In this document: positions 1 through 64,000 of the stretch, piece after piece
Numbering within the stretch: position 1 is the stretch's first letter
Layout: every line of letters starts with the position of its first letter
Assembly (NCBI GenBank): GCA_040390125.1
Contig: JAZJYZ010000001.1
Location: 570,396-634,395, forward strand
Source of the DNA: Patescibacteria group bacterium
Lineage (GTDB): Bacteria; Patescibacteriota; Minisyncoccia; Phycocordibacterales; Phycocordibacteraceae
Length of the DNA: 64,000 bases
Reading direction: 5' to 3'
Position numbers and translations under genes: made by a program
The notes under the pieces: generated by a model
What the model saw: only the letters and a program-made list of their open reading frames with translations
Databases searched by the model: none
Told to the model about the DNA's origin: nothing

Positions 1-219
1 TTTAGGAGCACGTCCTACTGCCATAACAGTTCCAGAAACTTTCGCACCCGAAACAGTTGGAGCACCAATAGAAGCCTCTGAACCGTTGTCGGTAAAAAGC
101 ACTGCATCAAAAGTGATTTTGTCATCCTTCTTGACGTCTGCAATTTTTTCAATCGTAATGATAGAGTTCTCTTTTACGAGATACTGCTTCCCTCCTGTCT
201 TTATAACCGCTATATTCAT
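1..219 (-). CDS. rplU: 50S ribosomal protein L21, 5' part (gene runs off the window start)
   Basis: Reverse translation from ATG at 219 gives MNIAVIKTGGKQYLVKENSIITIEKI..., matching the L21 N-terminal signature (AVIKTGGKQY). It is not in the ORF track because there is no stop in the window. Confidence 0.75.
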   Translation of the reverse strand, partial: MNIAVIKTGGKQYLVKENSIITIEKIADVKKDDKITFDAVLFTDNGSEASIGAPTVSGAKVSGTVMAVGRAPK

Positions 220-262
220 ATCGGAGTATCGTACCAAAAAACCCTTAAAAAGCAACATGAGA

Positions 263-345
263 AAGCTTCCAGGTTTCAGCTTTCAGCTTTCAGCTTTGGA
301 TTCAGAAAAAGCTGGCACCTGGAACCTGACAGCTGAAAGCTCTGT
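263..345. repeat. Heptamer-tiled imperfect palindrome: (AGCTTTC/AGGTTTC)n - loop - (AAGCTGG/CAGCTGA)n
   Basis: Left arm AGCTTCC AGGTTTC AGCTTTC AGCTTTC AGCTTTG, right arm AAGCTGG CACCTGG AACCTGA CAGCTGA AAGCTCT. It lies between rplU and the glmS 3' end. A separate perfect 12-bp hairpin (GTCGAATAGACG...CGTCTATTCGAC) at 344-375 overlaps the glmS stop. Confidence 0.5.
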
Positions 346-364
346 CGAATAGACGGCTTTGCGT

Positions 365-2185
365 CTATTCGACGGTTACTGACTTCGCAAGGTTGCGAGG
401 ACGGTCAACATTAAGTCCTTTGTCTGATGCAAAGTGATAGGCGAAGAGCTGGAGTGCAATGATAGAAAACACCACCGAGAGCTCTTCTGATGCTTTTGGA
501 ATGTAAATAACGTGGTCAGAAACCTCTCTTATTTTTTCATCACCCTCGGTTGCAATCGCAATCACCGGGCCTTTACGGGTGCGTATTTCTATCATATTGG
601 AAACAGTTTTTTCGTATACAGAATCTTGAGGAACAACGGCGACCGTTGGAAAGTTCTCATCTATCATCGCAAGGGGCCCGTGCTTCATCTCTCCTGCTCC
701 ATATCCTTCAGCGTGTACGTATGAAATTTCTTTAAGTTTCAGCGCACCCTCGAGTGCCGCTGGGTAGCTAAATCTACGCCCAATAAAAAGAAAATCCCGT
801 GAGTCTTTATATACGTCCGCAATTTTGTGTATCTCTTCGGACTGCTCTAATACCTTCTTTGCGAGATCTGGCAGGCTTCTGAGCGACTCTGCGAGCGCCA
901 TACCATCTTCCTTCGAGAGCGAACGAGTACGACCAAGGAAAAGTGCTACGAGCGAAAGAATAACTACTTGCGAAACAAGTGCTTTAGTGGAAGCAACTCC
1001 AATTTCAGGTCCTGCATGGTTATACACTCCGGCATCTGTTTCCCGGGCAATGGTGGAGCCTACGGTATTCACGATACCCAAAGTCAGAGCACCATGTCGT
1101 TTTGCTTCACGAATTGCCTCAAGTGTGTCGAGAGTTTCGCCAGACTGGGAGATTGCCAAGACGGCGGTGTTTGGCCTGATCACGGGCTTTCGATAGCGAA
1201 ATTCAGAAGCAAGCTCTACTTCAACAGGAACACCGGCAAGCGCCTCAATTAAATACTCACCAATGAGCCCTGCGTAGTAGGCGGTTCCACAGCCAACAAT
1301 AATAAGTCTGTCTATGTTTTGAAGTTCTTTTTCTACCGATTCAAGACCGCCAAGCTTTGCCTTACCCTCTTCAACGATGAGTCTGCCTCGAAGAGCATTT
1401 TCAATCACTTCAGGCGACTCCATCATCTCTTTCAACATAAAATGCGGGTAGCCTCCTCGTGAAGCCTCGCCCACATCCCACGTTATGGTTTCGGACGGGC
1501 GATCTACCTCACTTTCTGAAAGCGTTCGTACACGGTGCGTTGTGGGTGTGATAATCGCAACATCCCCATCGGAAAGGAACACCATTTTTTTTGTATGCTT
1601 CAAAATTGGAGTTGCATCAGAGGCAATAAAATTCTCTCCGTCCCCTAAGCCCACTACCACCGGGGAGCCCATGCGTGCAGTGATGATGGTGTCGGGCTCT
1701 TTTGCATACGAAATAAGAAGCCCATAGGTACCTCGAAGCTTCTTCAGAGTATCAATAACGGCATCTTCAAAATTGAGATTGTTTCCAAGTGCTCCTTCAA
1801 TAAGGTGTGCAATAACCTCGGTGTCCGTTTCTGATTTAAACGTATGACCTCCTGCCACAAGCTCTTCTTTAAGCTCACGAAAGTTCTCGATGATTCCGTT
1901 ATGGATTACAAACACGTCTCCGTCACAATCACCGTGCGGGTGTGCATTGATTTCATTCGGAGCTCCATGCGTTGCCCAGCGTAAGTGTGCTATTCCAGAA
2001 GTTGCCGAGTACTCTCCTTTCATTTTCTTAGTGAGTTCGGCAACAGCCCCTGGAGTTTTCACCACATCAAAGCCAGGCATGTATACACCCGCAGAGTCGT
2101 ACCCACGATACTCAAGCATTGAAAGACCCTCGAGAAGTATCGGGGATGCTTTTTTAGAGCCGGTATAGGCAAAGATTCCGCACAT
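365..2185 (-). CDS. glmS: Glutamine--fructose-6-phosphate aminotransferase (isomerizing)
   Basis: 606 aa with N-terminal MCGIFAY (Ntn amidotransferase Cys2) and two SIS domains; full-length GlmS architecture. Confidence 0.95.
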   Translation of the reverse strand: MCGIFAYTGSKKASPILLEGLSMLEYRGYDSAGVYMPGFDVVKTPGAVAELTKKMKGEYSATSGIAHLRWATHGAPNEINAHPHGDCDGDVFVIHNGIIENFRELKEELVAGGHTFKSETDTEVIAHLIEGALGNNLNFEDAVIDTLKKLRGTYGLLISYAKEPDTIITARMGSPVVVGLGDGENFIASDATPILKHTKKMVFLSDGDVAIITPTTHRVRTLSESEVDRPSETITWDVGEASRGGYPHFMLKEMMESPEVIENALRGRLIVEEGKAKLGGLESVEKELQNIDRLIIVGCGTAYYAGLIGEYLIEALAGVPVEVELASEFRYRKPVIRPNTAVLAISQSGETLDTLEAIREAKRHGALTLGIVNTVGSTIARETDAGVYNHAGPEIGVASTKALVSQVVILSLVALFLGRTRSLSKEDGMALAESLRSLPDLAKKVLEQSEEIHKIADVYKDSRDFLFIGRRFSYPAALEGALKLKEISYVHAEGYGAGEMKHGPLAMIDENFPTVAVVPQDSVYEKTVSNMIEIRTRKGPVIAIATEGDEKIREVSDHVIYIPKASEELSVVFSIIALQLFAYHFASDKGLNVDRPRNLAKSVTVE

Positions 2186-2230
2186 CTTAGATTTTGTTAG
2201 TGAACGTAGGTGAGCTTAAAAAATCTTAGA

Positions 2231-2285
2231 CCCTGTTAAAGCTGTGCTTCGCAGAGAGCTGTCTTACAGCGGATTTAACAGGGTG
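2231..2285. repeat. ORF-less inverted-repeat mini-element related to the GIY-YIG element ends
   Basis: CCCTGTTAAA (2231-2240) and TTTAACAGGG (2274-2283) form a perfect 10-bp inverted repeat around a 33-nt insert with two small hairpins. The ends match those flanking the GIY-YIG gene at 46359/46652. Confidence 0.45.
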
Positions 2286-2336
2286 ATACTACAATACTAC
2301 CTGAAAGAGGCGGGTTTGGTAACGAGTTTAGGACAA

Positions 2337-3389
2337 TTAATCCTCTTCCCGAGATGGGGCATCAATAACAGGCATGGCAATACCTGGAGCATCGCCCGTA
2401 ATACGCATCACATCCTTATCTATCTTCTTAAACTCCTTACCTGAATTGTTGAAATGATTGACCACCGTGCCGAGCGCATTTCCAAGCTTCGCATGATATT
2501 CCTCAAAGGTTTTGAGGTGTTTACCTAATTCCCCTACTCTCTGCACAATATCTTTTGCCTGTTCTTCAATTTGCATAGCACGAAGCCCCTGCAAAACCGT
2601 CTGCAAGTACGCAAGAAACGACGTTGGCGAGACAATGATGACTTTGTACCTCCCTGCCGCACGCTGAATAAGGTTCTCCGTGTCCTCAGTTACCGCACCA
2701 ATTTTATTAATAAGCAAATCATAATAAATAGCTTCGTGAGGAATAAACATAAACGCAAAATCCATAGTCCCTTCATTAGGGCGAATATATTTTGCTGTTT
2801 CTTGAATACGAAGCTTCAAATCATTTACAAATAGTTTTTCTAATCGTAACTTCTCCGATGGATCAGTAGCTTCGGTGAGACGGTTATAGTTTTCAAGTGA
2901 AAACTTTGAATCAATAGGAATAACTTTATCTTTTACAAACACGGCTGCATCTACAATTTCACCGTTACCGAAAGCATACTGCATTTGATACTGCCCTGGC
3001 GGAAGAACATTCTTCAGTAATGTTTCCAAGTAGTACTCGCCCAAAATACCTCTCTGTTTGGGATTCTTAAGAATGTCTTGCAGATTTTGAAGCTGGTCTG
3101 CAAACGAAACAACTTGCCTGTTAGTTTCATCAAGCTTCGTGAGGCGTTCCGTCACATCACGAATAATGCGGTTCGCCTCTGTTGCCTGATTCTGGGTCGA
3201 CTGCATCAAGTTTTGTGAGGTTTTATCAAGTCTGGCATCAAGTGTTCTGGAAAGTTCCGCAATCCGCTCGTTTATGAGCGAAACCCCCTCCCCTTGCCCA
3301 GTATCCTTTTTTCGAGAAAAGAAAAACACCAAAGCTCCTGCGTTGAGAAGCAAAAGAGCTATCACAAGAACAATAAGAAGTACCTCCAT
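2337..3389 (-). CDS. rmuC: DNA recombination protein RmuC family
   Basis: 350 aa with an N-terminal TM helix, a long coiled coil and a C-terminal RmuC nuclease-like domain. Confidence 0.75.
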   Translation of the reverse strand: MEVLLIVLVIALLLLNAGALVFFFSRKKDTGQGEGVSLINERIAELSRTLDARLDKTSQNLMQSTQNQATEANRIIRDVTERLTKLDETNRQVVSFADQLQNLQDILKNPKQRGILGEYYLETLLKNVLPPGQYQMQYAFGNGEIVDAAVFVKDKVIPIDSKFSLENYNRLTEATDPSEKLRLEKLFVNDLKLRIQETAKYIRPNEGTMDFAFMFIPHEAIYYDLLINKIGAVTEDTENLIQRAAGRYKVIIVSPTSFLAYLQTVLQGLRAMQIEEQAKDIVQRVGELGKHLKTFEEYHAKLGNALGTVVNHFNNSGKEFKKIDKDVMRITGDAPGIAMPVIDAPSREED

Positions 3390-3592
3390 TTCGTTGATTA
3401 TAACAGAGTGCAGGTGTATGCTCTTTTCATGGCTGAAGGTGTAGAAAAACCAGTACTAAACTCAACGGACCATATGTCTGAAAAGCACAGGAAGATTTTT
3501 ATTGGTTTATATCTTCTAGCTATGGCGGGTGTTCTGGTAGCTGGAACAGTTGCTAATTATTTGCACGCAAAGCCACATTCAAAGTAACCATT

Positions 3593-4045
3593 ATGCTCCA
3601 AGCTCAAATCAAAACAGACATGGTGGCAGCAATGAAGGCACGTGAAGCCCTCAAAGTTGAAGTGCTCCGTGGGCTTATGTCTGCCTGCACCAATGAACTC
3701 GTTGCCCTGAAACGCCTTCCTACAGACCAACTTGCTGACCAAGAAGTGCTGACAGTTATCCGTCGTGAAGTTAAAAAACGAAAAGATGCATTTGAACAAT
3801 TCACTAAAGGCAATCGTCCTGAACTAGCTCAAAAAGAAGAAGCTGAACGTGCAATACTCGAAGCATATCTTCCCGCAATGATGAGCCAAGATGATATTCG
3901 CAAGATTGCAGAAGCTAAAAAAATAGAAATGGGCGTCACCGATAAAAAAGAAGCCGGCAAATTTATGGGAGCTCTCATGAAAGACCTCCAAGGAAAAGCT
4001 GACGGTGCGGATGTTAAAGCGGTAATTGACTCACTTTTTGTATAA
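3593..4045 (+). CDS. GatB/YqeY domain-containing protein
   Basis: 150 aa; MLQAQIKTDMVAAMKAREALKVEVLRGL... matches the YqeY/GatB C-terminal domain family. Confidence 0.8.
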   Translation: MLQAQIKTDMVAAMKAREALKVEVLRGLMSACTNELVALKRLPTDQLADQEVLTVIRREVKKRKDAFEQFTKGNRPELAQKEEAERAILEAYLPAMMSQDDIRKIAEAKKIEMGVTDKKEAGKFMGALMKDLQGKADGADVKAVIDSLFV

Positions 4046-4077
4046 GCGTTTTATATAAGCGTCAGTAAGTAACCTGT

Positions 4078-4395
4078 ATGGGAGAAAGCGACAGTTGGTA
4101 CAAGGAGCACCACGACAGAAATCATCCTTTCATAACAATTGCTGACAAAATTCGAGGTATATATTTTATACGATGGGTTTTTATTAGTCGCTCTAAGGAT
4201 AAATTTGAACTAGCTAGAGAGTGGGCAAAGGAACAACATAAGTTACTGTTAAAAGCACAACACAGAAGAAAACAGAAAAAAAAGCCCGATATGTGGAAGC
4301 ACCGAAACCCGGAAAATATAGTGGGCGTAAAAACTAAGACAAGAGTCCGCACCGTGGTAGAGCAAGCACCTTCAGCATACATAAACGCTGAGTAA
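4078..4395 (+). CDS. Hypothetical basic protein
   Basis: 105-aa Lys/Arg-rich ORF, followed by a strong hairpin terminator. Confidence 0.35.
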   Translation: MGESDSWYKEHHDRNHPFITIADKIRGIYFIRWVFISRSKDKFELAREWAKEQHKLLLKAQHRRKQKKKPDMWKHRNPENIVGVKTKTRVRTVVEQAPSAYINAE

Positions 4396-4399
4396 GGCT

Positions 4400-4440
4400 C
4401 TGAAAAAATGAACGACTTACGAAGTCGTTCATTTTTTCAG
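4400..4440. terminator. Intrinsic terminator hairpin (19-bp stem)
   Basis: CTGAAAAAATGAACGACTT-acg-AAGTCGTTCATTTTTTCAG. The A/T runs sit inside the stem, so it could act in either direction. Confidence 0.6.
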
Positions 4441-4534
4441 AGGTTAATGGCAGATATACGATGTCTGCCATAGGGCTGTGTATCTTGTAACTATGTTGGG
4501 TTTCGTAAACCCAACATCAAAACACTGGGTAGGT

Positions 4535-5515
4535 CTATGCTTGTGTTTCTTTTCGGGATGCGAGGTAACATACTAGCCCAGCACTTTCTTGATGCTCGGG
4601 TTTCTTTGGGAAAAGAATTATTCCGTTCACTGATGAGTGCACCGGTATATTCCCTTGATACCCAATGATTTCACCTTTCGCTATGGGGGCGAACCCCTGG
4701 TCTTTCCCTTCCGCAAAGATAAATGGTCGATTCGCATCATACGGAACTGATGTCACCACTCTGTACTCAGAGCCCGATGGAGGAAGCTCCGGCAACACAC
4801 CCTCCACCATTCCTCGTTCAATGAGAATCGCACGAATGGCTTCAAACACAGGGATAGTATTTCGCATATCAGTTGCCTGTCCTGATTCGTAGCAAATGCC
4901 TACTTTCCCAAAATCATCTGCCACCTCATCAATAGAGCCTCCGCCACCTGAAACTATCCTTTCAGGATCAAGTACCACAGACTCTCGAGGAAGCCATTTG
5001 TAGACAGAGCTGTGCTCTTCATCTCCAAGTGCACACACAAACGCTGGCGAGGGCCTATTAGTTGAATGAAGGTCAATGACGATGTCCGACGAGCGAATTG
5101 CTTCTGTAATTTTTTGTGCACGACTCCCTTCCCATCCTTTATCTTCCCTACCCGAAAGAACTGAAGGTGTAAAAATTCTATTCAAGTCAATCCCTCCCGA
5201 TGCTGTTCGCTGGTCAGCCTCTATTGCACGTGTATTTCCAAGGGTAAGTTGTACTTCACCTGAAACAAGTTTCAAATCGCCATTCTCTAAACTTTGACGC
5301 ATCATGTCAGCAACAAGAACCCCGAGAACTTCATTTCCGTGCGTACCCCCGACAATAAGAATAGAAGGCCCTCGTCTTTCGCCAGAGTAGCGGAGTGTCT
5401 TTTCACCAAATGTACGGAGTGCTTCAAGAACACGCCCTCGGACTTCAGGTTCTCTATCTTCACCTGCAGTACTCATAGGTCTATTTTCGCGTCCATTTCT
5501 CATATGTTTTACCAT
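4535..5515 (-). CDS. Succinylglutamate desuccinylase/aspartoacylase (AstE/AspA) family zinc hydrolase
   Basis: 326 aa with GGTHGNE, DLNR and IDLHST motifs typical of the AstE/AspA family. Confidence 0.7.
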   Translation of the reverse strand: MVKHMRNGRENRPMSTAGEDREPEVRGRVLEALRTFGEKTLRYSGERRGPSILIVGGTHGNEVLGVLVADMMRQSLENGDLKLVSGEVQLTLGNTRAIEADQRTASGGIDLNRIFTPSVLSGREDKGWEGSRAQKITEAIRSSDIVIDLHSTNRPSPAFVCALGDEEHSSVYKWLPRESVVLDPERIVSGGGGSIDEVADDFGKVGICYESGQATDMRNTIPVFEAIRAILIERGMVEGVLPELPPSGSEYRVVTSVPYDANRPFIFAEGKDQGFAPIAKGEIIGYQGNIPVHSSVNGIILFPKKPEHQESAGLVCYLASRKETQA

Positions 5516-5759
5516 TTTTATGGGGTTGAATATATAAATTTCAAATAAAAAGAAAAACAGCCTCCTTCGAGGCTGTTTTGGAATCTTTACTTTTGAAATT
5601 TAAAAATCCACCGACAACCTCAAAAGAGGCTTCGCTTCACTGAACCCAAAACCGTCATTGATATGTATTCCATGAATATATAGTATGTATCGTTTTTATA
5701 CATGTGTCAATATATGTAAGACATACGATGTCTTACATATCCCAAAAAATCGACATTCT

Positions 5760-6290
5760 TTAAAATATGGAGAAAAGAAACGGCAGAGCGTACGAGTAGC
5801 TGAGATACGCACTCACAATGCCAATAAGGAGCCCTGCAATCATGTCGGAGGGATAATGCAACCCGGCAATAATACGTGCAATGGCAATGAGAGCGGTTGT
5901 GGCGAAAAATGCGACCCCGAGTAAAGGATTAAAGAAAAGAACAAACGTTGAAAGTGCAAAGAAAAAGAGTGCGTGCCCTGAGGGAAATGAAGGAGATTTG
6001 AGTTGAATGAACGGTTTGAGCGAGTGCGCTTTGAACGGTCGAGGCACGGGATGGAAAAATCTAATAAGGCTTCCAAAAACAAAGCGTGCCATGAGCCCTG
6101 CAATCAGAGCAGAGGCACATACAAGAATACTCTCTCTCAAGGGTGTCTGAACAAGGAAAAGGTACACCGGCAACGCCAGAGTAAGCGGATACGCAATATA
6201 GGAACCAAAAAACATAATCAAAAAATCCCCTAGCCTACTCTTGCGGGCAAGACTGTTGAGAGAGAAAAATACTTTTGTATCTAGATTCAT
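5760..6290 (-). CDS. PAP2 family phosphatase (membrane)
   Basis: 176 aa, multi-TM, with the SFPSGHA PAP2 motif. Confidence 0.75.
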   Translation of the reverse strand: MNLDTKVFFSLNSLARKSRLGDFLIMFFGSYIAYPLTLALPVYLFLVQTPLRESILVCASALIAGLMARFVFGSLIRFFHPVPRPFKAHSLKPFIQLKSPSFPSGHALFFFALSTFVLFFNPLLGVAFFATTALIAIARIIAGLHYPSDMIAGLLIGIVSAYLSYSYALPFLFSIF

Positions 6291-6508
6291 GAAAAGTTGA
6301 ACTTTTTTACCGGGAGCCTTTTTTATTTCTTGAATTTAAAATGCGGAAAACAATTTCATCCCAAACTTTATGCCATGTGGGAAGTTTGCCTAACGCATCG
6401 AAGACAGAGCCAAATACTGGCGGTGGCAGTTCACTCACCTACTCAGTATATCCTGAGGAAATAGCGGTACGCTCGAGCGACATACGATATAGTAGTAGAA
6501 AAGAGTGT

Positions 6509-8419
6509 ATGAAAAAGCCTTCTCTTACGTCTACTAAAAGCATGAAGACACATATCTACCTCGGAGCGTTAACCATTTCGCTGGCACTCGGTATTGCACC
6601 AAGTGCTTTTGGTGCTGAAATCAGTTATACGGACGTGCGAGAACGCATTGGTGATCAGGTGCTAGTGCGTCAGAGCGGATTTACTACAGAAAATTGGTAC
6701 AAATGTTTTATAAGTACACGAGCCTGCGAAGGAGTAGCTTCAAGTACCACACTCGCTGGCGCTCCTCTCGTTGACGGCTCCACTCGCTCTGTCTCCCCTG
6801 CTGGAACCAATACTCTTATCACTTCCTATCCTGCTCCTTCATATCAGGTGGTGCGACAACTCTTCTCACGAACTCCAGACGGTGCTACATCACTCATCGC
6901 AACCCTTCCCTCGTTCCCTGAAACTAAAAGAACACTCTGGACCAGTGATGCAAACGCACTACTTTTCATTACGGGAGGAAACGAAGTAAAAAAGTACGAC
7001 ATCAGCACAAACACCGTCTCTACAGGGGGCACTCTCCCACCAGGCGCTTCATGGCTCAGTGTTTCTCCTAATGGGCGTTACGTTGCTTTCTATATACCAG
7101 CAACGCAAACGAGGGGCACCCGCACATTCGGCATTTTGGACACGGTAAATCAGTCTATTCATACAAAAGTTGAAACACTGGGATACTGGGATCTTTTAAC
7201 GGAGGGCATTCGCATCTTTGCTTTCTCACCTGACTCAACCTCCCTCATCTATATTGACGACATTAAAAACCAACCAACGCTGTACCGTGTCACTCTCTCT
7301 TCCCTCAAAGCAGGCGGTGGCACATTCATCAGCCAAAGAATGTTCTCTCGTGAATACGCCGTTACGGATGTTTTTTGGAAAGACGCTGGCACAATATTTT
7401 TTACGGCAAACCGCGATAACCCGTACCAATATTCTCTGTACGAATATGTTTTGAAGAGCGGAGCACTCAAGAAGATTGCTGACAATGTTTCGTATGCCAC
7501 CCCCCTGCAGAAAGTTGGAAACGTCTATTTATTTGCTGAAGCAACTGAAACAGGCATTCGACCTAAAATCTACGATCCAAAAACTAAGGCACTCCAAACG
7601 CTCTCCGTACCTGCCGGCAACGCTCAAACTTCAAAAGGAAAAGTAGTAAAACTCAAAAGCGGACTCTCTGGAGTATTTCTTTTGGAATCAAGCAAGCACT
7701 CCGACACACTGCTTGTGTGGCTCCATGGCGGTCCCTACCGGCAAACGAGTGTCGGCTATCACCCATACATGAGCTACGGCGGGTATGACTGGATTCTGGA
7801 AAATGCCAGAAGCTCTAACGTTGGCGTCTTAAAACTCGACTACCCTGGGTCTGCCGGTTTCGGACGTCTATTTGCTGAATCTATCTCTGGCAAAGTGGGC
7901 GTGAAAGATGCCTTAGACACTAAGTCAGCAATCAAAGACTTCGCTGCTCGAAATGGTTATAAAAACATTTACGTCATGGGAAACAGTTACGGCGGATACT
8001 TAGCTCTGAAGCTTCTCACTGACACTCCTACTATGTACAAAGGAGCAATCTCAATAAACGGCGTTGCCGACTGGCTTACACTCCTCAGCAACCTCAACAA
8101 TTCCATATTCAACGTGCAGTTCGGAGGCCCCGTTGGAGAAGAAAATTATGCACTCCATGCAGATGCTTCTATCTACAACGGCATCGCCAATCTCACGACG
8201 CAAAAAGTAATCTTGGCGCACGGAGACAAAGACATGACCATCCCCTACTCGGAATCAAAAGGCCTCTCCATCGCCCTAGAGCTTATACACAAAGACGTTA
8301 CGCTTCTCACATTCGCCGGCGAAGATCATGTATACAAGAAGCCAGAGAGCTTCGAGACTTTATGTAAGGCAACACTCCAACTACTTGCTGTAACTGACAC
8401 TACAAAATGTGAACTGTAA
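6509..8419 (+). CDS. Secreted S9 family (prolyl oligopeptidase/dipeptidyl aminopeptidase-like) serine peptidase with N-terminal beta-propeller region
   Basis: The ORF opens at 6341, but the plausible start is ATG 6509 (MKKPSLTS... followed by a signal peptide). The C-terminal part has GNSYGGY (GxSxG), HGDKDMTIP and a His near the end. Confidence 0.75.
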   Translation: MKKPSLTSTKSMKTHIYLGALTISLALGIAPSAFGAEISYTDVRERIGDQVLVRQSGFTTENWYKCFISTRACEGVASSTTLAGAPLVDGSTRSVSPAGTNTLITSYPAPSYQVVRQLFSRTPDGATSLIATLPSFPETKRTLWTSDANALLFITGGNEVKKYDISTNTVSTGGTLPPGASWLSVSPNGRYVAFYIPATQTRGTRTFGILDTVNQSIHTKVETLGYWDLLTEGIRIFAFSPDSTSLIYIDDIKNQPTLYRVTLSSLKAGGGTFISQRMFSREYAVTDVFWKDAGTIFFTANRDNPYQYSLYEYVLKSGALKKIADNVSYATPLQKVGNVYLFAEATETGIRPKIYDPKTKALQTLSVPAGNAQTSKGKVVKLKSGLSGVFLLESSKHSDTLLVWLHGGPYRQTSVGYHPYMSYGGYDWILENARSSNVGVLKLDYPGSAGFGRLFAESISGKVGVKDALDTKSAIKDFAARNGYKNIYVMGNSYGGYLALKLLTDTPTMYKGAISINGVADWLTLLSNLNNSIFNVQFGGPVGEENYALHADASIYNGIANLTTQKVILAHGDKDMTIPYSESKGLSIALELIHKDVTLLTFAGEDHVYKKPESFETLCKATLQLLAVTDTTKCEL

Positions 8420-8430
8420 CAGGGAAGGTT

Positions 8431-8736
8431 CTAGAGAAAAGTCGAAAAGAAGAGACCTACAAGAAAAAGAACGGTGAAGCCAGCGAACGTTGCTACTGTT
8501 TTTACTAAGAGCTCTAGTGGGGCTTTCTTCTCCCCTTCTAAGTACAGCTTCACAGGCTGGTACCCAAACAAGCATGCCATCACGCACACCGAGAGAACGA
8601 AGAGCGAGAGGATGGCGATAGGAATCATCACACTTTCAGAAGGTCCAAAGGTCTTAGGAACGTAATACATGAACGATGCCACGAGAACTACATAGAGCGC
8701 TCCGGAGAGTGCGTTGAGAAAATAGTTTTTAGTCAT
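8431..8736 (-). CDS. Hypothetical 3-TM membrane protein
   Basis: 101-aa hydrophobic ORF at the downstream end of the putative metal cluster. Confidence 0.4.
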   Translation of the reverse strand: MTKNYFLNALSGALYVVLVASFMYYVPKTFGPSESVMIPIAILSLFVLSVCVMACLFGYQPVKLYLEGEKKAPLELLVKTVATFAGFTVLFLVGLFFSTFL

Positions 8737-8837
8737 AGATATAGTGTATACCGGATGAGAAGGCTGTATGGTTACAGAGATCTATACAACAAAACACACC
8801 TCTAGAGGTGTGTTTTGTTTCTAATGCCGTAGGTGTG

Positions 8838-9197
8838 CTATTGAGCGAACCAACTACTTCGCCAATCTTTCATCATCTGTATCTCCCCTTTTTGGGCAGT
8901 AATGATGTCGCCTCCGAGCTTTATGAGCTCTGGTCGCTTTGTACCCTTAAGGAGTGTTTCTGCCATCTCAACGGCTCCTTCGTGATGAATAATCATCTCC
9001 TCCAGAAAAGCTTTATCGAGTTCGTCTCCGCTTTTACCCGACAAACCCATTGTCATGCCGTTCATAGCACCGTGCATACTAGACATGTCGGACTGTACTT
9101 GGACTACTGGGCGACTTACTCCTACAAAGTAGCCAATCACAAGGCCGAGTATAAGAGTGAGAAGTCCAATGATAAGAGTGTTGTTTTTTATTTCCAT
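8838..9197 (-). CDS. DUF305 domain protein (metal-binding four-helix bundle, copper-resistance associated)
   Basis: 119 aa with an N-terminal TM helix and the EMIIHHEGAVEMA motif characteristic of DUF305. Confidence 0.7.
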   Translation of the reverse strand: MEIKNNTLIIGLLTLILGLVIGYFVGVSRPVVQVQSDMSSMHGAMNGMTMGLSGKSGDELDKAFLEEMIIHHEGAVEMAETLLKGTKRPELIKLGGDIITAQKGEIQMMKDWRSSWFAQ

Positions 9198-9237
9198 AGT
9201 TTTTTATGAGTGTAAATAATACAAAACAAAAAACTAT

Positions 9238-9639
9238 CTACGGTGCACGAGGACTTATACTACTTGCAAGAAAAAGCGATATTAGAAAATATGCATACGA
9301 ATCCCTTGAATGCAGAGAAGTGACGTGTTGTGTTGAAGTATCTGGTGGATCAAAAAGATGACGGAACAACATTGGTGCAAACAGTGTTGCAAAAAGGAGT
9401 GCTCCAAAAGTAACAAACTCAGGGGTAAGTCCCGCAAACAGTGTGTGCCATGAAGTGAGATGGGCAAAAATATTCATTTCACACAAGACCGCTTCGCCCG
9501 GCATAAACGGGCAATCGTCCATACTACCCATGCCGTGATGACTCATTCCCGCCATGGCAAGTGGTGCAAAAATGCCTACCAAAAGAAAAGTGAGGATAAG
9601 CAAAGCGGAGAGGAGCTGATTTTTAGACAAATTAAACAC
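9238..9639 (-). CDS. Membrane protein with Met/His-rich motif (MSHHGMGSMDDCPFMPG)
   Basis: 133 aa and multi-TM. The Met/His cluster resembles Cu(I)-binding Mets motifs. Confidence 0.5.
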   Translation of the reverse strand: MFNLSKNQLLSALLILTFLLVGIFAPLAMAGMSHHGMGSMDDCPFMPGEAVLCEMNIFAHLTSWHTLFAGLTPEFVTFGALLFATLFAPMLFRHLFDPPDTSTQHVTSLHSRDSYAYFLISLFLASSISPRAP

Positions 9640-9645
9640 AAAAGG

Positions 9646-10116
9646 TTAGTGATTATGGTGATCTCCTAAAACCGCATGACCTTTGCCTCGGGCTATGAGC
9701 CACCTATTAACGGGATATGCCGCAACTCCGGCAATGGCAAGACTGACGGCTAAACTCCCCCAAAACATGAAGGTAGTAAGTTCAGCATCCAGTGCACCTG
9801 GAATAAAAACCATTACCACGTTGTCCACAATTTCCATGGTCGTTATAGAAAGTGTGTCAGAAGCGAATGCGAGTCCTAGTGCCGTACCAAGTGCCATGCC
9901 AGAGCGTACAAGAGGCAAAAGCGTCAAAGAATATCCGAAGGCAAATGCCAAAGCAATCGCAATGAATATTGTGACTGCATTGCTAAGACCGAATGCCGTA
10001 CCAATAACCATACCGAAGACCTCACCTATGGCACATCCTGTGAGGCAGTGAAGCGTGGCACTGAAAGCAACCTTGTTCAAAGACGTATGTGCATGTGCAT
10101 GATGTGTATGTTCCAT
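9646..10116 (-). CDS. DUF4396 domain membrane protein with His-rich termini
   Basis: 156 aa. The N-terminus is MEHTHHAHAH and the C-terminus GDHHNH. The LHCLTGCAIGEV core matches DUF4396. Confidence 0.65.
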   Translation of the reverse strand: MEHTHHAHAHTSLNKVAFSATLHCLTGCAIGEVFGMVIGTAFGLSNAVTIFIAIALAFAFGYSLTLLPLVRSGMALGTALGLAFASDTLSITTMEIVDNVVMVFIPGALDAELTTFMFWGSLAVSLAIAGVAAYPVNRWLIARGKGHAVLGDHHNH

Positions 10117-10141
10117 AGTTGGAGATTCAAATCATTACGAA

Positions 10142-10303
10142 TTATCCTGCAACAGCAAGTGCGACGCCCAAGTAATACGGCCACACGACGACTGCCAACA
10201 CTCCTTCCCAGAAGCTCAAGTGCAAGTAGCCAATGGTGAAGAGCCAAGCCGCAATCCAGAATCCTCCTGAGAGTGTGTGATGTTCTATTTTTATTTTATC
10301 CAT
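10142..10303 (-). CDS. Small hydrophobic ORF (53 aa) leading the DUF4396 gene
   Basis: Reverse translation MDKIKIEHHTLSGGFWIAAWLFTIGYLHLSFWEGVLAVVVWPYYLGVALAVAG. It is below the ORF-track size cutoff, and coordinates are hand-derived. Confidence 0.3.
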   Translation of the reverse strand: MDKIKIEHHTLSGGFWIAAWLFTIGYLHLSFWEGVLAVVVWPYYLGVALAVAG

Positions 10304-10328
10304 ACTTTTAAGATGCATTACATACTAA

Positions 10329-10538
10329 TCATTGAGTAATAAGACGTTCCGGCACAATGAATGTTGCAACGATGTACGCAAGGACCCCTGGCACAAAGCC
10401 GGTAAAGATCACGACCAAGAGCCAGATGACTCGTATGAGCACAGGATCGATATCAAAATACTCCCCTACTCCACCGCAAATACCTGCGAGTACTTTGTCC
10501 GTGGAGCTTTTGTAGAGTCTTTTTGGTTTTGTGTGCAT
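10329..10538 (-). CDS. PspC domain-containing protein
   Basis: 69 aa; LAGICGGVGEYFDIDPVLIRVIWLL is the PspC domain signature, followed by a TM helix. Confidence 0.75.
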   Translation of the reverse strand: MHTKPKRLYKSSTDKVLAGICGGVGEYFDIDPVLIRVIWLLVVIFTGFVPGVLAYIVATFIVPERLITQ

Positions 10539-10579
10539 GGCATGAAGTATTATCTCTGAGGTAATAGTACACCTTCCAT

Positions 10580-10630
10580 GTATAAAATTTGCAAACCGTA
10601 ATTATTGACATTCTTGTTAAACGTATTATA
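10580..10630 (+). promoter_or_regulatory. Sigma-70-like promoter upstream of ORF 10639
   Basis: TTGACA ... TATTAT/ATATTT at about 17-bp spacing in an AT-rich leader. A similar TTGACAT...TACA arrangement recurs at 11150-11195 upstream of the paralog at 11199. Confidence 0.4.
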
Positions 10631-10638
10631 TTTTAAAA

Positions 10639-10902
10639 ATGCTAGAAGAAAACAGCAAACTAAGAAGATTACGGATTAGACTAGAACGTAGCAACGAAAG
10701 CGTTGGCGAGGGCCACGTTCGACAAGAAGCCGGTTGGATGGTTTGCGATGTAGTGGTTTCCGGACCAGAAGGCGAAAAGACATTAACCTTTCAGCCTGAC
10801 TCATCTAATCGATTAGACCGAATAGATAGGACTGGTCACGTATCTGGAAGACTGAGAGATGCTGCACTATTTGCTGCAAAAAAAGCTTTGGGAATTTTAT
10901 AA
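10639..10902 (+). CDS. Hypothetical small protein (paralog 1 of a duplicated pair)
   Basis: 87 aa. The C-terminal ...GRLRDAALFAAKKALG aligns with ...GILRAALLEAKKVFKG of ORF 11199..11483. A W/C/V.S.G.T..L.F core is shared. Confidence 0.5.
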   Translation: MLEENSKLRRLRIRLERSNESVGEGHVRQEAGWMVCDVVVSGPEGEKTLTFQPDSSNRLDRIDRTGHVSGRLRDAALFAAKKALGIL

Positions 10903-10934
10903 CAAAGATAGCAAGACAGTTCGTGAGATAATCA

Positions 10935-11138
10935 TTGAACGTGAGCGATGAAAAAATCATGCGTGCTCGAATTGAGCGTTTTTCGCTTTGGCTCGGCAAA
11001 CAACCTGCTTCAGTAGCTCGAGCAAGAGAGTTTTTAAGATTTATGCAAATTGATATGTCCCCCGATGAACTCGTTAGGGCTTTGCAATTAAAGCGAGATC
11101 CAAAGATGAATGCACACAAACAGTTCGAGATGTTTTGA
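10935..11138 (+). CDS. Hypothetical small protein between the two paralogs
   Basis: 67-aa ORF, same strand, no recognisable domain. Confidence 0.35.
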   Translation: MNVSDEKIMRARIERFSLWLGKQPASVARAREFLRFMQIDMSPDELVRALQLKRDPKMNAHKQFEMF

Positions 11139-11198
11139 AGTAAAAAATGTAACTCAAGTAACTTTTGACATCTTTAACAAATACATTACAGTACCCGA

Positions 11199-11483
11199 AT
11201 GAGTATCGACGGTAGATTCGCCCGTGGGCACATACCCTCCCCTGGTGCAACTTTAGAAAGAGGCGAAACCGTACAAGCTATCGGAAGATGGTGGCCGGAA
11301 GGAGCTGACAAATGTTGCACAATTCGTGTCACCAGTCGAGGTAGAACTGTAAATCTGCAATTTGTTCTTCGTCCCTTCTGGGACACCCCAAGACGAGTAG
11401 ATAATAATGGAAAAATGACTGACGGCATTTTGCGTGCCGCACTACTAGAGGCTAAAAAGGTTTTTAAAGGTAACTCTGACTGA
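11199..11483 (+). CDS. Hypothetical small protein (paralog 2)
   Basis: 94 aa, alignable to ORF 10639..10902, with its own TTGACA-type promoter upstream. Confidence 0.5.
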   Translation: MSIDGRFARGHIPSPGATLERGETVQAIGRWWPEGADKCCTIRVTSRGRTVNLQFVLRPFWDTPRRVDNNGKMTDGILRAALLEAKKVFKGNSD

Positions 11484-11509
11484 CCCACTGTCACTCAAAA
11501 GGCTACGTG

Positions 11510-12883
11510 TTATTTAGGACGAGCCACCACCTTCGCCTCTGTCACTTCTTCAAATCCCCACCGTCCGTGCAAACGGCCTAAGCCTGAGCGTTTGTAGCCA
11601 CCAAAAGGATTCATTGGTCGCACATAGCTCACGCCATTTATACTCACCATTCCAGTTTTGAGAGACGCACTCACTCTTTCTGCCTTTACCTTGTCCTTCG
11701 TGTACACATACGCACCAAGACCGTAGTCAGTATCATTCGCAAGTATTACTGCCTCTTCTTCGGTTTTGAATTTGATGATTGGAAGCACAGGGCCAAACAC
11801 TTCTTCCTGCCACACTCGCATGGTTGGAGTGATGTTAATGAGAAGTGTGGGCTCATAGTATGCACCAAGTAGCCCTGGCTGTTTGCCTCCTGTAAGTACA
11901 AAGGCACCCTTGCCTACCGCATCTGCCACTTGAAGCTCGAGGGTATTCAATTGTTGCTTGGAAGCCAAGGGTCCCATTGTTGTGGTCGGACTCATGGGAT
12001 CACCTAAGCGAACAAGGGTATCCAATCTTCCTTTGAGCATCTGCAACATCTTGTCCCACACATTTTCGTGCACCAACAAACGCTTCAGCGCATCACACGA
12101 CTGCCCTGCATTCAAGAATCGAGAATGATATATACTCCCCACTGCCACATCCAAGTCAGCATCTTCAAACACTATCCCTGGTGCAGAGCCCCCAAGTTCC
12201 ATCACAATTTTCTTCATACCCGCCCCTGCAGTGCGATACAAAGATTCGCCCGCAAGTGTGCTCCCGGTAAAACAAATGAGGTCTATATTTTGGCGTGCTA
12301 AAAGTGCACCCACAGGCCCTTTCCCATACACCTCACTAAAGACTCCGAGAGGTACACCGCTTTCTTTCAGTATCTTTTCAATGAGCTGTCCGCACAGGGG
12401 CACTTCTTCAGAGTGTTTAAAAACTACCGTATTGCCCGCAATCAAGTTCTGTCCACATCCCCAGACGAAATTTGATGCAGGATAATTCCATGGCACGATT
12501 ATACCCACAACGCCCCGAGGCTCACGGTACACAGTGTGAATCTCCTCGCTATTTTCATAGGTAACTTCAGGAGCGAGATATTTTGGAGCGTTATCCAAAT
12601 ACCAAGAAAAGTAGCGAAGCGCATCTTGCACGTCTTCCCTGCTCTCCTTGATAGGCATGCCCATCTCTTTGGTGGCAAGTGTGGCAAACTCTTCCGCCCT
12701 TGAGTTGAGGTTTTGAACGACTCTACGAAGGATTTCGGAGCGACCGGCAACTCCGAGAGCACGCCAGGCAGGGCTCGCATCTCTTGCAGCCTTTACTTTT
12801 GCGATTATCTCTTCTCCCGTTGAAATAGCGATTGAGCCTAGAATCGAGAAGTCATGCGGGCTCATGGAGCGGAAACGCTTCAT
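11510..12883 (-). CDS. NAD(P)-dependent aldehyde dehydrogenase
   Basis: 457 aa with FTGSTLAGESL, ELGGSAPGIVFEDAD and NAGQSCDA (catalytic Cys) motifs. Confidence 0.9.
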   Translation of the reverse strand: MKRFRSMSPHDFSILGSIAISTGEEIIAKVKAARDASPAWRALGVAGRSEILRRVVQNLNSRAEEFATLATKEMGMPIKESREDVQDALRYFSWYLDNAPKYLAPEVTYENSEEIHTVYREPRGVVGIIVPWNYPASNFVWGCGQNLIAGNTVVFKHSEEVPLCGQLIEKILKESGVPLGVFSEVYGKGPVGALLARQNIDLICFTGSTLAGESLYRTAGAGMKKIVMELGGSAPGIVFEDADLDVAVGSIYHSRFLNAGQSCDALKRLLVHENVWDKMLQMLKGRLDTLVRLGDPMSPTTTMGPLASKQQLNTLELQVADAVGKGAFVLTGGKQPGLLGAYYEPTLLINITPTMRVWQEEVFGPVLPIIKFKTEEEAVILANDTDYGLGAYVYTKDKVKAERVSASLKTGMVSINGVSYVRPMNPFGGYKRSGLGRLHGRWGFEEVTEAKVVARPK

Positions 12884-13004
12884 GAGGGGAATTATACGCT
12901 GGGGGTGAGAGAGGGAGTGGGTTTATTCACTGATGGTCTTTCCTCTAGGAGAAATGGTGATTGTTCGCATTTCCACATTCCCCTTACAAGATTGCATCGT
13001 TAGA

Positions 13005-15707
13005 TTAGTTTTCAGGATTAGGTGTTTCGTACAGCCCGTTCGCTGTGAGCACAGCTTTTAGCGTTTCCGGATCATCTTTTATCTCAAACCTCTGTTTGAG
13101 ACGTTCGTGATTCATAACCTCATTCCCACCCCAGAATGCGGCTTTAGCGAGGAGCTCCTTACTTACTTTTGCTCTTTTGGTGATTACCACTAAATCCCCC
13201 AAAGGAATATAGATATTGAAATTACCTTTGTCGTCCCACACAAACCAGTCTCTTGAATTCAAAACATCTTCATAAGAACGCCAGCCCTGTTGCAATGGAA
13301 AATTCTTCCAAAGTACCTCTAATGCCCTCGGGTGTCTTTCCAGTGTACGTGTTGCGGAGTTTCGCATTTGTTTAATACCTAACCGATCATCTTTTTTACC
13401 CGACCATGTCTGATATAAAACAAAGAACGGATGATCTTCTTTTGAGAAGATATCTTGTTTGCCATCAAAATACCTTTCTTTTACCTCACCAAAGACGTGT
13501 TTGATCGAACTTTTTATTTCTTCCTCGTATCCTTTACTTCTCAAGGTTTGCAAGGCGAAAGAAAGGCGTGCATGAACGCTACCAGAGCCCCTAGTGTTAT
13601 TCCCGAAAGAGTTGAGAATAGTAAGCTTCACGTAACTTTGAACATCTTTACTGTAAAATATCTCTTTCAAAAGATCCCAAACTTCTTTCAATTCTTCTGA
13701 CGGCTCTACAATTTGTGGCTCCTGCTCAATAATTGCTAGAGCAAGAAAGATAGCTCTGTAAATCGCATCCTGGTAAACAGAATCCCATTCAGTGTTTTTT
13801 TCTATTGAAAAAGCTTGATCCTTCTTTGTGGACTTGTGAATCAGTCGCCTAATAACTTCCCGAAGAGTCTCTAAAAGCTTTTCCTTGTTGTTAACTTGGC
13901 TTTGAGAAAGGAATCTTGCATACAAAGCCAATTCATCGCCCGGAAGAGCCTTTATAACAGAAGCCCCTTTTGAAATATGCTGATCGTAGATTTCGCGACT
14001 GATCCGATACGTACTCTTATTTTGAGGGGACTCCTTAGTAAAAGTGAGCCACTCTAGCATTTTTTCCGGATCAGAGGTTGAACGAGAATCCCAATACTTC
14101 TGTCTGCCTATGTCAGTCATTTCTGGTGAAGACGGAAATTCTATCCATCTATGAGCCACTAGAGTCAAGAGATCGCCTATATGTTTCTGTTTTTCTGCCG
14201 GTACATCAATACCCATTTCATGCTTTATCCAGCGAAAAATATCACTGATTTTTTCTTCCTGTAGATTTTTTCTATAAAAATACGATCGCATCCCTCCATT
14301 GTTGACGTACTCAGAATACGGACGTACATGTTCAATGGTTTTTCTTATAAAATCAATAAGATACGGAAATCGTATTTTGATGTACTCCAAAACAATTAAG
14401 TCAGCCAATCTAATTGGTAAGCCTAATTTTTTGTCTTCTGAAGAAAACATGGACAGGAAGAATCTAACCGAATTCATCGTTCTTACGAAAGCACGTGGAG
14501 TTTCATCTATAAACACACTAAGTGCAAACTGAAGGGCTGTTTTATCGTCTTCTTGAAAACTTCCATGCGGGAATGAGGAGATACCATATATCTCATGTGA
14601 CCCTACTTTCTTAATCTCTCTCTCCATCAGGCCTTGAGAATCAGTCATCTGATCAAACAAAGTTTTAATGAAAATCTGCTTTTGAAAGGTTGACGGGGTC
14701 GGAATAAAAATCTGAGTTCCTATACTCTTTGGATCATCAAATACAAATTTCCCGACTAGCGCCCCTTTTTCAGATACATTATTGGTTATCACGTCCTGTA
14801 AATCTCGTGGTGAGATGCAGAGAAGAAATACGATTTGTACTGGCAAACCGCCTCTGCCTTCATATTTGAAACGTTCAATAATTTCTATGACGCGATAGAT
14901 TTCCTCCAAATGAGCTCTCTCAAGCTCATCAACAACCACAATGAATTGTCTTTCAGAAAAAAGAGGGATGTTGCCGAAAAATTTTCCAACTCTCCGAGAA
15001 CAGAGTTGCGGATTATTTACCGGGTCCAAGTATTTGTCCCAGACCTTTGCTTTTGTGGGGAATAGTCCGATCCCGTTCAAAGTCAGAAAACGGATAAGTT
15101 CGGCGAATAAACCGTTCTTTGATTCTCTCAAAATAGCTTCCATGACAGGAAGTTGATCTGTCCAACCCAACCTGAAAGGATAGTTTTTTCCTATGGCTTC
15201 AAACCATCGTTCTTGAAAGAGCTTCTCAAAATCTTTTGTTTCGTTCGTTTCTGTGAGAGAAATGTAGCTGTATAACAATGAATCTTTCTTCATCTGCTCA
15301 ACGATCATCCTAGTCAGAGAAGACTTGCCACTGCCCATCTCACCAAAAATACCAACAACACTTACGTAGTCTTCAAGTTCCTGAATGCTTTTTGCATAAT
15401 TCTTTGAAGGAACTTTGAAGTCTAATAAATCTCGTCCAAGTCCAACCGACCAAGGGGAAAACCTAAAACCTCTGTAGGATAAGTTTTTATTGAAAATAGA
15501 TAATCCTGCCAGTGCAACTCCGAGGATAAAAAAACCTAGCAAGGTGATTTCAACTTCTGCGGTTATCCATTTCCCAATATAATGAACTCCCCAGAAGGTA
15601 AAGGTTATAAAAGTAAGTATTATGAAAAGAAGCCATGTTATAGAAAGGAAACGGTATTGTCTCCAAACGTATTTCAGTAAATCCAGAAGTCTCTTCATTA
15701 ACTCCAT
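13005..15707 (-). CDS. Membrane-anchored KAP-family P-loop NTPase (PifA/Tmn-like), 900 aa
   Basis: Two N-terminal TM helices, then Walker A GIFGEMGSGKSSL (KAP-type GxWGxGKS variant), Walker B FIVVVDELERAH (KAP-type hhhhDDLDR variant) and a large alpha-helical C-terminal region. Local AT content looks higher than in neighbouring housekeeping genes. Confidence 0.65.
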   Translation of the reverse strand: MELMKRLLDLLKYVWRQYRFLSITWLLFIILTFITFTFWGVHYIGKWITAEVEITLLGFFILGVALAGLSIFNKNLSYRGFRFSPWSVGLGRDLLDFKVPSKNYAKSIQELEDYVSVVGIFGEMGSGKSSLTRMIVEQMKKDSLLYSYISLTETNETKDFEKLFQERWFEAIGKNYPFRLGWTDQLPVMEAILRESKNGLFAELIRFLTLNGIGLFPTKAKVWDKYLDPVNNPQLCSRRVGKFFGNIPLFSERQFIVVVDELERAHLEEIYRVIEIIERFKYEGRGGLPVQIVFLLCISPRDLQDVITNNVSEKGALVGKFVFDDPKSIGTQIFIPTPSTFQKQIFIKTLFDQMTDSQGLMEREIKKVGSHEIYGISSFPHGSFQEDDKTALQFALSVFIDETPRAFVRTMNSVRFFLSMFSSEDKKLGLPIRLADLIVLEYIKIRFPYLIDFIRKTIEHVRPYSEYVNNGGMRSYFYRKNLQEEKISDIFRWIKHEMGIDVPAEKQKHIGDLLTLVAHRWIEFPSSPEMTDIGRQKYWDSRSTSDPEKMLEWLTFTKESPQNKSTYRISREIYDQHISKGASVIKALPGDELALYARFLSQSQVNNKEKLLETLREVIRRLIHKSTKKDQAFSIEKNTEWDSVYQDAIYRAIFLALAIIEQEPQIVEPSEELKEVWDLLKEIFYSKDVQSYVKLTILNSFGNNTRGSGSVHARLSFALQTLRSKGYEEEIKSSIKHVFGEVKERYFDGKQDIFSKEDHPFFVLYQTWSGKKDDRLGIKQMRNSATRTLERHPRALEVLWKNFPLQQGWRSYEDVLNSRDWFVWDDKGNFNIYIPLGDLVVITKRAKVSKELLAKAAFWGGNEVMNHERLKQRFEIKDDPETLKAVLTANGLYETPNPEN

Positions 15708-15828
15708 ATTCTCATATTACTGCGCAATCTGCCTTCTTACCCAAATGAAGTACTCATAAAATGAAGAAACGGAGTAAATCACCTTTTCTTAAGCCTCACG
15801 GGGAAACCAATCATGGCTCTAGTAATAC

Positions 15829-16386
15829 CTATTTTAAATACTGAAACGGCACCAAATCTACTTTAGCAAATAAACGCTGTGAACTAGATTCTTTTATCAT
15901 ACCCATTGAAGGTGCACCCGCAAAACCTATGTACTCAACCTCCTTTTTCTTTCCATTTCTAACATATTTAATTGCTGGAATCAGGTCGGTATCCGAACTA
16001 ATTACAATAGCAACATCATATAAATTGTCGGCCGCTCCTATGACTAAATCAACAGCTAACTTAACATCAACTCCTTTCTCTCTTATCTTTCCACTGTCGT
16101 ACATAATCTTCCCTGATTTCACCTCGAAACCCGATGTTCGCAAGGCTTCCAGAAACATCTGTTGTTTCTTTACACGATTTTCACCTTCAGATGTATTGTC
16201 ATAATTTTTAACAATTCCAACATAGTATCTTTTAGATACTAAATCTCTTGCTCCAACAATATGTGAAATAAATGCCGAATGATCGAACTTCTTTCCAAGT
16301 TCTGGGAGTCCGAAGGCTTTCAATCTATTGTAAGTATTACTACCATCAATATAAACAGCGACTCTCTGTTTTTTATTGAATATCAT
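15829..16386 (-). CDS. NYN domain (LabA-like, PIN-fold) ribonuclease
   Basis: 185 aa with VAVYIDGSNTY (first acidic motif) and VISSDTDLIPAIKYVR (SxDxD motif), both NYN/DUF88 hallmarks. Confidence 0.8.
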   Translation of the reverse strand: MIFNKKQRVAVYIDGSNTYNRLKAFGLPELGKKFDHSAFISHIVGARDLVSKRYYVGIVKNYDNTSEGENRVKKQQMFLEALRTSGFEVKSGKIMYDSGKIREKGVDVKLAVDLVIGAADNLYDVAIVISSDTDLIPAIKYVRNGKKKEVEYIGFAGAPSMGMIKESSSQRLFAKVDLVPFQYLK

Positions 16387-16561
16387 TAGACCATCATATC
16401 AAAAGAAACCACCCCTGCCCGAAGGACAGAGGTGGTGAGGTTAGAAATATATTTTACCACTATATGAAATATTTTACTAGAGACTATGTGAATAGCCCAC
16501 AAGGCATCTCTATTTTGTCTTTAGTGTCCATGAAATGGGGTCAGCCACCATTTCTCACGGA

Positions 16562-16913
16562 TTAGCCACCATCTTTACGTGTATGAACAGCTATATTTTC
16601 AATTTTTCCTATAGGGGGAGATAAACGAGCACGAGAAGCATAGTGTTTTGCAACGGGGAAAGGAAAAACAAACCTCGAATCCGTTTTTACGTCAGTAAAT
16701 CGATTATTGCCCTCGAGAAAATGAGCTACCTCGTGAGCTTTACGAAACACAGTGTCTAAAAAGAGATAATCAAAAAAAATATGTGCAGTGCTCCCTTCAA
16801 TTTCTAGAGTGCTTTCTTCTCTGCCTGGAAACAAATTCTTTACTTGTGCTTCTATCGTTGATTTCATGAGGGGTTTATTATACATATCTTTTATACTTAA
16901 GTCAAAACACATT
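16562..16913 (-). CDS. Small HExxH-motif protein (possible ImmA/IrrE-like metallopeptidase fragment)
   Basis: The ORF track starts at a TTG (17002) inside a hairpin-rich region, so the start is more likely ATG at about 16913 (MCFDLSIKD...). It contains FRKAHEVAHFLEG. A hairpin plus T-rich tail follows at 16405-16440. Confidence 0.35.
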
Positions 16914-17192
16914 TTCTGACAAGAAAAATGGTGACGGGCACCATTTCTTAAACCTTGCGGGGAAACGGCAAGTTTTGGGGTCACTTGTGGCCCACAACTC
17001 AAAACTTTGCCGTCGCAGAGTATTTAAATACTCTGCTTGGGGTCACTTGTGGTCATCCGTCACTAAGTATTTTGTTTCGGAAACTCACAAAATACTAAGT
17101 GCGCTCGACCCCGCCTCGCCCGTCGCAGGCGACATGGCTCCGGCTGTCACAAAGTCAAAAAAATGCCGAGCAGTCGGCATGTTTTTGTACTT

Positions 17193-17213
17193 TGTGACCC
17201 CACGGAGAATCGC
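17193..17213 (-). repeat. Direct repeat of the tRNA-Glu 3' end (18/20 nt identical over T-loop to acceptor), att-like
   Basis: The reverse complement of 17193-17213 is GGCGATTCTCCGTGGGGTCAC, against tRNA ...TCGATTCCCCGTGGGGTCAC. It has the same orientation as the tRNA and lies 130 bp from its 3' end. Confidence 0.45.
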
Positions 17214-17343
17214 CTCTCGTCGTTGCTACGACTCGAAACCTACGGTCGCTCTTCGCTCCCTGCGGCCCGCGGTTCGATTCCCAGCTGGAGTATTCTCCAG
17301 ACACAAGAAAACGCCCGCTTCTGAAGCGGGAATTTTTCTTGTG

Positions 17344-17418
17344 TGGTGACCCCACGGGGAATCGAACCCCGATTCCATCCTTGAGAAGGATGTGTCCTAA
17401 CCGTTAGACGATAGGGCC
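17344..17418 (-). tRNA. tRNA-Glu (anticodon CUC), CCA encoded
   Basis: Folded by hand: acceptor GGCCCUA/UGGGGUC, D-stem GUCU/GGAC, anticodon stem CAUCC/GGAUG with loop UUCUCAA, T-arm CGGGG-UUCGAUU-CCCCG, discriminator A, CCA. A hairpin terminator follows at 17311-17340. Confidence 0.85.
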
Positions 17419-17611
17419 AGTTTAAATAGCTTACAGCTTTCAGGTGCCAGCTTTCAGCTTAAAATACAGCATCCAAGAGGTTTTCTCAATCCCCCACCCT
17501 CACCACTTCTTATTTTTCTATTCCAACTTGGTTATAGTATCAAGTTGGAAAGAAAAAGAAGTTAGTTTTTCTTATAATCCCTTCAGATCCGAGATGAAGA
17601 GAACTAGCTTC

Positions 17612-17962
17612 TCATTCCACAACTACAAGATGAGGTCTTTTGGGAGGTTTGGTCGGAGCGGGTTGAGATGCTTTTCTTGCTTCATCTGCTCTATCCTCTC
17701 TTCCCTCCTCTATCACACCTAACCTAGACATGACCTTTCCAATATGCTCAAACTCTTTTACAAGCGCCCCTCGCTTTCCCGATGTATTTGCACCCAAGGC
17801 TCGCTGAATCAAATTGGATAACCGTAGAGTATTCCTTGCGGATAGATGATCTGTGCGGTTGAGGATTATTTCGATATCAGCAAATGCCGCATCATTCAAC
17901 CACTCTACGAACTCTCTCGCTTCGCTTAATTTGTCCTCAAGTCTTTCTCTTTTTATTACCAT
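17612..17962 (-). CDS. Hypothetical protein flanked by heptamer-type inverted repeats
   Basis: The ORF opens at 18007, with a plausible start at MVIKRERLED. It has no clear domain and is bracketed by inverted heptamer arms at 17431-17460 and 18078-18112. Confidence 0.4.
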   Translation of the reverse strand: MVIKRERLEDKLSEAREFVEWLNDAAFADIEIILNRTDHLSARNTLRLSNLIQRALGANTSGKRGALVKEFEHIGKVMSRLGVIEEGREDRADEARKASQPAPTKPPKRPHLVVVE

Positions 17963-18116
17963 TTCTTTGATAAGTAGGATACCTACTATGTGTCCATAAT
18001 AAAACAAAAATATAAAATGTCAAAGAAATCTAACCTGGGGTATTACGCAAAGCAAATAACTTCTCCCTCCTCCCCAAAAGCTGGAAGCTGACAGCTGGAA
18101 CCTGAAAGCTTATCTT

Positions 18117-19418
18117 TCACCCTCTCGACAGCCACTCCGCATCTTGGCGGACAAGGAAGTCTTTCGCTCGCTCGGGTTCTAGCATGAGAGATTTCACGAT
18201 ACGCTCCATACGCATCGATTGAGAACCTTTGACTAAAATCACGTCGCCAGGCTGAACCATAGACACAAGTGCTACTCCGGCATCGGCTCCCCTCTCACAC
18301 TCGAGAATAGTATTCTCCGCCATACCGGCTTCACGTGCACCTTCAGCAACGTTTTTTGTGCGAACTCCAACGGTGACTAATGTATCTGCTGATTGCGGAA
18401 CCAATGCGCCAATGCGACGGTGTTCATCAACCGAAAAGCTTCCAAGCTCCAACATGTCAGCCAACACAGCAATACGCCTGCCTGTCCGTGGAATGTCTGA
18501 AAGTGCAGAGAGGGCCTCTTCGGTGGCGACAGGAGATGCGTTGTACGTGTCATCAATAATGACAGACCCTCGAATGCCCGGGATCAACCGCATGCGACCA
18601 CTTGGAGGTTCATGTTTCTGGAACGTGAGGCAAGCGTCTTTCAAAGGAACACCAACACCTAGTGCAACACCTATTCCTGCCAACACTGAATACACATGAG
18701 AGCGACCAGCGACATCAGGAATAAATACTGCTCCTTGGTCGCCCTGGTATGTAACAGTGAAAGAAACGCCAGTGGGCATTCCATCTTTCTCAGTTGGATG
18801 GAACGAGCTTGCTTTGAGCTCGGCGTCATCTCCAAAACCAAATGTGATTCGCTCTACTCCATTTTTTGTTGTCGCAGAGCGAACATGCTCGTCGTCCGCA
18901 TTACCAACAAAAACGCCGCCCTCTTCAAGCCACCCCGCAGGGGCAAGCTCTTCTTTTATGACTTCTTCGGGAGATGCATAAAACTCCACGTGCACAGAAA
19001 TGTCAGGAAATCGTGTGGCAACTACTACATCAGGCTTCAGCCATGCAAGAGATTTAGTAATATCCCCTGGCCTGTCTGCTCCCACTTCAATAATTAACCA
19101 CTTTGGATACGGGGCATTCAGAATAATGAGTGACACGCCGTCCACAAGATTTCTCATCCACTGAAAGAGGTTTGACCAACCGTTAGGAACGCCAAGTACG
19201 GTCAAGGGAACGCCAATGTCGCTATTAAAACTCTTTTCACTTCGTCGAACAAAAAAAGAACTTGAAAGTGCCGTATAGATTGCATCTTTTGCAGAAGTCT
19301 TACCCACGCTTCCTGTAACGGCAATAATTTTTGGACGATACTTCTTCAGCACCAGTTTTGCCTCTAGTGTCAAAAGCCATACAATGCCGTGACGAAAAAG
19401 TTCTTTGAGATTGTGCAT
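18117..19418 (-). CDS. murF: UDP-N-acetylmuramoyl-tripeptide--D-alanyl-D-alanine ligase
   Basis: 433 aa with the Mur ligase P-loop KIIAVTGSVGKTSAKD and the MurF-type NSDIGVPLTVL motif. Confidence 0.88.
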   Translation of the reverse strand: MHNLKELFRHGIVWLLTLEAKLVLKKYRPKIIAVTGSVGKTSAKDAIYTALSSSFFVRRSEKSFNSDIGVPLTVLGVPNGWSNLFQWMRNLVDGVSLIILNAPYPKWLIIEVGADRPGDITKSLAWLKPDVVVATRFPDISVHVEFYASPEEVIKEELAPAGWLEEGGVFVGNADDEHVRSATTKNGVERITFGFGDDAELKASSFHPTEKDGMPTGVSFTVTYQGDQGAVFIPDVAGRSHVYSVLAGIGVALGVGVPLKDACLTFQKHEPPSGRMRLIPGIRGSVIIDDTYNASPVATEEALSALSDIPRTGRRIAVLADMLELGSFSVDEHRRIGALVPQSADTLVTVGVRTKNVAEGAREAGMAENTILECERGADAGVALVSMVQPGDVILVKGSQSMRMERIVKSLMLEPERAKDFLVRQDAEWLSRG

Positions 19419-19463
19419 ACGAAATGATCTAGAGTTTTCAATTACACGTACCGACCCTCACAT

Positions 19464-21203
19464 CTACTCGCCACTTGGGGTACGGTCCGGAGGAATTTCA
19501 TAATAGTTTATCAGAAAATGCACAGTATTCATGAACGGCTGAGTCCACGTCTCTGAGGCATACTGTGCTCCCTTAGGATACACCGCAAAAAAGAACACGA
19601 GAAACTTCGGTTCATACGCAGGAAAATAGCCAAAAAATGAATGGAGATACCTGTCCGTGTAATATCCACGAGCGTCGGGCCTAGCAATTTGTGCTGTTCC
19701 AGTTTTTGCAGCAATACTGTAGTCAGTCATTTTCGCCCTACCACCTTGGAGAGCATCATCCACAACAGTGACAAGCATTCGAGTAATGATTTCATCACTC
19801 TCTTTACTGATGGCCTGCACGGGCGGGCTCCATCCAAGTTTTTTATTTATGCCACCGCCATAGCGAAGCTCAACGCCCACATGTGGAGCCGGCACCACAC
19901 CACCGTTTGCCAACGTTGCGAGTGCTCGAGCCATCGCAACCGGAGTAATGGCAATTCCCTGCCCGAACGAAGCGGTAGCATACTCAACGGCACGAGGGCT
20001 TTCCAGGTTACTCACCAAGGGAGATGCTTCGTTCGGCAAATCAATACCTGTTTCACTGGCGATGCCAAACTTTTTTAAATACTCAGCAAATTTTGTTGTA
20101 CCCATTCTTTTGACGACGAAAGAAACGCCCGTATTGAGTGATTGATTCAATACTTCTTGCATAGGAACAACACCACGAGCTTTGTGGTCGTAGTTGTTGA
20201 TACGTGAACCATCAAGAATAAGAAATCCTTTGTCGTCATAGGTGGTGGTCGGGGTGACGGCACCAGAATCAATGCCTGCAGCCATAGTGATTGCTTTCAT
20301 TGTGGAGCCGAATTCATACACACGCTCTACAAGCGGGTTTGCGAATGCATTTGGGTCTGCGTTTTTGAAATCGTTCAAATCAAAACCCGGACGTGATGCC
20401 ATAGCTACAATGGAGCCGGTTTTGGGATCCATAATGATGGCGCCCACGGTATCGGAGTGCCAGGCTTCATCATATTTTTTGAGAACGTCTTCCAAAAATT
20501 GTTGCACGGACGGCTCGAGAGAGGTTACAAGATCAGCGCCAGGCTCCACAGTGTCGGGAGAAAATTTCGCACGAATGTTTGTAAAGAGATCCGCAAAGAA
20601 ATTCACATACAATCCGCCATCTGCACGTGAGAGTGCGCCATTGTAATAACGCTCTAACCCATACTGACCAGCAACACTTTTACCATCTGCACCAAAACCC
20701 AAAAATCCAATAGTTTGTGCCCCAAGAGTTTTTCCTGGATAGAAACGCCAATGCGATGCCAAAACCTGTACTCCTGGTATTTTTAACGCAGAAATAGCAT
20801 CTCCCGTTTCTGTAGACACCTGCTTTGCAATTTCTGCATAGACACTCTCTTTCTTCGAGGCTTTTTCAAGAAATATGGACTGATCAAGTTCAGGTAGGAA
20901 CTCTTTGAGGGTATTAAATGTGCCCCGGGCATCCGCAAGGCGGGACGGATTGAGAACAATTGTGTAGCCCGCAGCTATAGTAGCGGCGGAAAGAGGAGCG
21001 CCGTCCTTCGTGGTGAAGAGAATACTACCTCTATCTATTTGGTTGGTGCTTTGTTGTACGTATTGGCCCTCTGCTTTGAGGCGGTATTCCTTACCGTGCA
21101 CAACTTGTAGAAAGTATAATCGCACGAGCAATATAAGTGCGATAGCTATGAGGGAGAGCGCAATGAGACGTATGCGAAAAGCAAACTTTGACTTAGCGGT
21201 CAT
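19464..21203 (-). CDS. ftsI: Penicillin-binding protein (FtsI-type class B transpeptidase)
   Basis: 579 aa with an N-terminal TM helix and the SxxK (STMK), SxN (SLN) and KTGTA motifs, in dcw-cluster context. Confidence 0.88.
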   Translation of the reverse strand: MTAKSKFAFRIRLIALSLIAIALILLVRLYFLQVVHGKEYRLKAEGQYVQQSTNQIDRGSILFTTKDGAPLSAATIAAGYTIVLNPSRLADARGTFNTLKEFLPELDQSIFLEKASKKESVYAEIAKQVSTETGDAISALKIPGVQVLASHWRFYPGKTLGAQTIGFLGFGADGKSVAGQYGLERYYNGALSRADGGLYVNFFADLFTNIRAKFSPDTVEPGADLVTSLEPSVQQFLEDVLKKYDEAWHSDTVGAIIMDPKTGSIVAMASRPGFDLNDFKNADPNAFANPLVERVYEFGSTMKAITMAAGIDSGAVTPTTTYDDKGFLILDGSRINNYDHKARGVVPMQEVLNQSLNTGVSFVVKRMGTTKFAEYLKKFGIASETGIDLPNEASPLVSNLESPRAVEYATASFGQGIAITPVAMARALATLANGGVVPAPHVGVELRYGGGINKKLGWSPPVQAISKESDEIITRMLVTVVDDALQGGRAKMTDYSIAAKTGTAQIARPDARGYYTDRYLHSFFGYFPAYEPKFLVFFFAVYPKGAQYASETWTQPFMNTVHFLINYYEIPPDRTPSGE

Positions 21204-21233
21204 CTTTATATTCTAGCGTATGAAGCAACTATT

Positions 21234-21333
21234 AGCTGTCAGGTTTCAGCTTTTCAAACAGCTGTCAGGTTTCAGCTGTCAGCTTTCAGCTTTGAATGCA
21301 AAAGCTGGCACCTGGAAGCTGGAAGCTGGAAGC
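21234..21333. repeat. Heptamer-tiled palindromic intergenic element (8 left units, 5 right units)
   Basis: ...AGGTTTC AGCTTTTCAAAC AGCTGTC AGGTTTC AGCTGTC AGCTTTC AGCTTTG - aatgca - AAAGCTGG CACCTGG AAGCTGG AAGCTGG AAGCTC, between ftsL-like and ftsI. Confidence 0.5.
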
Positions 21334-21363
21334 TCTACTTTCTACCTTCTACCTTCTACCTTC
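21334..21363. repeat. Tandem heptamer microsatellite (CTACCTT x ~4)
   Basis: TTTCTACCTTCTACCTTCTACCTTCC, immediately at the 3' end of the ftsL-like ORF. Confidence 0.5.
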
Positions 21364-21736
21364 CATTATTGAACGAAACAACACTTGATTTACTAACGAA
21401 TGTTGGATTCTTTACCGCAACGTAGCCAAGCGAGCGGGCGTAGGGCTCCGTAAATGTTTGAGTCTTTGCTAAGTATGCGGTTTCAAGATTAGCCACTTCG
21501 GCTGAAGCACGTGAAGCACTACGAACAAGCTCACGGTGTGCTGCGACATGAACAACTGAGGAAAACAAGAAATACACGTACAGAATGGCAAGGAGCACAA
21601 ACCCTACTCCAACTAAAACAACCGCACGGCGTTCAAGTGGGTGTGCGTAGGCAAATATTCCTCCCTGATTTCGGCTTCCAAAAGGCAGAGATCCTTGGAT
21701 GTCTGGTATTTTTTTACTGTGTCGATTTTTATTCAT
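21356..21736 (-). CDS. FtsL-like cell division membrane protein
   Basis: The ORF opens at 21901 but overlaps rsmH. Taking the start at ATG 21736 (MNKNRH...) leaves an 8-nt overlap with the rsmH stop. It has a single TM helix plus a coiled coil, at the position of ftsL in the dcw cluster. Confidence 0.5.
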   Translation of the reverse strand: MNKNRHSKKIPDIQGSLPFGSRNQGGIFAYAHPLERRAVVLVGVGFVLLAILYVYFLFSSVVHVAAHRELVRSASRASAEVANLETAYLAKTQTFTEPYARSLGYVAVKNPTFVSKSSVVSFNNGR

Positions 21737-22688
21737 GGTTGTGTGTTTTATTTTTTTCAAAAATTCTGAGCTTGGCACTTCTGGCACGAGGATTTTTCTT
21801 TCGCTCGCCCTCGCTCGGTATAATGGGTTTTTTTGTAATACGTACTCCTTTGTCAGCATCCTCTGCTTCACGAAATGCCTGTTTAGTAATCCGATCTTCA
21901 AGGCTATGAAATGAGATGACTGCGAGTCTTCCGCCCGGTGCTAAGAGTGCTAGTGCCTCTTGGAGGGCTTCTCTGAGTGCACCGAGCTCATCATTCACAG
22001 CAATACGCAGTGCCTGGAACGTTCGTGTTGCAGGATGAATCTTTCCTCGTCTATAAAAACCAGGAACCGCTGAAGAAATAATGTCTGCGAGCTGTTTTGC
22101 TGTTTCTATTGTGTGTTTTTTACGTTCTTCAACAATCACCCGAGCAATGCGTCCTGAAAATTTCTCTTCTCCGTATTCTTTGATGATTCTTGCAATCTCT
22201 TCTTCATCCCAATCTTTAATAATGTCTTTTGCGGTATACAAATGATTATCGTCAGAGCCAAGTGTCATCAAAAGTGGTTCGTCGCTCTTAAATGAAAGTC
22301 CCCTGCCTCCTGCAAGTTGCTCTGAGTGCCAGCCTAAATCGAACACGATTCCTTCAGCACTCGTAATACCTGCGTCTTCTGCAAGAGTTTTAATATTGCG
22401 AAAGTTTCCCTGCACATAAATAATTTTTCCAAGGGCATCAGCCAAACGCTCTCTTGAGAGTTTTAGCGAATTTTCATCAACGTCCAAAACTAACAAAGTC
22501 CCCTTCTTCCCTACTATGTGTGAAATCTTTTCTGAGTGACCTCCTGTGCCTACCGTTGCATCAATCGCAGTTGCTCCAGCTTTCAATTCCAAACCATCAA
22601 CTGTTTCATCTAAAAGAACAGTGGAATGAGTACTGAGTTCAGAGTTTAGAGTTCCAAGTTCTGAGTTTTCTCTGAGTGTTTTTTTCAT
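21729..22688 (-). CDS. rsmH: 16S rRNA (cytosine1402-N4)-methyltransferase
   Basis: 319 aa with DATVGTGGHSE SAM-binding motif, adjacent to mraZ. Confidence 0.92.
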   Translation of the reverse strand: MKKTLRENSELGTLNSELSTHSTVLLDETVDGLELKAGATAIDATVGTGGHSEKISHIVGKKGTLLVLDVDENSLKLSRERLADALGKIIYVQGNFRNIKTLAEDAGITSAEGIVFDLGWHSEQLAGGRGLSFKSDEPLLMTLGSDDNHLYTAKDIIKDWDEEEIARIIKEYGEEKFSGRIARVIVEERKKHTIETAKQLADIISSAVPGFYRRGKIHPATRTFQALRIAVNDELGALREALQEALALLAPGGRLAVISFHSLEDRITKQAFREAEDADKGVRITKKPIIPSEGERKKNPRARSAKLRIFEKNKTHNHE

Positions 22689-22700
22689 ATTCCTTTTCTT

Positions 22701-22736
22701 AAAGCTGGAAGCCGAAAGCTGTAACCTGAAAGCTTT
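22701..22736. repeat. Single-arm heptamer element (AAGCTGG AAGCCGA AAGCTGT AACCTGA AAGCTTTT)
   Basis: Right-arm-type units only, between mraZ and rsmH. It could pair long-range with the surplus left-arm units at 21234-21290. Confidence 0.4.
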
Positions 22737-23197
22737 TATATGACACCTATTTCTCCAAGCTTCGCAGCCATCGCATCTCCTTGCGACTCAATCTGCTCTT
22801 TGTAAGATGCCCAGCGTTTCTTATCCCACACTTCAATGCGGTCATTCACACCTGCAAGTACGACATCCGTTTTGAGAGTCGCAAAATCTTTCAGATAGTC
22901 AGGAATGAGAATGCGTCCTGCGGAATCAACATCAGCCTCCACGGCACCTGCAAGCATGAAGCGATTAAATCCTCGTGTATCAGATGAACCTATAGAAAGT
23001 TGACTAAACTTCTCAGCAAGTTTTTTCCACGACGTTACTGAGAAAACAAAAAGACAATGGTCGAGACCTCGAGTAACGATAACTGTCTTGCCAAGTTCTT
23101 TACGAAAGCGAGCCGGAAGTGAAAGGCGTTTTTTTGGATCAAGCGTGTGTTGGTATTCGCCAATGAGCATGAAAATAAAGGGGATTTTGTGGCTCAA
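22736..23197 (-). CDS. mraZ: Transcriptional regulator MraZ
   Basis: 153 aa with FIGEYQHTLDPKKRLSLPARFR; duplicated MraZ fold, first gene of the dcw cluster. Confidence 0.9.
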   Translation of the reverse strand: MSHKIPFIFMLIGEYQHTLDPKKRLSLPARFRKELGKTVIVTRGLDHCLFVFSVTSWKKLAEKFSQLSIGSSDTRGFNRFMLAGAVEADVDSAGRILIPDYLKDFATLKTDVVLAGVNDRIEVWDKKRWASYKEQIESQGDAMAAKLGEIGVI

Positions 23198-23317
23198 AAC
23201 TTATATGCCACTTTGTCCCACTTACTTCCTATTATATGACACTGTGCCCCACTTTATGTTTACTTATCCCCACTTCGACTCCCAGGGGTCGCTCAGTGTA
23301 AACACTTGGAACAGCCA

Positions 23318-23346
23318 GGCGATGCCTCATCGGATCCGCAGGGATC
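23318..23346 (+). ncRNA. Two-hairpin structured motif, copy A (GGCGATGCCTCATCGGATCCGCAGGGATC)
   Basis: Hairpin 1 is CGATG-cct-CATCG and hairpin 2 GATCC-gca-GGATC. Two further copies at 35319-35347 and 53131-53159 show a compensatory stem change. Confidence 0.4.
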
Positions 23347-23524
23347 ATTTAGTGTTTAGTGGCTAACGTTTAGGGAATACCCTAATCAAATTCGGAGGGA
23401 ACATTTAGAGAAAAACAAACTCTGAAAAACCCTAAGGTTTCGCCTTAAGGTGTTTAATGCTAGGGTTTAGGCGACACTTCTGATGCTTCATCCCCTGTCG
23501 AGGGTTTTTAGTGAGAAACACATT

Positions 23525-23552
23525 TCAAAAAAACCGCCTAAGGCGGGTAATT
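23525..23552 (+). terminator. Intrinsic terminator (CCGCC-taa-GGCGG + T-run)
   Basis: AAAAAAACCGCCTAAGGCGGGTAATTTT. Confidence 0.5.
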
Positions 23553-23573
23553 TTAGGCTATTTTCTAGTCTAA

Positions 23574-23804
23574 TTATTCTGCCTTGCGGGGGAAAAGTGG
23601 CTCAATCCTGGCCCTCGGCGCTTCAAATTCTGGAAGTTTTTCTGCAAGGAAAAGTGCCCCTTTCCCCACAAGTAAATGGAGAAAAGAATCAAGAGTCCTT
23701 CCTTTGATCCAAGCCACCAGGGAATCATCCATTCTGCGTTCAGCAAAAGCTCGAACCTTTTCTGAAGGAGTCTTTTGAAACTCTTGTCTATATCTTTCAG
23801 TCAT
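23574..23804 (-). CDS. Hypothetical small protein (uncertain)
   Basis: 76-aa ORF in an otherwise hairpin-rich non-coding stretch. A competing opposite-strand ORF exists. Confidence 0.25.
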   Translation of the reverse strand: MTERYRQEFQKTPSEKVRAFAERRMDDSLVAWIKGRTLDSFLHLLVGKGALFLAEKLPEFEAPRARIEPLFPRKAE

Positions 23805-23823
23805 CGTGCCTATGTTAAGTCTT

Positions 23824-23985
23824 TATTGTTCTTCAGGGTCATCTAGAATGACATGTCCTGGGATCACATCTCCTACTCTTAGTGGATGTACCACATCTTT
23901 CTTTTCCCCCTTTGGGACAACGGTACGTCCAGGAACTGGATGATCAGGCTCAAGCATTCTTTCTACTCTTTCTATTCTCGCCATA
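23824..23985 (-). CDS. Hypothetical 53-aa ORF (uncertain)
   Basis: MARIERVERMLEPDHPVPGRTVVPKGEKKDVVHPLRVGDVIPGHVILDDPEEQ, directly downstream of lysK. No obvious SD, and it is below the ORF-track cutoff. Confidence 0.25.
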
Positions 23986-24033
23986 GATTTTTTGATTTGA
24001 GTACAAGCATAATAATCCTACTATCAACAGATA

Positions 24034-25629
24034 TCAAGAAACCTCTTTGAGTCGGGAAATAACGAACTCTCTATCCAAAACACTAAGGAACCATCCTACT
24101 TTTGGTCCGTGGTCTTTACCTAAGAATGCTTGGTAAATTGCTCCGAAGAAAGCTTTGGGTTCTATTGCGTGTCGTTTTCGTATTTCATGAATTTCTGTGT
24201 GAAGGGCTAACCCGTCGAGCTTTTCATGACTCTCTATAAAACTAAGAAGATCAGCAAGTGCCTTTTTCTGCTCGGCAGATACATTCTTTGCGGAGTCAGG
24301 AACACTGTTTGTCGCAAGTGAAAACTTAAATTCGTCAGATGCTGATTTTTCTAACCAAATTTTTGCGTACTTGGCTCGAAGCTCAAGCTCTTCTCTATCA
24401 AGTGAAGTGATAGCTTCCCCTTTCAATCGAAGAATCTCAGACTCTAAATCAAGGTGTGGCATCTGTACAAGAAATGCCACTTGCGAAAAACGTGGAAGAA
24501 ATCGTTTCTTTTCTTTGAGCACTGCCCGCTCAGACGGAGCATGAATGTATTCAAAAAGCCTTGAGTCGTCGTCCACAACACCACTCCAGTATTTTTCTGC
24601 AAGCGTGTCGTACGTATCAAAGAGCACGGGAATAGTATCGCCCGCCGGGTCGAAGTTAATTTGTTGATTCATGTCTTTACCAAACAATGCAAGTCTGAAA
24701 ATTGTAGGAGGAAGCAAATCTACAACTTCTTTGGCAGAAGCTCCCTGACCTTTTGATGATGCCATCTTCTTTCCGCCCACAAGAAAAAATTCATTTGATA
24801 CTCCAAACGGTTCTGGATATTCAAACACTTCTTGTGATATGCGCCTCGCAACATCACGGGAGCCCCCTTTGGAATAATGATCCTTGCCACCTCCCTCAAC
24901 ATCAACACCAACAACTTTCCATTTCGCTGCCCAATCGAGTTTCCATAATAATTTTGCGTTTCCGTTGTACGGAGAGATAGAACCGGAATGCCCACATCCT
25001 TCGGTCCATTTCACTGCCGTAGGGTAACAAGCGTAGGTTACTTTCTCGCCGTCAAAGGCTGTCACTTTCGTTGTGCCAACCTTGCCACAGTTCTCGCAGA
25101 TGACCTGTATAGGAAACCAGTCAGCCGGACGAGGGGTGCCATACATCTCTTCATAGATCTTCCGAACAGTAGCTATTTTATCAAGTGCCATCTTGATTGG
25201 CTCATTCATTTTTCCAGAAAGATAGAGTTCGCTTGCACGATAAAACTCTGGAGTAAAGCCGGCATCATGAATCGCTTGAATGTATTCGACTGCGAAATAC
25301 TCTGCGAAATTGGAAGCTACAGCTGGGTCAGGCGATGGAATATTCAAAAGCGGTTTCCCCATGTGCTCTTTATAGACCGATTCATCTAAGTACACCGGAA
25401 GCCCGTCCATCGGGTCAAAATCATTTATCTCGTACTTAAAAACATTTGGGACACCTGCTTCTGTAAGACGCTCTGAAATGGCGGCATGAAGTGCCAAGGC
25501 TCTCATAGAGCCAACATGCACTCTGCCTGAGGCAGTTTTTTCATCACGAACGATGAGCGTGTCACCCGACGCTATTTTTTCTTTGAGCAATGTTTCTATT
25601 TGTCCGTATACCCTATCAAGCCAGAACAT
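24034..25629 (-). CDS. lysK: Lysine--tRNA ligase, class I (archaeal-type)
   Basis: 531 aa with an HVGSMR HIGH-like motif and KMASSKG (KMSKS variant). The C-terminal FLSVLDREFVISRLKE resembles class I LysRS. Confidence 0.85.
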   Translation of the reverse strand: MFWLDRVYGQIETLLKEKIASGDTLIVRDEKTASGRVHVGSMRALALHAAISERLTEAGVPNVFKYEINDFDPMDGLPVYLDESVYKEHMGKPLLNIPSPDPAVASNFAEYFAVEYIQAIHDAGFTPEFYRASELYLSGKMNEPIKMALDKIATVRKIYEEMYGTPRPADWFPIQVICENCGKVGTTKVTAFDGEKVTYACYPTAVKWTEGCGHSGSISPYNGNAKLLWKLDWAAKWKVVGVDVEGGGKDHYSKGGSRDVARRISQEVFEYPEPFGVSNEFFLVGGKKMASSKGQGASAKEVVDLLPPTIFRLALFGKDMNQQINFDPAGDTIPVLFDTYDTLAEKYWSGVVDDDSRLFEYIHAPSERAVLKEKKRFLPRFSQVAFLVQMPHLDLESEILRLKGEAITSLDREELELRAKYAKIWLEKSASDEFKFSLATNSVPDSAKNVSAEQKKALADLLSFIESHEKLDGLALHTEIHEIRKRHAIEPKAFFGAIYQAFLGKDHGPKVGWFLSVLDREFVISRLKEVS

Positions 25630-25744
25630 GTGAGCATACTAACAGAGTAAAAGCTGATTTGCTTGTGAAAATAAGTACCACGTATTAATAGTTTGCAAAT
25701 ACTTGACTTTTATTTAATTTACAATATAATATATCTAACCAATA

Positions 25745-25905
25745 TGTCAGCAGAAGCCACAATAATACGCCAGACTCAAAAAGTAGGAGACATAGAACTT
25801 CCACCCCCTATGGACGTGGTTATAAAATTTTTCGGTTCTGTCTTTACGCTCTTTTTGAAAAATACTGCAAGCCTGCTCGCAGCACCTATCACTTCCAGCA
25901 AATAA
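25745..25905 (+). CDS. Hypothetical small ORF (uncertain)
   Basis: About 53 aa from MSAEATIIRQ, followed by the bidirectional terminator AAAAGAGCCCTT-caa-GGGCTCTTTT (25921-25950). Confidence 0.25.
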
Positions 25906-25977
25906 TCCAACATAATTAAAAGAGCCCCTTCAAGGGCTCTTTTAATTATGTGGAGGTTTACCTTATAAGGTAAAAAC

Positions 25978-26286
25978 TCATTTAACTTTACGATCCAAGA
26001 TGGCAATGGTGCGTATGGTCTGAAGCGGTATAGGAAATTCGTCGATGACGATTCCATGGAATGCACCACTTCGACCATACGAAACTCGACAAACCCCTTT
26101 AGTTTCTTTTATTGTGTTTGTTCTATCAACAATATGGCGAACATAGAGCACGTCACCACTCTCTATACGAGTTCCCTGTATGAAGCCATGAGCTCGCTCT
26201 CTTCTTTCTTTCGCAAGTGCCCGGGCACGTGCAAACCTAGCGAGTCTGTCAGTTTTTAAAAAACCACTACCCACAACCTCTGTCAT
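25978..26286 (-). CDS. Hypothetical protein co-transcribed with greA
   Basis: 102 aa, starting 3 nt after the greA stop. No recognised domain. Confidence 0.4.
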   Translation of the reverse strand: MTEVVGSGFLKTDRLARFARARALAKERRERAHGFIQGTRIESGDVLYVRHIVDRTNTIKETKGVCRVSYGRSGAFHGIVIDEFPIPLQTIRTIAILDRKVK

Positions 26287-26289
26287 ACA

Positions 26290-26835
26290 CTAAGAAATCT
26301 CGATGACGGTATATTCTTGTCTTCCGTTTGGAGTTGAGAATGTGAATGTTTCGCCCTTCTTCTTACCCATCATAGCTTCACCTAGTGGAGAGAGGTGTGA
26401 AATTTTATTCTCACGCATGTTTGCCTCTTCACTTCCCACAATGGTGTAGGAATGATCACTCTTATCACCCTTTTTGCGTATTTTAATTGTGGAGCCAAAG
26501 CCCGCTGTTCCCTTTTTCTTTTCTGAAATGATGACGGCTGATTTTACAAGGTGTTCAAGCCTGCGAATGCGTTCTTCCGTTGCGGCCTGGAGTTCTCTCG
26601 CTGCTTGATACTCTGCATTTTCAGATAAATCACCAAGAGAACGAGCGTACTCAAGCCCTTCTGCGATTTCCCTTCGAGCGACGGTAATTAAACGCTCAAG
26701 CTCTGCTTTTAATTCATCAAATTTTTCTTGAGAGAGAAGATTTTGTTCTTCTGTTTGGTCGCCTTTGGCACGTGCTTTCATACTGGTATGCGTCATTGTA
26801 TCCTCCATTGTCGAAACGTCAAATCGACACAACAA
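26290..26835 (-). CDS. greA: Transcription elongation factor GreA (with N-terminal extension)
   Basis: 181 aa with the GDLSENAEYQAARE coiled-coil motif plus a C-terminal FKBP-like domain. Confidence 0.85.
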   Translation of the reverse strand: MLCRFDVSTMEDTMTHTSMKARAKGDQTEEQNLLSQEKFDELKAELERLITVARREIAEGLEYARSLGDLSENAEYQAARELQAATEERIRRLEHLVKSAVIISEKKKGTAGFGSTIKIRKKGDKSDHSYTIVGSEEANMRENKISHLSPLGEAMMGKKKGETFTFSTPNGRQEYTVIEIS

Positions 26836-26855
26836 GCTTCCGGGTTTAATTAAGT

Positions 26856-26934
26856 AGCTTTCAGCTTCCAGCTGTCAGCTGCCAGCTTTTATGAAATTAA
26901 AGCTGAAAGCTATAACCTGACAGCTGACAGCTCA
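26856..26934. repeat. Heptamer-tiled palindromic intergenic element
   Basis: AGCTTTC AGCTTCC AGCTGTC AGCTGCC AGCTTTT - atgaaatta - AAGCTGA AAGCTAT AACCTGA CAGCTGA CAGCTCA, between the mrdA 3' end and the greA start. Confidence 0.5.
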
Positions 26935-26950
26935 GAGTTAGAAGCTTTGA

Positions 26951-28672
26951 CTACTTTGTCATTTCCGGTCTTTCGGCAACCACGAAACGGAGCACCTCTC
27001 CCATTACTGAAGGTGCTCCTTGAAGAGTACCTGCTTTCGCACGCTCCATCACAACTGCAAACGCATACTTTGGATTCTCATACGGGAAAAACCCTACAAC
27101 GAGAGAATTTGTAAATTCTTTATGTGCACCAATTTCAGCGGTGCCCGTCTTTGCACCAGCGTGCACCCCGGGAACTGCGAGTGCTTGCGCAATACCTTCC
27201 GTCACTGCCAGTCGCATACCCTCCCGCACCACACGAAGATTGTCCGCACTCACTGCAACTCTTTCATGTAATCCTGTTTTTCCTGCTTCTATGACGGGAG
27301 TTACGAGCGTGCCCCCGTTTGCAATAGATGCAATTGAATGGACTAACTGCATGGGCGTAACTTGAAAACCGTATTGCCCAATCGCCGTGTGGTACGTGTT
27401 TCCAAGAAACCACCGCTCTCCATCAAACATGTTTGCCTTCCATTCCGGATTTGGAATTGTACCGAACTCTTCGCCAGCTATGGGTGCACCTGTCTCCTTT
27501 CCAAAACCAAACATGCGCATATACTTTTCAATTGCCGCAATTCCTAAGCCCGGCTGATCTTTGTAGCCCCCTCCTACTGCATAGAAATAAACATCAGAAG
27601 AAACTGCAATGGCATGCCTCACATCAGTCCAACCGTTCGCTCTCCAGTCTTTGAAGATGGTAGGTTTAGTAGGATCATAGGGATTAGGAATCGAAATGGA
27701 GCCAGTCGATAAAATTTGTTTATCAGGTGTGATAATTCGCTCTTGCAGGGCTGCGCTTGCTACGAACGGCTTCACAACGGAGCCTGGGGTATAAAGCCCA
27801 GAAACTGCCCTATCAAGAAATGGGGAACGGTCACTCGTTAAAAATTTTGCAACAGATTCTTTAGGGGTACCGCTCGACATCACTTCAGGATCAAACGATG
27901 GATAACTTACTACTGCAAGAAGTTCGCCAGTCTCTATATCCATAATCACACCAGACCCTCCACGCCAACCCGACTCCTCTGATCTATTGGCTATTGCCCC
28001 ATACAATGCTTCTTGTATTCCAGCATCAAGCGAAAGATGAATATCGGCTCCTGCTTCAGCAACACGCACCATGCTTCCTGACACTGTGTCCCCTTGTGCA
28101 TTGGTCTCTGCAATTTGAAGCCCGTTAGTACCTGCGAGTGCCGTGTTGTATAGAGATTCAATACCAATGACGCCTTCAGTTTGCTCTTGATACCAGTAGC
28201 CATTTTGATCGGCTTTCGGATACGAAACATATCCAACTACAATTGCACCAGCAGAACCCAGAGGGTAGTCTCGTGTCGTAAAAGCACTCTGCTCGTTTTC
28301 CTTGCTATCCACCGTCGAAGAAGCTACGGGGAGCATGTGCAGTGTATTTGATGCAAGTACCACACCATTCCGATCCGTAATAAGCCCACGATCAGCAATA
28401 ATAATTGAGTGTGCAAGCCGGTTTGCTTCAGCACGGGCTACGAGAGGAGCATACTGCATAACCTGCAAATTAATTAATGCCCCCGCAAAGATAATACCTA
28501 CCAGTACAACGAGTGCAAAAAACCCACGGAAGGCATTAGCGCCTACCGGTCTTTCAATTCTTCCTTCCAAACGTGAAGTGTCGAATGCAGGCAAGTTTGC
28601 AGAATCAATAAGGATTTCGTCTGGTTCGATTTCTTGATAGCGACGTCTACGATTGAAAAAGGCACGATGCAT
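26951..28672 (-). CDS. mrdA: Penicillin-binding protein 2 (elongation-specific transpeptidase)
   Basis: 573 aa with an N-terminal TM helix and SVVK (SxxK), SSD and KTGTAE motifs, directly downstream of mreBCD. Confidence 0.88.
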   Translation of the reverse strand: MHRAFFNRRRRYQEIEPDEILIDSANLPAFDTSRLEGRIERPVGANAFRGFFALVVLVGIIFAGALINLQVMQYAPLVARAEANRLAHSIIIADRGLITDRNGVVLASNTLHMLPVASSTVDSKENEQSAFTTRDYPLGSAGAIVVGYVSYPKADQNGYWYQEQTEGVIGIESLYNTALAGTNGLQIAETNAQGDTVSGSMVRVAEAGADIHLSLDAGIQEALYGAIANRSEESGWRGGSGVIMDIETGELLAVVSYPSFDPEVMSSGTPKESVAKFLTSDRSPFLDRAVSGLYTPGSVVKPFVASAALQERIITPDKQILSTGSISIPNPYDPTKPTIFKDWRANGWTDVRHAIAVSSDVYFYAVGGGYKDQPGLGIAAIEKYMRMFGFGKETGAPIAGEEFGTIPNPEWKANMFDGERWFLGNTYHTAIGQYGFQVTPMQLVHSIASIANGGTLVTPVIEAGKTGLHERVAVSADNLRVVREGMRLAVTEGIAQALAVPGVHAGAKTGTAEIGAHKEFTNSLVVGFFPYENPKYAFAVVMERAKAGTLQGAPSVMGEVLRFVVAERPEMTK

Positions 28673-28738
28673 AGATACTACTATACGTACGAAAGGGGTG
28701 AATGAAAACCCTACTTTAGACAGGTTCTTAGATGAGTT

Positions 28739-28996
28739 CTATTCCGAGAGCGTTCGGTGCAGATACCATGACAAACCTACAAGAATTAAAAAAAGCGCTG
28801 TATAGAGATACTGGAATCCCCAAAGCGGTGCCATGGGCGCACCAAACAAAACATCCATTAGTACACCACCAAGAATAAGAGTGATGTACGCTTGGAAAAG
28901 ACCAATAAGAACGATGCCAATGAGTACCGTGAGCCACCAATTCGCTACAACAGCGCTCATGAGAAATGCGACCGTAAGGCAAAGACGTAGAGTCAC
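28739..28996 (-). CDS. mreD: Rod shape-determining protein MreD-like (short)
   Basis: 85-aa polytopic membrane ORF between mreC and mrdA. The start is uncertain. Confidence 0.4.
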   Translation of the reverse strand: MTLRLCLTVAFLMSAVVANWWLTVLIGIVLIGLFQAYITLILGGVLMDVLFGAPMAPLWGFQYLYTALFLILVGLSWYLHRTLSE

Positions 28997-29754
28997 GGGG
29001 TCGAAATAATTCGAATAAAATCAAGTTCCGCAAAAGAAAATGGCAATGCAACCCGAACTTTTTGCGACACGTCACGTGCCTCAAAAGCAACACTCTGAAC
29101 AGTACCTAAAATTAAGGATTCAGTTCCGGGGAACCGCACAACATCGCCAACTACCACTTCCACACCCTGTGGCACAGAGAGTTCAAATGCACCACCACCC
29201 AAACCCTTCGCCACTGCGACCGCAGAAGGCTCGCCTAAAATAACATCTGCCGAGACACCTGCACTCGAAAACAAACTCACTACTGCGGTTGTAGTGTCTG
29301 CCGTGATTACACGCCCTAAAGCGACTCCTTCATACACCGCCATATCATTTTGATGTACTCCACTATCCTGCCCTATATCGATAATAAGCGTATCGTAATT
29401 AGTTTGAGGAGGTCGTGCGATAACACGACCCGTGCTCCCTGAAGAAACTGCTCGAGCTCCTACAGATTTTCTTAAGTTTTCATTTTCACGAACAAGAAGA
29501 CTGTACAGTAGTGATTGATAGGCAATGCGATTCAAATCGGCATCCGCAACACTCAAACGTGCGATGAGTGCATCTTTTGAAAGTGCACTGTACTCTCCAC
29601 TCGTTACACGAGGCGCTACTATAGTTTCAAAAATTCCCCGAGCGTATGAGCCAATATTCGAACCGAAAAAAAATAGAAGGACTAAACATCCAAGCGCAAA
29701 AGCGCCTAGAAGTAGACGAAGAAACCAATTAGAATCCTGCGAGCGCCCCATCAT
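28993..29754 (-). CDS. mreC: Rod shape-determining protein MreC
   Basis: 253 aa with an N-terminal TM helix, coiled coil and beta-rich C-terminal half, overlapping mreB by 26 nt. Confidence 0.7.
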   Translation of the reverse strand: MMGRSQDSNWFLRLLLGAFALGCLVLLFFFGSNIGSYARGIFETIVAPRVTSGEYSALSKDALIARLSVADADLNRIAYQSLLYSLLVRENENLRKSVGARAVSSGSTGRVIARPPQTNYDTLIIDIGQDSGVHQNDMAVYEGVALGRVITADTTTAVVSLFSSAGVSADVILGEPSAVAVAKGLGGGAFELSVPQGVEVVVGDVVRFPGTESLILGTVQSVAFEARDVSQKVRVALPFSFAELDFIRIISTP

Positions 29755-30790
29755 CGTCGTCTACTAATACTGAGCGATATTTTGCAACGTCTTCAAGAAC
29801 AATTCCGGTACCTCGAACCACAGTAGTCAGTGGGTCGTCTACGACATGAATCGGTACTTTAAGCTCGGCCGCTAACAATTCAGGGAGTCCACGCAAAAGC
29901 GCCCCTCCACCGGTAAGAAAAATACCAAGACGCATAACATCCGAAACGACTTCAGGAGGTGCCGTTTCAATAACCTCTTTTATAGCTTCAACAATAGAAG
30001 AAACTGACGAACCAATTGCCTCACGTATGTCTGCATCTGTAATGACAATTTCACGAGGCAACCCCGTAACGAGGTCACGCCCACGAATGTGTGTCTCTAA
30101 CGCCACAGGAAGTTTAAGTGCAGAGCCTACTGCAACCTTGACGTCCTCAGCCGTTCGCTCGCCTATCAGTATTTTAAATTCACTGCGTATATAGCTTGCA
30201 ATGTCATCATTCAACACATCTCCTGCAATACGAATATTCTTTGCACGCACAATGCCACCCAAAGACATCAACGCAATGTCGGTTGTACCTCCTCCAATAT
30301 CAACGAGCATGCTTCCAACGGCACTCTCAACTGGAAGCCGTGCTCCCAAAGCTGCCGCCATTGGCTCTTCAATAATGAACACTTCACGTGCACCCGCATT
30401 CCTCGCAGCGTCTCGGACAGCACGAATCTCTACATTCGTAATGCCTGATGGCACACCAATGACCACTCGAGGCCCCAGTGGCATGCGTTCCGTGTGCGCC
30501 TTCTGCAAAAGATATGTGAGCATTTCTTCAGTCACTTCGAAATCAGAAATTACACCTTCAACGAGAGGCCGAACAGCAACAATGTGCGTCGGTGTTCTGC
30601 CTATCATGTCTCTTGCCGCTGCACCGACCGCAACTACCTGCCCCGTTTTTTGATTCAACGCAACAACCGATGGTTCGGTAATAACAATGCCCTTGCCTTT
30701 AAGATAGACGAGGGTGTTGGCGGTGCCGAGATCGATGCCAATGTCCTTCGAGAACCGTTCAGTTATTTTTCGAGGGATTCTAAAAGCCAT
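29729..30790 (-). CDS. mreB: Rod shape-determining protein MreB
   Basis: 353 aa; IGIDLGTANTLVY and the actin-like ATPase motifs. Confidence 0.92.
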   Translation of the reverse strand: MAFRIPRKITERFSKDIGIDLGTANTLVYLKGKGIVITEPSVVALNQKTGQVVAVGAAARDMIGRTPTHIVAVRPLVEGVISDFEVTEEMLTYLLQKAHTERMPLGPRVVIGVPSGITNVEIRAVRDAARNAGAREVFIIEEPMAAALGARLPVESAVGSMLVDIGGGTTDIALMSLGGIVRAKNIRIAGDVLNDDIASYIRSEFKILIGERTAEDVKVAVGSALKLPVALETHIRGRDLVTGLPREIVITDADIREAIGSSVSSIVEAIKEVIETAPPEVVSDVMRLGIFLTGGGALLRGLPELLAAELKVPIHVVDDPLTTVVRGTGIVLEDVAKYRSVLVDDDDGALAGF

Positions 30791-32033
30791 ACTCTCCGGT
30801 TAAAAGTGCATCCGTTGTAATCATATTGACTTTTCCATCGGTGCGTCTGGTAATTTCTACTGCATCTGGAGTTGCGCTCTTCCCAATGACCACACGATAC
30901 GGAATTCCTAAGAGCTCTGAATCTGCAAACTTCTCACCTGCACGCACATCCCTCTCGTCATACAAGACTTCCACGCCCGCTTTCAATAAATCCATATAGA
31001 GAGAGTCCGCAAACGCTCGTACCTCTGCGTTACCCTGAGAAAGCTCAATGAGGTGAATCTTAAATGGAGCAATTGATTCCGGCCATACAATTCCTTTTGC
31101 ATCCGAAAGAACTTCCACCACGGTACCCATGAGCCGTGTAATGCCAATACCGTACGAGCCCATAACTACGGGTTTTTCAACTCCGTCTTCATCCTTGAAC
31201 GAAAGACCGAGGGGTACTGAGTAGCGAGTGCCGAGTTTAAAAATATTTCCGACCTCTATTGATTTCTTTTCAACCAATACGTTTCGATCAAGACTGAGCT
31301 CTTGCAACACCTCGTCCGTGAACACCTCTTTATTCACGGCTATCTTTTTCTCCATGTCGATATAAATAGTGTCCTCACCAACGTCTGAAACAGTTTGAAA
31401 TTCGTGACTCCATTTGCTGAATACTCCGCCCGTTGCAAAGGTAAGGTACGTTGAGTCCCCAATACCTACACGGCGATATACGTTTTCATACGCAACACCT
31501 ATATCGGTATAAAACTGATTCAAATCTTCTTCTGTGCGGGAAAAGGAGTAGAGATCTTTCATAAGAAATTCCCTGCCCCGCATGATGCCACCTTTCGCAC
31601 GAAGTTCGTTGCGGAATTTTGATTGAATGTGGTAGGTGTAAAGTGGCAAGTCACGATACGAGTGAACGTGATTTGTCATGATTCTCGTCCACGGTTCTTC
31701 ATGACTAAATGAAAGACCGAGTGCAGTGCCATTTGAAAGTTCAGTCTTTAACCACGCATCCACATTGTCTTCACTCCATCTATCTGTTTTTTTCCAAATT
31801 TCAGGATCCTGCAACACTGACACCAAGCCTTCTTGGGCCCCGAGTGCATTCATTTCTTCGCGAACAATATTGGAAATCTTATTGAGCACACGAAGTCCAA
31901 GCGGAAGAAAACTGTACACACCAGCAACCTCTTTATGGATATAACCTCCTCGAATGAGAAGCTCAGCGTTCCTAGACACTTCGTCCTTCGGGGCGTCTTT
32001 ACGGGTTTTGGTGAATAGATGTGATTGTTTCAT
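30780..32033 (-). CDS. proS: Proline--tRNA ligase (short form lacking INS editing domain)
   Basis: 417 aa; the N-terminus FTKTRKDAPKDEVSRNAELLIRGGYI...LPLGLRVLNKISNIVREEM matches class II ProRS. Confidence 0.88.
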   Translation of the reverse strand: MKQSHLFTKTRKDAPKDEVSRNAELLIRGGYIHKEVAGVYSFLPLGLRVLNKISNIVREEMNALGAQEGLVSVLQDPEIWKKTDRWSEDNVDAWLKTELSNGTALGLSFSHEEPWTRIMTNHVHSYRDLPLYTYHIQSKFRNELRAKGGIMRGREFLMKDLYSFSRTEEDLNQFYTDIGVAYENVYRRVGIGDSTYLTFATGGVFSKWSHEFQTVSDVGEDTIYIDMEKKIAVNKEVFTDEVLQELSLDRNVLVEKKSIEVGNIFKLGTRYSVPLGLSFKDEDGVEKPVVMGSYGIGITRLMGTVVEVLSDAKGIVWPESIAPFKIHLIELSQGNAEVRAFADSLYMDLLKAGVEVLYDERDVRAGEKFADSELLGIPYRVVIGKSATPDAVEITRRTDGKVNMITTDALLTGEYGF

Positions 32034-32111
32034 TTCACCTCACAGTATAGCTAATAAAGCCTTACTCCAAAACTAGCGTTTTGAAGAGCTGATGTAGGGG
32101 TTATAAGATAC

Positions 32112-33173
32112 TCAGCCAATAAAGAGGTAGTCGTAATGCACAAGGGCACGTCCGCCTTTTTTGCCCAGAAATTCGGTTGCACTTACAGCATCATATTGAG
32201 CAATGCCGGCGCCGATTTTCTTTTTTGCTCGATTTCTGATTTCAATAACATCACCTTTTTTGAAGTCGCCTTCGACTTTTGTAATGCCCACAGGAAGCAA
32301 ACTGGCAAACTCACCCGACATAAGCACTTCCTCCGCACGTTCGTCCACGTACACAGCACCCGCCCCGAGCCCTTCGGAATTAGATAAACGACGTTTGATT
32401 GCAGAAATTTTACGGTCAGGAATAAACCGGGTACCAAAAACACGCCCCTCGGCTATATCAATGACGACATTCTTTTTCTTGCCGTTTGCCACAAACACTT
32501 CAATCCCTTGTGTCATCAACCTTCTGGCTATTTCAAATTTTCTTTTCATTCCTCCCCTACCCCCTTGAGATTTCGCATCCGTGATGTGAAGCGCAAGTGA
32601 CTCTGCAGTTTCAAGAGTAACTTCCGGTATAACTGGGCCGTCAATCCCCGTCCCCTCAAGAATGCCGTCAACGCTCGAAAGCATGATAACGAGGTCGGCA
32701 TTTATTTGGGATGCCACAAGACCCGCAAGCTCGTCGTTATCGCTGAAAGAAAGTTCGTGATGTGCAATAACATCATTTTCGTTGACGATAGGCACGATGG
32801 ATTCCCGAAGGAGATTTTCAAAGCACGCTTTCATGCTGGCGTAGTGATTTCTATCTCTAAAATCCCCCTTGGTGACTAACACCTGTGCCGAAGCGTATCC
32901 ATGTTCTGCAAAAAGCTTGGCATAGAGAGACATCAAACCCACCTGCCCCACGGAGGCATACACTTGTCTATTGGTTGAATCTTCAGAACCGCCCAAATTG
33001 GAAACGATACTTCGCCCAACTGCTACAGCTCCAGACGTTACAACAACTGTATCAACTCCACGTTCACGTAACCCAATGACCTGCTGTACGAGATCACGCA
33101 CCACTCCCTCCACAAGATTGCCTGCATCGGTGATGACACCAGTTCCTATTTTTATAACAATTCTTTTATACAT
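32112..33173 (-). CDS. proB: Glutamate 5-kinase (with PUA domain)
   Basis: 353 aa; MYKRIVIKIGTGVITD amino-acid-kinase N-terminus and a C-terminal PUA-like region. Confidence 0.9.
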   Translation of the reverse strand: MYKRIVIKIGTGVITDAGNLVEGVVRDLVQQVIGLRERGVDTVVVTSGAVAVGRSIVSNLGGSEDSTNRQVYASVGQVGLMSLYAKLFAEHGYASAQVLVTKGDFRDRNHYASMKACFENLLRESIVPIVNENDVIAHHELSFSDNDELAGLVASQINADLVIMLSSVDGILEGTGIDGPVIPEVTLETAESLALHITDAKSQGGRGGMKRKFEIARRLMTQGIEVFVANGKKKNVVIDIAEGRVFGTRFIPDRKISAIKRRLSNSEGLGAGAVYVDERAEEVLMSGEFASLLPVGITKVEGDFKKGDVIEIRNRAKKKIGAGIAQYDAVSATEFLGKKGGRALVHYDYLFIG

Positions 33174-33190
33174 ACTGTTCTGATCTAAAT

Positions 33191-34015
33191 TTATGCCTTT
33201 CGTGTTTTTTTAATTTTTAGGTGTCCCTGTTTGAGGGCTCGCACAAAACCTTGATGCACACCGGAGCGCTTCAAGCTTGTAAGTATTGCTTCGGTAATGC
33301 CCCCTTTTGTTGCAACTGATTCCATTAATTGCTGAGGCGACATGCGAGATGCTTCCAAGTAGGCGCTCGTGCCTTTAAAGGTGTGTGTTGCCAAAGCAGT
33401 AGCGGTATCTTTTGAAAGCCCTAGGGTCTGCCCAGCGGTTAGAACAGCTTCAATTGCATACGCAACTACTGCAGGTCCAGAACCAGAAACAACGGTGAGA
33501 ATCTCAAGTTCAGATTCTTTCTGTACCTCAAGCACAAACCCTAGGCCTTGGAGTACGTACTTCAACTGAGAAAGGTCTCTCACTGAAATCCTACTCCCAA
33601 ACAATCCAATGACTCCTTGATTCTCTGCAATAGGAATGTTGGGCATGATTCGAGCAAAAGAAACACTCGAGCTTTTAGTTTCTTGTCTCAAATCTTCTAT
33701 GGTCACTCCCGCAGCAAGAGAAATGATGAGTCGTTTTTTGCTTGCATCTTTTATCTCTTTCAATACCGTGCCAATGCTCCCTGGCTTCACGGCAAGAAAT
33801 ACCCATTCTGCATGTGCTGTAGCTAGAACATTGTCGGCGGTAACAGTAATGCCAAGTTTTTTGAGATGAGCAATGTGTTGTACCTGTGAGTCGCTTACCG
33901 TCAATTGAGACGGACGCACTCGAGCACTTCGCACAAGCCCGAGAGCTAATGCACTCCCAATGTGTCCTCCACCAATAATGGCTATTTTTTTATCAACGGA
34001 TCTGACCTTTTCCAT
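33191..34015 (-). CDS. proC: Pyrroline-5-carboxylate reductase
   Basis: 274 aa; IAIIGGGHIGSALALGL Rossmann motif and a ProC-like C-terminal half. Confidence 0.88.
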   Translation of the reverse strand: MEKVRSVDKKIAIIGGGHIGSALALGLVRSARVRPSQLTVSDSQVQHIAHLKKLGITVTADNVLATAHAEWVFLAVKPGSIGTVLKEIKDASKKRLIISLAAGVTIEDLRQETKSSSVSFARIMPNIPIAENQGVIGLFGSRISVRDLSQLKYVLQGLGFVLEVQKESELEILTVVSGSGPAVVAYAIEAVLTAGQTLGLSKDTATALATHTFKGTSAYLEASRMSPQQLMESVATKGGITEAILTSLKRSGVHQGFVRALKQGHLKIKKTRKA

Positions 34016-35225
34016 ACACTTCCCATTTATAGGTTGTTAATTCTTTTAAGCCGACCGGCCCTCGTGCGTGCAACTTCGAGGTCGAAATACCCATTTCGGC
34101 TCCAAAGCCAAACACGTAACCGTCATGAAGTCGTGGCGAACAATTGATGAAAATTGCAGCAGCATCGACTGCGTTCACAAACGCACGCTGAACTGTTTTA
34201 TTTTTTGCAATAATTCCTTCAGAGTGACGCTTCGTGTGTGCGTTCACAAAAACACCCGCTTCCACCACATCGCTCACCACTTTTATGGTAACGGAGAGTC
34301 CAAGAAATTCTGTATCCCAATCACTGGCGGTCGCACGCTTTGTGCCCGCAAGCGTATGCGACGCATCGTCCCCAAGCACCGTAACACCATTTTTCTCAAG
34401 AGCACGGACGATGTGCGGCACAAATTTTTGAGCAATGTTCTTATGTACAAGAATAGTGTCTAAAGAATTACATGCTGAGGGTTTGGTAATTTTTGCATTG
34501 ATGAGTATCTTCTCTGCCATATGAAGGTCTGCACTCTTGTCTACATAGATTCTTGCACCTCCCGCCGCATGAGCGAGCACCGGAATCGTTGAAGCATTCA
34601 TGACGGCTTTCACCATCTGGTATCCACCTCGAGCAATCACCAAATCAATAAAATCATTTTGTGTTAAGAGATCATTCGTTACCGCACGCTCCGAAGAGGA
34701 GATGAAATGCACAGATTCTTCAGGAAGTTTCGATTTTTTCAACGCAATACGAATGCACTCATAGAGCACTTGGTTTGTAGAAAGTGCTTCAGAGCCACCT
34801 TTAAGAATGACTGCGTTCCCAGACTTCACGGCTAACGTAGCGACGTCTATAGTTACTTCCGGCCTGGCTTCGTAAATAACCATTAAGACCCCCAAAGAGG
34901 TACGAACTTTTTTAAAGAGTACTCCACCTGCTCCCTTTCTTTGTTCTATTGTTTCACCGAGACCACTCTTCAACTTCTCTACGTCACGAATTTTTTCCAC
35001 TAGATGCCGTACGCCCTTTTCATCCAGAGTAAGCCGTTCAATGAATGCAGAAGAAAGAGCATTACTGCGAGCACGAGCAAGATCTTTTTCGTTTGCTAGC
35101 AAAATCTTTTTTGTATTTTTCTTCACTGCCACAGACAAGTAGCGCAAAAACCTATTGCGCTCAGCTTCGCTTGCACCAGCAAGAGTCAGAGATGATTCAC
35201 GTATTTTTTTGAGATTGTTTTTCAT
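33993..35225 (-). CDS. proA: Gamma-glutamyl phosphate reductase
   Basis: 410 aa, ALDH-superfamily ProA. It overlaps proC by 23 nt. Confidence 0.9.
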   Translation of the reverse strand: MKNNLKKIRESSLTLAGASEAERNRFLRYLSVAVKKNTKKILLANEKDLARARSNALSSAFIERLTLDEKGVRHLVEKIRDVEKLKSGLGETIEQRKGAGGVLFKKVRTSLGVLMVIYEARPEVTIDVATLAVKSGNAVILKGGSEALSTNQVLYECIRIALKKSKLPEESVHFISSSERAVTNDLLTQNDFIDLVIARGGYQMVKAVMNASTIPVLAHAAGGARIYVDKSADLHMAEKILINAKITKPSACNSLDTILVHKNIAQKFVPHIVRALEKNGVTVLGDDASHTLAGTKRATASDWDTEFLGLSVTIKVVSDVVEAGVFVNAHTKRHSEGIIAKNKTVQRAFVNAVDAAAIFINCSPRLHDGYVFGFGAEMGISTSKLHARGPVGLKELTTYKWEVYGKGQIR

Positions 35226-35318
35226 AGCGATTTCTTTAGAATAACACCATTATCTTGGGACAAAATAAATGCCCCTATCTCCGAACGGAGGCAGGGGCGA
35301 GGAATATCAGGGTACCTT

Positions 35319-35347
35319 GATCCCTTCGGATCCGATGAGGCATCGCC
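35319..35347 (-). ncRNA. Two-hairpin structured motif, copy B, in the proA leader
   Basis: Minus-strand reading is GGCGATGCCTCATCGGATCCGAAGGGATC. A hairpin with T-tail follows at 35266-35300 (GCCCCTGCCTCCGTTCGGAGATAGGGGC atttatttt), 40 nt before the proA start. Confidence 0.4.
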
Positions 35348-35581
35348 TTTTTTTGTTCTCCGCGCTCCTGTCTTCCGACTGACACGCTTTAGGAGTTTTT
35401 CACGGTTTCCTTTTCCGTCACACTTATATCCTCGAGGGAATTTCGTGTGCAGCTCGTCTGGCTGGGTACCAAACTCAAACGCTTTTATTCAACTCTTTAA
35501 ATCGTAACAAATGATGAAGATTTGTCAAGCGTTAGCAATGCCATCTCTTTGCTCTCACTGCACACAAACAAATAAAAACAA

Positions 35582-36670
35582 TCAACTGACGAGTTTAAAT
35601 ATATCGTGCGCAGTAACAACGAGCATGAGGAGGATGAGAAGCCCAAATCCAGCAATATTGAGCCCGTCAGCAACACGGGCAGGAATCTTGCGTCGAGAAA
35701 TTGTTTCAACAAAAAGAAATGCCAGTCGGCCACCGTCGAGCGCAGGAAACGGAAGTAGGTTCACAATTGCCAAGTTCATTGAAATGAGTGCAGCGAGCGA
35801 GAGAATTGAACCAAGCCCAAACCCCGATGCGTCCCCCACTAAAGAAACAATACCCACGGGTCCCGTAATGGTTGAGATATCAGCAGAGAGTGTAAAAGCT
35901 TGGCCGATGAGTGTTCCTAGTCCAATCAGTATTCCCTTCGTTTCTGTGAAGGTGTCAGTGACTCCTGCAATAAATGCCTTTTCAATAGGTAGTGTTAGTG
36001 TCCCAACGAGCGCAGGTGCAATGCCGATAACGAGCCGTTCTGGATTTTCAGGATCAACACCTTTAATAGGCGTAACAGTAAACTCCGTCTGCACACCGCC
36101 CCGAAGAACTCCTACCGTAAGAGGACCTTCTGCCTCTTTTATGGCAGTGAGGACATCTTCAGGCTTCTCTATCTTTGTTTCAATGCTATTTGAGGAAATA
36201 GAAACAATCTCATCCCCTGCTTTGATACCTGCAGTAAAAGCGGGACTGCCTGCGAGTACCTGCACGGCACGCACATGGGGATTCTGTATATATTCTGCAT
36301 TCTCTGTGCCTCCAACAAGAGCGGGAATACCTACCATGAGAGCGGAAGTAGCGAGTATGAGACCTAAGACAAGATTAGAAAATGGCCCTGCAAACAGAGT
36401 CGCTGCCTGAAGAATTTTTGGGCGTCTTGCAAACGCTCGAGGATCGTCTAACCCAGCATCGTCTTCACCAACAATCTTTACAAATCCACCAAACGGTAAT
36501 GCATTAATTGTGTATTCTGTTTCTCCAATTTTCTTCCCCCACAACTTTGGAGGAAATCCAAGACCGAACTCTGGCACTTTCATACCAGAAAGTTTCGCAA
36601 CAATTAAGTGTCCAAATTCATGCCCAACGATGAGGGCAACAAGCATGATGATGAAAATGAGTATGGACAT
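35582..36670 (-). CDS. rseP: RIP metalloprotease RseP (site-2 protease)
   Basis: 362 aa; HEFGHLIVAK (HExxH) in the first TM helix, a PDZ region and C-terminal TM helices. Confidence 0.85.
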   Translation of the reverse strand: MSILIFIIMLVALIVGHEFGHLIVAKLSGMKVPEFGLGFPPKLWGKKIGETEYTINALPFGGFVKIVGEDDAGLDDPRAFARRPKILQAATLFAGPFSNLVLGLILATSALMVGIPALVGGTENAEYIQNPHVRAVQVLAGSPAFTAGIKAGDEIVSISSNSIETKIEKPEDVLTAIKEAEGPLTVGVLRGGVQTEFTVTPIKGVDPENPERLVIGIAPALVGTLTLPIEKAFIAGVTDTFTETKGILIGLGTLIGQAFTLSADISTITGPVGIVSLVGDASGFGLGSILSLAALISMNLAIVNLLPFPALDGGRLAFLFVETISRRKIPARVADGLNIAGFGLLILLMLVVTAHDIFKLVS

Positions 36671-36678
36671 ATGAGTAG

Positions 36679-36750
36679 GTGTCAGGTTACAGGTTCTAGC
36701 TTTCAGCTTGTAATTCTAACCTAGAACCTAGCACCTAGCACCTAAAACCT
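36679..36750. repeat. Heptamer-tiled palindromic element (AGGTTMY / ACCTAGM variant)
   Basis: AGGTTAC AGGTTCT AGCTTTC AGCTTG - taattcta - ACCTAGA ACCTAGC ACCTAGC ACCTAAA ACCTC, between frr and rseP. Confidence 0.45.
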
Positions 36751-37287
36751 CTAAGAAGCCAACTCGATTTCTTTTTTCTCAGTAGCAACTTCAAGCTTGC
36801 CATTCACCTCGTCTACTATTTTTTGTACTTCGCCTTTTAATCGCTTTGCCTCATCATCGCTCACGTCATCTTTCTCGATGTCCGCAATCGCCTTTGTTCT
36901 AAGTGTTCGAAGTTGAATGCGTGCCTCCTCTAATTTTCCACGCACCAATTTTATAAGCTGATGACGACGCTCTTCAGTGAGCATTGGGAACGACACACGA
37001 ATACCTTTATCATCAGAGCCTGCCGACACTCCTAAGTCCGCAACTACGATAGCCTTCTCAATTGCTTTTACCTGTTCCCTATCCCATGGATTCACATATA
37101 AGGTGCGTGCATCTTCAATGGTGATGTTTGCAACCTGATTCAATTTCATGCGGGAACCGTAGACTTCGATGAAAACACCATCAAGGAGCGTGGGCGTTGC
37201 TCGTCCCGTTCGCAAGGTCGACATTTCTCCCATGAGCCAATCAACTTTCTCGAGTGCTACTTTTTTGAATGCGTTTAGATCGTACAT
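36751..37287 (-). CDS. frr: Ribosome recycling factor
   Basis: 178-aa RRF fold sequence. Confidence 0.9.
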   Translation of the reverse strand: MYDLNAFKKVALEKVDWLMGEMSTLRTGRATPTLLDGVFIEVYGSRMKLNQVANITIEDARTLYVNPWDREQVKAIEKAIVVADLGVSAGSDDKGIRVSFPMLTEERRHQLIKLVRGKLEEARIQLRTLRTKAIADIEKDDVSDDEAKRLKGEVQKIVDEVNGKLEVATEKKEIELAS

Positions 37288-37342
37288 CTAGGGCAATTGT
37301 ACCAAACTTTCTGAGAGCGCACAGTGTTAGAATATACATACT

Positions 37343-38488
37343 ATGACAGCGATGAATCACAAAAGGCTCCGCACATGGATAGAAATAGACCGACAAGCCA
37401 TAAAACACAATTACAAACTCTTTCGCTCCCTCATACCCAAAAGCACAAAACTCCTCAGCGTCGTCAAATCAAATGCATACGGGCATTCGCACATCGACTT
37501 CTCAAAGGAAGTTGAAACACTGGGTATTGATTACATTGCCGTAGATTCTATCGTCGAAGGACTATCGCTCCGAAAGAGTGGCGTACGTCGCCCGATTCTT
37601 GTGTTAGGACATACGCTCCATGTACGCATCAAGGATGCAGGACCGGCGGACATACGAGTTGCTGTTTCGAGCATTACTCAACTACACCAACTTAAAAAAG
37701 AAATATACAAACGACCAGTTAAAATTCATATCAAAGTAGACACAGGTCTTCACCGACAAGGATTCACACTCTCTGACCTCGGTGCAGTGCGTGAATTTTT
37801 GAAATGGAATAAAAAAACAAAGCGAGTGATAGTAGAAGGACTCTTTACTCACTTTGCACAAGGGAAGGATCCTCTGCACCCTGGCTACACAAAAAAACAG
37901 TTGAAAGAATTTGATGTGTGGGTGCAAGAATTCCATGCTCTTGGAATACACCCTATACTTCACACCGCAGCTACAGGCCCAACACTTGTATTCCCCGAAT
38001 CGCATTTCGATATGGTTAGAATTGGCATTGGTCTCTACGGTATATGGCCAGATGAAAAAACAAAGAAACAGCTCGAAAAAAAATACACACTGAAACCCAT
38101 TCTTTCGTGGAGGGCAGTCGTCTCTGAAGTAAAAAAACTTCCGAAAGGAAGCTTCATTGGCTATGACTCAACGGAAACTTTAAAGCGAGCAAGTACCGTG
38201 GCCGTCTGCCCTATCGGCTACTGGCACGGATTTCCACGAGCACTCTCGTCACACGGACACGTTCTTATTAACGGGAAACGTGCGAAAGTTTTGGGACGAG
38301 TTTCTATGGATATGATTTCTGTTGATGTAACAGGAATTAAAAACGTAAAAGTCGGGAGCACCGCAACTATTATAGGGAAAGACGGAAAAGACGAACTAAA
38401 AGCAGAAGACATTGCTGACTCAATGAATGCATCCGCATACGAACTCCTAACCCGCATCAACCCACTCATCAAGCGTATCTATATCTAA
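37343..38488 (+). CDS. alr: Alanine racemase
   Basis: 381 aa; VVKSNAYGHSH PLP-lysine motif and a C-terminal beta domain. Confidence 0.9.
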   Translation: MTAMNHKRLRTWIEIDRQAIKHNYKLFRSLIPKSTKLLSVVKSNAYGHSHIDFSKEVETLGIDYIAVDSIVEGLSLRKSGVRRPILVLGHTLHVRIKDAGPADIRVAVSSITQLHQLKKEIYKRPVKIHIKVDTGLHRQGFTLSDLGAVREFLKWNKKTKRVIVEGLFTHFAQGKDPLHPGYTKKQLKEFDVWVQEFHALGIHPILHTAATGPTLVFPESHFDMVRIGIGLYGIWPDEKTKKQLEKKYTLKPILSWRAVVSEVKKLPKGSFIGYDSTETLKRASTVAVCPIGYWHGFPRALSSHGHVLINGKRAKVLGRVSMDMISVDVTGIKNVKVGSTATIIGKDGKDELKAEDIADSMNASAYELLTRINPLIKRIYI

Positions 38489-38518
38489 ACTACAAAGAGC
38501 TGTCAGCTTTCAGGTTCT

Positions 38519-38540
38519 GTGCTACACCCGGGTGTAGCAC
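38519..38540. repeat. Perfect 22-bp palindrome GTGCTACACCCGGGTGTAGCAC (copy 1), nested inside a heptamer element (arms 38498-38518 / 38569-38598)
   Basis: An identical 22-mer recurs at 42404-42425. Confidence 0.6.
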
Positions 38541-38767
38541 ATTTGGAGAAGTTTGCAGTTTGGTAACTAGAAGCTGAAAGCTGGCAGCTGAAAGCTTGAA
38601 TTCCTAGAGCTTGCCTAAAAACCCGCGGTACCCAAGCCGAAACCTTTCATTTTCGTCATGAGACATGAGTCGGAGCCCGCAATGTACGGAGAGTACATTG
38701 CGGGCGAGACGAAATGTCGAGTAGAAAATGAAAGATTTCTAGGCAGGGGGAGGTTTTTAGGCAAGCT

Positions 38768-39457
38768 CTATATACGGGTGCGAGGAAGAGTGACGGCGAG
38801 GTGCCCGAGAACGGCTTTCACTGACGAGCCTTGCTGGCGCATATATCCTTGTGCATCCAATAGGTCACGAAGTGCTTGCGGTGAAGCTCCTTTTGTATGC
38901 ACTTGTTCCAGTAGTTCTTTTACAAATGCCCTCACTGGCAAACGATCTTGGGTCTTTGTGATGTACCCAGTTATTTTCTCCACCATTTTTGAACGCTCTT
39001 CAAAAGTTGCGGAAAGAAACTCTCGTGCTTCTTTTTTTGCATCTTCGTCATCCGAAAGCATGTGTGCGTCAGAAACTGAAACGGCAACGGCCCTCGACTG
39101 AAGTGTTGGCAACGCATGCCCGAGTGCATCAACTGAAAAGAAGAAAATAGTATTGCCAGTCGCCTCTTCAACAACTTTGAGAAGTGCATTTTGAGCTTCG
39201 GTAGTGGCTCGACTAAAGGTGACCACTAAGTATTTCCAATCTTTAAGAGGTTTCAAAGAAGCGTAGGAAGAAATTTCACGTGCGTTATCAACGGAAAGCT
39301 CAGTGAAAGAAAGTACAAGGACGTCCACATTGCCTGCAGTCTTTACACCCCTTGTTTCAAGCATTGCTAAAACCTCAGATGCCCCTTTGCCAGAATTTCC
39401 TACAACAAGATACGCATGATGTAACTCCTTCGTGTGGGCAAGTTCAGAAACTTTCAT
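38768..39457 (-). CDS. holB: DNA polymerase III delta' subunit-like (short AAA+ clamp-loader subunit)
   Basis: 229 aa; HAYLVVGNSGKG degenerate P-loop, QNALLKVVEE and LPTLQSRA (SRC-like) motifs. Confidence 0.65.
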   Translation of the reverse strand: MKVSELAHTKELHHAYLVVGNSGKGASEVLAMLETRGVKTAGNVDVLVLSFTELSVDNAREISSYASLKPLKDWKYLVVTFSRATTEAQNALLKVVEEATGNTIFFFSVDALGHALPTLQSRAVAVSVSDAHMLSDDEDAKKEAREFLSATFEERSKMVEKITGYITKTQDRLPVRAFVKELLEQVHTKGASPQALRDLLDAQGYMRQQGSSVKAVLGHLAVTLPRTRI

Positions 39458-39781
39458 TCTTTAATTCTACTACCTTTTCAATTTTTTTATTTCCTGAAGA
39501 AAGCGATTTGATAAATCAAAAATTCATGTTGTAACCTTTAATGCAGTTTAGAGGTTCTATGTATGTAAAGGTCGAATTTTATAAACTGATCTTAATATCA
39601 AAAAATATGGGGGAAGGAAAAAAGTATTTTATGAAGGCCGGTTTAGACTTTGTACCAAACGAGCCTGGAAAATTATTGTGTTGGCATAGTTGGGTAAAAT
39701 TTAACTTCCGTGGGTTTGGAATATGCCAGAAACGTTGCACAAAATGCGGGAAGGTGACCGAACATGTCCCAGGGATGTAAG

Positions 39782-40798
39782 CTACCTCCGCTTCGTCGTC
39801 ATCGTTTTTTTGTAGGTCTCCAAGTGGTCGAGTGCAATGCCAGTTCCTTTTGCAACACAAAACGCTGCCTCTTCTGCAAGCACCGCACTCACACCAGTTC
39901 GACGAAATACCAACTCTGGTAAATGGCGAAGCTGTGATGTTCCGCCAGTCATAATAATTCCTTTATCAATGATGTCAGCGGCAAGCTCGGGTGGAGTTTC
40001 CTGAAGCACAGTTCGGACGGCCTTTATCATCTCCCGGAGTTCCCTTGAGATTGCACGCACAATTTCATTCGTAGAAACAGTAGCAGTTCTTGGCAAACCT
40101 GAAAGCAGATCACGCCCCCTAATTGCCATCGAAAGTTCTTCTTCAACGGGCACTGCGGAGCCGATGCCAATCTTAATATCTTCAGCAGTTTTATCACCAA
40201 TGGCAAGGTTGTAGGTTTTCTTTATGTAGTCGGCAATTGCCTGATCAATACGATTTCCTGCACACTTCACAGAAGTAGAAGCAACGATACCTCCTAAAGA
40301 AATCACCGCAACATCGATAGTGCCTCCCCCAACATCTGCAATCATGTGTCCCCGTGGTTCATGAATAGGAATGCCTGCACCAATGGCTGCGAGTATCGGC
40401 TCTTTAATCACGTATGCATTTCGAGCACCTGCTTTGAGTGCTGCTTCAACGACAGCACGACGCTCTGTTGAAGTAACACCGGCAGGAACAGAAACGATCA
40501 CGTCGGGTTTGAAAAGGTTCCATGCTCCTAAGGATTTTTTAATGTAGTAGCGGAGCATTGCTTCGGTAACACGGTAATCAGCAATAACACCGTCTTTCAT
40601 GGGCCTATATGCAATTATTGAATCAGGGGTTCTGCCAACCATCTCTTTTGCTTCAGAGCCTATCGCCAAAATTTTACGATCATGCACTGACACAGCAACA
40701 ACGGACGGCTCGTTCAAAACAACACCGTATCCAGGTACATACACTAGTGTAGTTGTGGTACCGAGATCAATTCCGAGTTTGGGAGAAAAGAATGACAT
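39782..40798 (-). CDS. MreB/Mbl-family actin-like protein (second paralog)
   Basis: LGIDLGTTTTLVY; the ORF opens at 40828 and the probable start is MSFFSPK at about 40798. Confidence 0.8.
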   Translation of the reverse strand: MSFFSPKLGIDLGTTTTLVYVPGYGVVLNEPSVVAVSVHDRKILAIGSEAKEMVGRTPDSIIAYRPMKDGVIADYRVTEAMLRYYIKKSLGAWNLFKPDVIVSVPAGVTSTERRAVVEAALKAGARNAYVIKEPILAAIGAGIPIHEPRGHMIADVGGGTIDVAVISLGGIVASTSVKCAGNRIDQAIADYIKKTYNLAIGDKTAEDIKIGIGSAVPVEEELSMAIRGRDLLSGLPRTATVSTNEIVRAISRELREMIKAVRTVLQETPPELAADIIDKGIIMTGGTSQLRHLPELVFRRTGVSAVLAEEAAFCVAKGTGIALDHLETYKKTMTTKRR

Positions 40799-40892
40799 GG
40801 CGAATAATTGTAGCAGATGGAGCTCCAAACCCGATTCTTGACAGTACCCTTTCAGTATTGTTAAGTATGAAGATTGAAATTAATTTTAAAGC

Positions 40893-41285
40893 TTGTGTAT
40901 GGCAAAATTTGAAAAGGATCCAATAGACAAATCTGTACAATGGGCAAAATCAGCACGCAATCTTCAGCGACTTATGGTTGGCGCTACGGCATTAGCTGTA
41001 CCCGGTGTCCTCATTGCCGACTACGTTTCTACGTATGTTACCGGACAGCCAACTGGATTGAAGGAAATGGCTATAGATTTTGCAACAGCTAATCCAGAAA
41101 AAAGCCTCGCTGTGGGTGCCGGTGCAGTAGCTACGTATGGAGCAGTGGGTTTCATTAAAAAGATCCTTATGGAACAAGCGTATAGTGAAATAGTGAACGG
41201 GTGTAGTAATGGCTGGCTTTCGATATTAAAAGAAGAGGGTATCCCCAGATATCCTAATACTTGGAACCCGTGGCAGAAACCGTAA
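40893..41285 (+). CDS. Hypothetical protein
   Basis: 130 aa, first of five same-strand small ORFs. No recognised domain. Confidence 0.35.
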   Translation: MCMAKFEKDPIDKSVQWAKSARNLQRLMVGATALAVPGVLIADYVSTYVTGQPTGLKEMAIDFATANPEKSLAVGAGAVATYGAVGFIKKILMEQAYSEIVNGCSNGWLSILKEEGIPRYPNTWNPWQKP

Positions 41286-41400
41286 AGTTCATGTAGCTAC
41301 ACTAAGGTCCAAGATTGATATAGATGCCAAAACTTGACAAATATATCTATTGGAGTACAATACACTTTGAGTTAATTTTGCTAAAATAAACAAAAATCAT

Positions 41401-41658
41401 ATGTCAGAAACTGGAATAGAGACTGTGCACGTACCGGAACCGAAGAATCATCTAGGAATGACTAGAAGGGATTGGGATGCAATAAATGATGAGCCGACGG
41501 ATGGCGGTGAGAAAAGAGCGTGGGGAGCTCCATGGTTTGATTACCAACCAGACAAAAAAGAAGTCAAAGAAACGTCTGCATCAAAAAAACCAGGATGGGG
41601 CATGCTATTGCTTGGAATGCTTATAGCAAACCGAATGAAAGGACATCAGAAACACTAA
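41401..41658 (+). CDS. Hypothetical tail-anchored small protein
   Basis: 85 aa, polar N-terminal part and a single C-terminal TM helix (GWGMLLLGMLIANRMKGHQKH). Confidence 0.4.
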   Translation: MSETGIETVHVPEPKNHLGMTRRDWDAINDEPTDGGEKRAWGAPWFDYQPDKKEVKETSASKKPGWGMLLLGMLIANRMKGHQKH

Positions 41659-41676
41659 AACTATGGGGTTATTTAA

Positions 41677-41868
41677 ATGCGAAAAAAAATACCTATGCTT
41701 CCAGAGCCACCAATACCGAAAGTGAATTTACGGGACGGACTTTGGAATAGGATTTTACCAGATATCTTCCATATTCCCCCTCAAAAGCCAGGCGGGGAAA
41801 GCGTAGAACCTATAGATACCCCGATGAATCCATTGGATCAAAAGGTGCCTTTTGAAATGCACCTCTAA
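41677..41868 (+). CDS. Hypothetical Pro-rich small protein
   Basis: 63-aa ORF. Confidence 0.25.
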   Translation: MRKKIPMLPEPPIPKVNLRDGLWNRILPDIFHIPPQKPGGESVEPIDTPMNPLDQKVPFEMHL

Positions 41869-41875
41869 ATAATCT

Positions 41876-42322
41876 ATGTCCGAACGAGGAGAAACATTCT
41901 TTGGAGAAAGAGATCCACATCCTCGTGAAGCTTCTGTTGAGCGCCAACTAGAAATTCCAGCAAAAACCCTTCCTCGCATGAATGGTGAGCCTGCAGGTAC
42001 CCACGTGTCACGCCTTCCCCATCAAGAACCATCCGTTATCTTTGTTAGCTCTCGAACTAACGGAGAAACAGTCAAGGTTAAAAGAGGCCTTCTCAGTAGT
42101 GCTGGACACGGAGTACTTCGCCTTGTTGCGGCTCCTGTTGGGGCAGCACTGTTCGCAACTGGAATTCTCACAGAAGTGACCCTCGTTGCCGGACTTCGAC
42201 TTGTCGGAGGAGTCCTTACAACTCCGCAGGAAATTCTCGCTGCAACAGCGGCGACAGCGATAGTGGGAGGAATAGCACTGCTCGACTTTGCAACCGGAAG
42301 AAAGAAAAAATTCGTTTTTTAA
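41876..42322 (+). CDS. Hypothetical tail-anchored protein (paralog a)
   Basis: 148 aa; RLVAAPVGAALFATGIL aligns with RVLALPVGVASSAQGFL of ORF 42493. Both have a C-terminal TM helix plus a basic tail. Confidence 0.45.
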   Translation: MSERGETFFGERDPHPREASVERQLEIPAKTLPRMNGEPAGTHVSRLPHQEPSVIFVSSRTNGETVKVKRGLLSSAGHGVLRLVAAPVGAALFATGILTEVTLVAGLRLVGGVLTTPQEILAATAATAIVGGIALLDFATGRKKKFVF

Positions 42323-42403
42323 AGATAGCAGGCATCAATGACCGCCAACCCCAACACCCGCAAGGGTGTTTTTGATTTGATATATCAAACCACTCTCATT
42401 ATT

Positions 42404-42425
42404 GTGCTACACCCGGGTGTAGCAC
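42404..42425. repeat. Perfect 22-bp palindrome GTGCTACACCCGGGTGTAGCAC (copy 2)
   Basis: Identical to 38519-38540, between the two tail-anchored paralogs. Confidence 0.6.
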
Positions 42426-42492
42426 AATTTACTTTTCCCGTTATAGAAATTGACAAAAGAATCGTACGGAGTACAACATCAAAAGAAAGATT

Positions 42493-42966
42493 ATGAAAAT
42501 TGGACACCAAGAAGCAGCCTTGAGAGAAACCCTCCCCAAAATCCCATTCGAAAGAAAACGCCGACCGCCACCACTAGAAGGCTTGAGGGTAATTGCGACT
42601 CCTGAGTACGTCCCGAACTTTGTCCATACTGTCTTTCCCGCACCAACCGCAAAAGCTCGCTTCATAAGTAATACGTTCAACCCGAAGGAAACTATTCAAC
42701 CTAAGAAAAAGAACCCAGTGATGCGGGTGCTCGCTTTGCCTGTGGGAGTGGCAAGTAGTGCACAAGGTTTTCTGAACGTAGAATCCAGCATCATAGGCAC
42801 GTCAGCCGGCATATCTCTCGGTGCTGAGAGAGGTGAGATGGTAGATGCACTTTTTGGAATCGCATCTCAAAGCCACATCGTGCAAACACTTCTTATTTCA
42901 GGCATAGCTCTGTTGGGTTTGGGTGGGTATCTTGTACGATTCAGTTTAGGAAAGAGAAAACGATAG
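42493..42966 (+). CDS. Hypothetical tail-anchored protein (paralog b)
   Basis: 157 aa, paralogous to ORF 41876..42322. Confidence 0.45.
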   Translation: MKIGHQEAALRETLPKIPFERKRRPPPLEGLRVIATPEYVPNFVHTVFPAPTAKARFISNTFNPKETIQPKKKNPVMRVLALPVGVASSAQGFLNVESSIIGTSAGISLGAERGEMVDALFGIASQSHIVQTLLISGIALLGLGGYLVRFSLGKRKR

Positions 42967-43009
42967 GCGTTAAGGCTTTCCAAAATCCAAAACAAATATC
43001 TTGGATTTT

Positions 43010-44284
43010 TTAATTTCTAGAAATTGAAAGCCCTACTGCCGCTAGTCTTTTTTCAATAGCCTCGTATCCCCTATCCATCAAGTGAGCGTTGCCCACGTGC
43101 GAGGTGCCGTCTGCAATAGCGGCGGCGAGAATGTACGCAAGACCAGCACGAATGTCAGGACCATCAATGTCACGTGCTTTGAGTAATGTTTTCCCTTTCA
43201 CGGTAGCTCGATGAGGATTTACTACGGCAATCTTTGCACCCATACTCACCAGCTCTGTTGTGTAGTTCAATCGTCCATTAAAAATAGTTTCAACTACCGT
43301 ACTCTCCCCCTCCGCTTGAGTGAGCGCCACCATCATGGGTGCTTGTGCGTCTGTGGGAAAACCAGGGTACTCATGCGTGCGTAACTTAATGGGGTTCAGA
43401 GTTTCAGGGGCAGAAACAGTTATTGAGTCTTTTTCAACACGCAAGGGAACACCCATCATGCGAAGCACCTCAAGAACTGCATCCAAATGTTCTGGAACAA
43501 TCCCCGTTACAGTAAGCCCATTTCCCGCAATGGCACCGAGAGCAAGAAATGTTGAGGCTTCAATACGGTCAGGGATGATGCGGAAAGCTGAAACAGGAGG
43601 AGTGAGAGTGGAAGGGTGAATGACGACTGTAGGAGTGCCGACGCCTTCAATCCTCGCTCCACAGGAAATCAAAAATTCAGCGAGTGCAACAATCTCTGGC
43701 TCCATTGCACAATTTTTCAACGTAACAGGAGCTTTTGCGAGAGTCGCCGCCATCATGAACGTTTCTGTTGCAGTTACTGAAACAATTCTGAAAAAGATTT
43801 CTCCCCCCGACAATCCACCAGGTGCGGAGAGAGTGTAAGAATCGGCAGTTTCAGAGTAGTTCGCACCCAGCTTTTGAAAACCTGAAATAAAAATATCAAT
43901 GGGTCTCTCGCCAATGACGTCTCCGCCAGGATGTGGAAATGTAACACTACCTAAACGTGCAAGAAGTGGCCCGATCAACACCACACTCGCACGCATTGAT
44001 TTTGCAAGTGTCTGGTCGAGAACACTTCCCGACAAACTTTTTGCGCTCACGGTAAGCTCGCTTCCCGTGTGAGTCACAAAGGCACCAAGCCCCTCTAAAA
44101 TTCGACTCATGGAAGTAACATCTGCGATGTTAGGTACATTAGTGAACTTCGACTCCCCTTCGATGAGAGCCGAAGCCGCCATTACCTTAAGTACGTTATT
44201 TTTTGCACCAAATACAGGAATTGAACCTTTAAGGCTCTTCTTCCCAGCCAGCCCTTCAATGGTAAATACGTTCTTCGAAGCCAT
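43010..44284 (-). CDS. murA: UDP-N-acetylglucosamine 1-carboxyvinyltransferase
   Basis: 424-aa EPSP-synthase-fold MurA with a typical N-terminus. Confidence 0.9.
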   Translation of the reverse strand: MASKNVFTIEGLAGKKSLKGSIPVFGAKNNVLKVMAASALIEGESKFTNVPNIADVTSMSRILEGLGAFVTHTGSELTVSAKSLSGSVLDQTLAKSMRASVVLIGPLLARLGSVTFPHPGGDVIGERPIDIFISGFQKLGANYSETADSYTLSAPGGLSGGEIFFRIVSVTATETFMMAATLAKAPVTLKNCAMEPEIVALAEFLISCGARIEGVGTPTVVIHPSTLTPPVSAFRIIPDRIEASTFLALGAIAGNGLTVTGIVPEHLDAVLEVLRMMGVPLRVEKDSITVSAPETLNPIKLRTHEYPGFPTDAQAPMMVALTQAEGESTVVETIFNGRLNYTTELVSMGAKIAVVNPHRATVKGKTLLKARDIDGPDIRAGLAYILAAAIADGTSHVGNAHLMDRGYEAIEKRLAAVGLSISRN

Positions 44285-44311
44285 TGAAGCCTATTGTACA
44301 CGAAGCGAGCT

Positions 44312-44383
44312 AGAAGGTTCTAGAGTTTAGATGCTAGCTTTTCCTACCAAAAGCTGGAAGCTGACAGCTGAAACCTGTAAGCT
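44312..44383. repeat. Heptamer-tiled palindromic element in the murA/priA divergent region
   Basis: ...TAGAGTTTAG ATGCTAGC TTTTCC - taccaa - AAGCTGG AAGCTGA CAGCTGA AACCTGT AAGCT. Confidence 0.45.
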
Positions 44384-44389
44384 AATATC

Positions 44390-46324
44390 ATGTTCATCGT
44401 CCGAGTCATACCTATCGCACGTGGGATTTTTACGAATCATTTGACATTCTTCTCTCGTGAAAACATACCGGAAGGAATGGTAGTCACCACCACTGTTCGT
44501 GGCCGTACAATTCCAGCACTCGTGATTGAATCTAAAGATGTCCGAGAAGAAAAACTTGATCTTCGAAGTGCTGGTTTCGCATTAAAGAAAATTTCCGCAA
44601 AAGCAAAACCAAAACGCATCCTCACCAGTGCGTTCATTAATGCCACAAAAGATGCGGCACTCTGGCACGGGGTGCATGAGAGCGTCATGTTTGCTGCACT
44701 CACATCGACTACACTTTTTAATGCTTCTGCAAAATTAGAATCCGCAGAAGATTTTCCTGAAAAAGAGACTGGGGCACACGAACCTGGTGTGCGGGCAGAC
44801 CTTCTGGTACTCCAAGCAGAAAAAGAAGAACGTGTGCGTACCTACCGGAATTTAGCGCGTGAATCATTTGCCAGGGGTGAATCGGTCATGATTATCGTAC
44901 CAACAGTAATCGAAGCCGAGCAGATGGAGCAAAATCTGAAACGTGGCATAGAAGAACACGTACTCCTCTTTACCAGCGAAATCACAAAGAAAAAATTGAT
45001 TGAAAACTGGAATAGCTCCGTAACGAACAAAAAACCAGTCTTGATTATTGGTACTGCATTTGCACTTTCCATACCTCGAGGAGACATAGGCACCATAGTT
45101 GTGGAGCGTGAAAGTGCTAGAGGATACCGAGGATTCTCTCGTCCACATGTGGATGTTCGTAGATGCGCCGAATCTCTCTGCAGAAGAATGGGTATACGGT
45201 TCATTCTTGCGGATTTTCCACTTCGCATCGAAACAAGGTACCGAGTAGACGCACATGAAATGGACGAACTTGCCCGCTCCCAAGCAAGGCCAAGCACCCG
45301 TGCAAACGTACAGATAGTGGACACCAGAAAAAAAGAAATAACGCTTGAGCAAACGTCAAAAACAAAACCGAAACGCACCTTCGCCACGCTCACCGACGAA
45401 ACGAAAGAAAAAATAGGTCACGAAATACAGAGAGGTGGGCGAGCAATTGTATTTGCAGCGAGGCGTGGTATTGCTCCACTGACCGTCTGCAACGACTGCG
45501 GAACTCCAGTCACTGACCCGGATACCGGCGTTCCTATGATTCTTCACAAAACTGAAAACGGAAATGTATTCATGTCACACCGCAGTGGAGCGACACTGCC
45601 GTCAGAGACCCCGTGCAAGACATGCGGAGGATGGAATTTGGTAACGTTGGGTGTAGGAGTCGAACGTGTGGAAAGTGAGCTTGCAAAAACATTTCCCAAC
45701 TCTCCCCTCATCACATTCACAAAAGACAGCGCACCAACGCATAAAACAGCAAAAAAACTTGCAGAAGAATTCTTCTCTACGGAAGGCTCCATACTCGTGG
45801 GAACAGAGCGGATGTTGCCATACCTCAAAGAGTCAGTAGCGATCGCCGTGGTAGCTTCGGTTGACAGCATGCTCTCCATTACTGCCTGGAGGGCACACGA
45901 GCACACACTCTCCATACTCTTTTACCTCCAAGAACATGCGGAACTAGAATTTATTGTTGAAACAAGAAAACCCGAAAGCGAGGTGATGAAGGCGTTCATG
46001 TCCGGGAACCCTGCTGATTTTTACCGTGCCGATATTTCGGAGCGAGAACAATACGGCTATCCACCATTTACCACATTCCTTGGCCTCCTCTGGAAAGGAA
46101 CAAAAGCACAGGTTGAGAAAAAAAGCCTCTACATCACAGAACTTTTTTCAGATACCGACTTAGTGGGCCCTCTCTCTCCTGTTGCTATAGGCAAGAGCGA
46201 ATGGCAAGCGAGGGCGGTGATTCGAGTAGAGAGGAAGAAGTGGCCAGACACTCTTCTTGCGGAACGTCTCCGTGCCCTACCGCCAGATATAGAAGTGACG
46301 GTAGATCCGGATGAGATAGTTTAG
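44390..46324 (+). CDS. priA: Primosomal protein N' (PriA) homolog with degenerate Walker A/B
   Basis: 644 aa with PriA-like layout and a Cys4 zinc region (CNDCG...CKTCGG). The Walker A position reads LVLQAEKEERVRTY instead of GxxGSGKT, and the DEEH box position reads VVERES. Confidence 0.7.
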   Translation: MFIVRVIPIARGIFTNHLTFFSRENIPEGMVVTTTVRGRTIPALVIESKDVREEKLDLRSAGFALKKISAKAKPKRILTSAFINATKDAALWHGVHESVMFAALTSTTLFNASAKLESAEDFPEKETGAHEPGVRADLLVLQAEKEERVRTYRNLARESFARGESVMIIVPTVIEAEQMEQNLKRGIEEHVLLFTSEITKKKLIENWNSSVTNKKPVLIIGTAFALSIPRGDIGTIVVERESARGYRGFSRPHVDVRRCAESLCRRMGIRFILADFPLRIETRYRVDAHEMDELARSQARPSTRANVQIVDTRKKEITLEQTSKTKPKRTFATLTDETKEKIGHEIQRGGRAIVFAARRGIAPLTVCNDCGTPVTDPDTGVPMILHKTENGNVFMSHRSGATLPSETPCKTCGGWNLVTLGVGVERVESELAKTFPNSPLITFTKDSAPTHKTAKKLAEEFFSTEGSILVGTERMLPYLKESVAIAVVASVDSMLSITAWRAHEHTLSILFYLQEHAELEFIVETRKPESEVMKAFMSGNPADFYRADISEREQYGYPPFTTFLGLLWKGTKAQVEKKSLYITELFSDTDLVGPLSPVAIGKSEWQARAVIRVERKKWPDTLLAERLRALPPDIEVTVDPDEIV

Positions 46325-46382
46325 AAAAATAAGAAGCGTAAGCGACTATATTTTTGTTAACCCCGTTAAATCCTTTCAAATC

Positions 46383-46658
46383 ATGAGTACGTTCTGCTAT
46401 GTATACGTCCTCCGATCAAAGAAAGATGGCAAATTCTATACGGGATATACCCAAGATTTGAAAGGACGATTTGAGGCGCACCAAAAAGGACGAGTAGGTT
46501 CAACACAAAATCGCAGACCGTTTACGCTTATTTACTCCGAGGCGTGCCTGGATCGTCGGGATGCAATGAAAAGGGAGCGCTATTTGAAAACTCACCACGG
46601 CAAGTTATTCTTACATAGTCGCCTCAAATCGTATTTAACAGGGTGTAAGATTCAGTAA
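46383..46658 (+). CDS. GIY-YIG nuclease family protein (URI domain, 91 aa)
   Basis: YVYVLRSKKDGKFYTGYTQDLKGRFEAH fits the GIY...YxG...R...E pattern. The gene lies between inverted-repeat ends AACCCCGTTAAAT (46359) and ATTTAACAGGGTG (46634). Confidence 0.8.
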   Translation: MSTFCYVYVLRSKKDGKFYTGYTQDLKGRFEAHQKGRVGSTQNRRPFTLIYSEACLDRRDAMKRERYLKTHHGKLFLHSRLKSYLTGCKIQ

Positions 46659-46689
46659 AACGTATGAGCGAATATGAATAAGCTGAACG

Positions 46690-46757
46690 TAACCCCGTTA
46701 AATCCCGCCAAGCGGGACGCTCGAATGCGAGCGTATTTAACAGGGTGTAAGATTTCC
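46690..46757. mobile_element. ORF-less derivative of the GIY-YIG element (MITE-like)
   Basis: TAACCCCGTTAAATCC + 27-nt two-hairpin filler + GTATTTAACAGGGTGTAAGATT. It carries the same 5' leader and the same ORF 3' end as the full copy, immediately downstream of it. Confidence 0.55.
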
Positions 46758-46787
46758 TAACTCGCTTCGCTCGCAACAAAATCTAAC

Positions 46788-47333
46788 ATGATTGACCCAA
46801 TTGTTCTCAAAGGCGCAAAAATCCTCAAACAAAAAATGAAGGAAGTACCAAAAAGCCTTTTTGGTACGGCAGAGCTTAGGGACATCATTGCTCGTATGTC
46901 TCTCTCCTTAAGAGACACCAAACATGGTGTTGCCATAGCCGCAAATCAAATAGGTATTCCCTACCGCATTTTCGTCGTACGTGGATTCGTACTCGAAAAC
47001 AAAGAGAGGAATGACCCAGCAACATTGACGGAGGACGATGAAGACAGAGCATTCATTAATCCTAAAATCGTCAAAATTTCCAGGAAAAAAGAACTCATGG
47101 ATGAAGCGTGTCTTTCTGTACCAGAGTTTCACGGCACCATAAAGCGAGCACTTCAAGCAACAGTTCGTGCATACGACATTGAAGGGATCCGCTTTGAGCG
47201 AGGCGGTAGCGGACTTTTAGCACAAATCTTTCAGCATGAAACCGACCACCTCGAAGGAATTCTCTATGTAGACAAAGCAGTAGAAGTACTTAAAGTGAAA
47301 GAAGAGAGCGAGATACAAAAAGAAGAAAAATAA
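46788..47333 (+). CDS. def: Peptide deformylase
   Basis: 181 aa with GVAIAANQIG, EACLSVP and QHETDHLEG motifs. Confidence 0.9.
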   Translation: MIDPIVLKGAKILKQKMKEVPKSLFGTAELRDIIARMSLSLRDTKHGVAIAANQIGIPYRIFVVRGFVLENKERNDPATLTEDDEDRAFINPKIVKISRKKELMDEACLSVPEFHGTIKRALQATVRAYDIEGIRFERGGSGLLAQIFQHETDHLEGILYVDKAVEVLKVKEESEIQKEEK

Positions 47334-47390
47334 AAACACACGAGCCCTATACGATTAATCGTATATGGCTGGTAACTCGTTGAAAATTGC

Positions 47391-48263
47391 ATGGCACAAA
47401 AAATACAAAAAAGTAAACTACGGATAGTATTTTTTGGAACCCCAAACTTTACTACCTTCGTACTTGATGAACTTGAAAGTGCTGGGATTCTTCCAGCACT
47501 TATTGTGACAGTTCCTGATAAACCCGCTGACCGTGGACTCGCACTCAAAGCATCTCCCGTTAAAATCTGGGGCGAGGAGCGAAACATCGATGTGCTTCAG
47601 CCTGAGAGATTAGACTCGTCAGACCCATCGGCGGATACCATTTTAAACAGCGAGTGGGATATGTTTATTGTTGCAGGATATGGAAAACTGTTACCGGCGT
47701 CCCTTCTCTCAATTCCCAAGCATGGCACGCTGAACGTGCACCCATCTCTCTTACCTAAATTCCGTGGCCCTTCGCCTATCGAAACTCAAATTTTGTCAGA
47801 CGCAAAAGAAGTAGGTGTCTCCATTATTCTTCTCGATGAAGAAACTGATCACGGCCCCATACTTGCACAAGCTTCCATCACTCCCGAGCCGTGGCCATTC
47901 AGAAGAAACATGCTTGAGGACTTGCTGTGGCACGAGGGGGGTAAACTGCTTGCCGAGTCGATTCCACTCGTTGTGGACGGCTCACTTACGGCAGAGCCAC
48001 AAAATCACACGGAAGCCACCTTCACCCCTAAACTAAAAAAAGAAGACGGGCTTATTGATCTCACGGCCGATGCGTACCAAAACTATCTCAAATTCTGTGC
48101 CTATGAAGGCTGGCCGGGCACGTACTTTTTCGTAACACGAGGAGATAAAGACATACGTATCAAAATTATTGATGCAAAATACGAGGATGGCACATTCACC
48201 CCAACTCGCATCATCCCCGAAGGAAAAAAAGAAATGGACTATTCAGACTTCGAGCGTCCTTAA
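47391..48263 (+). CDS. fmt: Methionyl-tRNA formyltransferase
   Basis: 290 aa; formyltransferase N-domain plus a C-terminal Fmt domain, downstream of def. Confidence 0.9.
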   Translation: MAQKIQKSKLRIVFFGTPNFTTFVLDELESAGILPALIVTVPDKPADRGLALKASPVKIWGEERNIDVLQPERLDSSDPSADTILNSEWDMFIVAGYGKLLPASLLSIPKHGTLNVHPSLLPKFRGPSPIETQILSDAKEVGVSIILLDEETDHGPILAQASITPEPWPFRRNMLEDLLWHEGGKLLAESIPLVVDGSLTAEPQNHTEATFTPKLKKEDGLIDLTADAYQNYLKFCAYEGWPGTYFFVTRGDKDIRIKIIDAKYEDGTFTPTRIIPEGKKEMDYSDFERP

Positions 48264-48309
48264 TCCCCAATTCTTAAGATATTTCGAATAAACCCCCTGT
48301 ATAGTATAA

Positions 48310-48365
48310 AATCACGACCGTGATTTTATACTATACAGGGGTTTTCGCATTCCACAGTACAGTTC
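48310..48365. terminator. Bidirectional terminator, 23-bp perfect-stem hairpin
   Basis: AAACCCCCTGTATAGTATAAAATCACG-ac-CGTGATTTTATACTATACAGGGGTTTTCG. A second hairpin CCCGAGAT-ttca-ATCTCGGG + T-run lies at 48418-48450. It sits between convergent fmt and ORF 48461. Confidence 0.65.
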
Positions 48366-48460
48366 ACTTCACATTCCACAAAAATAAAACACTGGAATGA
48401 CATCAGGTGTTTAAAAAATCCCGAGATTTCATCTCGGGATTTTTTTAATAAATGTTTTTC

Positions 48461-48784
48461 TTAAGAATTATCGGGACCGAAAACTCGATTTAATGCTCCT
48501 GCAAACACTGTGCCCAAAATCTGATTTGCATCTAAAGGTTGACCCGGTCTTTCGCTACCTTTCCCTCTTTTTACCACTCCACTGTAAATGCCAACACGAT
48601 ACTTTCTCGGGATAGAATTTCTAGTACGTCTTACGCGATAAAAAGGTTCATCGTTTTTACTGTCACTGTCAAATACCATTCTTTCTTTAACAACAGCCGG
48701 CTGCCAATCATTTGGAAAGTCCTTAACCCAGACTCTTGCTCCTGGAGCGAACTCATTTCCTCCTAAACCTTCTTTTCTCGGCAT
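48461..48784 (-). CDS. Hypothetical protein
   Basis: 107-aa ORF, no recognised domain. Confidence 0.35.
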   Translation of the reverse strand: MPRKEGLGGNEFAPGARVWVKDFPNDWQPAVVKERMVFDSDSKNDEPFYRVRRTRNSIPRKYRVGIYSGVVKRGKGSERPGQPLDANQILGTVFAGALNRVFGPDNS

Positions 48785-48844
48785 AATTTGAACTTTACGT
48801 TAAGGTTTCAATTATAGATATTTTAAGTAAAAAAGCAAGGAGGG

Positions 48845-50167
48845 TTATAAATATTCTCTTGTTAGGTTGCGAATGCCATTGTTTGTAACGAGTACATCGT
48901 CTTCAATGCGAACGCCTCCGTAGGGAGCAATGCGGTCGATGAGTTCCCAGTTGAAGTGTGTGGATGTAGTACCGCTTCGGTGGGGGTGGAGGAGCATTTC
49001 TATAAAATATACTCCTGGCTCTACCGTGAACACCTGCCCTTCTTTTATTACATTTGTGTTTCTAAGCTCTGGAGTTTTCTTACTTCCTACGTCGTGAACC
49101 TGAAGTCCGAGCATGTGTCCTACACCGTGCGGAAAAAATACTTTGGTAAGCCCCAGCTTCACAGCTTCTTTTCCATCAACCGTGAGAATGCCGAGTGAAA
49201 AAAGTAAGTTTCCAATTTTGAGGTGTGCTTCTTTCTGTAGCTCTTCAAAGGAGAGTCCTGGCTTCACTAACGCACATAGTTCTTGCTGTAATTCTTCAAC
49301 CCCCTGAAGAAGTGCGGTGAAAAGTGAATCGACGTGCGGTGCTACAAATGTACGTGTGACATCCGACGCATACCCGAGACAGCTCGCTCCTGCGTCAAGA
49401 AGGAGTGACGCACCATTTCGCACCTCTCTCCGCTTGCCTTGATAATGCAGAGTCGCACCTTTTTCATTCAACGCCACAATAGTTTCATATGGTAATTCCC
49501 TTTCCACACAAGCGACTGCCTTCATATATGCTTGATGAATTTCAAGCTCCGATGCACCAGCAAGAAATACTTCACGAGCACCCTTGTGTCCCACCGACGC
49601 AATCCTATTTGCCTCGCTAATACAGGCAATCTCATACGGGGTCTTATGACTCCTCTCGATATCCAAGCGAGCGAGGAGCTCTTTCGGGTTGACACAATCC
49701 TTCCCAATCCCTTGTTTTTTTATCTCTTCCGAATTATCTCCAACATACGCAATTCTTCCAATGTTGGGTTTCGTAAACCCAACATTGAGTTCTTTCCAGG
49801 CGGAGTCGGCAGTGGATACTTCAATAAGTTCAAACTCGGAAAGCCAAAAAGATTTACCCTGAGCACTGTCGAACGGGTCGGCAAGAGAGGCTTGCTCATG
49901 CCAATAATCATCAAGCTTCACGCAAATGAGGGTAGGCTTTACATCCGGTCGTATTAAAAGAAAATTACCCGGTTCGTTTAAGGGAGCCCAGTGAGCGAAA
50001 TGCGGGTACGTACGAAACGGAGCATCCTGGTCATCAGCGAAGTAGCGAAGAGGGGTGCCTGAATAGATAATGAGTGCATCAAACCCCGTCGCTAAAAGTG
50101 CATCTTCTGTTTGTCGTTGTCGCTCACTAATGTGAGCAGAATAGAGAGAAAGAATCTCGTCTTTCAT
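48845..50167 (-). CDS. Xaa-Pro aminopeptidase/dipeptidase (M24B family)
   Basis: 440 aa; HGVGHMLGLQVHDVG and a pita-bread fold metal-ligand pattern, with an N-terminal creatinase-like domain. Confidence 0.85.
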   Translation of the reverse strand: MKDEILSLYSAHISERQRQTEDALLATGFDALIIYSGTPLRYFADDQDAPFRTYPHFAHWAPLNEPGNFLLIRPDVKPTLICVKLDDYWHEQASLADPFDSAQGKSFWLSEFELIEVSTADSAWKELNVGFTKPNIGRIAYVGDNSEEIKKQGIGKDCVNPKELLARLDIERSHKTPYEIACISEANRIASVGHKGAREVFLAGASELEIHQAYMKAVACVERELPYETIVALNEKGATLHYQGKRREVRNGASLLLDAGASCLGYASDVTRTFVAPHVDSLFTALLQGVEELQQELCALVKPGLSFEELQKEAHLKIGNLLFSLGILTVDGKEAVKLGLTKVFFPHGVGHMLGLQVHDVGSKKTPELRNTNVIKEGQVFTVEPGVYFIEMLLHPHRSGTTSTHFNWELIDRIAPYGGVRIEDDVLVTNNGIRNLTREYL

Positions 50168-50538
50168 GAACCACCAAATCCTCGGAAAAAATCTTTCACT
50201 TTTGCAGCACCACGACGCACGAGGTCACGCTTTCGTCCTATTTTCTTTCTAAGTTCAGCTCTAGCTTCCGCCACAGCAACCTCTATAGCCTTATGCATAG
50301 TTTCTCGTGTTGCTTCTGAGCGAACAAAACCACCCGGATACTGCAAATTGATTTCTGCACGATATACCTCGCCTGTTTTCTGACCACCAACGCTCGTACC
50401 AAGCTCAATATCAACAAGAGATTCATCTTTAGAATTAATGAGCTGCTCAAACTTGCGTGCTTTGCTTTCAACGAATTCACGGAGCTCACTGGTAAGAACA
50501 ATAGAGCCTGACGTTTTAAGATTTATTTGCATACCCAT
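50164..50538 (-). CDS. hpf: Ribosome hibernation promoting factor / RaiA family
   Basis: The ORF opens at 50619 and the probable start is MGMQINLK. The sequence is YfiA/HPF-like. Confidence 0.8.
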   Translation of the reverse strand: MGMQINLKTSGSIVLTSELREFVESKARKFEQLINSKDESLVDIELGTSVGGQKTGEVYRAEINLQYPGGFVRSEATRETMHKAIEVAVAEARAELRKKIGRKRDLVRRGAAKVKDFFRGFGGS

Positions 50539-50800
50539 ATACTTGTAGCATTTTAACTCGTAAATGATGCCCTCGGATAATGTGGACTGCTTTCTCCGGC
50601 AAACCAAGATGCCGAGCAACGAGTGCTATCGCACGTGCATTCGCTCTATTGCCCTCTGCAGACTCCTTAACACTAACCTCCAGTGTCCTCCGCTTACCTT
50701 CATACACACCTTCCTTTTTACTATCCGGTGTAACACGGATACGGATAAGGACGGGTTCAGTGGGGGCGTTCATATCGTCCAATAAGCTCCGCAGACTCAA
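50516..50800 (-). CDS. DUF167 (YggU) family protein
   Basis: 94 aa; IRIRVTPDSKKEG...LEVSVKESAEGNRANARAIALVARHLGLPEKAVHIIRG matches the DUF167 pattern. Confidence 0.6.
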   Translation of the reverse strand: MSLRSLLDDMNAPTEPVLIRIRVTPDSKKEGVYEGKRRTLEVSVKESAEGNRANARAIALVARHLGLPEKAVHIIRGHHLRVKMLQVYGYANKS

Positions 50801-51233
50801 GTACGTGCCCGTGTATTGCCCTTTCGACCTCTACTCGTGTCGCCCCCTCGAAAAGTTCAAGCATTCGATCAAGTGCATAGAGTTTGAAGAAATACCTGTG
50901 CTCCCGATCGGGCGGGCACGGTCCCAAGTAAGAAGCACTTCCATGGGTATTGTTTCCTTGAATACCCGGTGGAGTCGCACCATCTTCAATCTCTACCGCC
51001 CCACTAGCTGGGGACGGGATATCAAAGACTACCCAATGATCGATGACGTCGACATGAAGTCTATCCTTTACCGACTGAGGAATGTCGGGGTCGTCCATAA
51101 TGAGCACGAGCGATTTGGCACCCTCTGGGGTTCCACGGAAAGAAAGTGCAGGACTCGTGTTCTCGCCGTCGCAGGTGTACGCCTGAGGAATGAGGGCATT
51201 TTCTTTAAAACGTGTGCTGGAGATTGTAAGCAT
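50757..51233 (-). CDS. YbhB/YbcL family Raf-kinase-inhibitor-like (PEBP) protein
   Basis: 158 aa with the GPCPP...HRYFF PEBP signature. Confidence 0.8.
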   Translation of the reverse strand: MLTISSTRFKENALIPQAYTCDGENTSPALSFRGTPEGAKSLVLIMDDPDIPQSVKDRLHVDVIDHWVVFDIPSPASGAVEIEDGATPPGIQGNNTHGSASYLGPCPPDREHRYFFKLYALDRMLELFEGATRVEVERAIHGHVLESAELIGRYERPH

Positions 51234-51334
51234 AATCCGATGAACCTATTGTAACCTTTGAATACTAAAATCGAACAGGTCGCAAAAGCGACCTGTTCGA
51301 TTTTTAGAGCCTAGAACCTCTGCTTGTGTTACTT

Positions 51335-52114
51335 TCAGAAGTTAAAATGGAAACGATTCTTGAAAGATTCGAATCTCTCTCTGAACGTTTTGTGTCCATT
51401 TATATCCTCACGCACTATCGTGATTTTGGTAGCAGTGAACGTTTTTGTGCTTACATCATACGTGCCTGCAACTTTTGCTTTGTCGTTCGCGAGTATTGCT
51501 CCGAATGCAAGAGCAACATCGCCATTAGTTATGACCGAGTTCGTTGCAAGTTTTACAGTGATGACACCTTCAGAACCACCAGTTGCAAGTGTGAACTTAA
51601 GATTCGGAGTATCGATACTCTGTACAGTGCCCGCAAACGCTACTGGCTTTACGCCTGTACCTGAGTTTGACCAATCTTTAACTGACTTAGCGTCAACAGT
51701 AAGCCCTGAAGTGCTTGTGTTAAGCATACCTCCGAAACTTATGTAATCACCAACAGCAATGCGAGAAAGCACAGTGGAACCGTCTTCCCGATGTGCGAAT
51801 TTAGTATCTGCACTGGTTCGTATGCTCCATGAGAGCACAGTGGAGCCAAATGCTGTTTGCGCATTGATAACTGAACCGGATACGCTCGTGACTTTTGCAC
51901 CACGAACCATCACTTGCCCATTGTCATCAATGCGGACTTCTAATGTCGAGCCGACGCTACGATGGTCTGATTTTTTTTCCCTATCATTATTATCGTTATC
52001 ATTGTTAGCAGAAGCAAGCAGGGGCGCTATAAATAAAGCACTTACTGCAAGAACTGCTATAGAGAGGAAAATACCGAGACGAGATGAAAGAGTGTACATA
52101 ATTAAGATGTGCAC
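51335..52114 (-). CDS. Secreted hypothetical protein (Asn/Asp-rich linker, beta-rich repeats)
   Basis: 259 aa with a signal peptide/TM and an NNDNDNND low-complexity stretch. Confidence 0.45.
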   Translation of the reverse strand: MHILIMYTLSSRLGIFLSIAVLAVSALFIAPLLASANNDNDNNDREKKSDHRSVGSTLEVRIDDNGQVMVRGAKVTSVSGSVINAQTAFGSTVLSWSIRTSADTKFAHREDGSTVLSRIAVGDYISFGGMLNTSTSGLTVDAKSVKDWSNSGTGVKPVAFAGTVQSIDTPNLKFTLATGGSEGVITVKLATNSVITNGDVALAFGAILANDKAKVAGTYDVSTKTFTATKITIVREDINGHKTFRERFESFKNRFHFNF

Positions 52115-52219
52115 GCATGTGCGTGTCTATTAAGGTTAACGGCCTGATACCAGACCTAATTCTTATGACGTACGAGCCCTTCTGATCTTACTCAAAACAC
52201 TCTATTCTATACACAGTAC

Positions 52220-53077
52220 TTACTGCACTGCCTTAATATCAGCAAGAAGACTCTCAGTTGCTTTCCGTGATGCTTGCGCAAAGTCCGCTCCACTCGATGC
52301 AAAAATAATTCCTCGAGATGAGTTTATGATGAGCCCTTTTCCATTTTGATCTCTACCTGCCAACACTGCTTTTTCTACATCGCCCCCTTGTGCACCAATT
52401 CCAGGAACAAGTATCGGCATGTCAGGAGCGAGTGTGCGCATTGTTGCAAGCGTCTCGGGACTCAGACCACTTCCGACGAGTCCACAGTTACCATGAGTAT
52501 TCCACGTAACTGTGGTGCGAACCACTTTTTCCCAAAGGTGTTCACCTCCATCAAGAACACTGTTCTGAAAATCGCCTGCACCAGGGTTCGAAGTTTTTGC
52601 AAGAACAAAAATTCCTTTATCCTTTCTTTCGAGAAATGGCTCCAGTGCATCGTGCCCAAGATACGGATTGACGGTAACAGCGTCCGCACCAAGCTCATCA
52701 AAGACAGCTCGAGCATACGCTTCACTCGTTGAACCAATGTCAGCACGCTTGGCGTCAAGGATTACAGGGATGCCATCATAGTGCTCTTTGATGTAGCTAA
52801 TGGTCCGCTTTAAAGCACGCATCCCTGCTTCCCCTTCAGCTTCATAAAAAGCGATGTTTGGTTTATACGCGCACACAAGGTCTGCGGTCGCATCTATTAT
52901 TTCAGAGTTAAAAACGAATAGCAGTTCTTCAACAGAGGGATTTTCTTTCTTGAGGACTTCAGGAATTCCTGAAACAACTGGGTCAAGTCCAACGCAAACC
53001 ATTCCAATCTGCGACCAGCGATTTTGTAGTTTTTCGGTAAACGTTGTGTTCTTCATGTAAGAACCATAATACTGCAC
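52220..53077 (-). CDS. pyrF: Orotidine 5'-phosphate decarboxylase (type 2)
   Basis: 285 aa; DAKRADIGSTSEAY (DxKxxDI) and TIM-barrel OMPdecase motifs. Confidence 0.82.
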   Translation of the reverse strand: MQYYGSYMKNTTFTEKLQNRWSQIGMVCVGLDPVVSGIPEVLKKENPSVEELLFVFNSEIIDATADLVCAYKPNIAFYEAEGEAGMRALKRTISYIKEHYDGIPVILDAKRADIGSTSEAYARAVFDELGADAVTVNPYLGHDALEPFLERKDKGIFVLAKTSNPGAGDFQNSVLDGGEHLWEKVVRTTVTWNTHGNCGLVGSGLSPETLATMRTLAPDMPILVPGIGAQGGDVEKAVLAGRDQNGKGLIINSSRGIIFASSGADFAQASRKATESLLADIKAVQ

Positions 53078-53130
53078 TCACGATTAAAACAAAAACCCGC
53101 CTCAGGCGGGTTTTTGTTTTGGAGCTTCCT

Positions 53131-53159
53131 GTTCCCCACGGAACCGATGAAGCATCGCC
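53131..53159 (-). ncRNA. Two-hairpin structured motif, copy C, in the pyrF leader
   Basis: Minus-strand reading is GGCGATGCTTCATCGGTTCCGTGGGGAAC. The second stem GTTCC/GGAAC is a compensatory variant of GATCC/GGATC. A terminator CCCGCC-tgag-GCGGG + T-run follows at 53095-53120. Confidence 0.4.
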
Positions 53160-53174
53160 TATACCCTGCTCAAG

Positions 53175-53432
53175 TTACTTCATATGTGGAGAGACGAGCT
53201 TCGTCATCTCAAACATAGTCACTTCACCCTTGCCACCGAACAATACTTTTAGCTTTTCATCCGCCAAGATGTTTCTCTTGTTCTTCGGATTCTGGAGGTC
53301 ATGCTTCTTGATGTACACCCATATCTCCTTCACCACTTGGGAACGAGCCATGGGACCTTTTCCCACGACGGCTTCAAGCTCTGGAGACAAAGTGAGAGGC
53401 TTCAATAAAGCCGCATTTGCTGTTCTAACCAT
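53175..53432 (-). CDS. SWIB/MDM2 domain protein
   Basis: 85 aa; LSPELEAVVGKGPMARSQVVKEIWVYIKKHDLQNPKNKRNILADEKLKVLFG matches the SWIB domain. Confidence 0.8.
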   Translation of the reverse strand: MVRTANAALLKPLTLSPELEAVVGKGPMARSQVVKEIWVYIKKHDLQNPKNKRNILADEKLKVLFGGKGEVTMFEMTKLVSPHMK

Positions 53433-53535
53433 ATATATAATTAATTATTGTAAAACGAATCCTAGAGCCCAGTATATACCATATAGAGCTCCCTTATCCC
53501 CAGGTGCCTTAGAACCTGCCCTGGAATCTTCTTTC

Positions 53536-54462
53536 TCATGCCTTTTGGCTTAAAAACAGTACTCCTGCACACATAGGCACAAAAGCGAGCACCTGCCAGA
53601 GACTAGGAGTGTCTGCAAGTAAAAAATAGGCTCCTATGAGGGTAACGATAGGGGCGATAGTTGCAAGTGCGTTTGCTTTAGCAATATTGATGCGGTGTAT
53701 TCCCTCTATCCAGAGAATCTTACTCAAACCAAAAATGAAAAACCCATTCACGAGGAGTAATAGAAGCAACCCTCCTGAAGGAATAACAAGCGAGCGTGCA
53801 CCAAACAGATATGCGAGTCCAAAAATAACGGGGACGCTAGCAAGACTCCGCACAAACATAATGCTCTCACTTGAAACTCGTGTACGGGCACGACGTTGGA
53901 ATAAATTACCGAACGGTGCAATGAACGAGGCAACCACAATCAAAAGGTCACCCGTCCTAAACGAATGAACATTGGGGTACAACACTATACCTGCGCCCAC
54001 GAGCATTAATATGGCTCCTATAATGTGCGACCGTGCTATGTATTCTTTACGCAAGACATTAAAAAGACAGAAACTAAAGAAAGTTTCTGAAAGTGCAATG
54101 ATGGATGCATTTCCAGGGCTCGTATACGTCAACCCAAAAAAGAACAAGACGTAGAAGAGTACGCCAATAATAAGAGTCGTCCAAAGCATGTCCGGCAATG
54201 CCTCAGCATTCAACACATCACCCCATTTCTTGCGAACAGTGAGGAGGATGGCAAAAAATATCGACGCAAAAAATGCACTCCACCCCAAGGCAACCATTGC
54301 AGGCATGAAGGCAATAGAAAGTACGGTAACGACAGGAAAGACCCCCCACAATAGTGCTTCACCAAAAATATACAGCTCCCCTTTCCTTTCTTCTTTCATG
54401 AATGCTAAGCGTGCGTTATTTCGCCAAAGAATGCGTAAGGCTCTTGCTTTTCGAGTGCCCAA
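53536..54462 (-). CDS. DMT/EamA-family transporter
   Basis: 308 aa, about 10 TM helices in two EamA-like halves. Confidence 0.65.
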   Translation of the reverse strand: MGTRKARALRILWRNNARLAFMKEERKGELYIFGEALLWGVFPVVTVLSIAFMPAMVALGWSAFFASIFFAILLTVRKKWGDVLNAEALPDMLWTTLIIGVLFYVLFFFGLTYTSPGNASIIALSETFFSFCLFNVLRKEYIARSHIIGAILMLVGAGIVLYPNVHSFRTGDLLIVVASFIAPFGNLFQRRARTRVSSESIMFVRSLASVPVIFGLAYLFGARSLVIPSGGLLLLLLVNGFFIFGLSKILWIEGIHRINIAKANALATIAPIVTLIGAYFLLADTPSLWQVLAFVPMCAGVLFLSQKA

Positions 54463-55046
54463 CGTTGATTGCCATAATCAAAATGCCACCACTCACTTGG
54501 ATACACCACAAACCCTTCAGCTTCAAGAGCCTCACGAAGCATTTTTCTATTGCGTGAAGCATCGTCATTACATGGATGGGTGTCAAAATAAAACGGCTCT
54601 GCTTCTAAACCAAAATGGTCAAATGGTGTGCCCATATCGAGTTCCCTCCCGTCTCCATCCACAAGCGTAAGGTCAACGGTGCCACCAGTCGCATGATGCG
54701 GAATGCGAAGAGGATCTTTTGCATTACTCACATACGTTTCAACTTCGGCTTTGAGCAGTCCCTCACTCCAATCAGGATGAGCTAATTGGAGTGTATTCCA
54801 AAATCGTTCGTACAGAGCATCCTGCACAGTGCGCGTTCGATATGCATCCCAAATTTTCAAACGGTACCGTGCGATTGTGCGTTCGGCACGTAGAAGTTTC
54901 TCAACTACCGATTTTCTTAAAAACATTCGAGGCTCTCTAGAAATGCCTTCCTGAAAATATACAGGCTCAAGAACAAACGGGAAGCCCGCAAGATCAACTA
55001 ACGGGTCGCCATTTTCATGTATTGGTACAACATTTAAAGAGTCCAT
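54405..55046 (-). CDS. D-alanyl-D-alanine dipeptidase (VanX/DdpX, M15D)
   Basis: HATGGTVDLTLVD (HxxGxAVDL) and EWWHFD motifs. The ORF opens at 55124 and the probable start is MDSLNVV. Confidence 0.8.
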   Translation of the reverse strand: MDSLNVVPIHENGDPLVDLAGFPFVLEPVYFQEGISREPRMFLRKSVVEKLLRAERTIARYRLKIWDAYRTRTVQDALYERFWNTLQLAHPDWSEGLLKAEVETYVSNAKDPLRIPHHATGGTVDLTLVDGDGRELDMGTPFDHFGLEAEPFYFDTHPCNDDASRNRKMLREALEAEGFVVYPSEWWHFDYGNQRWALEKQEPYAFFGEITHA

Positions 55047-55097
55047 TGCATCGCTATTATACCTAGTATATACAGATCGGAATGATAGGATTCCTTT

Positions 55098-55811
55098 ATG
55101 GAATCCGTTTTTGATAGCAATCAAAAGAATCTAGCAAAATCTGCTGGTGCTTTGCTTGAAAATACTATTGCCGAACATGGAGGTCAGCCATTGCTTATTC
55201 TGGTATCTGCAGGTTCGGCACTCCAGGTGCTGGCAGACGTAACGGTGCCTGAAAACACTTCTCACATAACACTCGGCGTGTTGGACGAACGATTCACAAA
55301 AGACGTAGCGGAAAATAATTTTTTACTCCTCACACAAACATCTTTCTATCGAGATATCGTGCAAAGGGGCGGACATACAATTGACACCAGTAAATACTTC
55401 GAAAGGGTCGAGGATCTTGCTGAGATGATGGACAATTCCTGGAGAACATGGATTGAAAAGAACCCGGATGGTCATGTAGTGGCAACCTTCGGTATGGGAG
55501 CAGATGGCCACACTGCAGGCATAATGCCTTACGCAGAAGACGCAGGGATGTTTGAGATACTTTTTGAAGATGAGAGGAGATTTGCAGTTGGCTACGATGC
55601 GCGTGGCAAAAATGCGATTCCACTTCGTGCAACTGCTACGCTTCCCTTTTTGCGTGCACACATTGACGTAGGAATTGGCTACGTCACTGGGGTTGAAAAG
55701 AAATCGGTTCTGGAACGACTGCTCGGAGAGCACGGCACCGACGCAGAAACCCCTTCACGGATCTTTCGAGATATACAGAATTTCACACTGTTCACCACTA
55801 TTGCAAGTTAA
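55098..55811 (+). CDS. 6-phosphogluconolactonase / glucosamine-6-phosphate isomerase family
   Basis: 237 aa; GMGADGHTAG motif and a NagB/Pgl fold. Confidence 0.72.
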   Translation: MESVFDSNQKNLAKSAGALLENTIAEHGGQPLLILVSAGSALQVLADVTVPENTSHITLGVLDERFTKDVAENNFLLLTQTSFYRDIVQRGGHTIDTSKYFERVEDLAEMMDNSWRTWIEKNPDGHVVATFGMGADGHTAGIMPYAEDAGMFEILFEDERRFAVGYDARGKNAIPLRATATLPFLRAHIDVGIGYVTGVEKKSVLERLLGEHGTDAETPSRIFRDIQNFTLFTTIAS

Positions 55812-56361
55812 GAACCTTAAGCGTGATATTATTTTTCTAAAGATATATTAGAAGATATAAAATAAATTTTAATACTATGGACGTTTTAAATGGATTCCTT
55901 CAAGCTCTCGTTTCACTTGTCATATACGTCTTTAACCTTCTCATGCAGTTCGCTCTATACTTCATGTCACTTGTCACTACGAGCGCACAAGACATTCTCA
56001 CAGGGGTGCATTTTTAATTTCTCCCTCAGGCTATCAGAGATATTTCTTCATCATTTATTCACCTGAGAGATGGTGTAATTAAGCTATAATTCATTAACTA
56101 ATATATCCATGGATTCAGAAATCGACCTCGCTGCGGAGCACGCAGACGAAGAAGCCAGACAAGCCGAAGAGAAAGCTCGACTAGCACACGAAGCCGCAGC
56201 TGCGGAACATGAAAGGTTGGCTGAAGTAGAAAGGCAAAAAAGCGTTTCGTAGCACCTGACTTATGACTTAGCTCACGACTTCCAATAATTTTTGCACACG
56301 ACGTGAACTCTTCGCTGGAGGACTATGTTCAATCTGGAAACTCAAGACCACTAGAAACCTT

Positions 56362-56886
56362 TTAGTCGTTTGCAAGCTGTTTGCCTAGCTCATCTTCTAT
56401 CACATCGCTCTCTAAACTCTTCAACATGTCTTTAAGATCTGCGTCTTTAGAAATATCAATGCCGTTCTTTTCAAGAAGAAGAGTTTGCAGGTAAATTAAC
56501 TTCGTAATCTCGCTTTCAGCGTAGGTGTTGATGTAGAGCTCCACTTCTTCTCGAAGTTCGGCAATTTTAGTTTCTCGATTTTGTGAGATAAGCACAATGA
56601 TTGCAAGAAAAATCGCCTCAAGCGAAACCACCATGGTGAGAAGCCCGAATGGAAATGGGTCTGGTGTAGGGATACCTGAAAACATGCCGGAGTTCCATAC
56701 AATCCACACAAGAAAGAACACTGCGTTAAGTACGAGAAAGAAAACAGTACCGAACGATTCAGTCAGGAAATCTGCAATTTTATCAACGACAGTTCTTTTG
56801 GCGTTAGCACGTGCTTTAAAGCTCTGAATGGCACGTCGCCTTCGTGAGACTTTCTCTCGGCTAAAAGTAGGCTTGGTAGGATTCAT
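56362..56886 (-). CDS. DUF1003 family membrane protein
   Basis: 174 aa; two TM helices with the FDPYPF-like PDPFPFGLL and SQNRE motifs. Confidence 0.65.
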   Translation of the reverse strand: MNPTKPTFSREKVSRRRRAIQSFKARANAKRTVVDKIADFLTESFGTVFFLVLNAVFFLVWIVWNSGMFSGIPTPDPFPFGLLTMVVSLEAIFLAIIVLISQNRETKIAELREEVELYINTYAESEITKLIYLQTLLLEKNGIDISKDADLKDMLKSLESDVIEDELGKQLAND

Positions 56887-56951
56887 TGGATATATGATAG
56901 CAGGCTACACGAAACAGATTGTCGTATTCCATGGGATGAGTATGGTATCAC

Positions 56952-57293
56952 GTGGAAAATGCTACACTCCTCAATGCTTCAACTATGGATAGAAAAAGAA
57001 CAGAGGGCTCCAGAGAGAACGTGGAGATAAAAACCGTTAAAGACGCCTATCTTGAATCTAGAGGGACGTCCCCAGGTGAAAGAGCGCTAGAATCCGTCAT
57101 CGATCAGTTTCAAGAAAACCCAAACTCACCTGCCCTGAAAAGATTCAAGCAGGATGGATATTATTTCTTTTTTGGTACTGTCAGCGGAAATTACGTAACA
57201 TGCTTGCATCGAGCCGGGCAAAAGCTTGACCGTATGGCAACGTGGCTCGGAGCTCCTTGGAAAAAAGATTTTTACGTCGTTGGTTCAGAGTAA
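56952..57293 (+). CDS. Hypothetical protein
   Basis: 113-aa ORF overlapping the next small membrane ORF (57242..57562). Confidence 0.3.
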   Translation: MENATLLNASTMDRKRTEGSRENVEIKTVKDAYLESRGTSPGERALESVIDQFQENPNSPALKRFKQDGYYFFFGTVSGNYVTCLHRAGQKLDRMATWLGAPWKKDFYVVGSE

Positions 57294-57590
57294 AATGGAA
57301 GTATAATTCCCCTATGCACTGGCAAGATATCGTTCTCTCAATCGGACAATATATTTTCGTCCTTGCTCTCCTCCCTTCTGTATTCGGGAAAGATAAACCT
57401 GCGCTTTCTTCGAGTTTGCTCACGGGCAGTGTTCTTGCGGTTTTCAGTGCGGTATATGCAACACTCAATCTGTGGAGCTCCGCAGTCGCCTCTGCAATAG
57501 TTGCAGGAGTATGGTTTATTTTGGCGTGGCAACAGTACAGAAAGAAAAGAAATAGTACATAGAACTTGAGGTAAGTGTTATAATTCCACC

Positions 57591-57995
57591 ATGAATAATA
57601 AACTAATTACCCTACTTATTGGTGTCATTCTTGTTGCGAGCGTCGGAGGGCTAGTCCTTTGGCAGAAAAATACTAAAAGCACTGCGCAAACAAGCGATAC
57701 CGCAACAACTCAAAACACTGAAACACCTGCTCAAACCCCGGAGGTACAAACTCAGCCAAGTGGCATTACAGGTGCAGATGTTGCCAAACACGCCTCAAGA
57801 AATGACTGCTGGTCAACTATTAATGGGAATGTGTACGACCTAACGAGCTGGATTCCCAATCATCCCGGAGGCGAGCAAGCAATACTACAGCTATGTGGGA
57901 AAGACGGTTCGGCAAAATTCAATGGTCAGCACGGTGGAGCTGCAAAACAAGCAGGAATTCTTGCTGGTTTCAAGATTGGAATTTTAGTTCAATAG
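57591..57995 (+). CDS. Membrane-anchored cytochrome b5-like heme-binding domain protein
   Basis: 134 aa; N-terminal TM helix, then ...NDCWSTINGNVYDLTSWIPNHPGG...H..., the cytochrome b5 fold signature. Confidence 0.72.
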   Translation: MNNKLITLLIGVILVASVGGLVLWQKNTKSTAQTSDTATTQNTETPAQTPEVQTQPSGITGADVAKHASRNDCWSTINGNVYDLTSWIPNHPGGEQAILQLCGKDGSAKFNGQHGGAAKQAGILAGFKIGILVQ

Positions 57996-58001
57996 ATTTT
58001 T

Positions 58002-58364
58002 ATGACACGAGTGCAGTTTGGGGTACTGGTATTGCGTCTTGGACTTTCGGCGGTATTTCTTTGGTTTGGGTTCTCACAACTTATGGATGGAATCGCTTGG
58101 GTTGCCTGGGTACCGGAATGGGCAGTAAACCTGCTTCATTTACCACCAGCTATGATAGTCCTTGGAAACGGATTGTTTGAAGTAGTATTTGGAACCTTAC
58201 TTGCCATTGGATTGTGGACGCCATATATCGCACTCATTCTTGCGCTTCACTTGGCGGTTATTACTTTCGATATTGGACTTACCGCAATCGGCGTACGGGA
58301 CTTCGGACTCACCATTGCAACTATTGCACTAGCGCTTTTGGCAAAGAAAGACAAAGTAGTCTAG
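58002..58364 (+). CDS. DoxX-family membrane protein
   Basis: 120-aa polytopic membrane protein, DoxX-like. Confidence 0.6.
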   Translation: MTRVQFGVLVLRLGLSAVFLWFGFSQLMDGIAWVAWVPEWAVNLLHLPPAMIVLGNGLFEVVFGTLLAIGLWTPYIALILALHLAVITFDIGLTAIGVRDFGLTIATIALALLAKKDKVV

Positions 58365-58380
58365 AGTTTTGAAACGGGTC

Positions 58381-59424
58381 CTAGAGACTAGCGTGGACAA
58401 GCGACACCTTTGTGCCTGTCGGTAAACTTTCTTTTTTAATACTCGCCTGCAATGAATTGGCCAGTGCTCCAATAATGCTTGTGCCAAGTCCAGGGCGGTT
58501 TGCGGTCGCTTCTTCATCCAATTGCCCAACACCGTTGTCCTGAATACTCAGTGTCCAGCCAGATGTATCTGAGCTATACGTCACTACAATTTTGCCGGGA
58601 CGACCATTTGTAAATGCGTGTTTTATGGCATTGATAACGAGCTCCGTGGTAATGAGCCCAAAGCTCACTGCCGTATCTGAAGAGACCGAGCCTTCACTTG
58701 CATCCACCTCAATGGTTATGGGTTTTCTGCCACCAATCATCGAGCGAGCTAAGCTTTGACAGAGTGCAGTTAAGTATTTTGCCACTACAATCTCTTCACC
58801 ATGGCCAATAGGGTCAAGCTGTTGCTGAACTGTTGCGATAGACATGATGCGTTCGTGTGCGTCTTCAAGGTGTGCTCGACTTTCTTTAGAGTCAACCATC
58901 TCAGCCTTCAGCACAAGGATGCTGGCAATAAGTTGCAAACTGTTTGCAATACGATGTTGCATTTCTTTGAGAAGTAAATCCTTCTGCGTCATGAGCTTTT
59001 CCCTTTCAGTTTCGAGTGCACGCTGATCCGTCACATCAAGAATAGAAAGAAGCATCTTCTTTCTATTGTTTTCATACCGTATCTCACGAGCATTCACCAT
59101 CATCGTTCGCTGTCCGAAAAAAGGAAAATCGTGCTCCACTTCATACCCCTTCACTACCGTATGTGTTGGAATGACTTGCTCAAGAAGAGTACGTAGTTTG
59201 GGAATATTCCATTGCCCGCCCGCGATGTCATAAAACATCTTCTCATTGGTATTCTCATGAGTAAGATCAAACTTTTTATAGAATGCATGACTTGCAACAA
59301 TCACACGCAAATCTTCATCAAGAACGATAAGTGGCTCGTGAATGGTATCAATAATCGCTTGCGTCAAAATATGACCATCCTTTGGGTCACTCAGTGGATC
59401 AAAAATGTGTGCACTGGAGCTCAT
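58381..59424 (-). CDS. Cytoplasmic PAS-domain sensor histidine kinase (HisKA_2 type)
   Basis: 347 aa; a PAS region, then HRIANSLQLIASIL (HisKA_2 H-box) and a HATPase_c region with DNGVG and G-boxes. No TM helix. Confidence 0.85.
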   Translation of the reverse strand: MSSSAHIFDPLSDPKDGHILTQAIIDTIHEPLIVLDEDLRVIVASHAFYKKFDLTHENTNEKMFYDIAGGQWNIPKLRTLLEQVIPTHTVVKGYEVEHDFPFFGQRTMMVNAREIRYENNRKKMLLSILDVTDQRALETEREKLMTQKDLLLKEMQHRIANSLQLIASILVLKAEMVDSKESRAHLEDAHERIMSIATVQQQLDPIGHGEEIVVAKYLTALCQSLARSMIGGRKPITIEVDASEGSVSSDTAVSFGLITTELVINAIKHAFTNGRPGKIVVTYSSDTSGWTLSIQDNGVGQLDEEATANRPGLGTSIIGALANSLQASIKKESLPTGTKVSLVHASL

Positions 59425-59528
59425 AATTCAATGGTATACCCATTTGCTACGAAAGCGAGGAGTTTTTTGAGCAGGCAGACTTACCCTTTTGCATCCCAAA
59501 CGCTTTGAAAACAATGGAATTTCGCACG

Positions 59529-60212
59529 TTAGACCACCAGACGATACCCCACACCACGAACGGTTTCAAAGTGAGCTGAATTACTTGCTCCATGGAGTTT
59601 TTTACGCAAATTTTTCATGTGCACATCAAGCACATTGCTGTAGGTCAGTGCATTAAAGTCCCACACTTTGTCTGAAAGTTGTTCACGTGTGAATACTTCA
59701 CCAGGCCTCCGTAGAAAACATTCGAGAAGTGCATACTCCTTCAATGTTAAAGAAATCTCAATGTCTCCAATGCATACCCGATGCAAACTTGTGTCTATCG
59801 TAATATCACCGACGGTCTGGACAACCTTTTTGGAAACTGCAGGTCGCCTCGACACTGAAGCAACGCGAGCAATAAGCTCCGCTGCTGAAAATGGCTTAAC
59901 AACATAATCGTCTGCACCAGAATTCAGTAGATCAACTTTCGATTTTGTATCTCCCTGGCCAGTAAGAATAATTATAGGAGTAGTCACGCCTTCAGCTCTA
60001 GCAGTCTTAGTCAACGTTTTGCCATCCATGCTCGGCAAATCGAGGTCAAGAATTATTACATCGTAATCCTGGTGATACAAACGTATACGGGTTTGCGCCT
60101 CCACGCCATCCGTAAGTAAATCAGTAGAAAAGCCCTTGAGTTCAAGTATCTTCTTAAGATTTTTTCCGAGCTCTGGCTCGTCCTCAATAATAAGTAAACG
60201 CATACAGACCAT
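59529..60212 (-). CDS. OmpR-family response regulator
   Basis: 227 aa; a REC domain (IIEDE...DLDLPSMDG) plus a winged-helix trans_reg_C domain. Confidence 0.9.
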   Translation of the reverse strand: MVCMRLLIIEDEPELGKNLKKILELKGFSTDLLTDGVEAQTRIRLYHQDYDVIILDLDLPSMDGKTLTKTARAEGVTTPIIILTGQGDTKSKVDLLNSGADDYVVKPFSAAELIARVASVSRRPAVSKKVVQTVGDITIDTSLHRVCIGDIEISLTLKEYALLECFLRRPGEVFTREQLSDKVWDFNALTYSNVLDVHMKNLRKKLHGASNSAHFETVRGVGYRLVV

Positions 60213-60320
60213 ACTACTCTACTTCTACCTACATGAAGAAAACATGAAGAACGTGAGAATCAAGTAAAACAAAACCCGCATAATGCGGGTTTTGTTTAGA
60301 ATGCTTTTTTAATTTTTTTA

Positions 60321-60545
60321 CTACTGAGTAGAGGCGTCTCCTGTAGCGTTCGGTGTCACCGGGTTTGGCACCGTCACATTTATGTTTGTTGTGCCTGGTG
60401 TCTTCTCTCCCCCACTAAAAAATCCATTCTGATATAAGACTATGCCACCAACGACAAGTGCAATAATAACCACTAAGGCGACGACCCATCCTGCCGATCC
60501 ACCGTCATTATTGTTTCCCGGAGTATTTACAATTGTATCTGCCAT
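60321..60545 (-). CDS. Small membrane protein
   Basis: 74 aa with a single TM helix. Confidence 0.35.
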   Translation of the reverse strand: MADTIVNTPGNNNDGGSAGWVVALVVIIALVVGGIVLYQNGFFSGGEKTPGTTNINVTVPNPVTPNATGDASTQ

Positions 60546-60613
60546 AAAAAATATTTATATAAATGAATAAATGCTCTCTTAGCATATCCCGTACTAAATG
60601 AAGAAGGGGTGAA

Positions 60614-61882
60614 TTAAAGGTTTGTTTTTAACAGAAGCCGGGCGCCTATGAACGTCAGAGCCGACGAGAACGCCAACAAATAAAGACCAGCGACTAGCAT
60701 TTCCTTTTCACTATGAAGCAAGGTGATAATCCCAAGAAATATTACTCCAATCAACATTCGCCAGAACCATAACGATAGATCTCGCAATATCATTGTGGCG
60801 TAAAAATCAGAGTTCTCTCGACCCATGGACTCCATGGTTTTTAAATCGGTCACATGAATAGAGACACGCAAGAGCGGTGCCACGATGCTCTCAATGATTG
60901 TGTAGACAACTAAAGCTATAAATGTGAACACCGCCCCAAACCAGACGGTAGTAAGTACCATGATTAGTGTCATGATTCCAAAAATGAGCAAGCGGTTTTC
61001 TGATGTACGATGATGAGCAACCATAAGCACACATACAGCCGAGAATAATCCCAAGAGTGTGCTGAAAATGCCAACATTCAGTGCTGACCCAAGGATGAAG
61101 AGCACCACTAAAGAAGGTACGATGTTTTGCAAGATGTCATGAAAGGCACCACCGGAGAGATATATTTGTGCAATTTGATTTTTCCTGTTTGAAAGAAAGT
61201 GCCACAAGTCGGCCAATCGTATAGGGGCTGGGCGATAATCGGCGAGTGCAGAAAAGCAAAAGAAGCCGAGGAGATAAAATACCGGAGTGATAATGAAAAG
61301 CAAAGTTAGGTTACCTATATGGAAAACCATACCAGAAATCCAAATCAACAAAGTCGCTAGCGCAGGACCGAGGAATGAAAAAACCTGACTGCCGGCTGAC
61401 AAGAGTGACGAATAGAAATCTCGCTCTTCATCCTTCGTTTGTGAGAGTTCAAACGTATGAACCGTGAGCCAGAAAAGCCCGTTCCCTATTCCTAGAAAAG
61501 TCATCGCTATGCAAGCTGCTATCATGCTTGTGCCAGAAATCAGCACAATGAAGCCAAGCGTCATAACCACGAAGCTTGCTGCAAATCCTTGCTTTATATT
61601 GCGACGCCAGCGACTGGCAAGATATCCAAAAACACAAAAACCAACCATCGTGCCGGTGTTGAATAGCATTGATGCAACGACATTGAAAAAAACACTTGTA
61701 AATCTCTCGTAGAGGAATATCTGGGTGAAGATTCCCGTTACACTGCCGGTAAAGGTGAATATCCAGAATAGGAAAACCAACGAGCGGACAGGCGGACGCA
61801 GACCTTTGAAACGAGCAAGAGTTTTTTGAAACATGCTAAGAAAAGCGGAGGTTTGGCCATTCGTCTTCAAGTTTTGAGACAA
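60614..61882 (-). CDS. MFS transporter
   Basis: 422 aa, about 12 TM helices. Confidence 0.7.
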   Translation of the reverse strand: MSQNLKTNGQTSAFLSMFQKTLARFKGLRPPVRSLVFLFWIFTFTGSVTGIFTQIFLYERFTSVFFNVVASMLFNTGTMVGFCVFGYLASRWRRNIKQGFAASFVVMTLGFIVLISGTSMIAACIAMTFLGIGNGLFWLTVHTFELSQTKDEERDFYSSLLSAGSQVFSFLGPALATLLIWISGMVFHIGNLTLLFIITPVFYLLGFFCFSALADYRPAPIRLADLWHFLSNRKNQIAQIYLSGGAFHDILQNIVPSLVVLFILGSALNVGIFSTLLGLFSAVCVLMVAHHRTSENRLLIFGIMTLIMVLTTVWFGAVFTFIALVVYTIIESIVAPLLRVSIHVTDLKTMESMGRENSDFYATMILRDLSLWFWRMLIGVIFLGIITLLHSEKEMLVAGLYLLAFSSALTFIGARLLLKTNL

Positions 61883-63500
61883 GAAAGTCGCCCGACACTC
61901 TTTCAGGAAATATTACGTAATCAGCTCCCGCCTCTTTGAGAGTCTGCTCCTGGCCAGCATCCACTGTTCTAACAACAATCTTAGCTTTCACTTTTTTTAT
62001 CCGACATGCATCCAAAAGTGCCAAACTATCTCTCATCCCGCTTGCGGTCGAAACGATGAGATGTGCAGTATCAAGTTGCAGGGTATCCATTATCTCTGGG
62101 TCGCTCACGTCGCCATAAAGCGTGTGGTACCCCTGGTCTCTAAGGCGTCGAACAGTCGTAGGGTTGTAATCGAGCACCAGTGTTTCTATGTTCGCTTTTT
62201 TCAAATATTCGATGACTGCCTTCCCCACCCGGTCTGCACCAATAACAACCACGTGGTTGTTAAGTGCAGGAAGAACCGTATCAGGAAGCATGTCGACCGC
62301 TTCCCGACTTTGAAATCGAGCGACAAGAGGTTTCATGAATCTATAGATAAACTCCGAGTGATTAATGAGTACGGATGAAATCATAATGGAGAGCACCGCA
62401 GAGCCAGCAATAACGGCGAGCGCTGACTCAGAAGCAAAGCCGTGCTCCACGGCGAGAAGCACAACAATCAGTGAAAACTCCGATACCTGAGTCATGTTGA
62501 GAGAGGTATGGAAAAGAGTGCGTTTTCGGAATTTGAAAAAACTTAATCCCACAAGATACGCAAAAGGCTTCACGGAGAGTGCGAGAATCGTAAACCCAAT
62601 AATCATCGGCAAAGAGTCCATAATGCCTCCGAGGTCGACTTGAGAACCGATGTATATAAAGAACAATGCAACAAAAAAATCCCTGATTGGTTTTACCTTA
62701 GCCTGAATCTGAATTTGATACGGAGAAGAAGCAAGCGCAACGCCCGCAAGGAATGCACCAATAACCACAGAAAAACCTGCTAACACCGCCACGGAAGTAA
62801 AAATAAAACACCAAGTAATCGCCGTTAAAAACAACAACTCGATAGATTTTGCAACTCCGTTAAACAATGTAGGTAGAACGTAGCGAGATATAAGAAATGC
62901 CACACCAATCAATGCACCTGCTTTGATTGCGAAGACCATAAGAGGCATCAACACTGCCGTACTAAATCCGTAGGAGATGATGTTTTCCGTAATGGCAACC
63001 ATCGCAATAATGGCGACCAAGTCTTCTATGAGCAAGATGCCTATGGAGAGCTTTCCGTAGAGAGATGCGGTGTCACGCTTTTCAGAAAGCATCTTCACGA
63101 TGACAATCGTAGAAGCAAATGCGAGTGCAATACCCAAGACACCAGCTTCTATTGCCGGAAAACCGAAAAGTGTTGCAAGAGCAAAACCAGCCACTGAAGA
63201 GAGAGCAATCTGAAAAAGAGTTGCAAAAATAATCGGACGACCCAAAGAGCGAATTTCGCTCAAATTGAGTTCCATCCCAATCAAAAACAAAACAAAGGCA
63301 ATGCCTATCTCAGGCAGTGTATGGAGAATAGTTGCACCCGAAAGGCTGAGCGCAGACAGTGCAACTCCCGCCAAGAGATACGCCATAACCAAAGGTAGCC
63401 GAAACCGCATCGCCACATACCCAATGACGCAGGCAAGCGAAAGCATGACGGCAAGCTCTACAAACACACTATCCATGTAGAGGATTATACTCTGAACCAA
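61836..63500 (-). CDS. Monovalent cation:proton antiporter (CPA2/Kef-type) with C-terminal RCK/TrkA-N domain
   Basis: 554 aa; a polytopic Na_H_exchanger-like core, then the Rossmann motif NHVVVIGADRVGKAV. Confidence 0.85.
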   Translation of the reverse strand: MVQSIILYMDSVFVELAVMLSLACVIGYVAMRFRLPLVMAYLLAGVALSALSLSGATILHTLPEIGIAFVLFLIGMELNLSEIRSLGRPIIFATLFQIALSSVAGFALATLFGFPAIEAGVLGIALAFASTIVIVKMLSEKRDTASLYGKLSIGILLIEDLVAIIAMVAITENIISYGFSTAVLMPLMVFAIKAGALIGVAFLISRYVLPTLFNGVAKSIELLFLTAITWCFIFTSVAVLAGFSVVIGAFLAGVALASSPYQIQIQAKVKPIRDFFVALFFIYIGSQVDLGGIMDSLPMIIGFTILALSVKPFAYLVGLSFFKFRKRTLFHTSLNMTQVSEFSLIVVLLAVEHGFASESALAVIAGSAVLSIMISSVLINHSEFIYRFMKPLVARFQSREAVDMLPDTVLPALNNHVVVIGADRVGKAVIEYLKKANIETLVLDYNPTTVRRLRDQGYHTLYGDVSDPEIMDTLQLDTAHLIVSTASGMRDSLALLDACRIKKVKAKIVVRTVDAGQEQTLKEAGADYVIFPERVSGDFLVSKLEDEWPNLRFS

Positions 63501-63528
63501 ACTCCCTGAATACCTATATACTTAAGGT

Positions 63529-64000
63529 ATGAAAAAAGGAACATGGATTGTGCTTGGTATCGGGATACTCGTTGCGACAGGGGCTTTTGTAATTACGAAG
63601 CAGGCAGAAGCACCAACTGTGGGTACGGATGTACAAACAACCTCCCCTTCCGAATTACTTAAGGGTGCAAATTTCACGGTTCCCGATTCTGATGTTTCTG
63701 TTAGCCTGGTAAACGGTGAAGCAACTTTTCCAAACGGGAACATTCTACTGCTAGACACTCTCACAGCGGAGTGGAAAAAAGATGAACGAAAAGATTTGGT
63801 CGCAGTGTTTGCAGTCAATACTGGCGGTACAGCGAGCTTTCTTTACCTTGTACTGTTTGATGTGAACGGAGATATACTCACAAAAAAATCAGAAGGTTTT
63901 CTTGGCGATCGCATCAACATAACTCACGTTGGTATAGGAGAGTTAGTGCATGGAGGGGCAGATTACCGGGTCACTGTACAAACCCTTGAGCGCAAAGAGA
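63529..64000 (+). CDS. Hypothetical exported protein, 5' part (runs off the window end)
   Basis: MKKGTWIVLGIGILVATGAFVITKQAEA... The frame is open to 64000. The listed minus-strand ORF 63522..63818 is its shadow. Confidence 0.5.
   Translation, partial: MKKGTWIVLGIGILVATGAFVITKQAEAPTVGTDVQTTSPSELLKGANFTVPDSDVSVSLVNGEATFPNGNILLLDTLTAEWKKDERKDLVAVFAVNTGGTASFLYLVLFDVNGDILTKKSEGFLGDRINITHVGIGELVHGGADYRVTVQTLERKE

Follow-up and report, generated by a model that had tools for sequence, protein, structure and literature searches.

In a clade of uncultivated groundwater Paceibacteria/Parcubacteria (Candidate Phyla Radiation, CPR), the genomes carry a family of small hairpin-forming repeats, not described before, with a copy about every 20-30 kb. 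Its members appear in and vanish from intergenic regions. The repeat unit is a 33-34-nt cassette whose consensus is (T)TA-GGCGAYGCYTCRTCGGNTCCGNAGGGANC-AT. Its stems are kept by compensatory change, and its loops, C-Y-T and G-N-A-G, are kept in sequence. Three copies (A, B and C) lie in the window, by which we mean the whole stretch of 64,000 nucleotides that was analysed. They are members of this family, which is probably a dispersed, structure-constrained, REP-like repeat cassette whose folded single-stranded form would be recognised by a factor. It does not serve specifically to regulate proA, pyrF or mraZ.

Two covarying hairpins in a repeat family

The original prediction had singled out three 29-nt motifs, and both their sequences and their coordinates are exact: copy A (23318-23346, plus strand) is GGCGATGCCTCATCGGATCCGCAGGGATC, copy B (35319-35347, minus strand) is GGCGATGCCTCATCGGATCCGAAGGGATC and copy C (53131-53159, minus strand) is GGCGATGCTTCATCGGTTCCGTGGGGAAC. 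Allowing up to 3 mismatches, a degenerate pattern matches just these three in the window, where 0.00 matches are expected from 100 shuffles. A scan of the window with a covariance model, filters off, recovers all three at 50-55 bits (A, 55.4; B, 53.4; C, 50.6), together with a fragment of hairpin 1 at 23482-23492. Each of the three copies folds on its own into two adjacent 5-bp hairpins, as had been proposed, the energies being about -10 kcal/mol for RNA and -7 to -9 kcal/mol for DNA of either strand. Copy C does have the A-T to T-A double change. The hairpin-1 fragment (11.3 bits, a partial model match) lies within what is probably a degenerate fourth copy, weak as a candidate, at 23470..23503 (plus strand; GGCGA-cacttct-GATGCTTCATC-CCCTgtcgAGGG). 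This candidate retains hairpin 1, has a different 4-bp hairpin instead of hairpin 2 and is flanked by tagggttta and tttttagtg.

Searching public genomes and metagenomes with patterns yielded about 50 further copies, spread over several Paceibacteria/Parcubacteria (CPR) genomes. One genome scan gave 20 loci, or 18 without L003 and L007, two Desulfobacterales matches that we rejected as chance matches in coding sequence, and one metagenome scan gave 29; nearly all matches of both kinds are in Parcubacteria/Paceibacterota MAGs. At least 10 copies are found on one 316-kb contig and 3 in the 64-kb window, these counts being of exact-pattern matches only. A structured repeat family had been among the alternatives offered by the original prediction, and the additional copies, which exist and covary, support it.

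Three base pairs were free to vary in the search patterns. Pair 6-12 is TA in 13 copies, CG in 13 and non-Watson-Crick in 5, pair 17-28 is AT, TA or GC, plus one GT, and pair 18-27 is TA or CG. Across 47 distinct sequences 98.9% of the cells are paired and 30 changes are double-sided; the covariation score of this set is reached by 0 of 500 shuffles, and pairing falls to 23-60% in controls in which the partner register is slid. Compensatory double changes are also seen at orthologous sites (L012/L042 versus L044; L001 versus L039). Selection on structure rather than on sequence, which had been claimed from three copies, is thus strongly supported by three covarying pairs in about 50. The loop bases G21, A23 and G24 do not vary across the family; the search patterns fixed many positions, and invariance is to be read for the free positions alone. 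Stem and loop variants occur in all combinations. Wobble-type intermediates (for example in L049 and L031) fit the sense strand in two cases and the antisense strand in two, and an assignment of the strand from G.U versus A.C intermediates was abandoned, as neither strand is favoured.

Gene context and a possible role in RNA

The family is indifferent to its context. All 49 unique copies (49/49) are intergenic, between ORFs, and with respect to the flanking genes 19 are sense/sense, 15 antisense/antisense and a few mixed. The neighbours are unrelated housekeeping genes, including cysS, prfB, ftsE, secD, folD, dnaX, rnc, pth and lepB, which argues against a regulon, and a comparison of the neighbours of the family loci found no recurrent gene beside the copies. 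Sense copies lie a median of 21 nt past the upstream stop codon (range 3-46, one at 234), and 16 of 17 are nearer to that stop than to the next start. The cassette is also polar: in 27 of 31 co-directional intergenic regions its 5' side is the one nearer to the adjoining gene. This polarity and the proximity to stop codons could reflect an RNA role, a point against a mobile element. Antisense copies make up about 40% of the family, occur even where only about 100 nt separate two genes, are no less intact than sense copies and are kept between species (L008/L016, L013/L027). Copies are single or form direct partial tandems, partial duplications that start at position 7 being frequent; no inverted doublets were seen among the copies examined.

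The window copies illustrate this variety. Copy A is antisense to both flanking genes, mraZ, whose start is 120 nt away, and a 76-aa ORF, its strand being opposite to that of mraZ and all neighbouring genes. It is followed by TTAGNGN heptamers, the heptamer-type flank (23347..23378, plus strand) reading ATTTAGTG TTTAGTGG CTAACG TTTAGGG, with a small TTAGGG/CCCTAA hairpin at its end. Copy C had been assigned to the pyrF leader. It belongs instead to the 3' UTR of the gene for a SWIB-domain protein (53175-53432; PF02201), begins 15 nt past the stop codon of this gene and ends 15 nt ahead of an intrinsic terminator hairpin (53086..53115, minus strand; AAAAACCCGCCTGAGGCGGGTTTTTGTTTT; region z = -4.05), which closes the SWIB transcript and is outside the cassette.

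Copy B does lie in the proA leader, as predicted. This leader RNA is T-box-like (35262..35494, minus strand; fold z = -2.6), and the hairpin after copy B is its terminator (35298-35271, minus strand, with a T-run to 35262). A promoter-like TTGACA-16-TACGAT (35528-35501, minus strand) lies upstream of the leader, and proA, proC, proB and a class II aaRS gene (proS-like) lie downstream. The leader has a short stem I with the loop GGUACCCAGCC and a degenerate T-box core, AAGGUACCCUG; no antiterminator was found in it, although the terminator is present. The orthologous leader of a relative with an 88% identical RseP (L046:1680-1886) matches RF00230 with 29.9 bits (E = 4e-5), which is below the gathering score of 93, and has a canonical T-box core (AGGGUGGUACCGCG type), an antiterminator/terminator and a very short stem I, and it is without a cassette at the copy B site. 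Copy B, which lacks the usual TA...AT and heptamer flanks, is found between the stem II region and the T-box core, the place that stem III occupies in the L046 leader.

Such placement could reflect punctuation at the level of RNA, in which transcribed hairpins would bind an RNA-binding protein or block a nuclease and would stabilise or process mRNA ends past stop codons, or take the place of a structural stem, as in the leader that hosts copy B, the antisense copies being inert or acting in antisense transcripts. We regard this as unlikely, though it has some real chance of being correct. The closeness of sense copies to the upstream stop agrees with it, as do the terminators that B, C and several others precede, the stem III slot that copy B fills, the conserved loop bases and the G.U-type intermediates of L049 and L031. 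However, the many copies that are antisense to both neighbours are just as intact and are kept between species, wobble intermediates are divided 2 versus 2 between the strands, a canonical terminator follows within 130 nt in only 6 of 28 sense copies, and the cassette is frequently lost or gained at orthologous sites.

Gain, loss and spread of the cassette

Between relatives with 88-96% identical flanks, the cassette is present or absent as a block. A filled site (L041) differs from its empty counterpart (L004) by exactly ATAGGCGACGCTTCGTCGGATCCGAAGGGATCAT, a 34-nt block located between the units TTAGTGG^TTAGCGT, without duplicated flank and with ends (ATAGG... and ...ATCAT) that are not inverted repeats. 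Another filled site (L015) corresponds to an empty one (L022) in the same array, L043 has one copy more than L034, and the window and the L046 relative carry the cassette at different sites. Intergenic regions turn over very fast. Each genome has several families of heptamer arrays, often as inverted pairs that fold into long hairpins, and TTAGNGN, whose arrays adjoin stop or start codons, is the one that hosts the cassette. In-phase TAGs with a period of 7 stand ahead of 31 of the 49 copies, and a heptamer-type flank is found downstream of 13 of the 49; flanking TTAGNGN arrays and their complements can pair into a long stem that encloses the cassette (z = -4.9, -3.1 and -6.6). The base before the cassette is A in 24 of 24 cases and TA precedes it in 20 of 24, target and element end being inseparable here, and AT(T)TAG comes after it. 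Copies B and C, and others such as L017, L018 and L035, are without flanking arrays.

These arrays suggest a way in which the cassette might spread without an enzyme, by ectopic gene conversion or replication template-switching between TTAGNGN arrays, the symmetry of the stems arising through intrastrand repair in extruded hairpins and not through selection. In-phase arrays on one or both sides of the cassette, a junction at a unit boundary without target duplication and the fast turnover of intergenic regions all fit this account. Moreover, the variants are combined as recombination among copies would combine them, and the frequent tandem partial duplications from position 7 point to slippage. 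Nevertheless, we think it quite improbable: the copies without arrays have no such homology to use, loops should drift without selection and yet G21, A23 and G24 are fixed, and the 29-nt core is near-identical across several species whereas the heptamers vary freely.

A double-stranded DNA site, at which a nucleoid-associated or global regulatory protein would bind two palindromic operators lying side by side, would suit an orientation-independent, intergenic element that is repeated some tens of times in a genome, is often no more than about 100 nt from a start codon, and has Watson-Crick stems in which both strands are equivalent. It is nonetheless very unlikely, since pair 6-12 is concordant in 26 copies and hybrid in 5, where independent variation would give hybrids in about half. 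Half-sites that change together are the signature of base pairing and not of reading by a dimer. Furthermore, pair 17-28 exists in three Watson-Crick types, the neighbouring genes share no function, and copies are also found at the 3' ends of genes and within a leader RNA. The leading idea of the original prediction, a novel riboswitch- or attenuator-like cis-regulatory RNA specific for proA, pyrF and mraZ, drew on the position of B and C upstream of proA and pyrF and ahead of terminator hairpins, but it has next to no chance of being right: the terminator behind B is that of a T-box-like leader which a close relative has without the cassette, C comes after the stop codon of the SWIB gene, A lies on the strand opposite to mraZ, close relatives have no cassette in the orthologous intergenic regions, and the family adjoins dozens of unrelated genes in both orientations, with a terminator for only about a quarter of the copies.

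Several other candidates were rejected on specific grounds. The cassette is followed by AT(T)TAG and not by a T-run, unlike an intrinsic terminator, and it is no partner of one, separate terminators being present for a minority of sense copies only (6/28). GC skew is negative over the whole window while the copies are on the +, - and - strands, which disagrees with a replication-strand marker (Ter-/KOPS-like). A mini-ORF from the AUG of hairpin 1 fails on the CGACG/CGTCG variants, about 40% of the copies, in which the AUG is missing. Viral contigs gave 0 matches, against a phage origin. A link to 23S_rRNA_IVP four-helix-bundle genes concerns 2 loci only, and the inverted copies at L031 enclose just housekeeping genes and no cargo. 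Finally, the likeness of CCGUAGGGAAC to 16S helix 45 was judged to be a coincidence, as the majority variant does not match it and the bases pair in another way.

In the reading that we favour, that of a REP-like cassette recognised in folded form, a trans-acting protein would recognise the two abutting 5-bp hairpins, into which single-stranded DNA or RNA of either strand folds. Gain and loss concern the whole block and leave no duplicated target site, and the cassette usually lies in phase within TAG-containing heptamer arrays (TTAGNGN) by stop or start codons. As the likeliest agent of copying we tentatively suggest a nuclease that copies the hairpin element from single-stranded DNA in a REP-like or IS200/IS605-like manner, the main and less likely alternative being the gene conversion between arrays considered above. 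A tblastn search of 442 kb, using approximate IS200 TnpA and RAYT (YafM) queries, returned nothing below E = 0.2, a weak negative. The cassette may also benefit its host: near-identity across species and fixed loops fit a host function equally well, which is a point against mobility. A wider and rather speculative view, for which we see a small chance, is that the cassette and the heptamer arrays are the trace of an undescribed CPR system that builds or remodels intergenic regions. Its protein would read the two-hairpin module (C-GNA-G-type loop) and would either copy it into TAG-phased arrays, which would make it a mobile unit of only 33 nt served by a new kind of mobilising enzyme, or employ it as general transcript punctuation in organisms whose intergenic regions are very short and whose canonical terminators are few.

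In model bacteria, REP-type families have shaped thinking about genome plasticity, the stability of mRNA and selfish DNA. No comparable family has been described in the CPR, whose genomes are tiny and thought to be nearly repeat-free. With its clear covariation, its gain and loss as a block and its defined landing context, the cassette offers a handle for finding the protein that reads it and a strain-level marker for groundwater metagenomes, and copy B, having landed in a T-box-like leader, provides a natural test of the changes that such an RNA can bear. The case also illustrates that three copies in one window, even with a compensatory change among them, are not enough to diagnose a riboregulator.

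Comparison with known systems

The motif maps to no Rfam family: at gathering thresholds Rfam 15 detects only a tRNA-Glu in the whole window, and permissive searches (E up to 10) around A, B and C gave terminator-type noise and no match to the motif. Copy B supplies hairpins at the slot of T-box stem III (RF00230), but the T-box family does not include the cassette, and the core of the window's leader is degenerate. TIGR arrays have tandem units with conserved repeats and variable spacers and lie by tas genes (PMC12045711). A TIGR or CRISPR array was rejected, as the copies here are single, without variable spacers or an associated gene. Like the MITEs of the Correia/NEMIS type, the cassette is small, non-coding, intergenic and polymorphic between strains; however, it is 3-5 times shorter and has neither terminal inverted repeats nor a TA target duplication, and the L041/L004 pair led us to reject a MITE for the same reasons.

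STRR are intergenic heptamer tandem repeats of cyanobacteria. The TAACTGA repeats of Beggiatoaceae, Cyanobacteria and Bacteroidetes are likewise intergenic heptamer tandem repeats (PMC4679880). The flanking arrays resemble both in their 7-nt units, in 2-6 or more copies, in their intergenic position, often directly upstream of starts and beside genes of all functions, and in containing stop codons. Here, in contrast, several families coexist in a genome, commonly as inverted pairs, and TTAGNGN hosts the cassette.

With the ends of IS200/IS605 elements and derived palindrome-associated elements, which move as single strands by 'peel and paste', the cassette would share hairpin-dependent recognition and insertion beside a short conserved sequence (...TA, if this is target and not element end). 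Like them it leaves no target duplication, and its orientation follows one strand of the target, namely the TAG-bearing strand of the array. It differs in being a unit of 33-34 nt without distinct left and right ends, and TnpA/TnpB went undetected in 442 kb, a weak test.

The closest parallel is with the REP, BIME and REPIN elements of Enterobacteria and Pseudomonas and their RAYT (TnpA_REP) nucleases; a literature search for REPs, structured RNAs or T-boxes in CPR gave nothing relevant. A REP is one long imperfect palindrome of 20-40 nt with a conserved 5' GTAG, and its RAYT gene lies in the same genome, often flanked by the repeat. The cassette has two abutting 5-bp hairpins with conserved loops, TA/AT flanks and no 5' GTAG, and is embedded in heptamer arrays, with no RAYT found in the 442 kb searched, a weak test. 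By counts of exact-pattern matches, tens of copies per genome, single or in direct partial tandems, rather than the hundreds and the inverted doublets typical of REP, likewise speak against a REP-like reading. In common with REP, however, the cassette is short (about 30-35 nt), strictly extragenic, hairpin-forming and dispersed in both orientations, often just past stop codons, and it has compensatory stems, leaves no target duplication and can be co-opted into the 3' structures of mRNAs.

The cassette copies of the window

The original prediction had placed three copies of a 29-nt two-hairpin motif in the window, and their sequences and coordinates are exact: copy A lies at 23318-23346 on the plus strand, copies B and C at 35319-35347 and 53131-53159 on the minus strand. 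Together with short conserved flanks (33-34 nt in all) we term this motif the cassette. The three copies are the sole matches in the window to a degenerate pattern with up to three mismatches (0.00 expected in shuffles), and an unfiltered covariance model run over the whole window recovers no others (50-55 bits), along with a hairpin-1 fragment at 23482-23492. Each copy alone is predicted to form a pair of 5-bp hairpins that abut each other, CGATG-CYT-CATCG and GNTCC-GNNG-GGANC; the predicted energies are about -10 kcal/mol for RNA and between -6 and -9 kcal/mol for DNA of either strand. No Rfam family matching the motif was found in the window. The GC skew of the window keeps one sign throughout, whereas copy orientation switches.

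Copy A is antisense to mraZ, the start of which is 120 nt away; the 330-nt spacer that houses this copy also contains heptamers (7-nt intergenic repeats) and, at 23470-23503, what is probably a degenerate copy. Immediately upstream of mraZ (23205-23290, minus strand), four AAGTGG(G/C)(G/A) boxes, as defined for MraZ sites, surround a -10-like element, TGTCATATAAT; they are probably the MraZ operator and dcw promoter. Between lysK and mraZ, two small minus-strand ORFs of 76 aa (23574-23804) and 53 aa (23823-23984), neither of them matched by Pfam, are followed by a bidirectional terminator (23534-23546). Copy C belongs to the 3' UTR of a SWIB-domain gene: it begins 15 nt past the stop codon and has a strong terminator downstream. 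Elsewhere in the window there is a stand-alone GIY-YIG nuclease gene (PF01541, 91 aa; 46383-46658, plus strand), for which we found no link to the cassette.

Copy B is situated in the rseP-proA spacer, where a T-box-like leader (35262-35494, minus strand) precedes proA, proC, proB and a gene for a class II ProRS-like synthetase. A relative (locus L046), identical to the window at 88% in RseP and 85-87% in Frr, has an orthologous leader (L046:1680-1886, plus strand) that hits the T-box model RF00230; its 29.9 bits (E = 4e-5) fall far short of the gathering score, 93. In this leader the core, AGGGUGGUACCGCG, is canonical and is accompanied by an antiterminator/terminator pair. Stem I is very short, with proline codons (CCC/CCA) in its loop, GGUACCCAGCC. 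The window leader can be aligned with that of L046 as far as the position of stem III, which is an ordinary hairpin in L046 and the cassette in the window. The T-box core of the window leader is degenerate, and no antiterminator could be drawn in it. We found no description of T-box leaders in CPR bacteria in the literature.

In L046 a cassette occupies the frr-rseP spacer and is directly followed by a gene for a 23S_rRNA_IVP four-helix bundle (PF05635; L046:159-518, plus strand), the final codons of which run into a (CCCTAAA)4 array. This gene is also present at L024 and at L014:6151-6531, two further loci of the family; the frr-rseP site of the window is without it and has a heptamer hairpin only. 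Cassette sites thus differ between the window and L046, since the rseP-proA copy is confined to the former and the frr-rseP copy to the latter.

A family of intergenic copies

A scan of GTDB species genomes, with hairpin 2 unconstrained in its loop and its two inner pairs, yielded 20 loci. Eighteen of these are in Parcubacteria/Paceibacterota-type MAGs (Greene0714_7, FW305_bin.14, SO_2017_GW3_33, Gw_Eff_bin_311 and two labelled Saccharibacteria); two Desulfobacterales matches, unpaired and inside a long ORF, were rejected as chance. A scan of JGI metagenomes, with hairpin 1 unconstrained at its three inner pairs, added 29 loci, including a 316-kb contig that carries 10 copies or more; no copies were found by scan in viral contigs. 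Neither of these collections includes the window. De-duplication left 49 unique copies, a lower bound, plus a few degenerate ones recovered through the covariance model. The retrieval patterns fixed many positions, so the observed diversity is a lower bound and invariance is established solely at positions that they left unconstrained.

Every copy is intergenic, as judged by simple ORF calls. The adjoining genes are unrelated housekeeping genes, and apart from orthologous loci none recurs beside the cassette. Both flanking genes run in the sense of the cassette at 19 loci and antisense to it at 15, with a few mixed cases. The median distance of sense copies from the preceding stop codon is 21 nt. 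In 27 of 31 co-directional intergenic regions, on either gene strand, it is on its 5' side that the cassette is closer to a gene. Just 6 of 28 sense copies have a canonical terminator behind them, so the link to terminators noted in the window does not hold for the family as a whole. Of the flanking bases, A at position -1 is invariant, T occupies position -2 in 20/24 copies, and the 29-mer is followed first by A (23/24) and then by T (17/24). Upstream TAG repeats at -9 and -16 are in phase with the junction TA|G, and period-7 TAGs precede 31 of the 49 copies.

Covariation of the stems and gain or loss as a block

Covariation was counted only at positions unconstrained in the search patterns. 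At pair 17-28 A-T, T-A and G-C occur, besides a single G-T; pair 18-27 takes the form T-A or C-G, and pair 6-12 is T-A (n=13), C-G (n=13) or non-Watson-Crick (n=5); pairs 4-14 and 5-13 do not vary. Among 47 distinct sequences 98.9% of cells are paired, and both-sided changes occur at three pairs, in 30 cells. None of 500 shuffles reached the observed covariation, and sliding the 3' partners out of register left pairing at only 23-60%. Moreover, a compensatory pair is the sole difference between orthologous copies of related genomes, in hairpin 2 (L012/L042 versus L044) and in hairpin 1 (L001 versus L039). At pair 6-12, 26 concordant copies stand against 5 hybrids, where independent variation predicts about half hybrids. 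This strict co-variation of the two arms is as base pairing predicts, not as a dimeric duplex-binding protein predicts, and it therefore suggests that a folded single strand matters.

In the loops G21, A23 and G24 are invariant and N22 and Y9 variable, a conservation that would imply a candidate reader protein. Stem and loop variants occur in every combination. Decayed copies also exist, such as L015:3867-3901, whose ortholog at L019 is intact. All copies have a conserved C-G-N-A-G at positions 20-24, the same form as the C-GNA-G DNA mini-hairpin, which is very stable; its register is one base off the covarying 5-bp stem, so that a G would be bulged out.

Between relatives whose flanks are 88-96% identical, the cassette can be present in one and absent from the other. 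The filled site L041 differs from the empty site L004 solely by ATAGGCGACGCTTCGTCGGATCCGAAGGGATCAT, inserted between the heptamer units TTAGTGG and TTAGCGT, and no flank is duplicated. Likewise, L015 is filled and L022 empty within one shared array, and L043 has one more copy than L034. Partial tandem copies beginning at cassette position 7 recur 1-4 nt after a full cassette (L005:3790-3815, L022:1567-1595, L025:6490-6575, L031:10913-10939 and L045:4766-4792), L025 having three such units, nested or tandem. These lack GGCGAY, so that the 5' arm of hairpin 1 has two alternative partners. At several loci an upstream TTAGNGN array and a complementary downstream array are predicted to close a long stem round both hairpins (z = -4.9, -3.1 and -6.6).

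The window itself has thirteen period-7 tandem arrays, all intergenic, with units AGCTTTC, AAAGCTG, AACCTAG, TCTACCT and GAGTTCA (among them 264-297, 17428-17460, 18077-18110, 21259-21363, 22635-22667, 22701-22734, 26856-26932, 36718-36750, 38571-38596 and 44350-44383). Frequently they are paired in inverted orientation and would then form long hairpins. Stop codons are present in most of the units, on one strand or both, and three units thus place stops in all three frames. In related genomes TTAGNGN arrays come directly past stop codons and complementary arrays directly ahead of start codons. In the window, a GAGTTCA array encodes the first ~25 codons of the rsmH ORF (ENSELGTLNSELSTHS; 22614-22688, minus strand); the true start is probably downstream, leaving the array intergenic.

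Proposed spread of the cassette and comparison with known elements

The cassette is best read as a dispersed, REP-like repeat. As the favoured, still tentative mechanism, a putative hairpin-specific nuclease may copy the cassette from single-stranded DNA. No transposase match was found with approximate query sequences in the 442 kb of partial genome sequence examined. A generic RNA role of the cassette ranks next as a rather unlikely alternative, ahead of enzyme-free spread through conversion between heptamer arrays, which is improbable. The leading idea of the original prediction, a small cis-regulatory RNA element of proA, pyrF and mraZ, is disfavoured against a REP-kind repeat because the cassette is found in both orientations, beside unrelated neighbours, and is gained and lost as a block.

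We found no description of such repeats in CPR bacteria in the literature. Cyanobacterial STRR repeats are a near analogue of the heptamer arrays. The arrays that flank the cassette are closest to the TAACTGA heptamer repeat of Beggiatoaceae (PMC4679880). The cassette itself is not a terminator, a TIGR unit or a CRISPR unit, and a MITE is ruled out, as it has neither terminal inverted repeats nor a duplication. Unlike REP elements, it has no single long palindrome with GTAG. Its copy number, counted as a lower bound, is in the tens, doublets were not seen, and no RAYT was found with approximate queries in the 442 kb. By analogy, among known elements the cassette would work most like REP elements and the hairpin ends of the IS200/IS605 type.

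Follow-up and report, generated by a model that had tools for sequence, protein, structure and literature searches.

The intergenic region between priA and def in the window (the whole 64,000-nucleotide stretch of DNA analyzed here) carries a GIY-YIG nuclease gene that is interwoven with three conserved helices, together with a miniature copy of the same element that lacks the gene. We consider it reasonably probable that both belong to a family of very small selfish elements, consisting of an autonomous GIY-YIG form and MITE-like derivatives, that probably acts on folded DNA. The autonomous form measures about 290 nt, or about 430 nt with both outer hairpins in this Paceibacteria-type lineage. 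Our description covers the architecture of the element, the covariation of its arms, a deletion series, insertion polymorphisms and the fold class of the encoded protein. More tentatively, we raise the possibility of a new transposable-element class, in which an Slx1-like nuclease encoded by a 'Y-shaped' DNA palindrome would excise or copy that palindrome, and which would be the first GIY-YIG-driven DNA transposon of bacteria.

Architecture of the locus

The nuclease gene, of Slx1/UPF0213 type, occupies positions 46383-46658 on the plus strand and was recognized as an open reading frame of 91 aa that scores 63.8 bits (cut-off 22.6; E = 1.8e-17) with the domain model for GIY-YIG, PF01541. No called-gene record was found for the window's GIY-YIG protein. 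An inverted-repeat search identified the plus-strand arms ACCCCGTTAAAT (46360-46371) and ATTTAACAGGGT (46633-46644), which pair over 12 nt with one mismatch and form the first covarying helix, P1. The 3′ arm of P1 lies inside the ORF, where it corresponds to the codons Y84-L-T-G87. A second helix on the same strand, P2, joins CCTTTCAAATC (46372-46382), located in the 5′ UTR, to positions 46455-46465 within codons 25-28. The third helix, P3, is formed by ACGATTTGAGGCG (46466-46478), which contains the GRFEA codons and is complementary at 13 of 13 positions to CGCCTCAAATCGT (46620-46632), the RLKSY codons. Since P1, P2 and P3 abut one another, the ORF-bearing core (46357-46647, plus strand), as delimited by inverted repeats and by covariation over 79 loci, adopts the plan of a three-way junction.

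Two further plus-strand hairpins mark the ends of the composite unit. The left one, H-up (GTTTAGAAAAATA / TATTTTTGTTAAC, 46319-46361), overlaps the priA stop codon, and the right one, H-down (GTAAGATTT...AAATCTAAC, 46747-46787), reaches the def start codon. Between the ORF copy and H-down lies a plus-strand spacer (46654-46689), which bears a weak likeness to H-up, followed by the first ORF-less mini-element (46690-46754, plus strand). The mini-element shares with the ORF copy an exact start of 16 nt (TAACCCCGTTAAATCC, at 46358 and 46690) and an exact end of 23 nt (CGTATTTAACAGGGTGTAAGATT, at 46630 and 46732). Its P1 arms (46692-46703 and 46735-46746) are identical to the pair of the ORF copy and are separated by 31 nt, filled by the hairpins CCCGC-CAA-GCGGG (46704-46716) and ACGCTCG-AATG-CGAGCGT (46717-46734), with an MFE of -29.3 kcal/mol and z = -4.8. 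The fold plan is common to the two copies, the ORF-less one consisting of P1 and two hairpins.

A second ORF-less mini-element (ACCCTGTTAAA...TTTAACAGGGT, 2230-2284) lies between rmuC and glmS and comprises an 11-bp P1 and two triloop hairpins (z about -4). It was placed on the minus strand because of its flanking hairpin, a minus-strand H-down at 2186-2229, and the glmS start codon that this hairpin reaches. The 12-mer TTTAACAGGGTG, allowing at most one mismatch, occurs four times in the window against 0.31 expected, a count reached in none of 100 shuffles, and a relaxed arm search found no more copies in the window.

Much of this layout had been anticipated. The original prediction described a 91-aa GIY-YIG gene with inverted-repeat ends and an adjacent ORF-less copy that has the same ends and a two-hairpin filler, all of which our analysis bears out. 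The third copy that it placed near glmS is present with its two hairpins, on the minus strand. Its picture of the element holds for the paired ends and was otherwise incomplete: the 3′ arm falls inside the ORF, and P2, P3 and both outer hairpins had been missed.

Conservation of the three-way junction

A protein search retrieved 359 relatives (clusters at 90% identity), and all named ones are Patescibacteria or Paceibacterota. A metagenome scan gave at least 577 relatives, from which 80 loci were kept and 79 distinct complete elements analyzed. The 5′ arm is complementary to the element's own 3′ arm in 79 of 79 of them; RLKSYLTG was one of the two peptides used in the ORF scan, so the presence of the 3′ arm is partly built in, while the 5′ arm, P2 and P3 are unaffected. 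The recurrence of the inverted-repeat ends with other GIY-YIG copies, on which the original prediction had staked its case, is thus seen throughout the complete loci.

Over the 79-locus alignment, 89.5% of cells in the three-helix structure are paired, and 23 of the 39 pairs show double-sided change. None of 500 shuffles reached any of the five covariation measures, and sliding the register lowered pairing to 27-50%. All three helices show covariation across these loci, P1 at 8 of 15 pairs and P2, which is 96% paired, at 9 of 11. The changes in P2 alter the encoded amino acids (DLKG, NLQG, NLKL), which indicates that selection acts on the nucleic-acid structure.

The layout is shared throughout the family, with P2 formed by the 5′ UTR and codons ~25-28, P3 by codons ~28-32 and ~80-84, and the 3′ arm of P1 by the final four codons, YLTG, usually together with the stop codon. 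The typical member has its stop codon (TAA or TGA) inside an extension of P1, TTY-ACCC...GGGT-RAA. Among 20 homologues, the RLKSYLTG codons, the source of the 3′ arms of both P3 and P1, vary little or not at all. Distant subfamilies display the same architecture with different, covarying arm sequences: one (L071, 49% identity) has the P1 arms TCCCGTTAGGGAT/ATCTCTAACGGGA and a perfect 15-bp P3, and another (L167, 53% identity) has the P1 arms GCCCTGTGTAAT/ATTACACGGGGC, with the 3′ arm downstream of the stop codon. Such arms are absent from a YhbQ-like GIY-YIG gene of 35% identity.

ORF-less miniatures in other genomes

The search for paired arms, which the original prediction had proposed for its own genome, was run across genomes and used the pattern ACCCYGTTAAA-N20-50-TTTAACAGGGT with one genome per species and found at least 120 ORF-less loci. 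The miniatures at these loci are 45-70 nt long and multi-copy, with terminal inverted repeats that form a P1 of 12-15 bp; the scan demanded exact P1 arms, so the invariance of P1 among them is partly built in. Among the matches listed, about 65 are labelled Patescibacteria, 12 Omnitrophota, 10 Desulfobacterota-type, 7 WOR-3 or Stahlbacteria, 7 Bacteroidota, 2 Cloacimonadota, 2 Calditrichaceae (Calditrichota), 1 Spirochaetales and 1 Neobacillus, with 3 MAGs labelled Gammaproteobacteria and 10 matches unclassified. The hosts represent about ten phyla by label, bearing in mind that the taxonomic labels of MAGs may be partly wrong, and part of the listed miniatures lie on contigs of 4-6 Mb. A related GIY-YIG gene was found near the miniature at only 2 of 120 listed loci, within 8-kb neighbourhoods.

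The ORF-less copies keep P1 and exchange P2 and P3 for short perfect triloop hairpins of arbitrary sequence. Their interiors have no common sequence, yet they fold, into two hairpins in 93 of 123 cases and one in 28, with 66% of bases paired compared to 41% in shuffles. The loops are mostly the triloops AAA, TTT, GAA and TTC, many hairpins are of the GCGAAGC type, and hairpin lengths are too variable for one common alignment.

Carriage by phages or plasmids was also considered and rejected. Only one viral contig with the miniature pattern was found, and the protein has no close relatives in annotated phages or plasmids, every match being below 45% identity.

Indications of mobility

Both the window and a sister contig (L203, protein 91% identical) have a filled priA-def site, which is empty in two relatives (L205 and L207, def 81% and 78% identical), which contain 64-74 nt of unrelated sequence and in which priA terminates in GTCTAA or GTCTAG. 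Compared with its sister, the window has an extra 102-nt block, made up of the spacer and the mini-element and flanked by a 23-nt repeat, that is absent in L203; a homologous ORF-spacer-mini arrangement is present in another contig (L125). At the rmuC-glmS site, relatives with a 94% identical glmS (L209-L212) have 48 unrelated nt instead of the mini-element and its H-down, and in L213 (82% identical) the copy is decayed.

A paralogous ORF element (P0007), whose protein is 76% identical to that of the window, occupies a thyA-dcd site, apparently in the same genome. The alignment of GIY-YIG paralogs with their flanks, which had also been put forward with the original prediction, revealed a shared unit with sharp limits. 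Between the priA-def copy and the thyA-dcd copies (L001, L002 and L124), homology begins exactly at GTTTAG, the last codon and stop of the upstream gene, and ends with TCTAAC immediately before the downstream ATG, the flanking genes being unrelated. These limits imply that the unit in this lineage includes the two outer hairpins. Judged by these comparisons, the mobile unit of this lineage extends beyond the bounds first predicted and runs from GTTTAG to TCTAAC.

Repeated copies point the same way. One MAG carries near-identical miniatures in four unrelated contexts (L018, L022, L035 and L122), and copies occur both nested (L106, L020) and in tandem (L154, L170, L035, L008). On contig L170, an internally deleted element is followed by a full ORF element, then by a miniature and then by a CRISPR array. 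The deleted copy (positions 1-150 of L170) is 100% identical over 127 nt to the start of its neighbour and has a hairpin in place of the P3 loop. Within the CRISPR array, an identical 57-nt miniature is inserted in three repeats at the same point, between CCTAT and AAGATTTC, and no target duplication accompanies these insertions, the one clean case. We take the 3′ end of this CRISPR repeat to resemble Cas12a repeats.

The surroundings of other copies are less uniform. WOR-3-type copies have direct ATCTGCGT repeats in their flanks, and epimerase-associated copies have a duplication of ~85 nt. Because the flanks differ between subfamilies, one uniform insertion mechanism is not evident. No general rule for the target site emerged; anecdotally, upstream flanks tend to TTY, and the sequence of several targets is similar to that of the arms of the element itself.

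The original prediction had further claimed that the nuclease unit gives rise to MITE-like, internally deleted copies. The intermediate in L170 and the insertion polymorphisms support this part of it, while the accompanying picture of a terminal-inverted-repeat transposon falls short of the conserved three-way junction. Its two other proposals, that the GIY-YIG protein itself mobilizes the unit and that the ends may be where it cuts, stay at the level of hypotheses.

The encoded protein

The protein is predicted to be a minimal GIY-YIG nuclease of Slx1/UPF0213 type. Its homologues are 84-91 aa long and without a DNA-binding domain, and residues Y8, Y19, G21, R29 and E65 are invariant among 20 of them. 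A profile search of 1.84 billion representatives gave 3,095 clusters (50% identity) at E up to 1e-10, the majority of matches stopping at the last residue of the protein. The only sequence relatives detected by profile in the PDB are the UPF0213 proteins 1zg2 (8e-10) and 1ywl. When the AF2 model (pLDDT 87.6) was submitted to Foldseek, 1zg2 ranked first, followed by the Slx1 structures 6seh, 7cq2 and 4xlg, which were determined with branched DNA, with the UvrC and I-TevI structures (1yd6, 1ln0) below them. Slx1 is a branched-DNA nuclease (PMC1564403; PDB entry titles), and the stand-alone bacterial proteins represent the minimal GIY-YIG form within the Slx1 cluster (Dunin-Horkawicz et al., PMC1564403). 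A C-terminal catalytic Asn, by comparison, is typical of the UvrC+ lineage (PMC1564403).

Proposed mechanism and alternative explanations

From these observations we infer the following course of events, including which molecule folds, how the nuclease acts on it and the chemistry of cutting and joining. The element sequence would fold on either DNA strand into the three-way junction, either by extruding as a cruciform or while single-stranded at the replication fork. The element's own structure-specific nuclease would recognize both the branched structure and the conserved P1 sequence, from which specificity would derive, and would cut the structure at its base. Cutting would release or copy the element, and host repair or ligation would complete the insertion. 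Internal deletion in P2 and P3, of their loops, produces the 45-70-nt non-autonomous derivatives, which multiply within genomes and across phyla and would be served in trans by the nuclease. As P2 and P3 need only be helices, their sequence would be free in the miniatures. GIY-YIG nucleases hydrolyse DNA and do not transfer strands, which leaves the insertion step without a known enzyme. The rarity of a related GIY-YIG gene within 8 kb of the miniatures likewise weighs against the proposal.

Several insertions interrupt conserved genes. Genes of the PF05635 four-helix-bundle family are split within a conserved motif, at a position shared by at least 10 diverged loci, and in many loci the break falls between profile positions 45 and 49, with no matching empty allele among the retrieved loci; GxxExxY-type and RAYT-like genes (L179) and the 5′ end of an epimerase gene are also struck. 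A reading of these in-gene insertions as introns or inteins subject to splicing was rejected, since the register of the host frame relative to P1 differs between L186 and L137/L187. The repeated interruption of conserved genes speaks for a homing-endonuclease gene, spreading by double-strand-break repair into cognate sites and leaving the miniatures as decayed or 'healed' remnants. GIY-YIG homing endonucleases are well known, and the L170 intermediate shows that deletion in situ takes place. We nevertheless regard this explanation as rather unlikely, because the protein is only 84-91 aa long, has no DNA-binding domain and is of Slx1 rather than I-TevI type. Identical miniatures moreover occupy unrelated loci of one genome, as well as CRISPR repeats, with no ORF copy there, and miniatures are found nested within one another. 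Remnants would also not be expected to retain perfect hairpins of arbitrary sequence.

The strong covariation would also suit a structured RNA. The junction might then work in the transcript, in autoregulation of GIY-YIG translation, as an mRNA stabiliser or processing signal, or as a device that holds the stop and start codons of neighbouring operon genes near each other, and the miniatures would represent this RNA module minus the ORF. Consistent with this, the 5′ arm of P2 lies just 5′ of the start codon, the ORF and the genes next to it point in one direction in ~80% of loci, the next ATG often follows 2-12 nt downstream of the element, and the outer hairpins span the distance from stop codon to start codon. 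In a functional RNA, however, G.U is normally much better tolerated than A.C, and this holds for one strand only. Counted on the coding strand across the 79 ORF elements, mismatches divide evenly into G.T (45), A.C (52) and others (51), so the sense strand shows no preference for G.U over A.C. The hairpins of the miniatures are equally good on both strands, with Watson-Crick to G.T ratios of 1321:50 on one (50/1371) and 1315:46 on the other (46/1361), and they carry triloops instead of tetraloops. Stable DNA hairpins typically have such triloops, and many of those seen here are of the GCGAAGC type.

Other findings also weigh against an RNA function. The orientation of a miniature is irrelevant, its P1 being palindromic, and insertion polymorphism, nesting and insertion into CRISPR repeats would be left unexplained. 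No Rfam family matched: a search of the whole window at gathering thresholds returned only a tRNA elsewhere in the window, a search of the locus at E up to 10 gave only noise, and one of L170 gave nothing relevant. We therefore hold a structured RNA to be improbable. Given that G.T is not more frequent than A.C, that the two strands are alike and that triloops prevail, the data favor folding of DNA, which would take place either in a cruciform or in single strands, whatever their polarity.

If DNA is what folds, the element might still be moved by a host enzyme, as a hairpin site folded for an Xer- or integron-like tyrosine recombinase with the GIY-YIG gene as a passenger. Conserved ends around a centre that varies in sequence and is kept in structure follow the logic of attC, the insertions in L170 lack target duplication, and the outer 8 nt of P1 (TGTTAAAT) are presumably identical to the outer segment of the XerD arm of E. 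coli dif. The second arm and the central region of a dif-like site are absent, however, and P1 has the same sequence in phyla with different dif sites. In all subfamilies, even those with a different P1, the GIY-YIG ORF is tightly interwoven with the structure, and no recombinase is linked to any locus examined, which makes this explanation very doubtful indeed. Chance likeness among unrelated terminator hairpins, against which the original prediction had already argued and which the intergenic position and GC-rich hairpins might suggest, has a negligible probability and was rejected, given the missing T-run, the 0 terminator-like sites in 46200-46900, the exact 16-nt and 23-nt identities, the recurrence of these arms in at least 120 more copies and the excess of arm matches in the window (4 versus 0.31 expected).

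A selfish element acting on folded DNA, if correct, would have several implications. It would provide a function for a large set of small GIY-YIG genes (UPF0213-like) that are orphans at present and add a mode of transposition in which a structure-specific nuclease acts on folded DNA; to our knowledge, such a mode is not part of insertion-sequence classifications. It would account for many of the short palindromic intergenic repeats in the streamlined genomes of Patescibacteria and would reveal an agent that breaks up CRISPR repeats and interrupts conserved genes. With a 65-nt miniature and a protein of 85-91 aa, the system would also be unusually small.

Comparison with known systems

The UPF0213 proteins (1zg2, 1ywl) and eukaryotic Slx1 share with the protein described here the fold, the catalytic residues and a minimal domain without an accessory domain (PMC1564403). 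In contrast to them, the C-terminal tail RLKSYLTG is conserved here, its codons form P3 and P1, and the gene lies inside a mobile palindromic element. The literature found regards UPF0213 proteins as repair proteins (PMC1564403) and describes no mobile element associated with them. A full-text literature search likewise yielded no account of such arms, of such a fold or of a GIY-YIG element that has miniature derivatives.

Homing endonuclease genes such as T4 Seg and I-TevI resemble the element in that a GIY-YIG gene lies between or within conserved genes and shows presence/absence polymorphism. Homing enzymes have long DNA-binding domains, and their genes are without inverted-repeat ends or multiplying ORF-less derivatives, whereas the fold of our protein is nearer to Slx1 than to I-TevI. 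The attC sites and the folded attP of phage CTX depend on a folded single strand, as the element described here would, and combine conserved ends with a variable interior that keeps its structure. They are, however, substrates of tyrosine recombinases encoded elsewhere, while the loci examined here have no such enzyme linked to them and their conserved heptamers differ in polarity.

Bacterial MITEs (Correia/NEMIS, RUP, MITEAba12) are, like the miniatures, short, multi-copy and intergenic, with terminal inverted repeats and an origin by internal deletion. Classical MITEs derive from insertion sequences with a DDE transposase and make target-site duplications, whereas the derivatives described here retain a selected secondary structure and made no duplication in L170, other subfamilies being ambiguous in this respect. 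The loci examined contained no transposase of an IS family, and the GIY-YIG nuclease is the sole gene of the element.

The IS200/IS605 and REP/RAYT (REPtron) systems are also small and rely on hairpin DNA recognized by its structure, as would be the case here, with non-autonomous palindromic derivatives that outnumber the gene. They insert without target duplication, a behaviour seen here in a single array, that of L170. They possess an HUH Y1 transposase, covalent intermediates and subterminal hairpins and have no terminal inverted repeats; the element described here contains no HUH Y1 transposase, its sole gene encodes a hydrolytic GIY-YIG nuclease, and its ends pair and close a three-way junction. 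Together, these comparisons place the element closest to REP/RAYT or IS200/IS605 and to MITEs, yet it departs from them in the type of transposase and in the target duplication by which they are defined. It appears to be a kind of selfish mobile DNA that has not been described before, with a substantial chance of being a new class of transposon.

Insertions into genes and a CRISPR array

Among the loci from other genomes that were compared with the window (L numbers), the PF05635 gene (23S rRNA IVS / four-helix-bundle) was found to be interrupted by the element at a single motif, after ...S[IV]xxN[I] and ahead of (A)EG..., in L134, L137, L159, L175, L183, L184, L186, L187, L191 and L193 (~40 nt on each side of the element). 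Against the profile, the N-terminal half covers positions 1-45 and the C-terminal half positions 49-99; when the correct downstream frame is read, both halves are open in L186, L187, L159, L134 and L137, the last judged by eye.

Further insertions within genes or at gene edges were located in L164 (~1440-1800), L179 (~900-1300) and L189 (1380-1840), as well as in L133, L152, L196 and L200. The element interrupts a GxxExxY-type gene in L164, and in L179 it splits an IS200/RAYT-like transposase gene between YIDF and NPVRAG, where its 5' arm is similar to the host NPV codons. Such similarity between the element's own arms and its target recurs at several targets. At an rfbB-like epimerase, a diverged direct duplication of ~85 nt accompanies the element, giving the order short N-terminal fragment, element, intact gene.

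On contig L170, an ORF-containing element and a miniature (the ORF-less form) are followed directly by a CRISPR array (region 1-1084; repeat CTTAGAAGTCCTATAAGATTTCTACTTTTGTAGAT, spacing 65-67 nt). An identical 57-nt miniature interrupts three of the repeats, and one spacer is present twice, flanking an invaded repeat on both sides. CRISPR arrays that the element enters may lose their function or be remodelled.

Structural variants and element ends

Nested miniatures were detected in two loci (L106, 4560-4700; L020, 5447-5530), where the second hairpin of the outer copy is replaced by a complete miniature, placed directly 5' of the outer 3' arm; the inner element can therefore substitute structurally for a hairpin. 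A WOR-3 / Stahlbacteria subfamily (L040, L070, L078 with three copies, L088, L026, L055 and L091) retains unchanged arms of P1, the stem formed by both ends, around an unstructured interior of ~40 nt. Direct repeats of ATCTGCGT, or of its reverse complement, lie on both flanks in L040, L070, L078, L088 and L026, and represent either a specific duplicated target or a piece of a larger repeat.

The outer 8 nt of P1 (window 46360-46371, and all copies), TGTTAAAT, equal what we take to be the outer part of the XerD-binding arm of E. coli dif, TTATGTTAAAT; this match could be due to chance or reflect a tie to Xer recombination. In L204, a relative lacking the element, the end of priA (1520-1565) reads ATAGTTTAGAATAAGAAAATAA, similar to the element's left end GTTTAGAAAAATAAGAAG, unlike the GTCTAA or GTCTAG found there in the element-free relatives L205 and L207. 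The L204 sequence may have been left behind by an element since lost, or may be a site favoured for insertion.

Other repeats in the window

Two perfect palindromes each occur as a far-apart, identical or near-identical pair, ATGTTGGGTTTCGTAAACCCAACAT (4493-4517 and 49761-49785) and TGTGCTACACCCGGGTGTAGCACA (38518-38544 and 42403-42429), which may be common terminators or another small repeat.

A second intergenic repeat family, unrelated to the GIY-YIG element, is built from the heptamers AGCTGNA / ACCTGNA, repeated in tandem over ~35-45 nt per array and in either orientation, at no fewer than 11 sites, including 264-344, 17424-17471, 18074-18113, 21220-21337, 22698-22751, 26835-26942, 36677-36720, 38494-38599 and 44347-44386. 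Similar arrays of different sequence flank miniatures of other genomes (GAACTTT in L024, CAATTTT in L035, TTCGTGN in L060), and between rmuC and glmS relatives carry a heptamer array instead of the element (CTAAACC in L209). These heptamer arrays may be compared with the TAACTGA repeats of Beggiatoaceae (PMC4679880).
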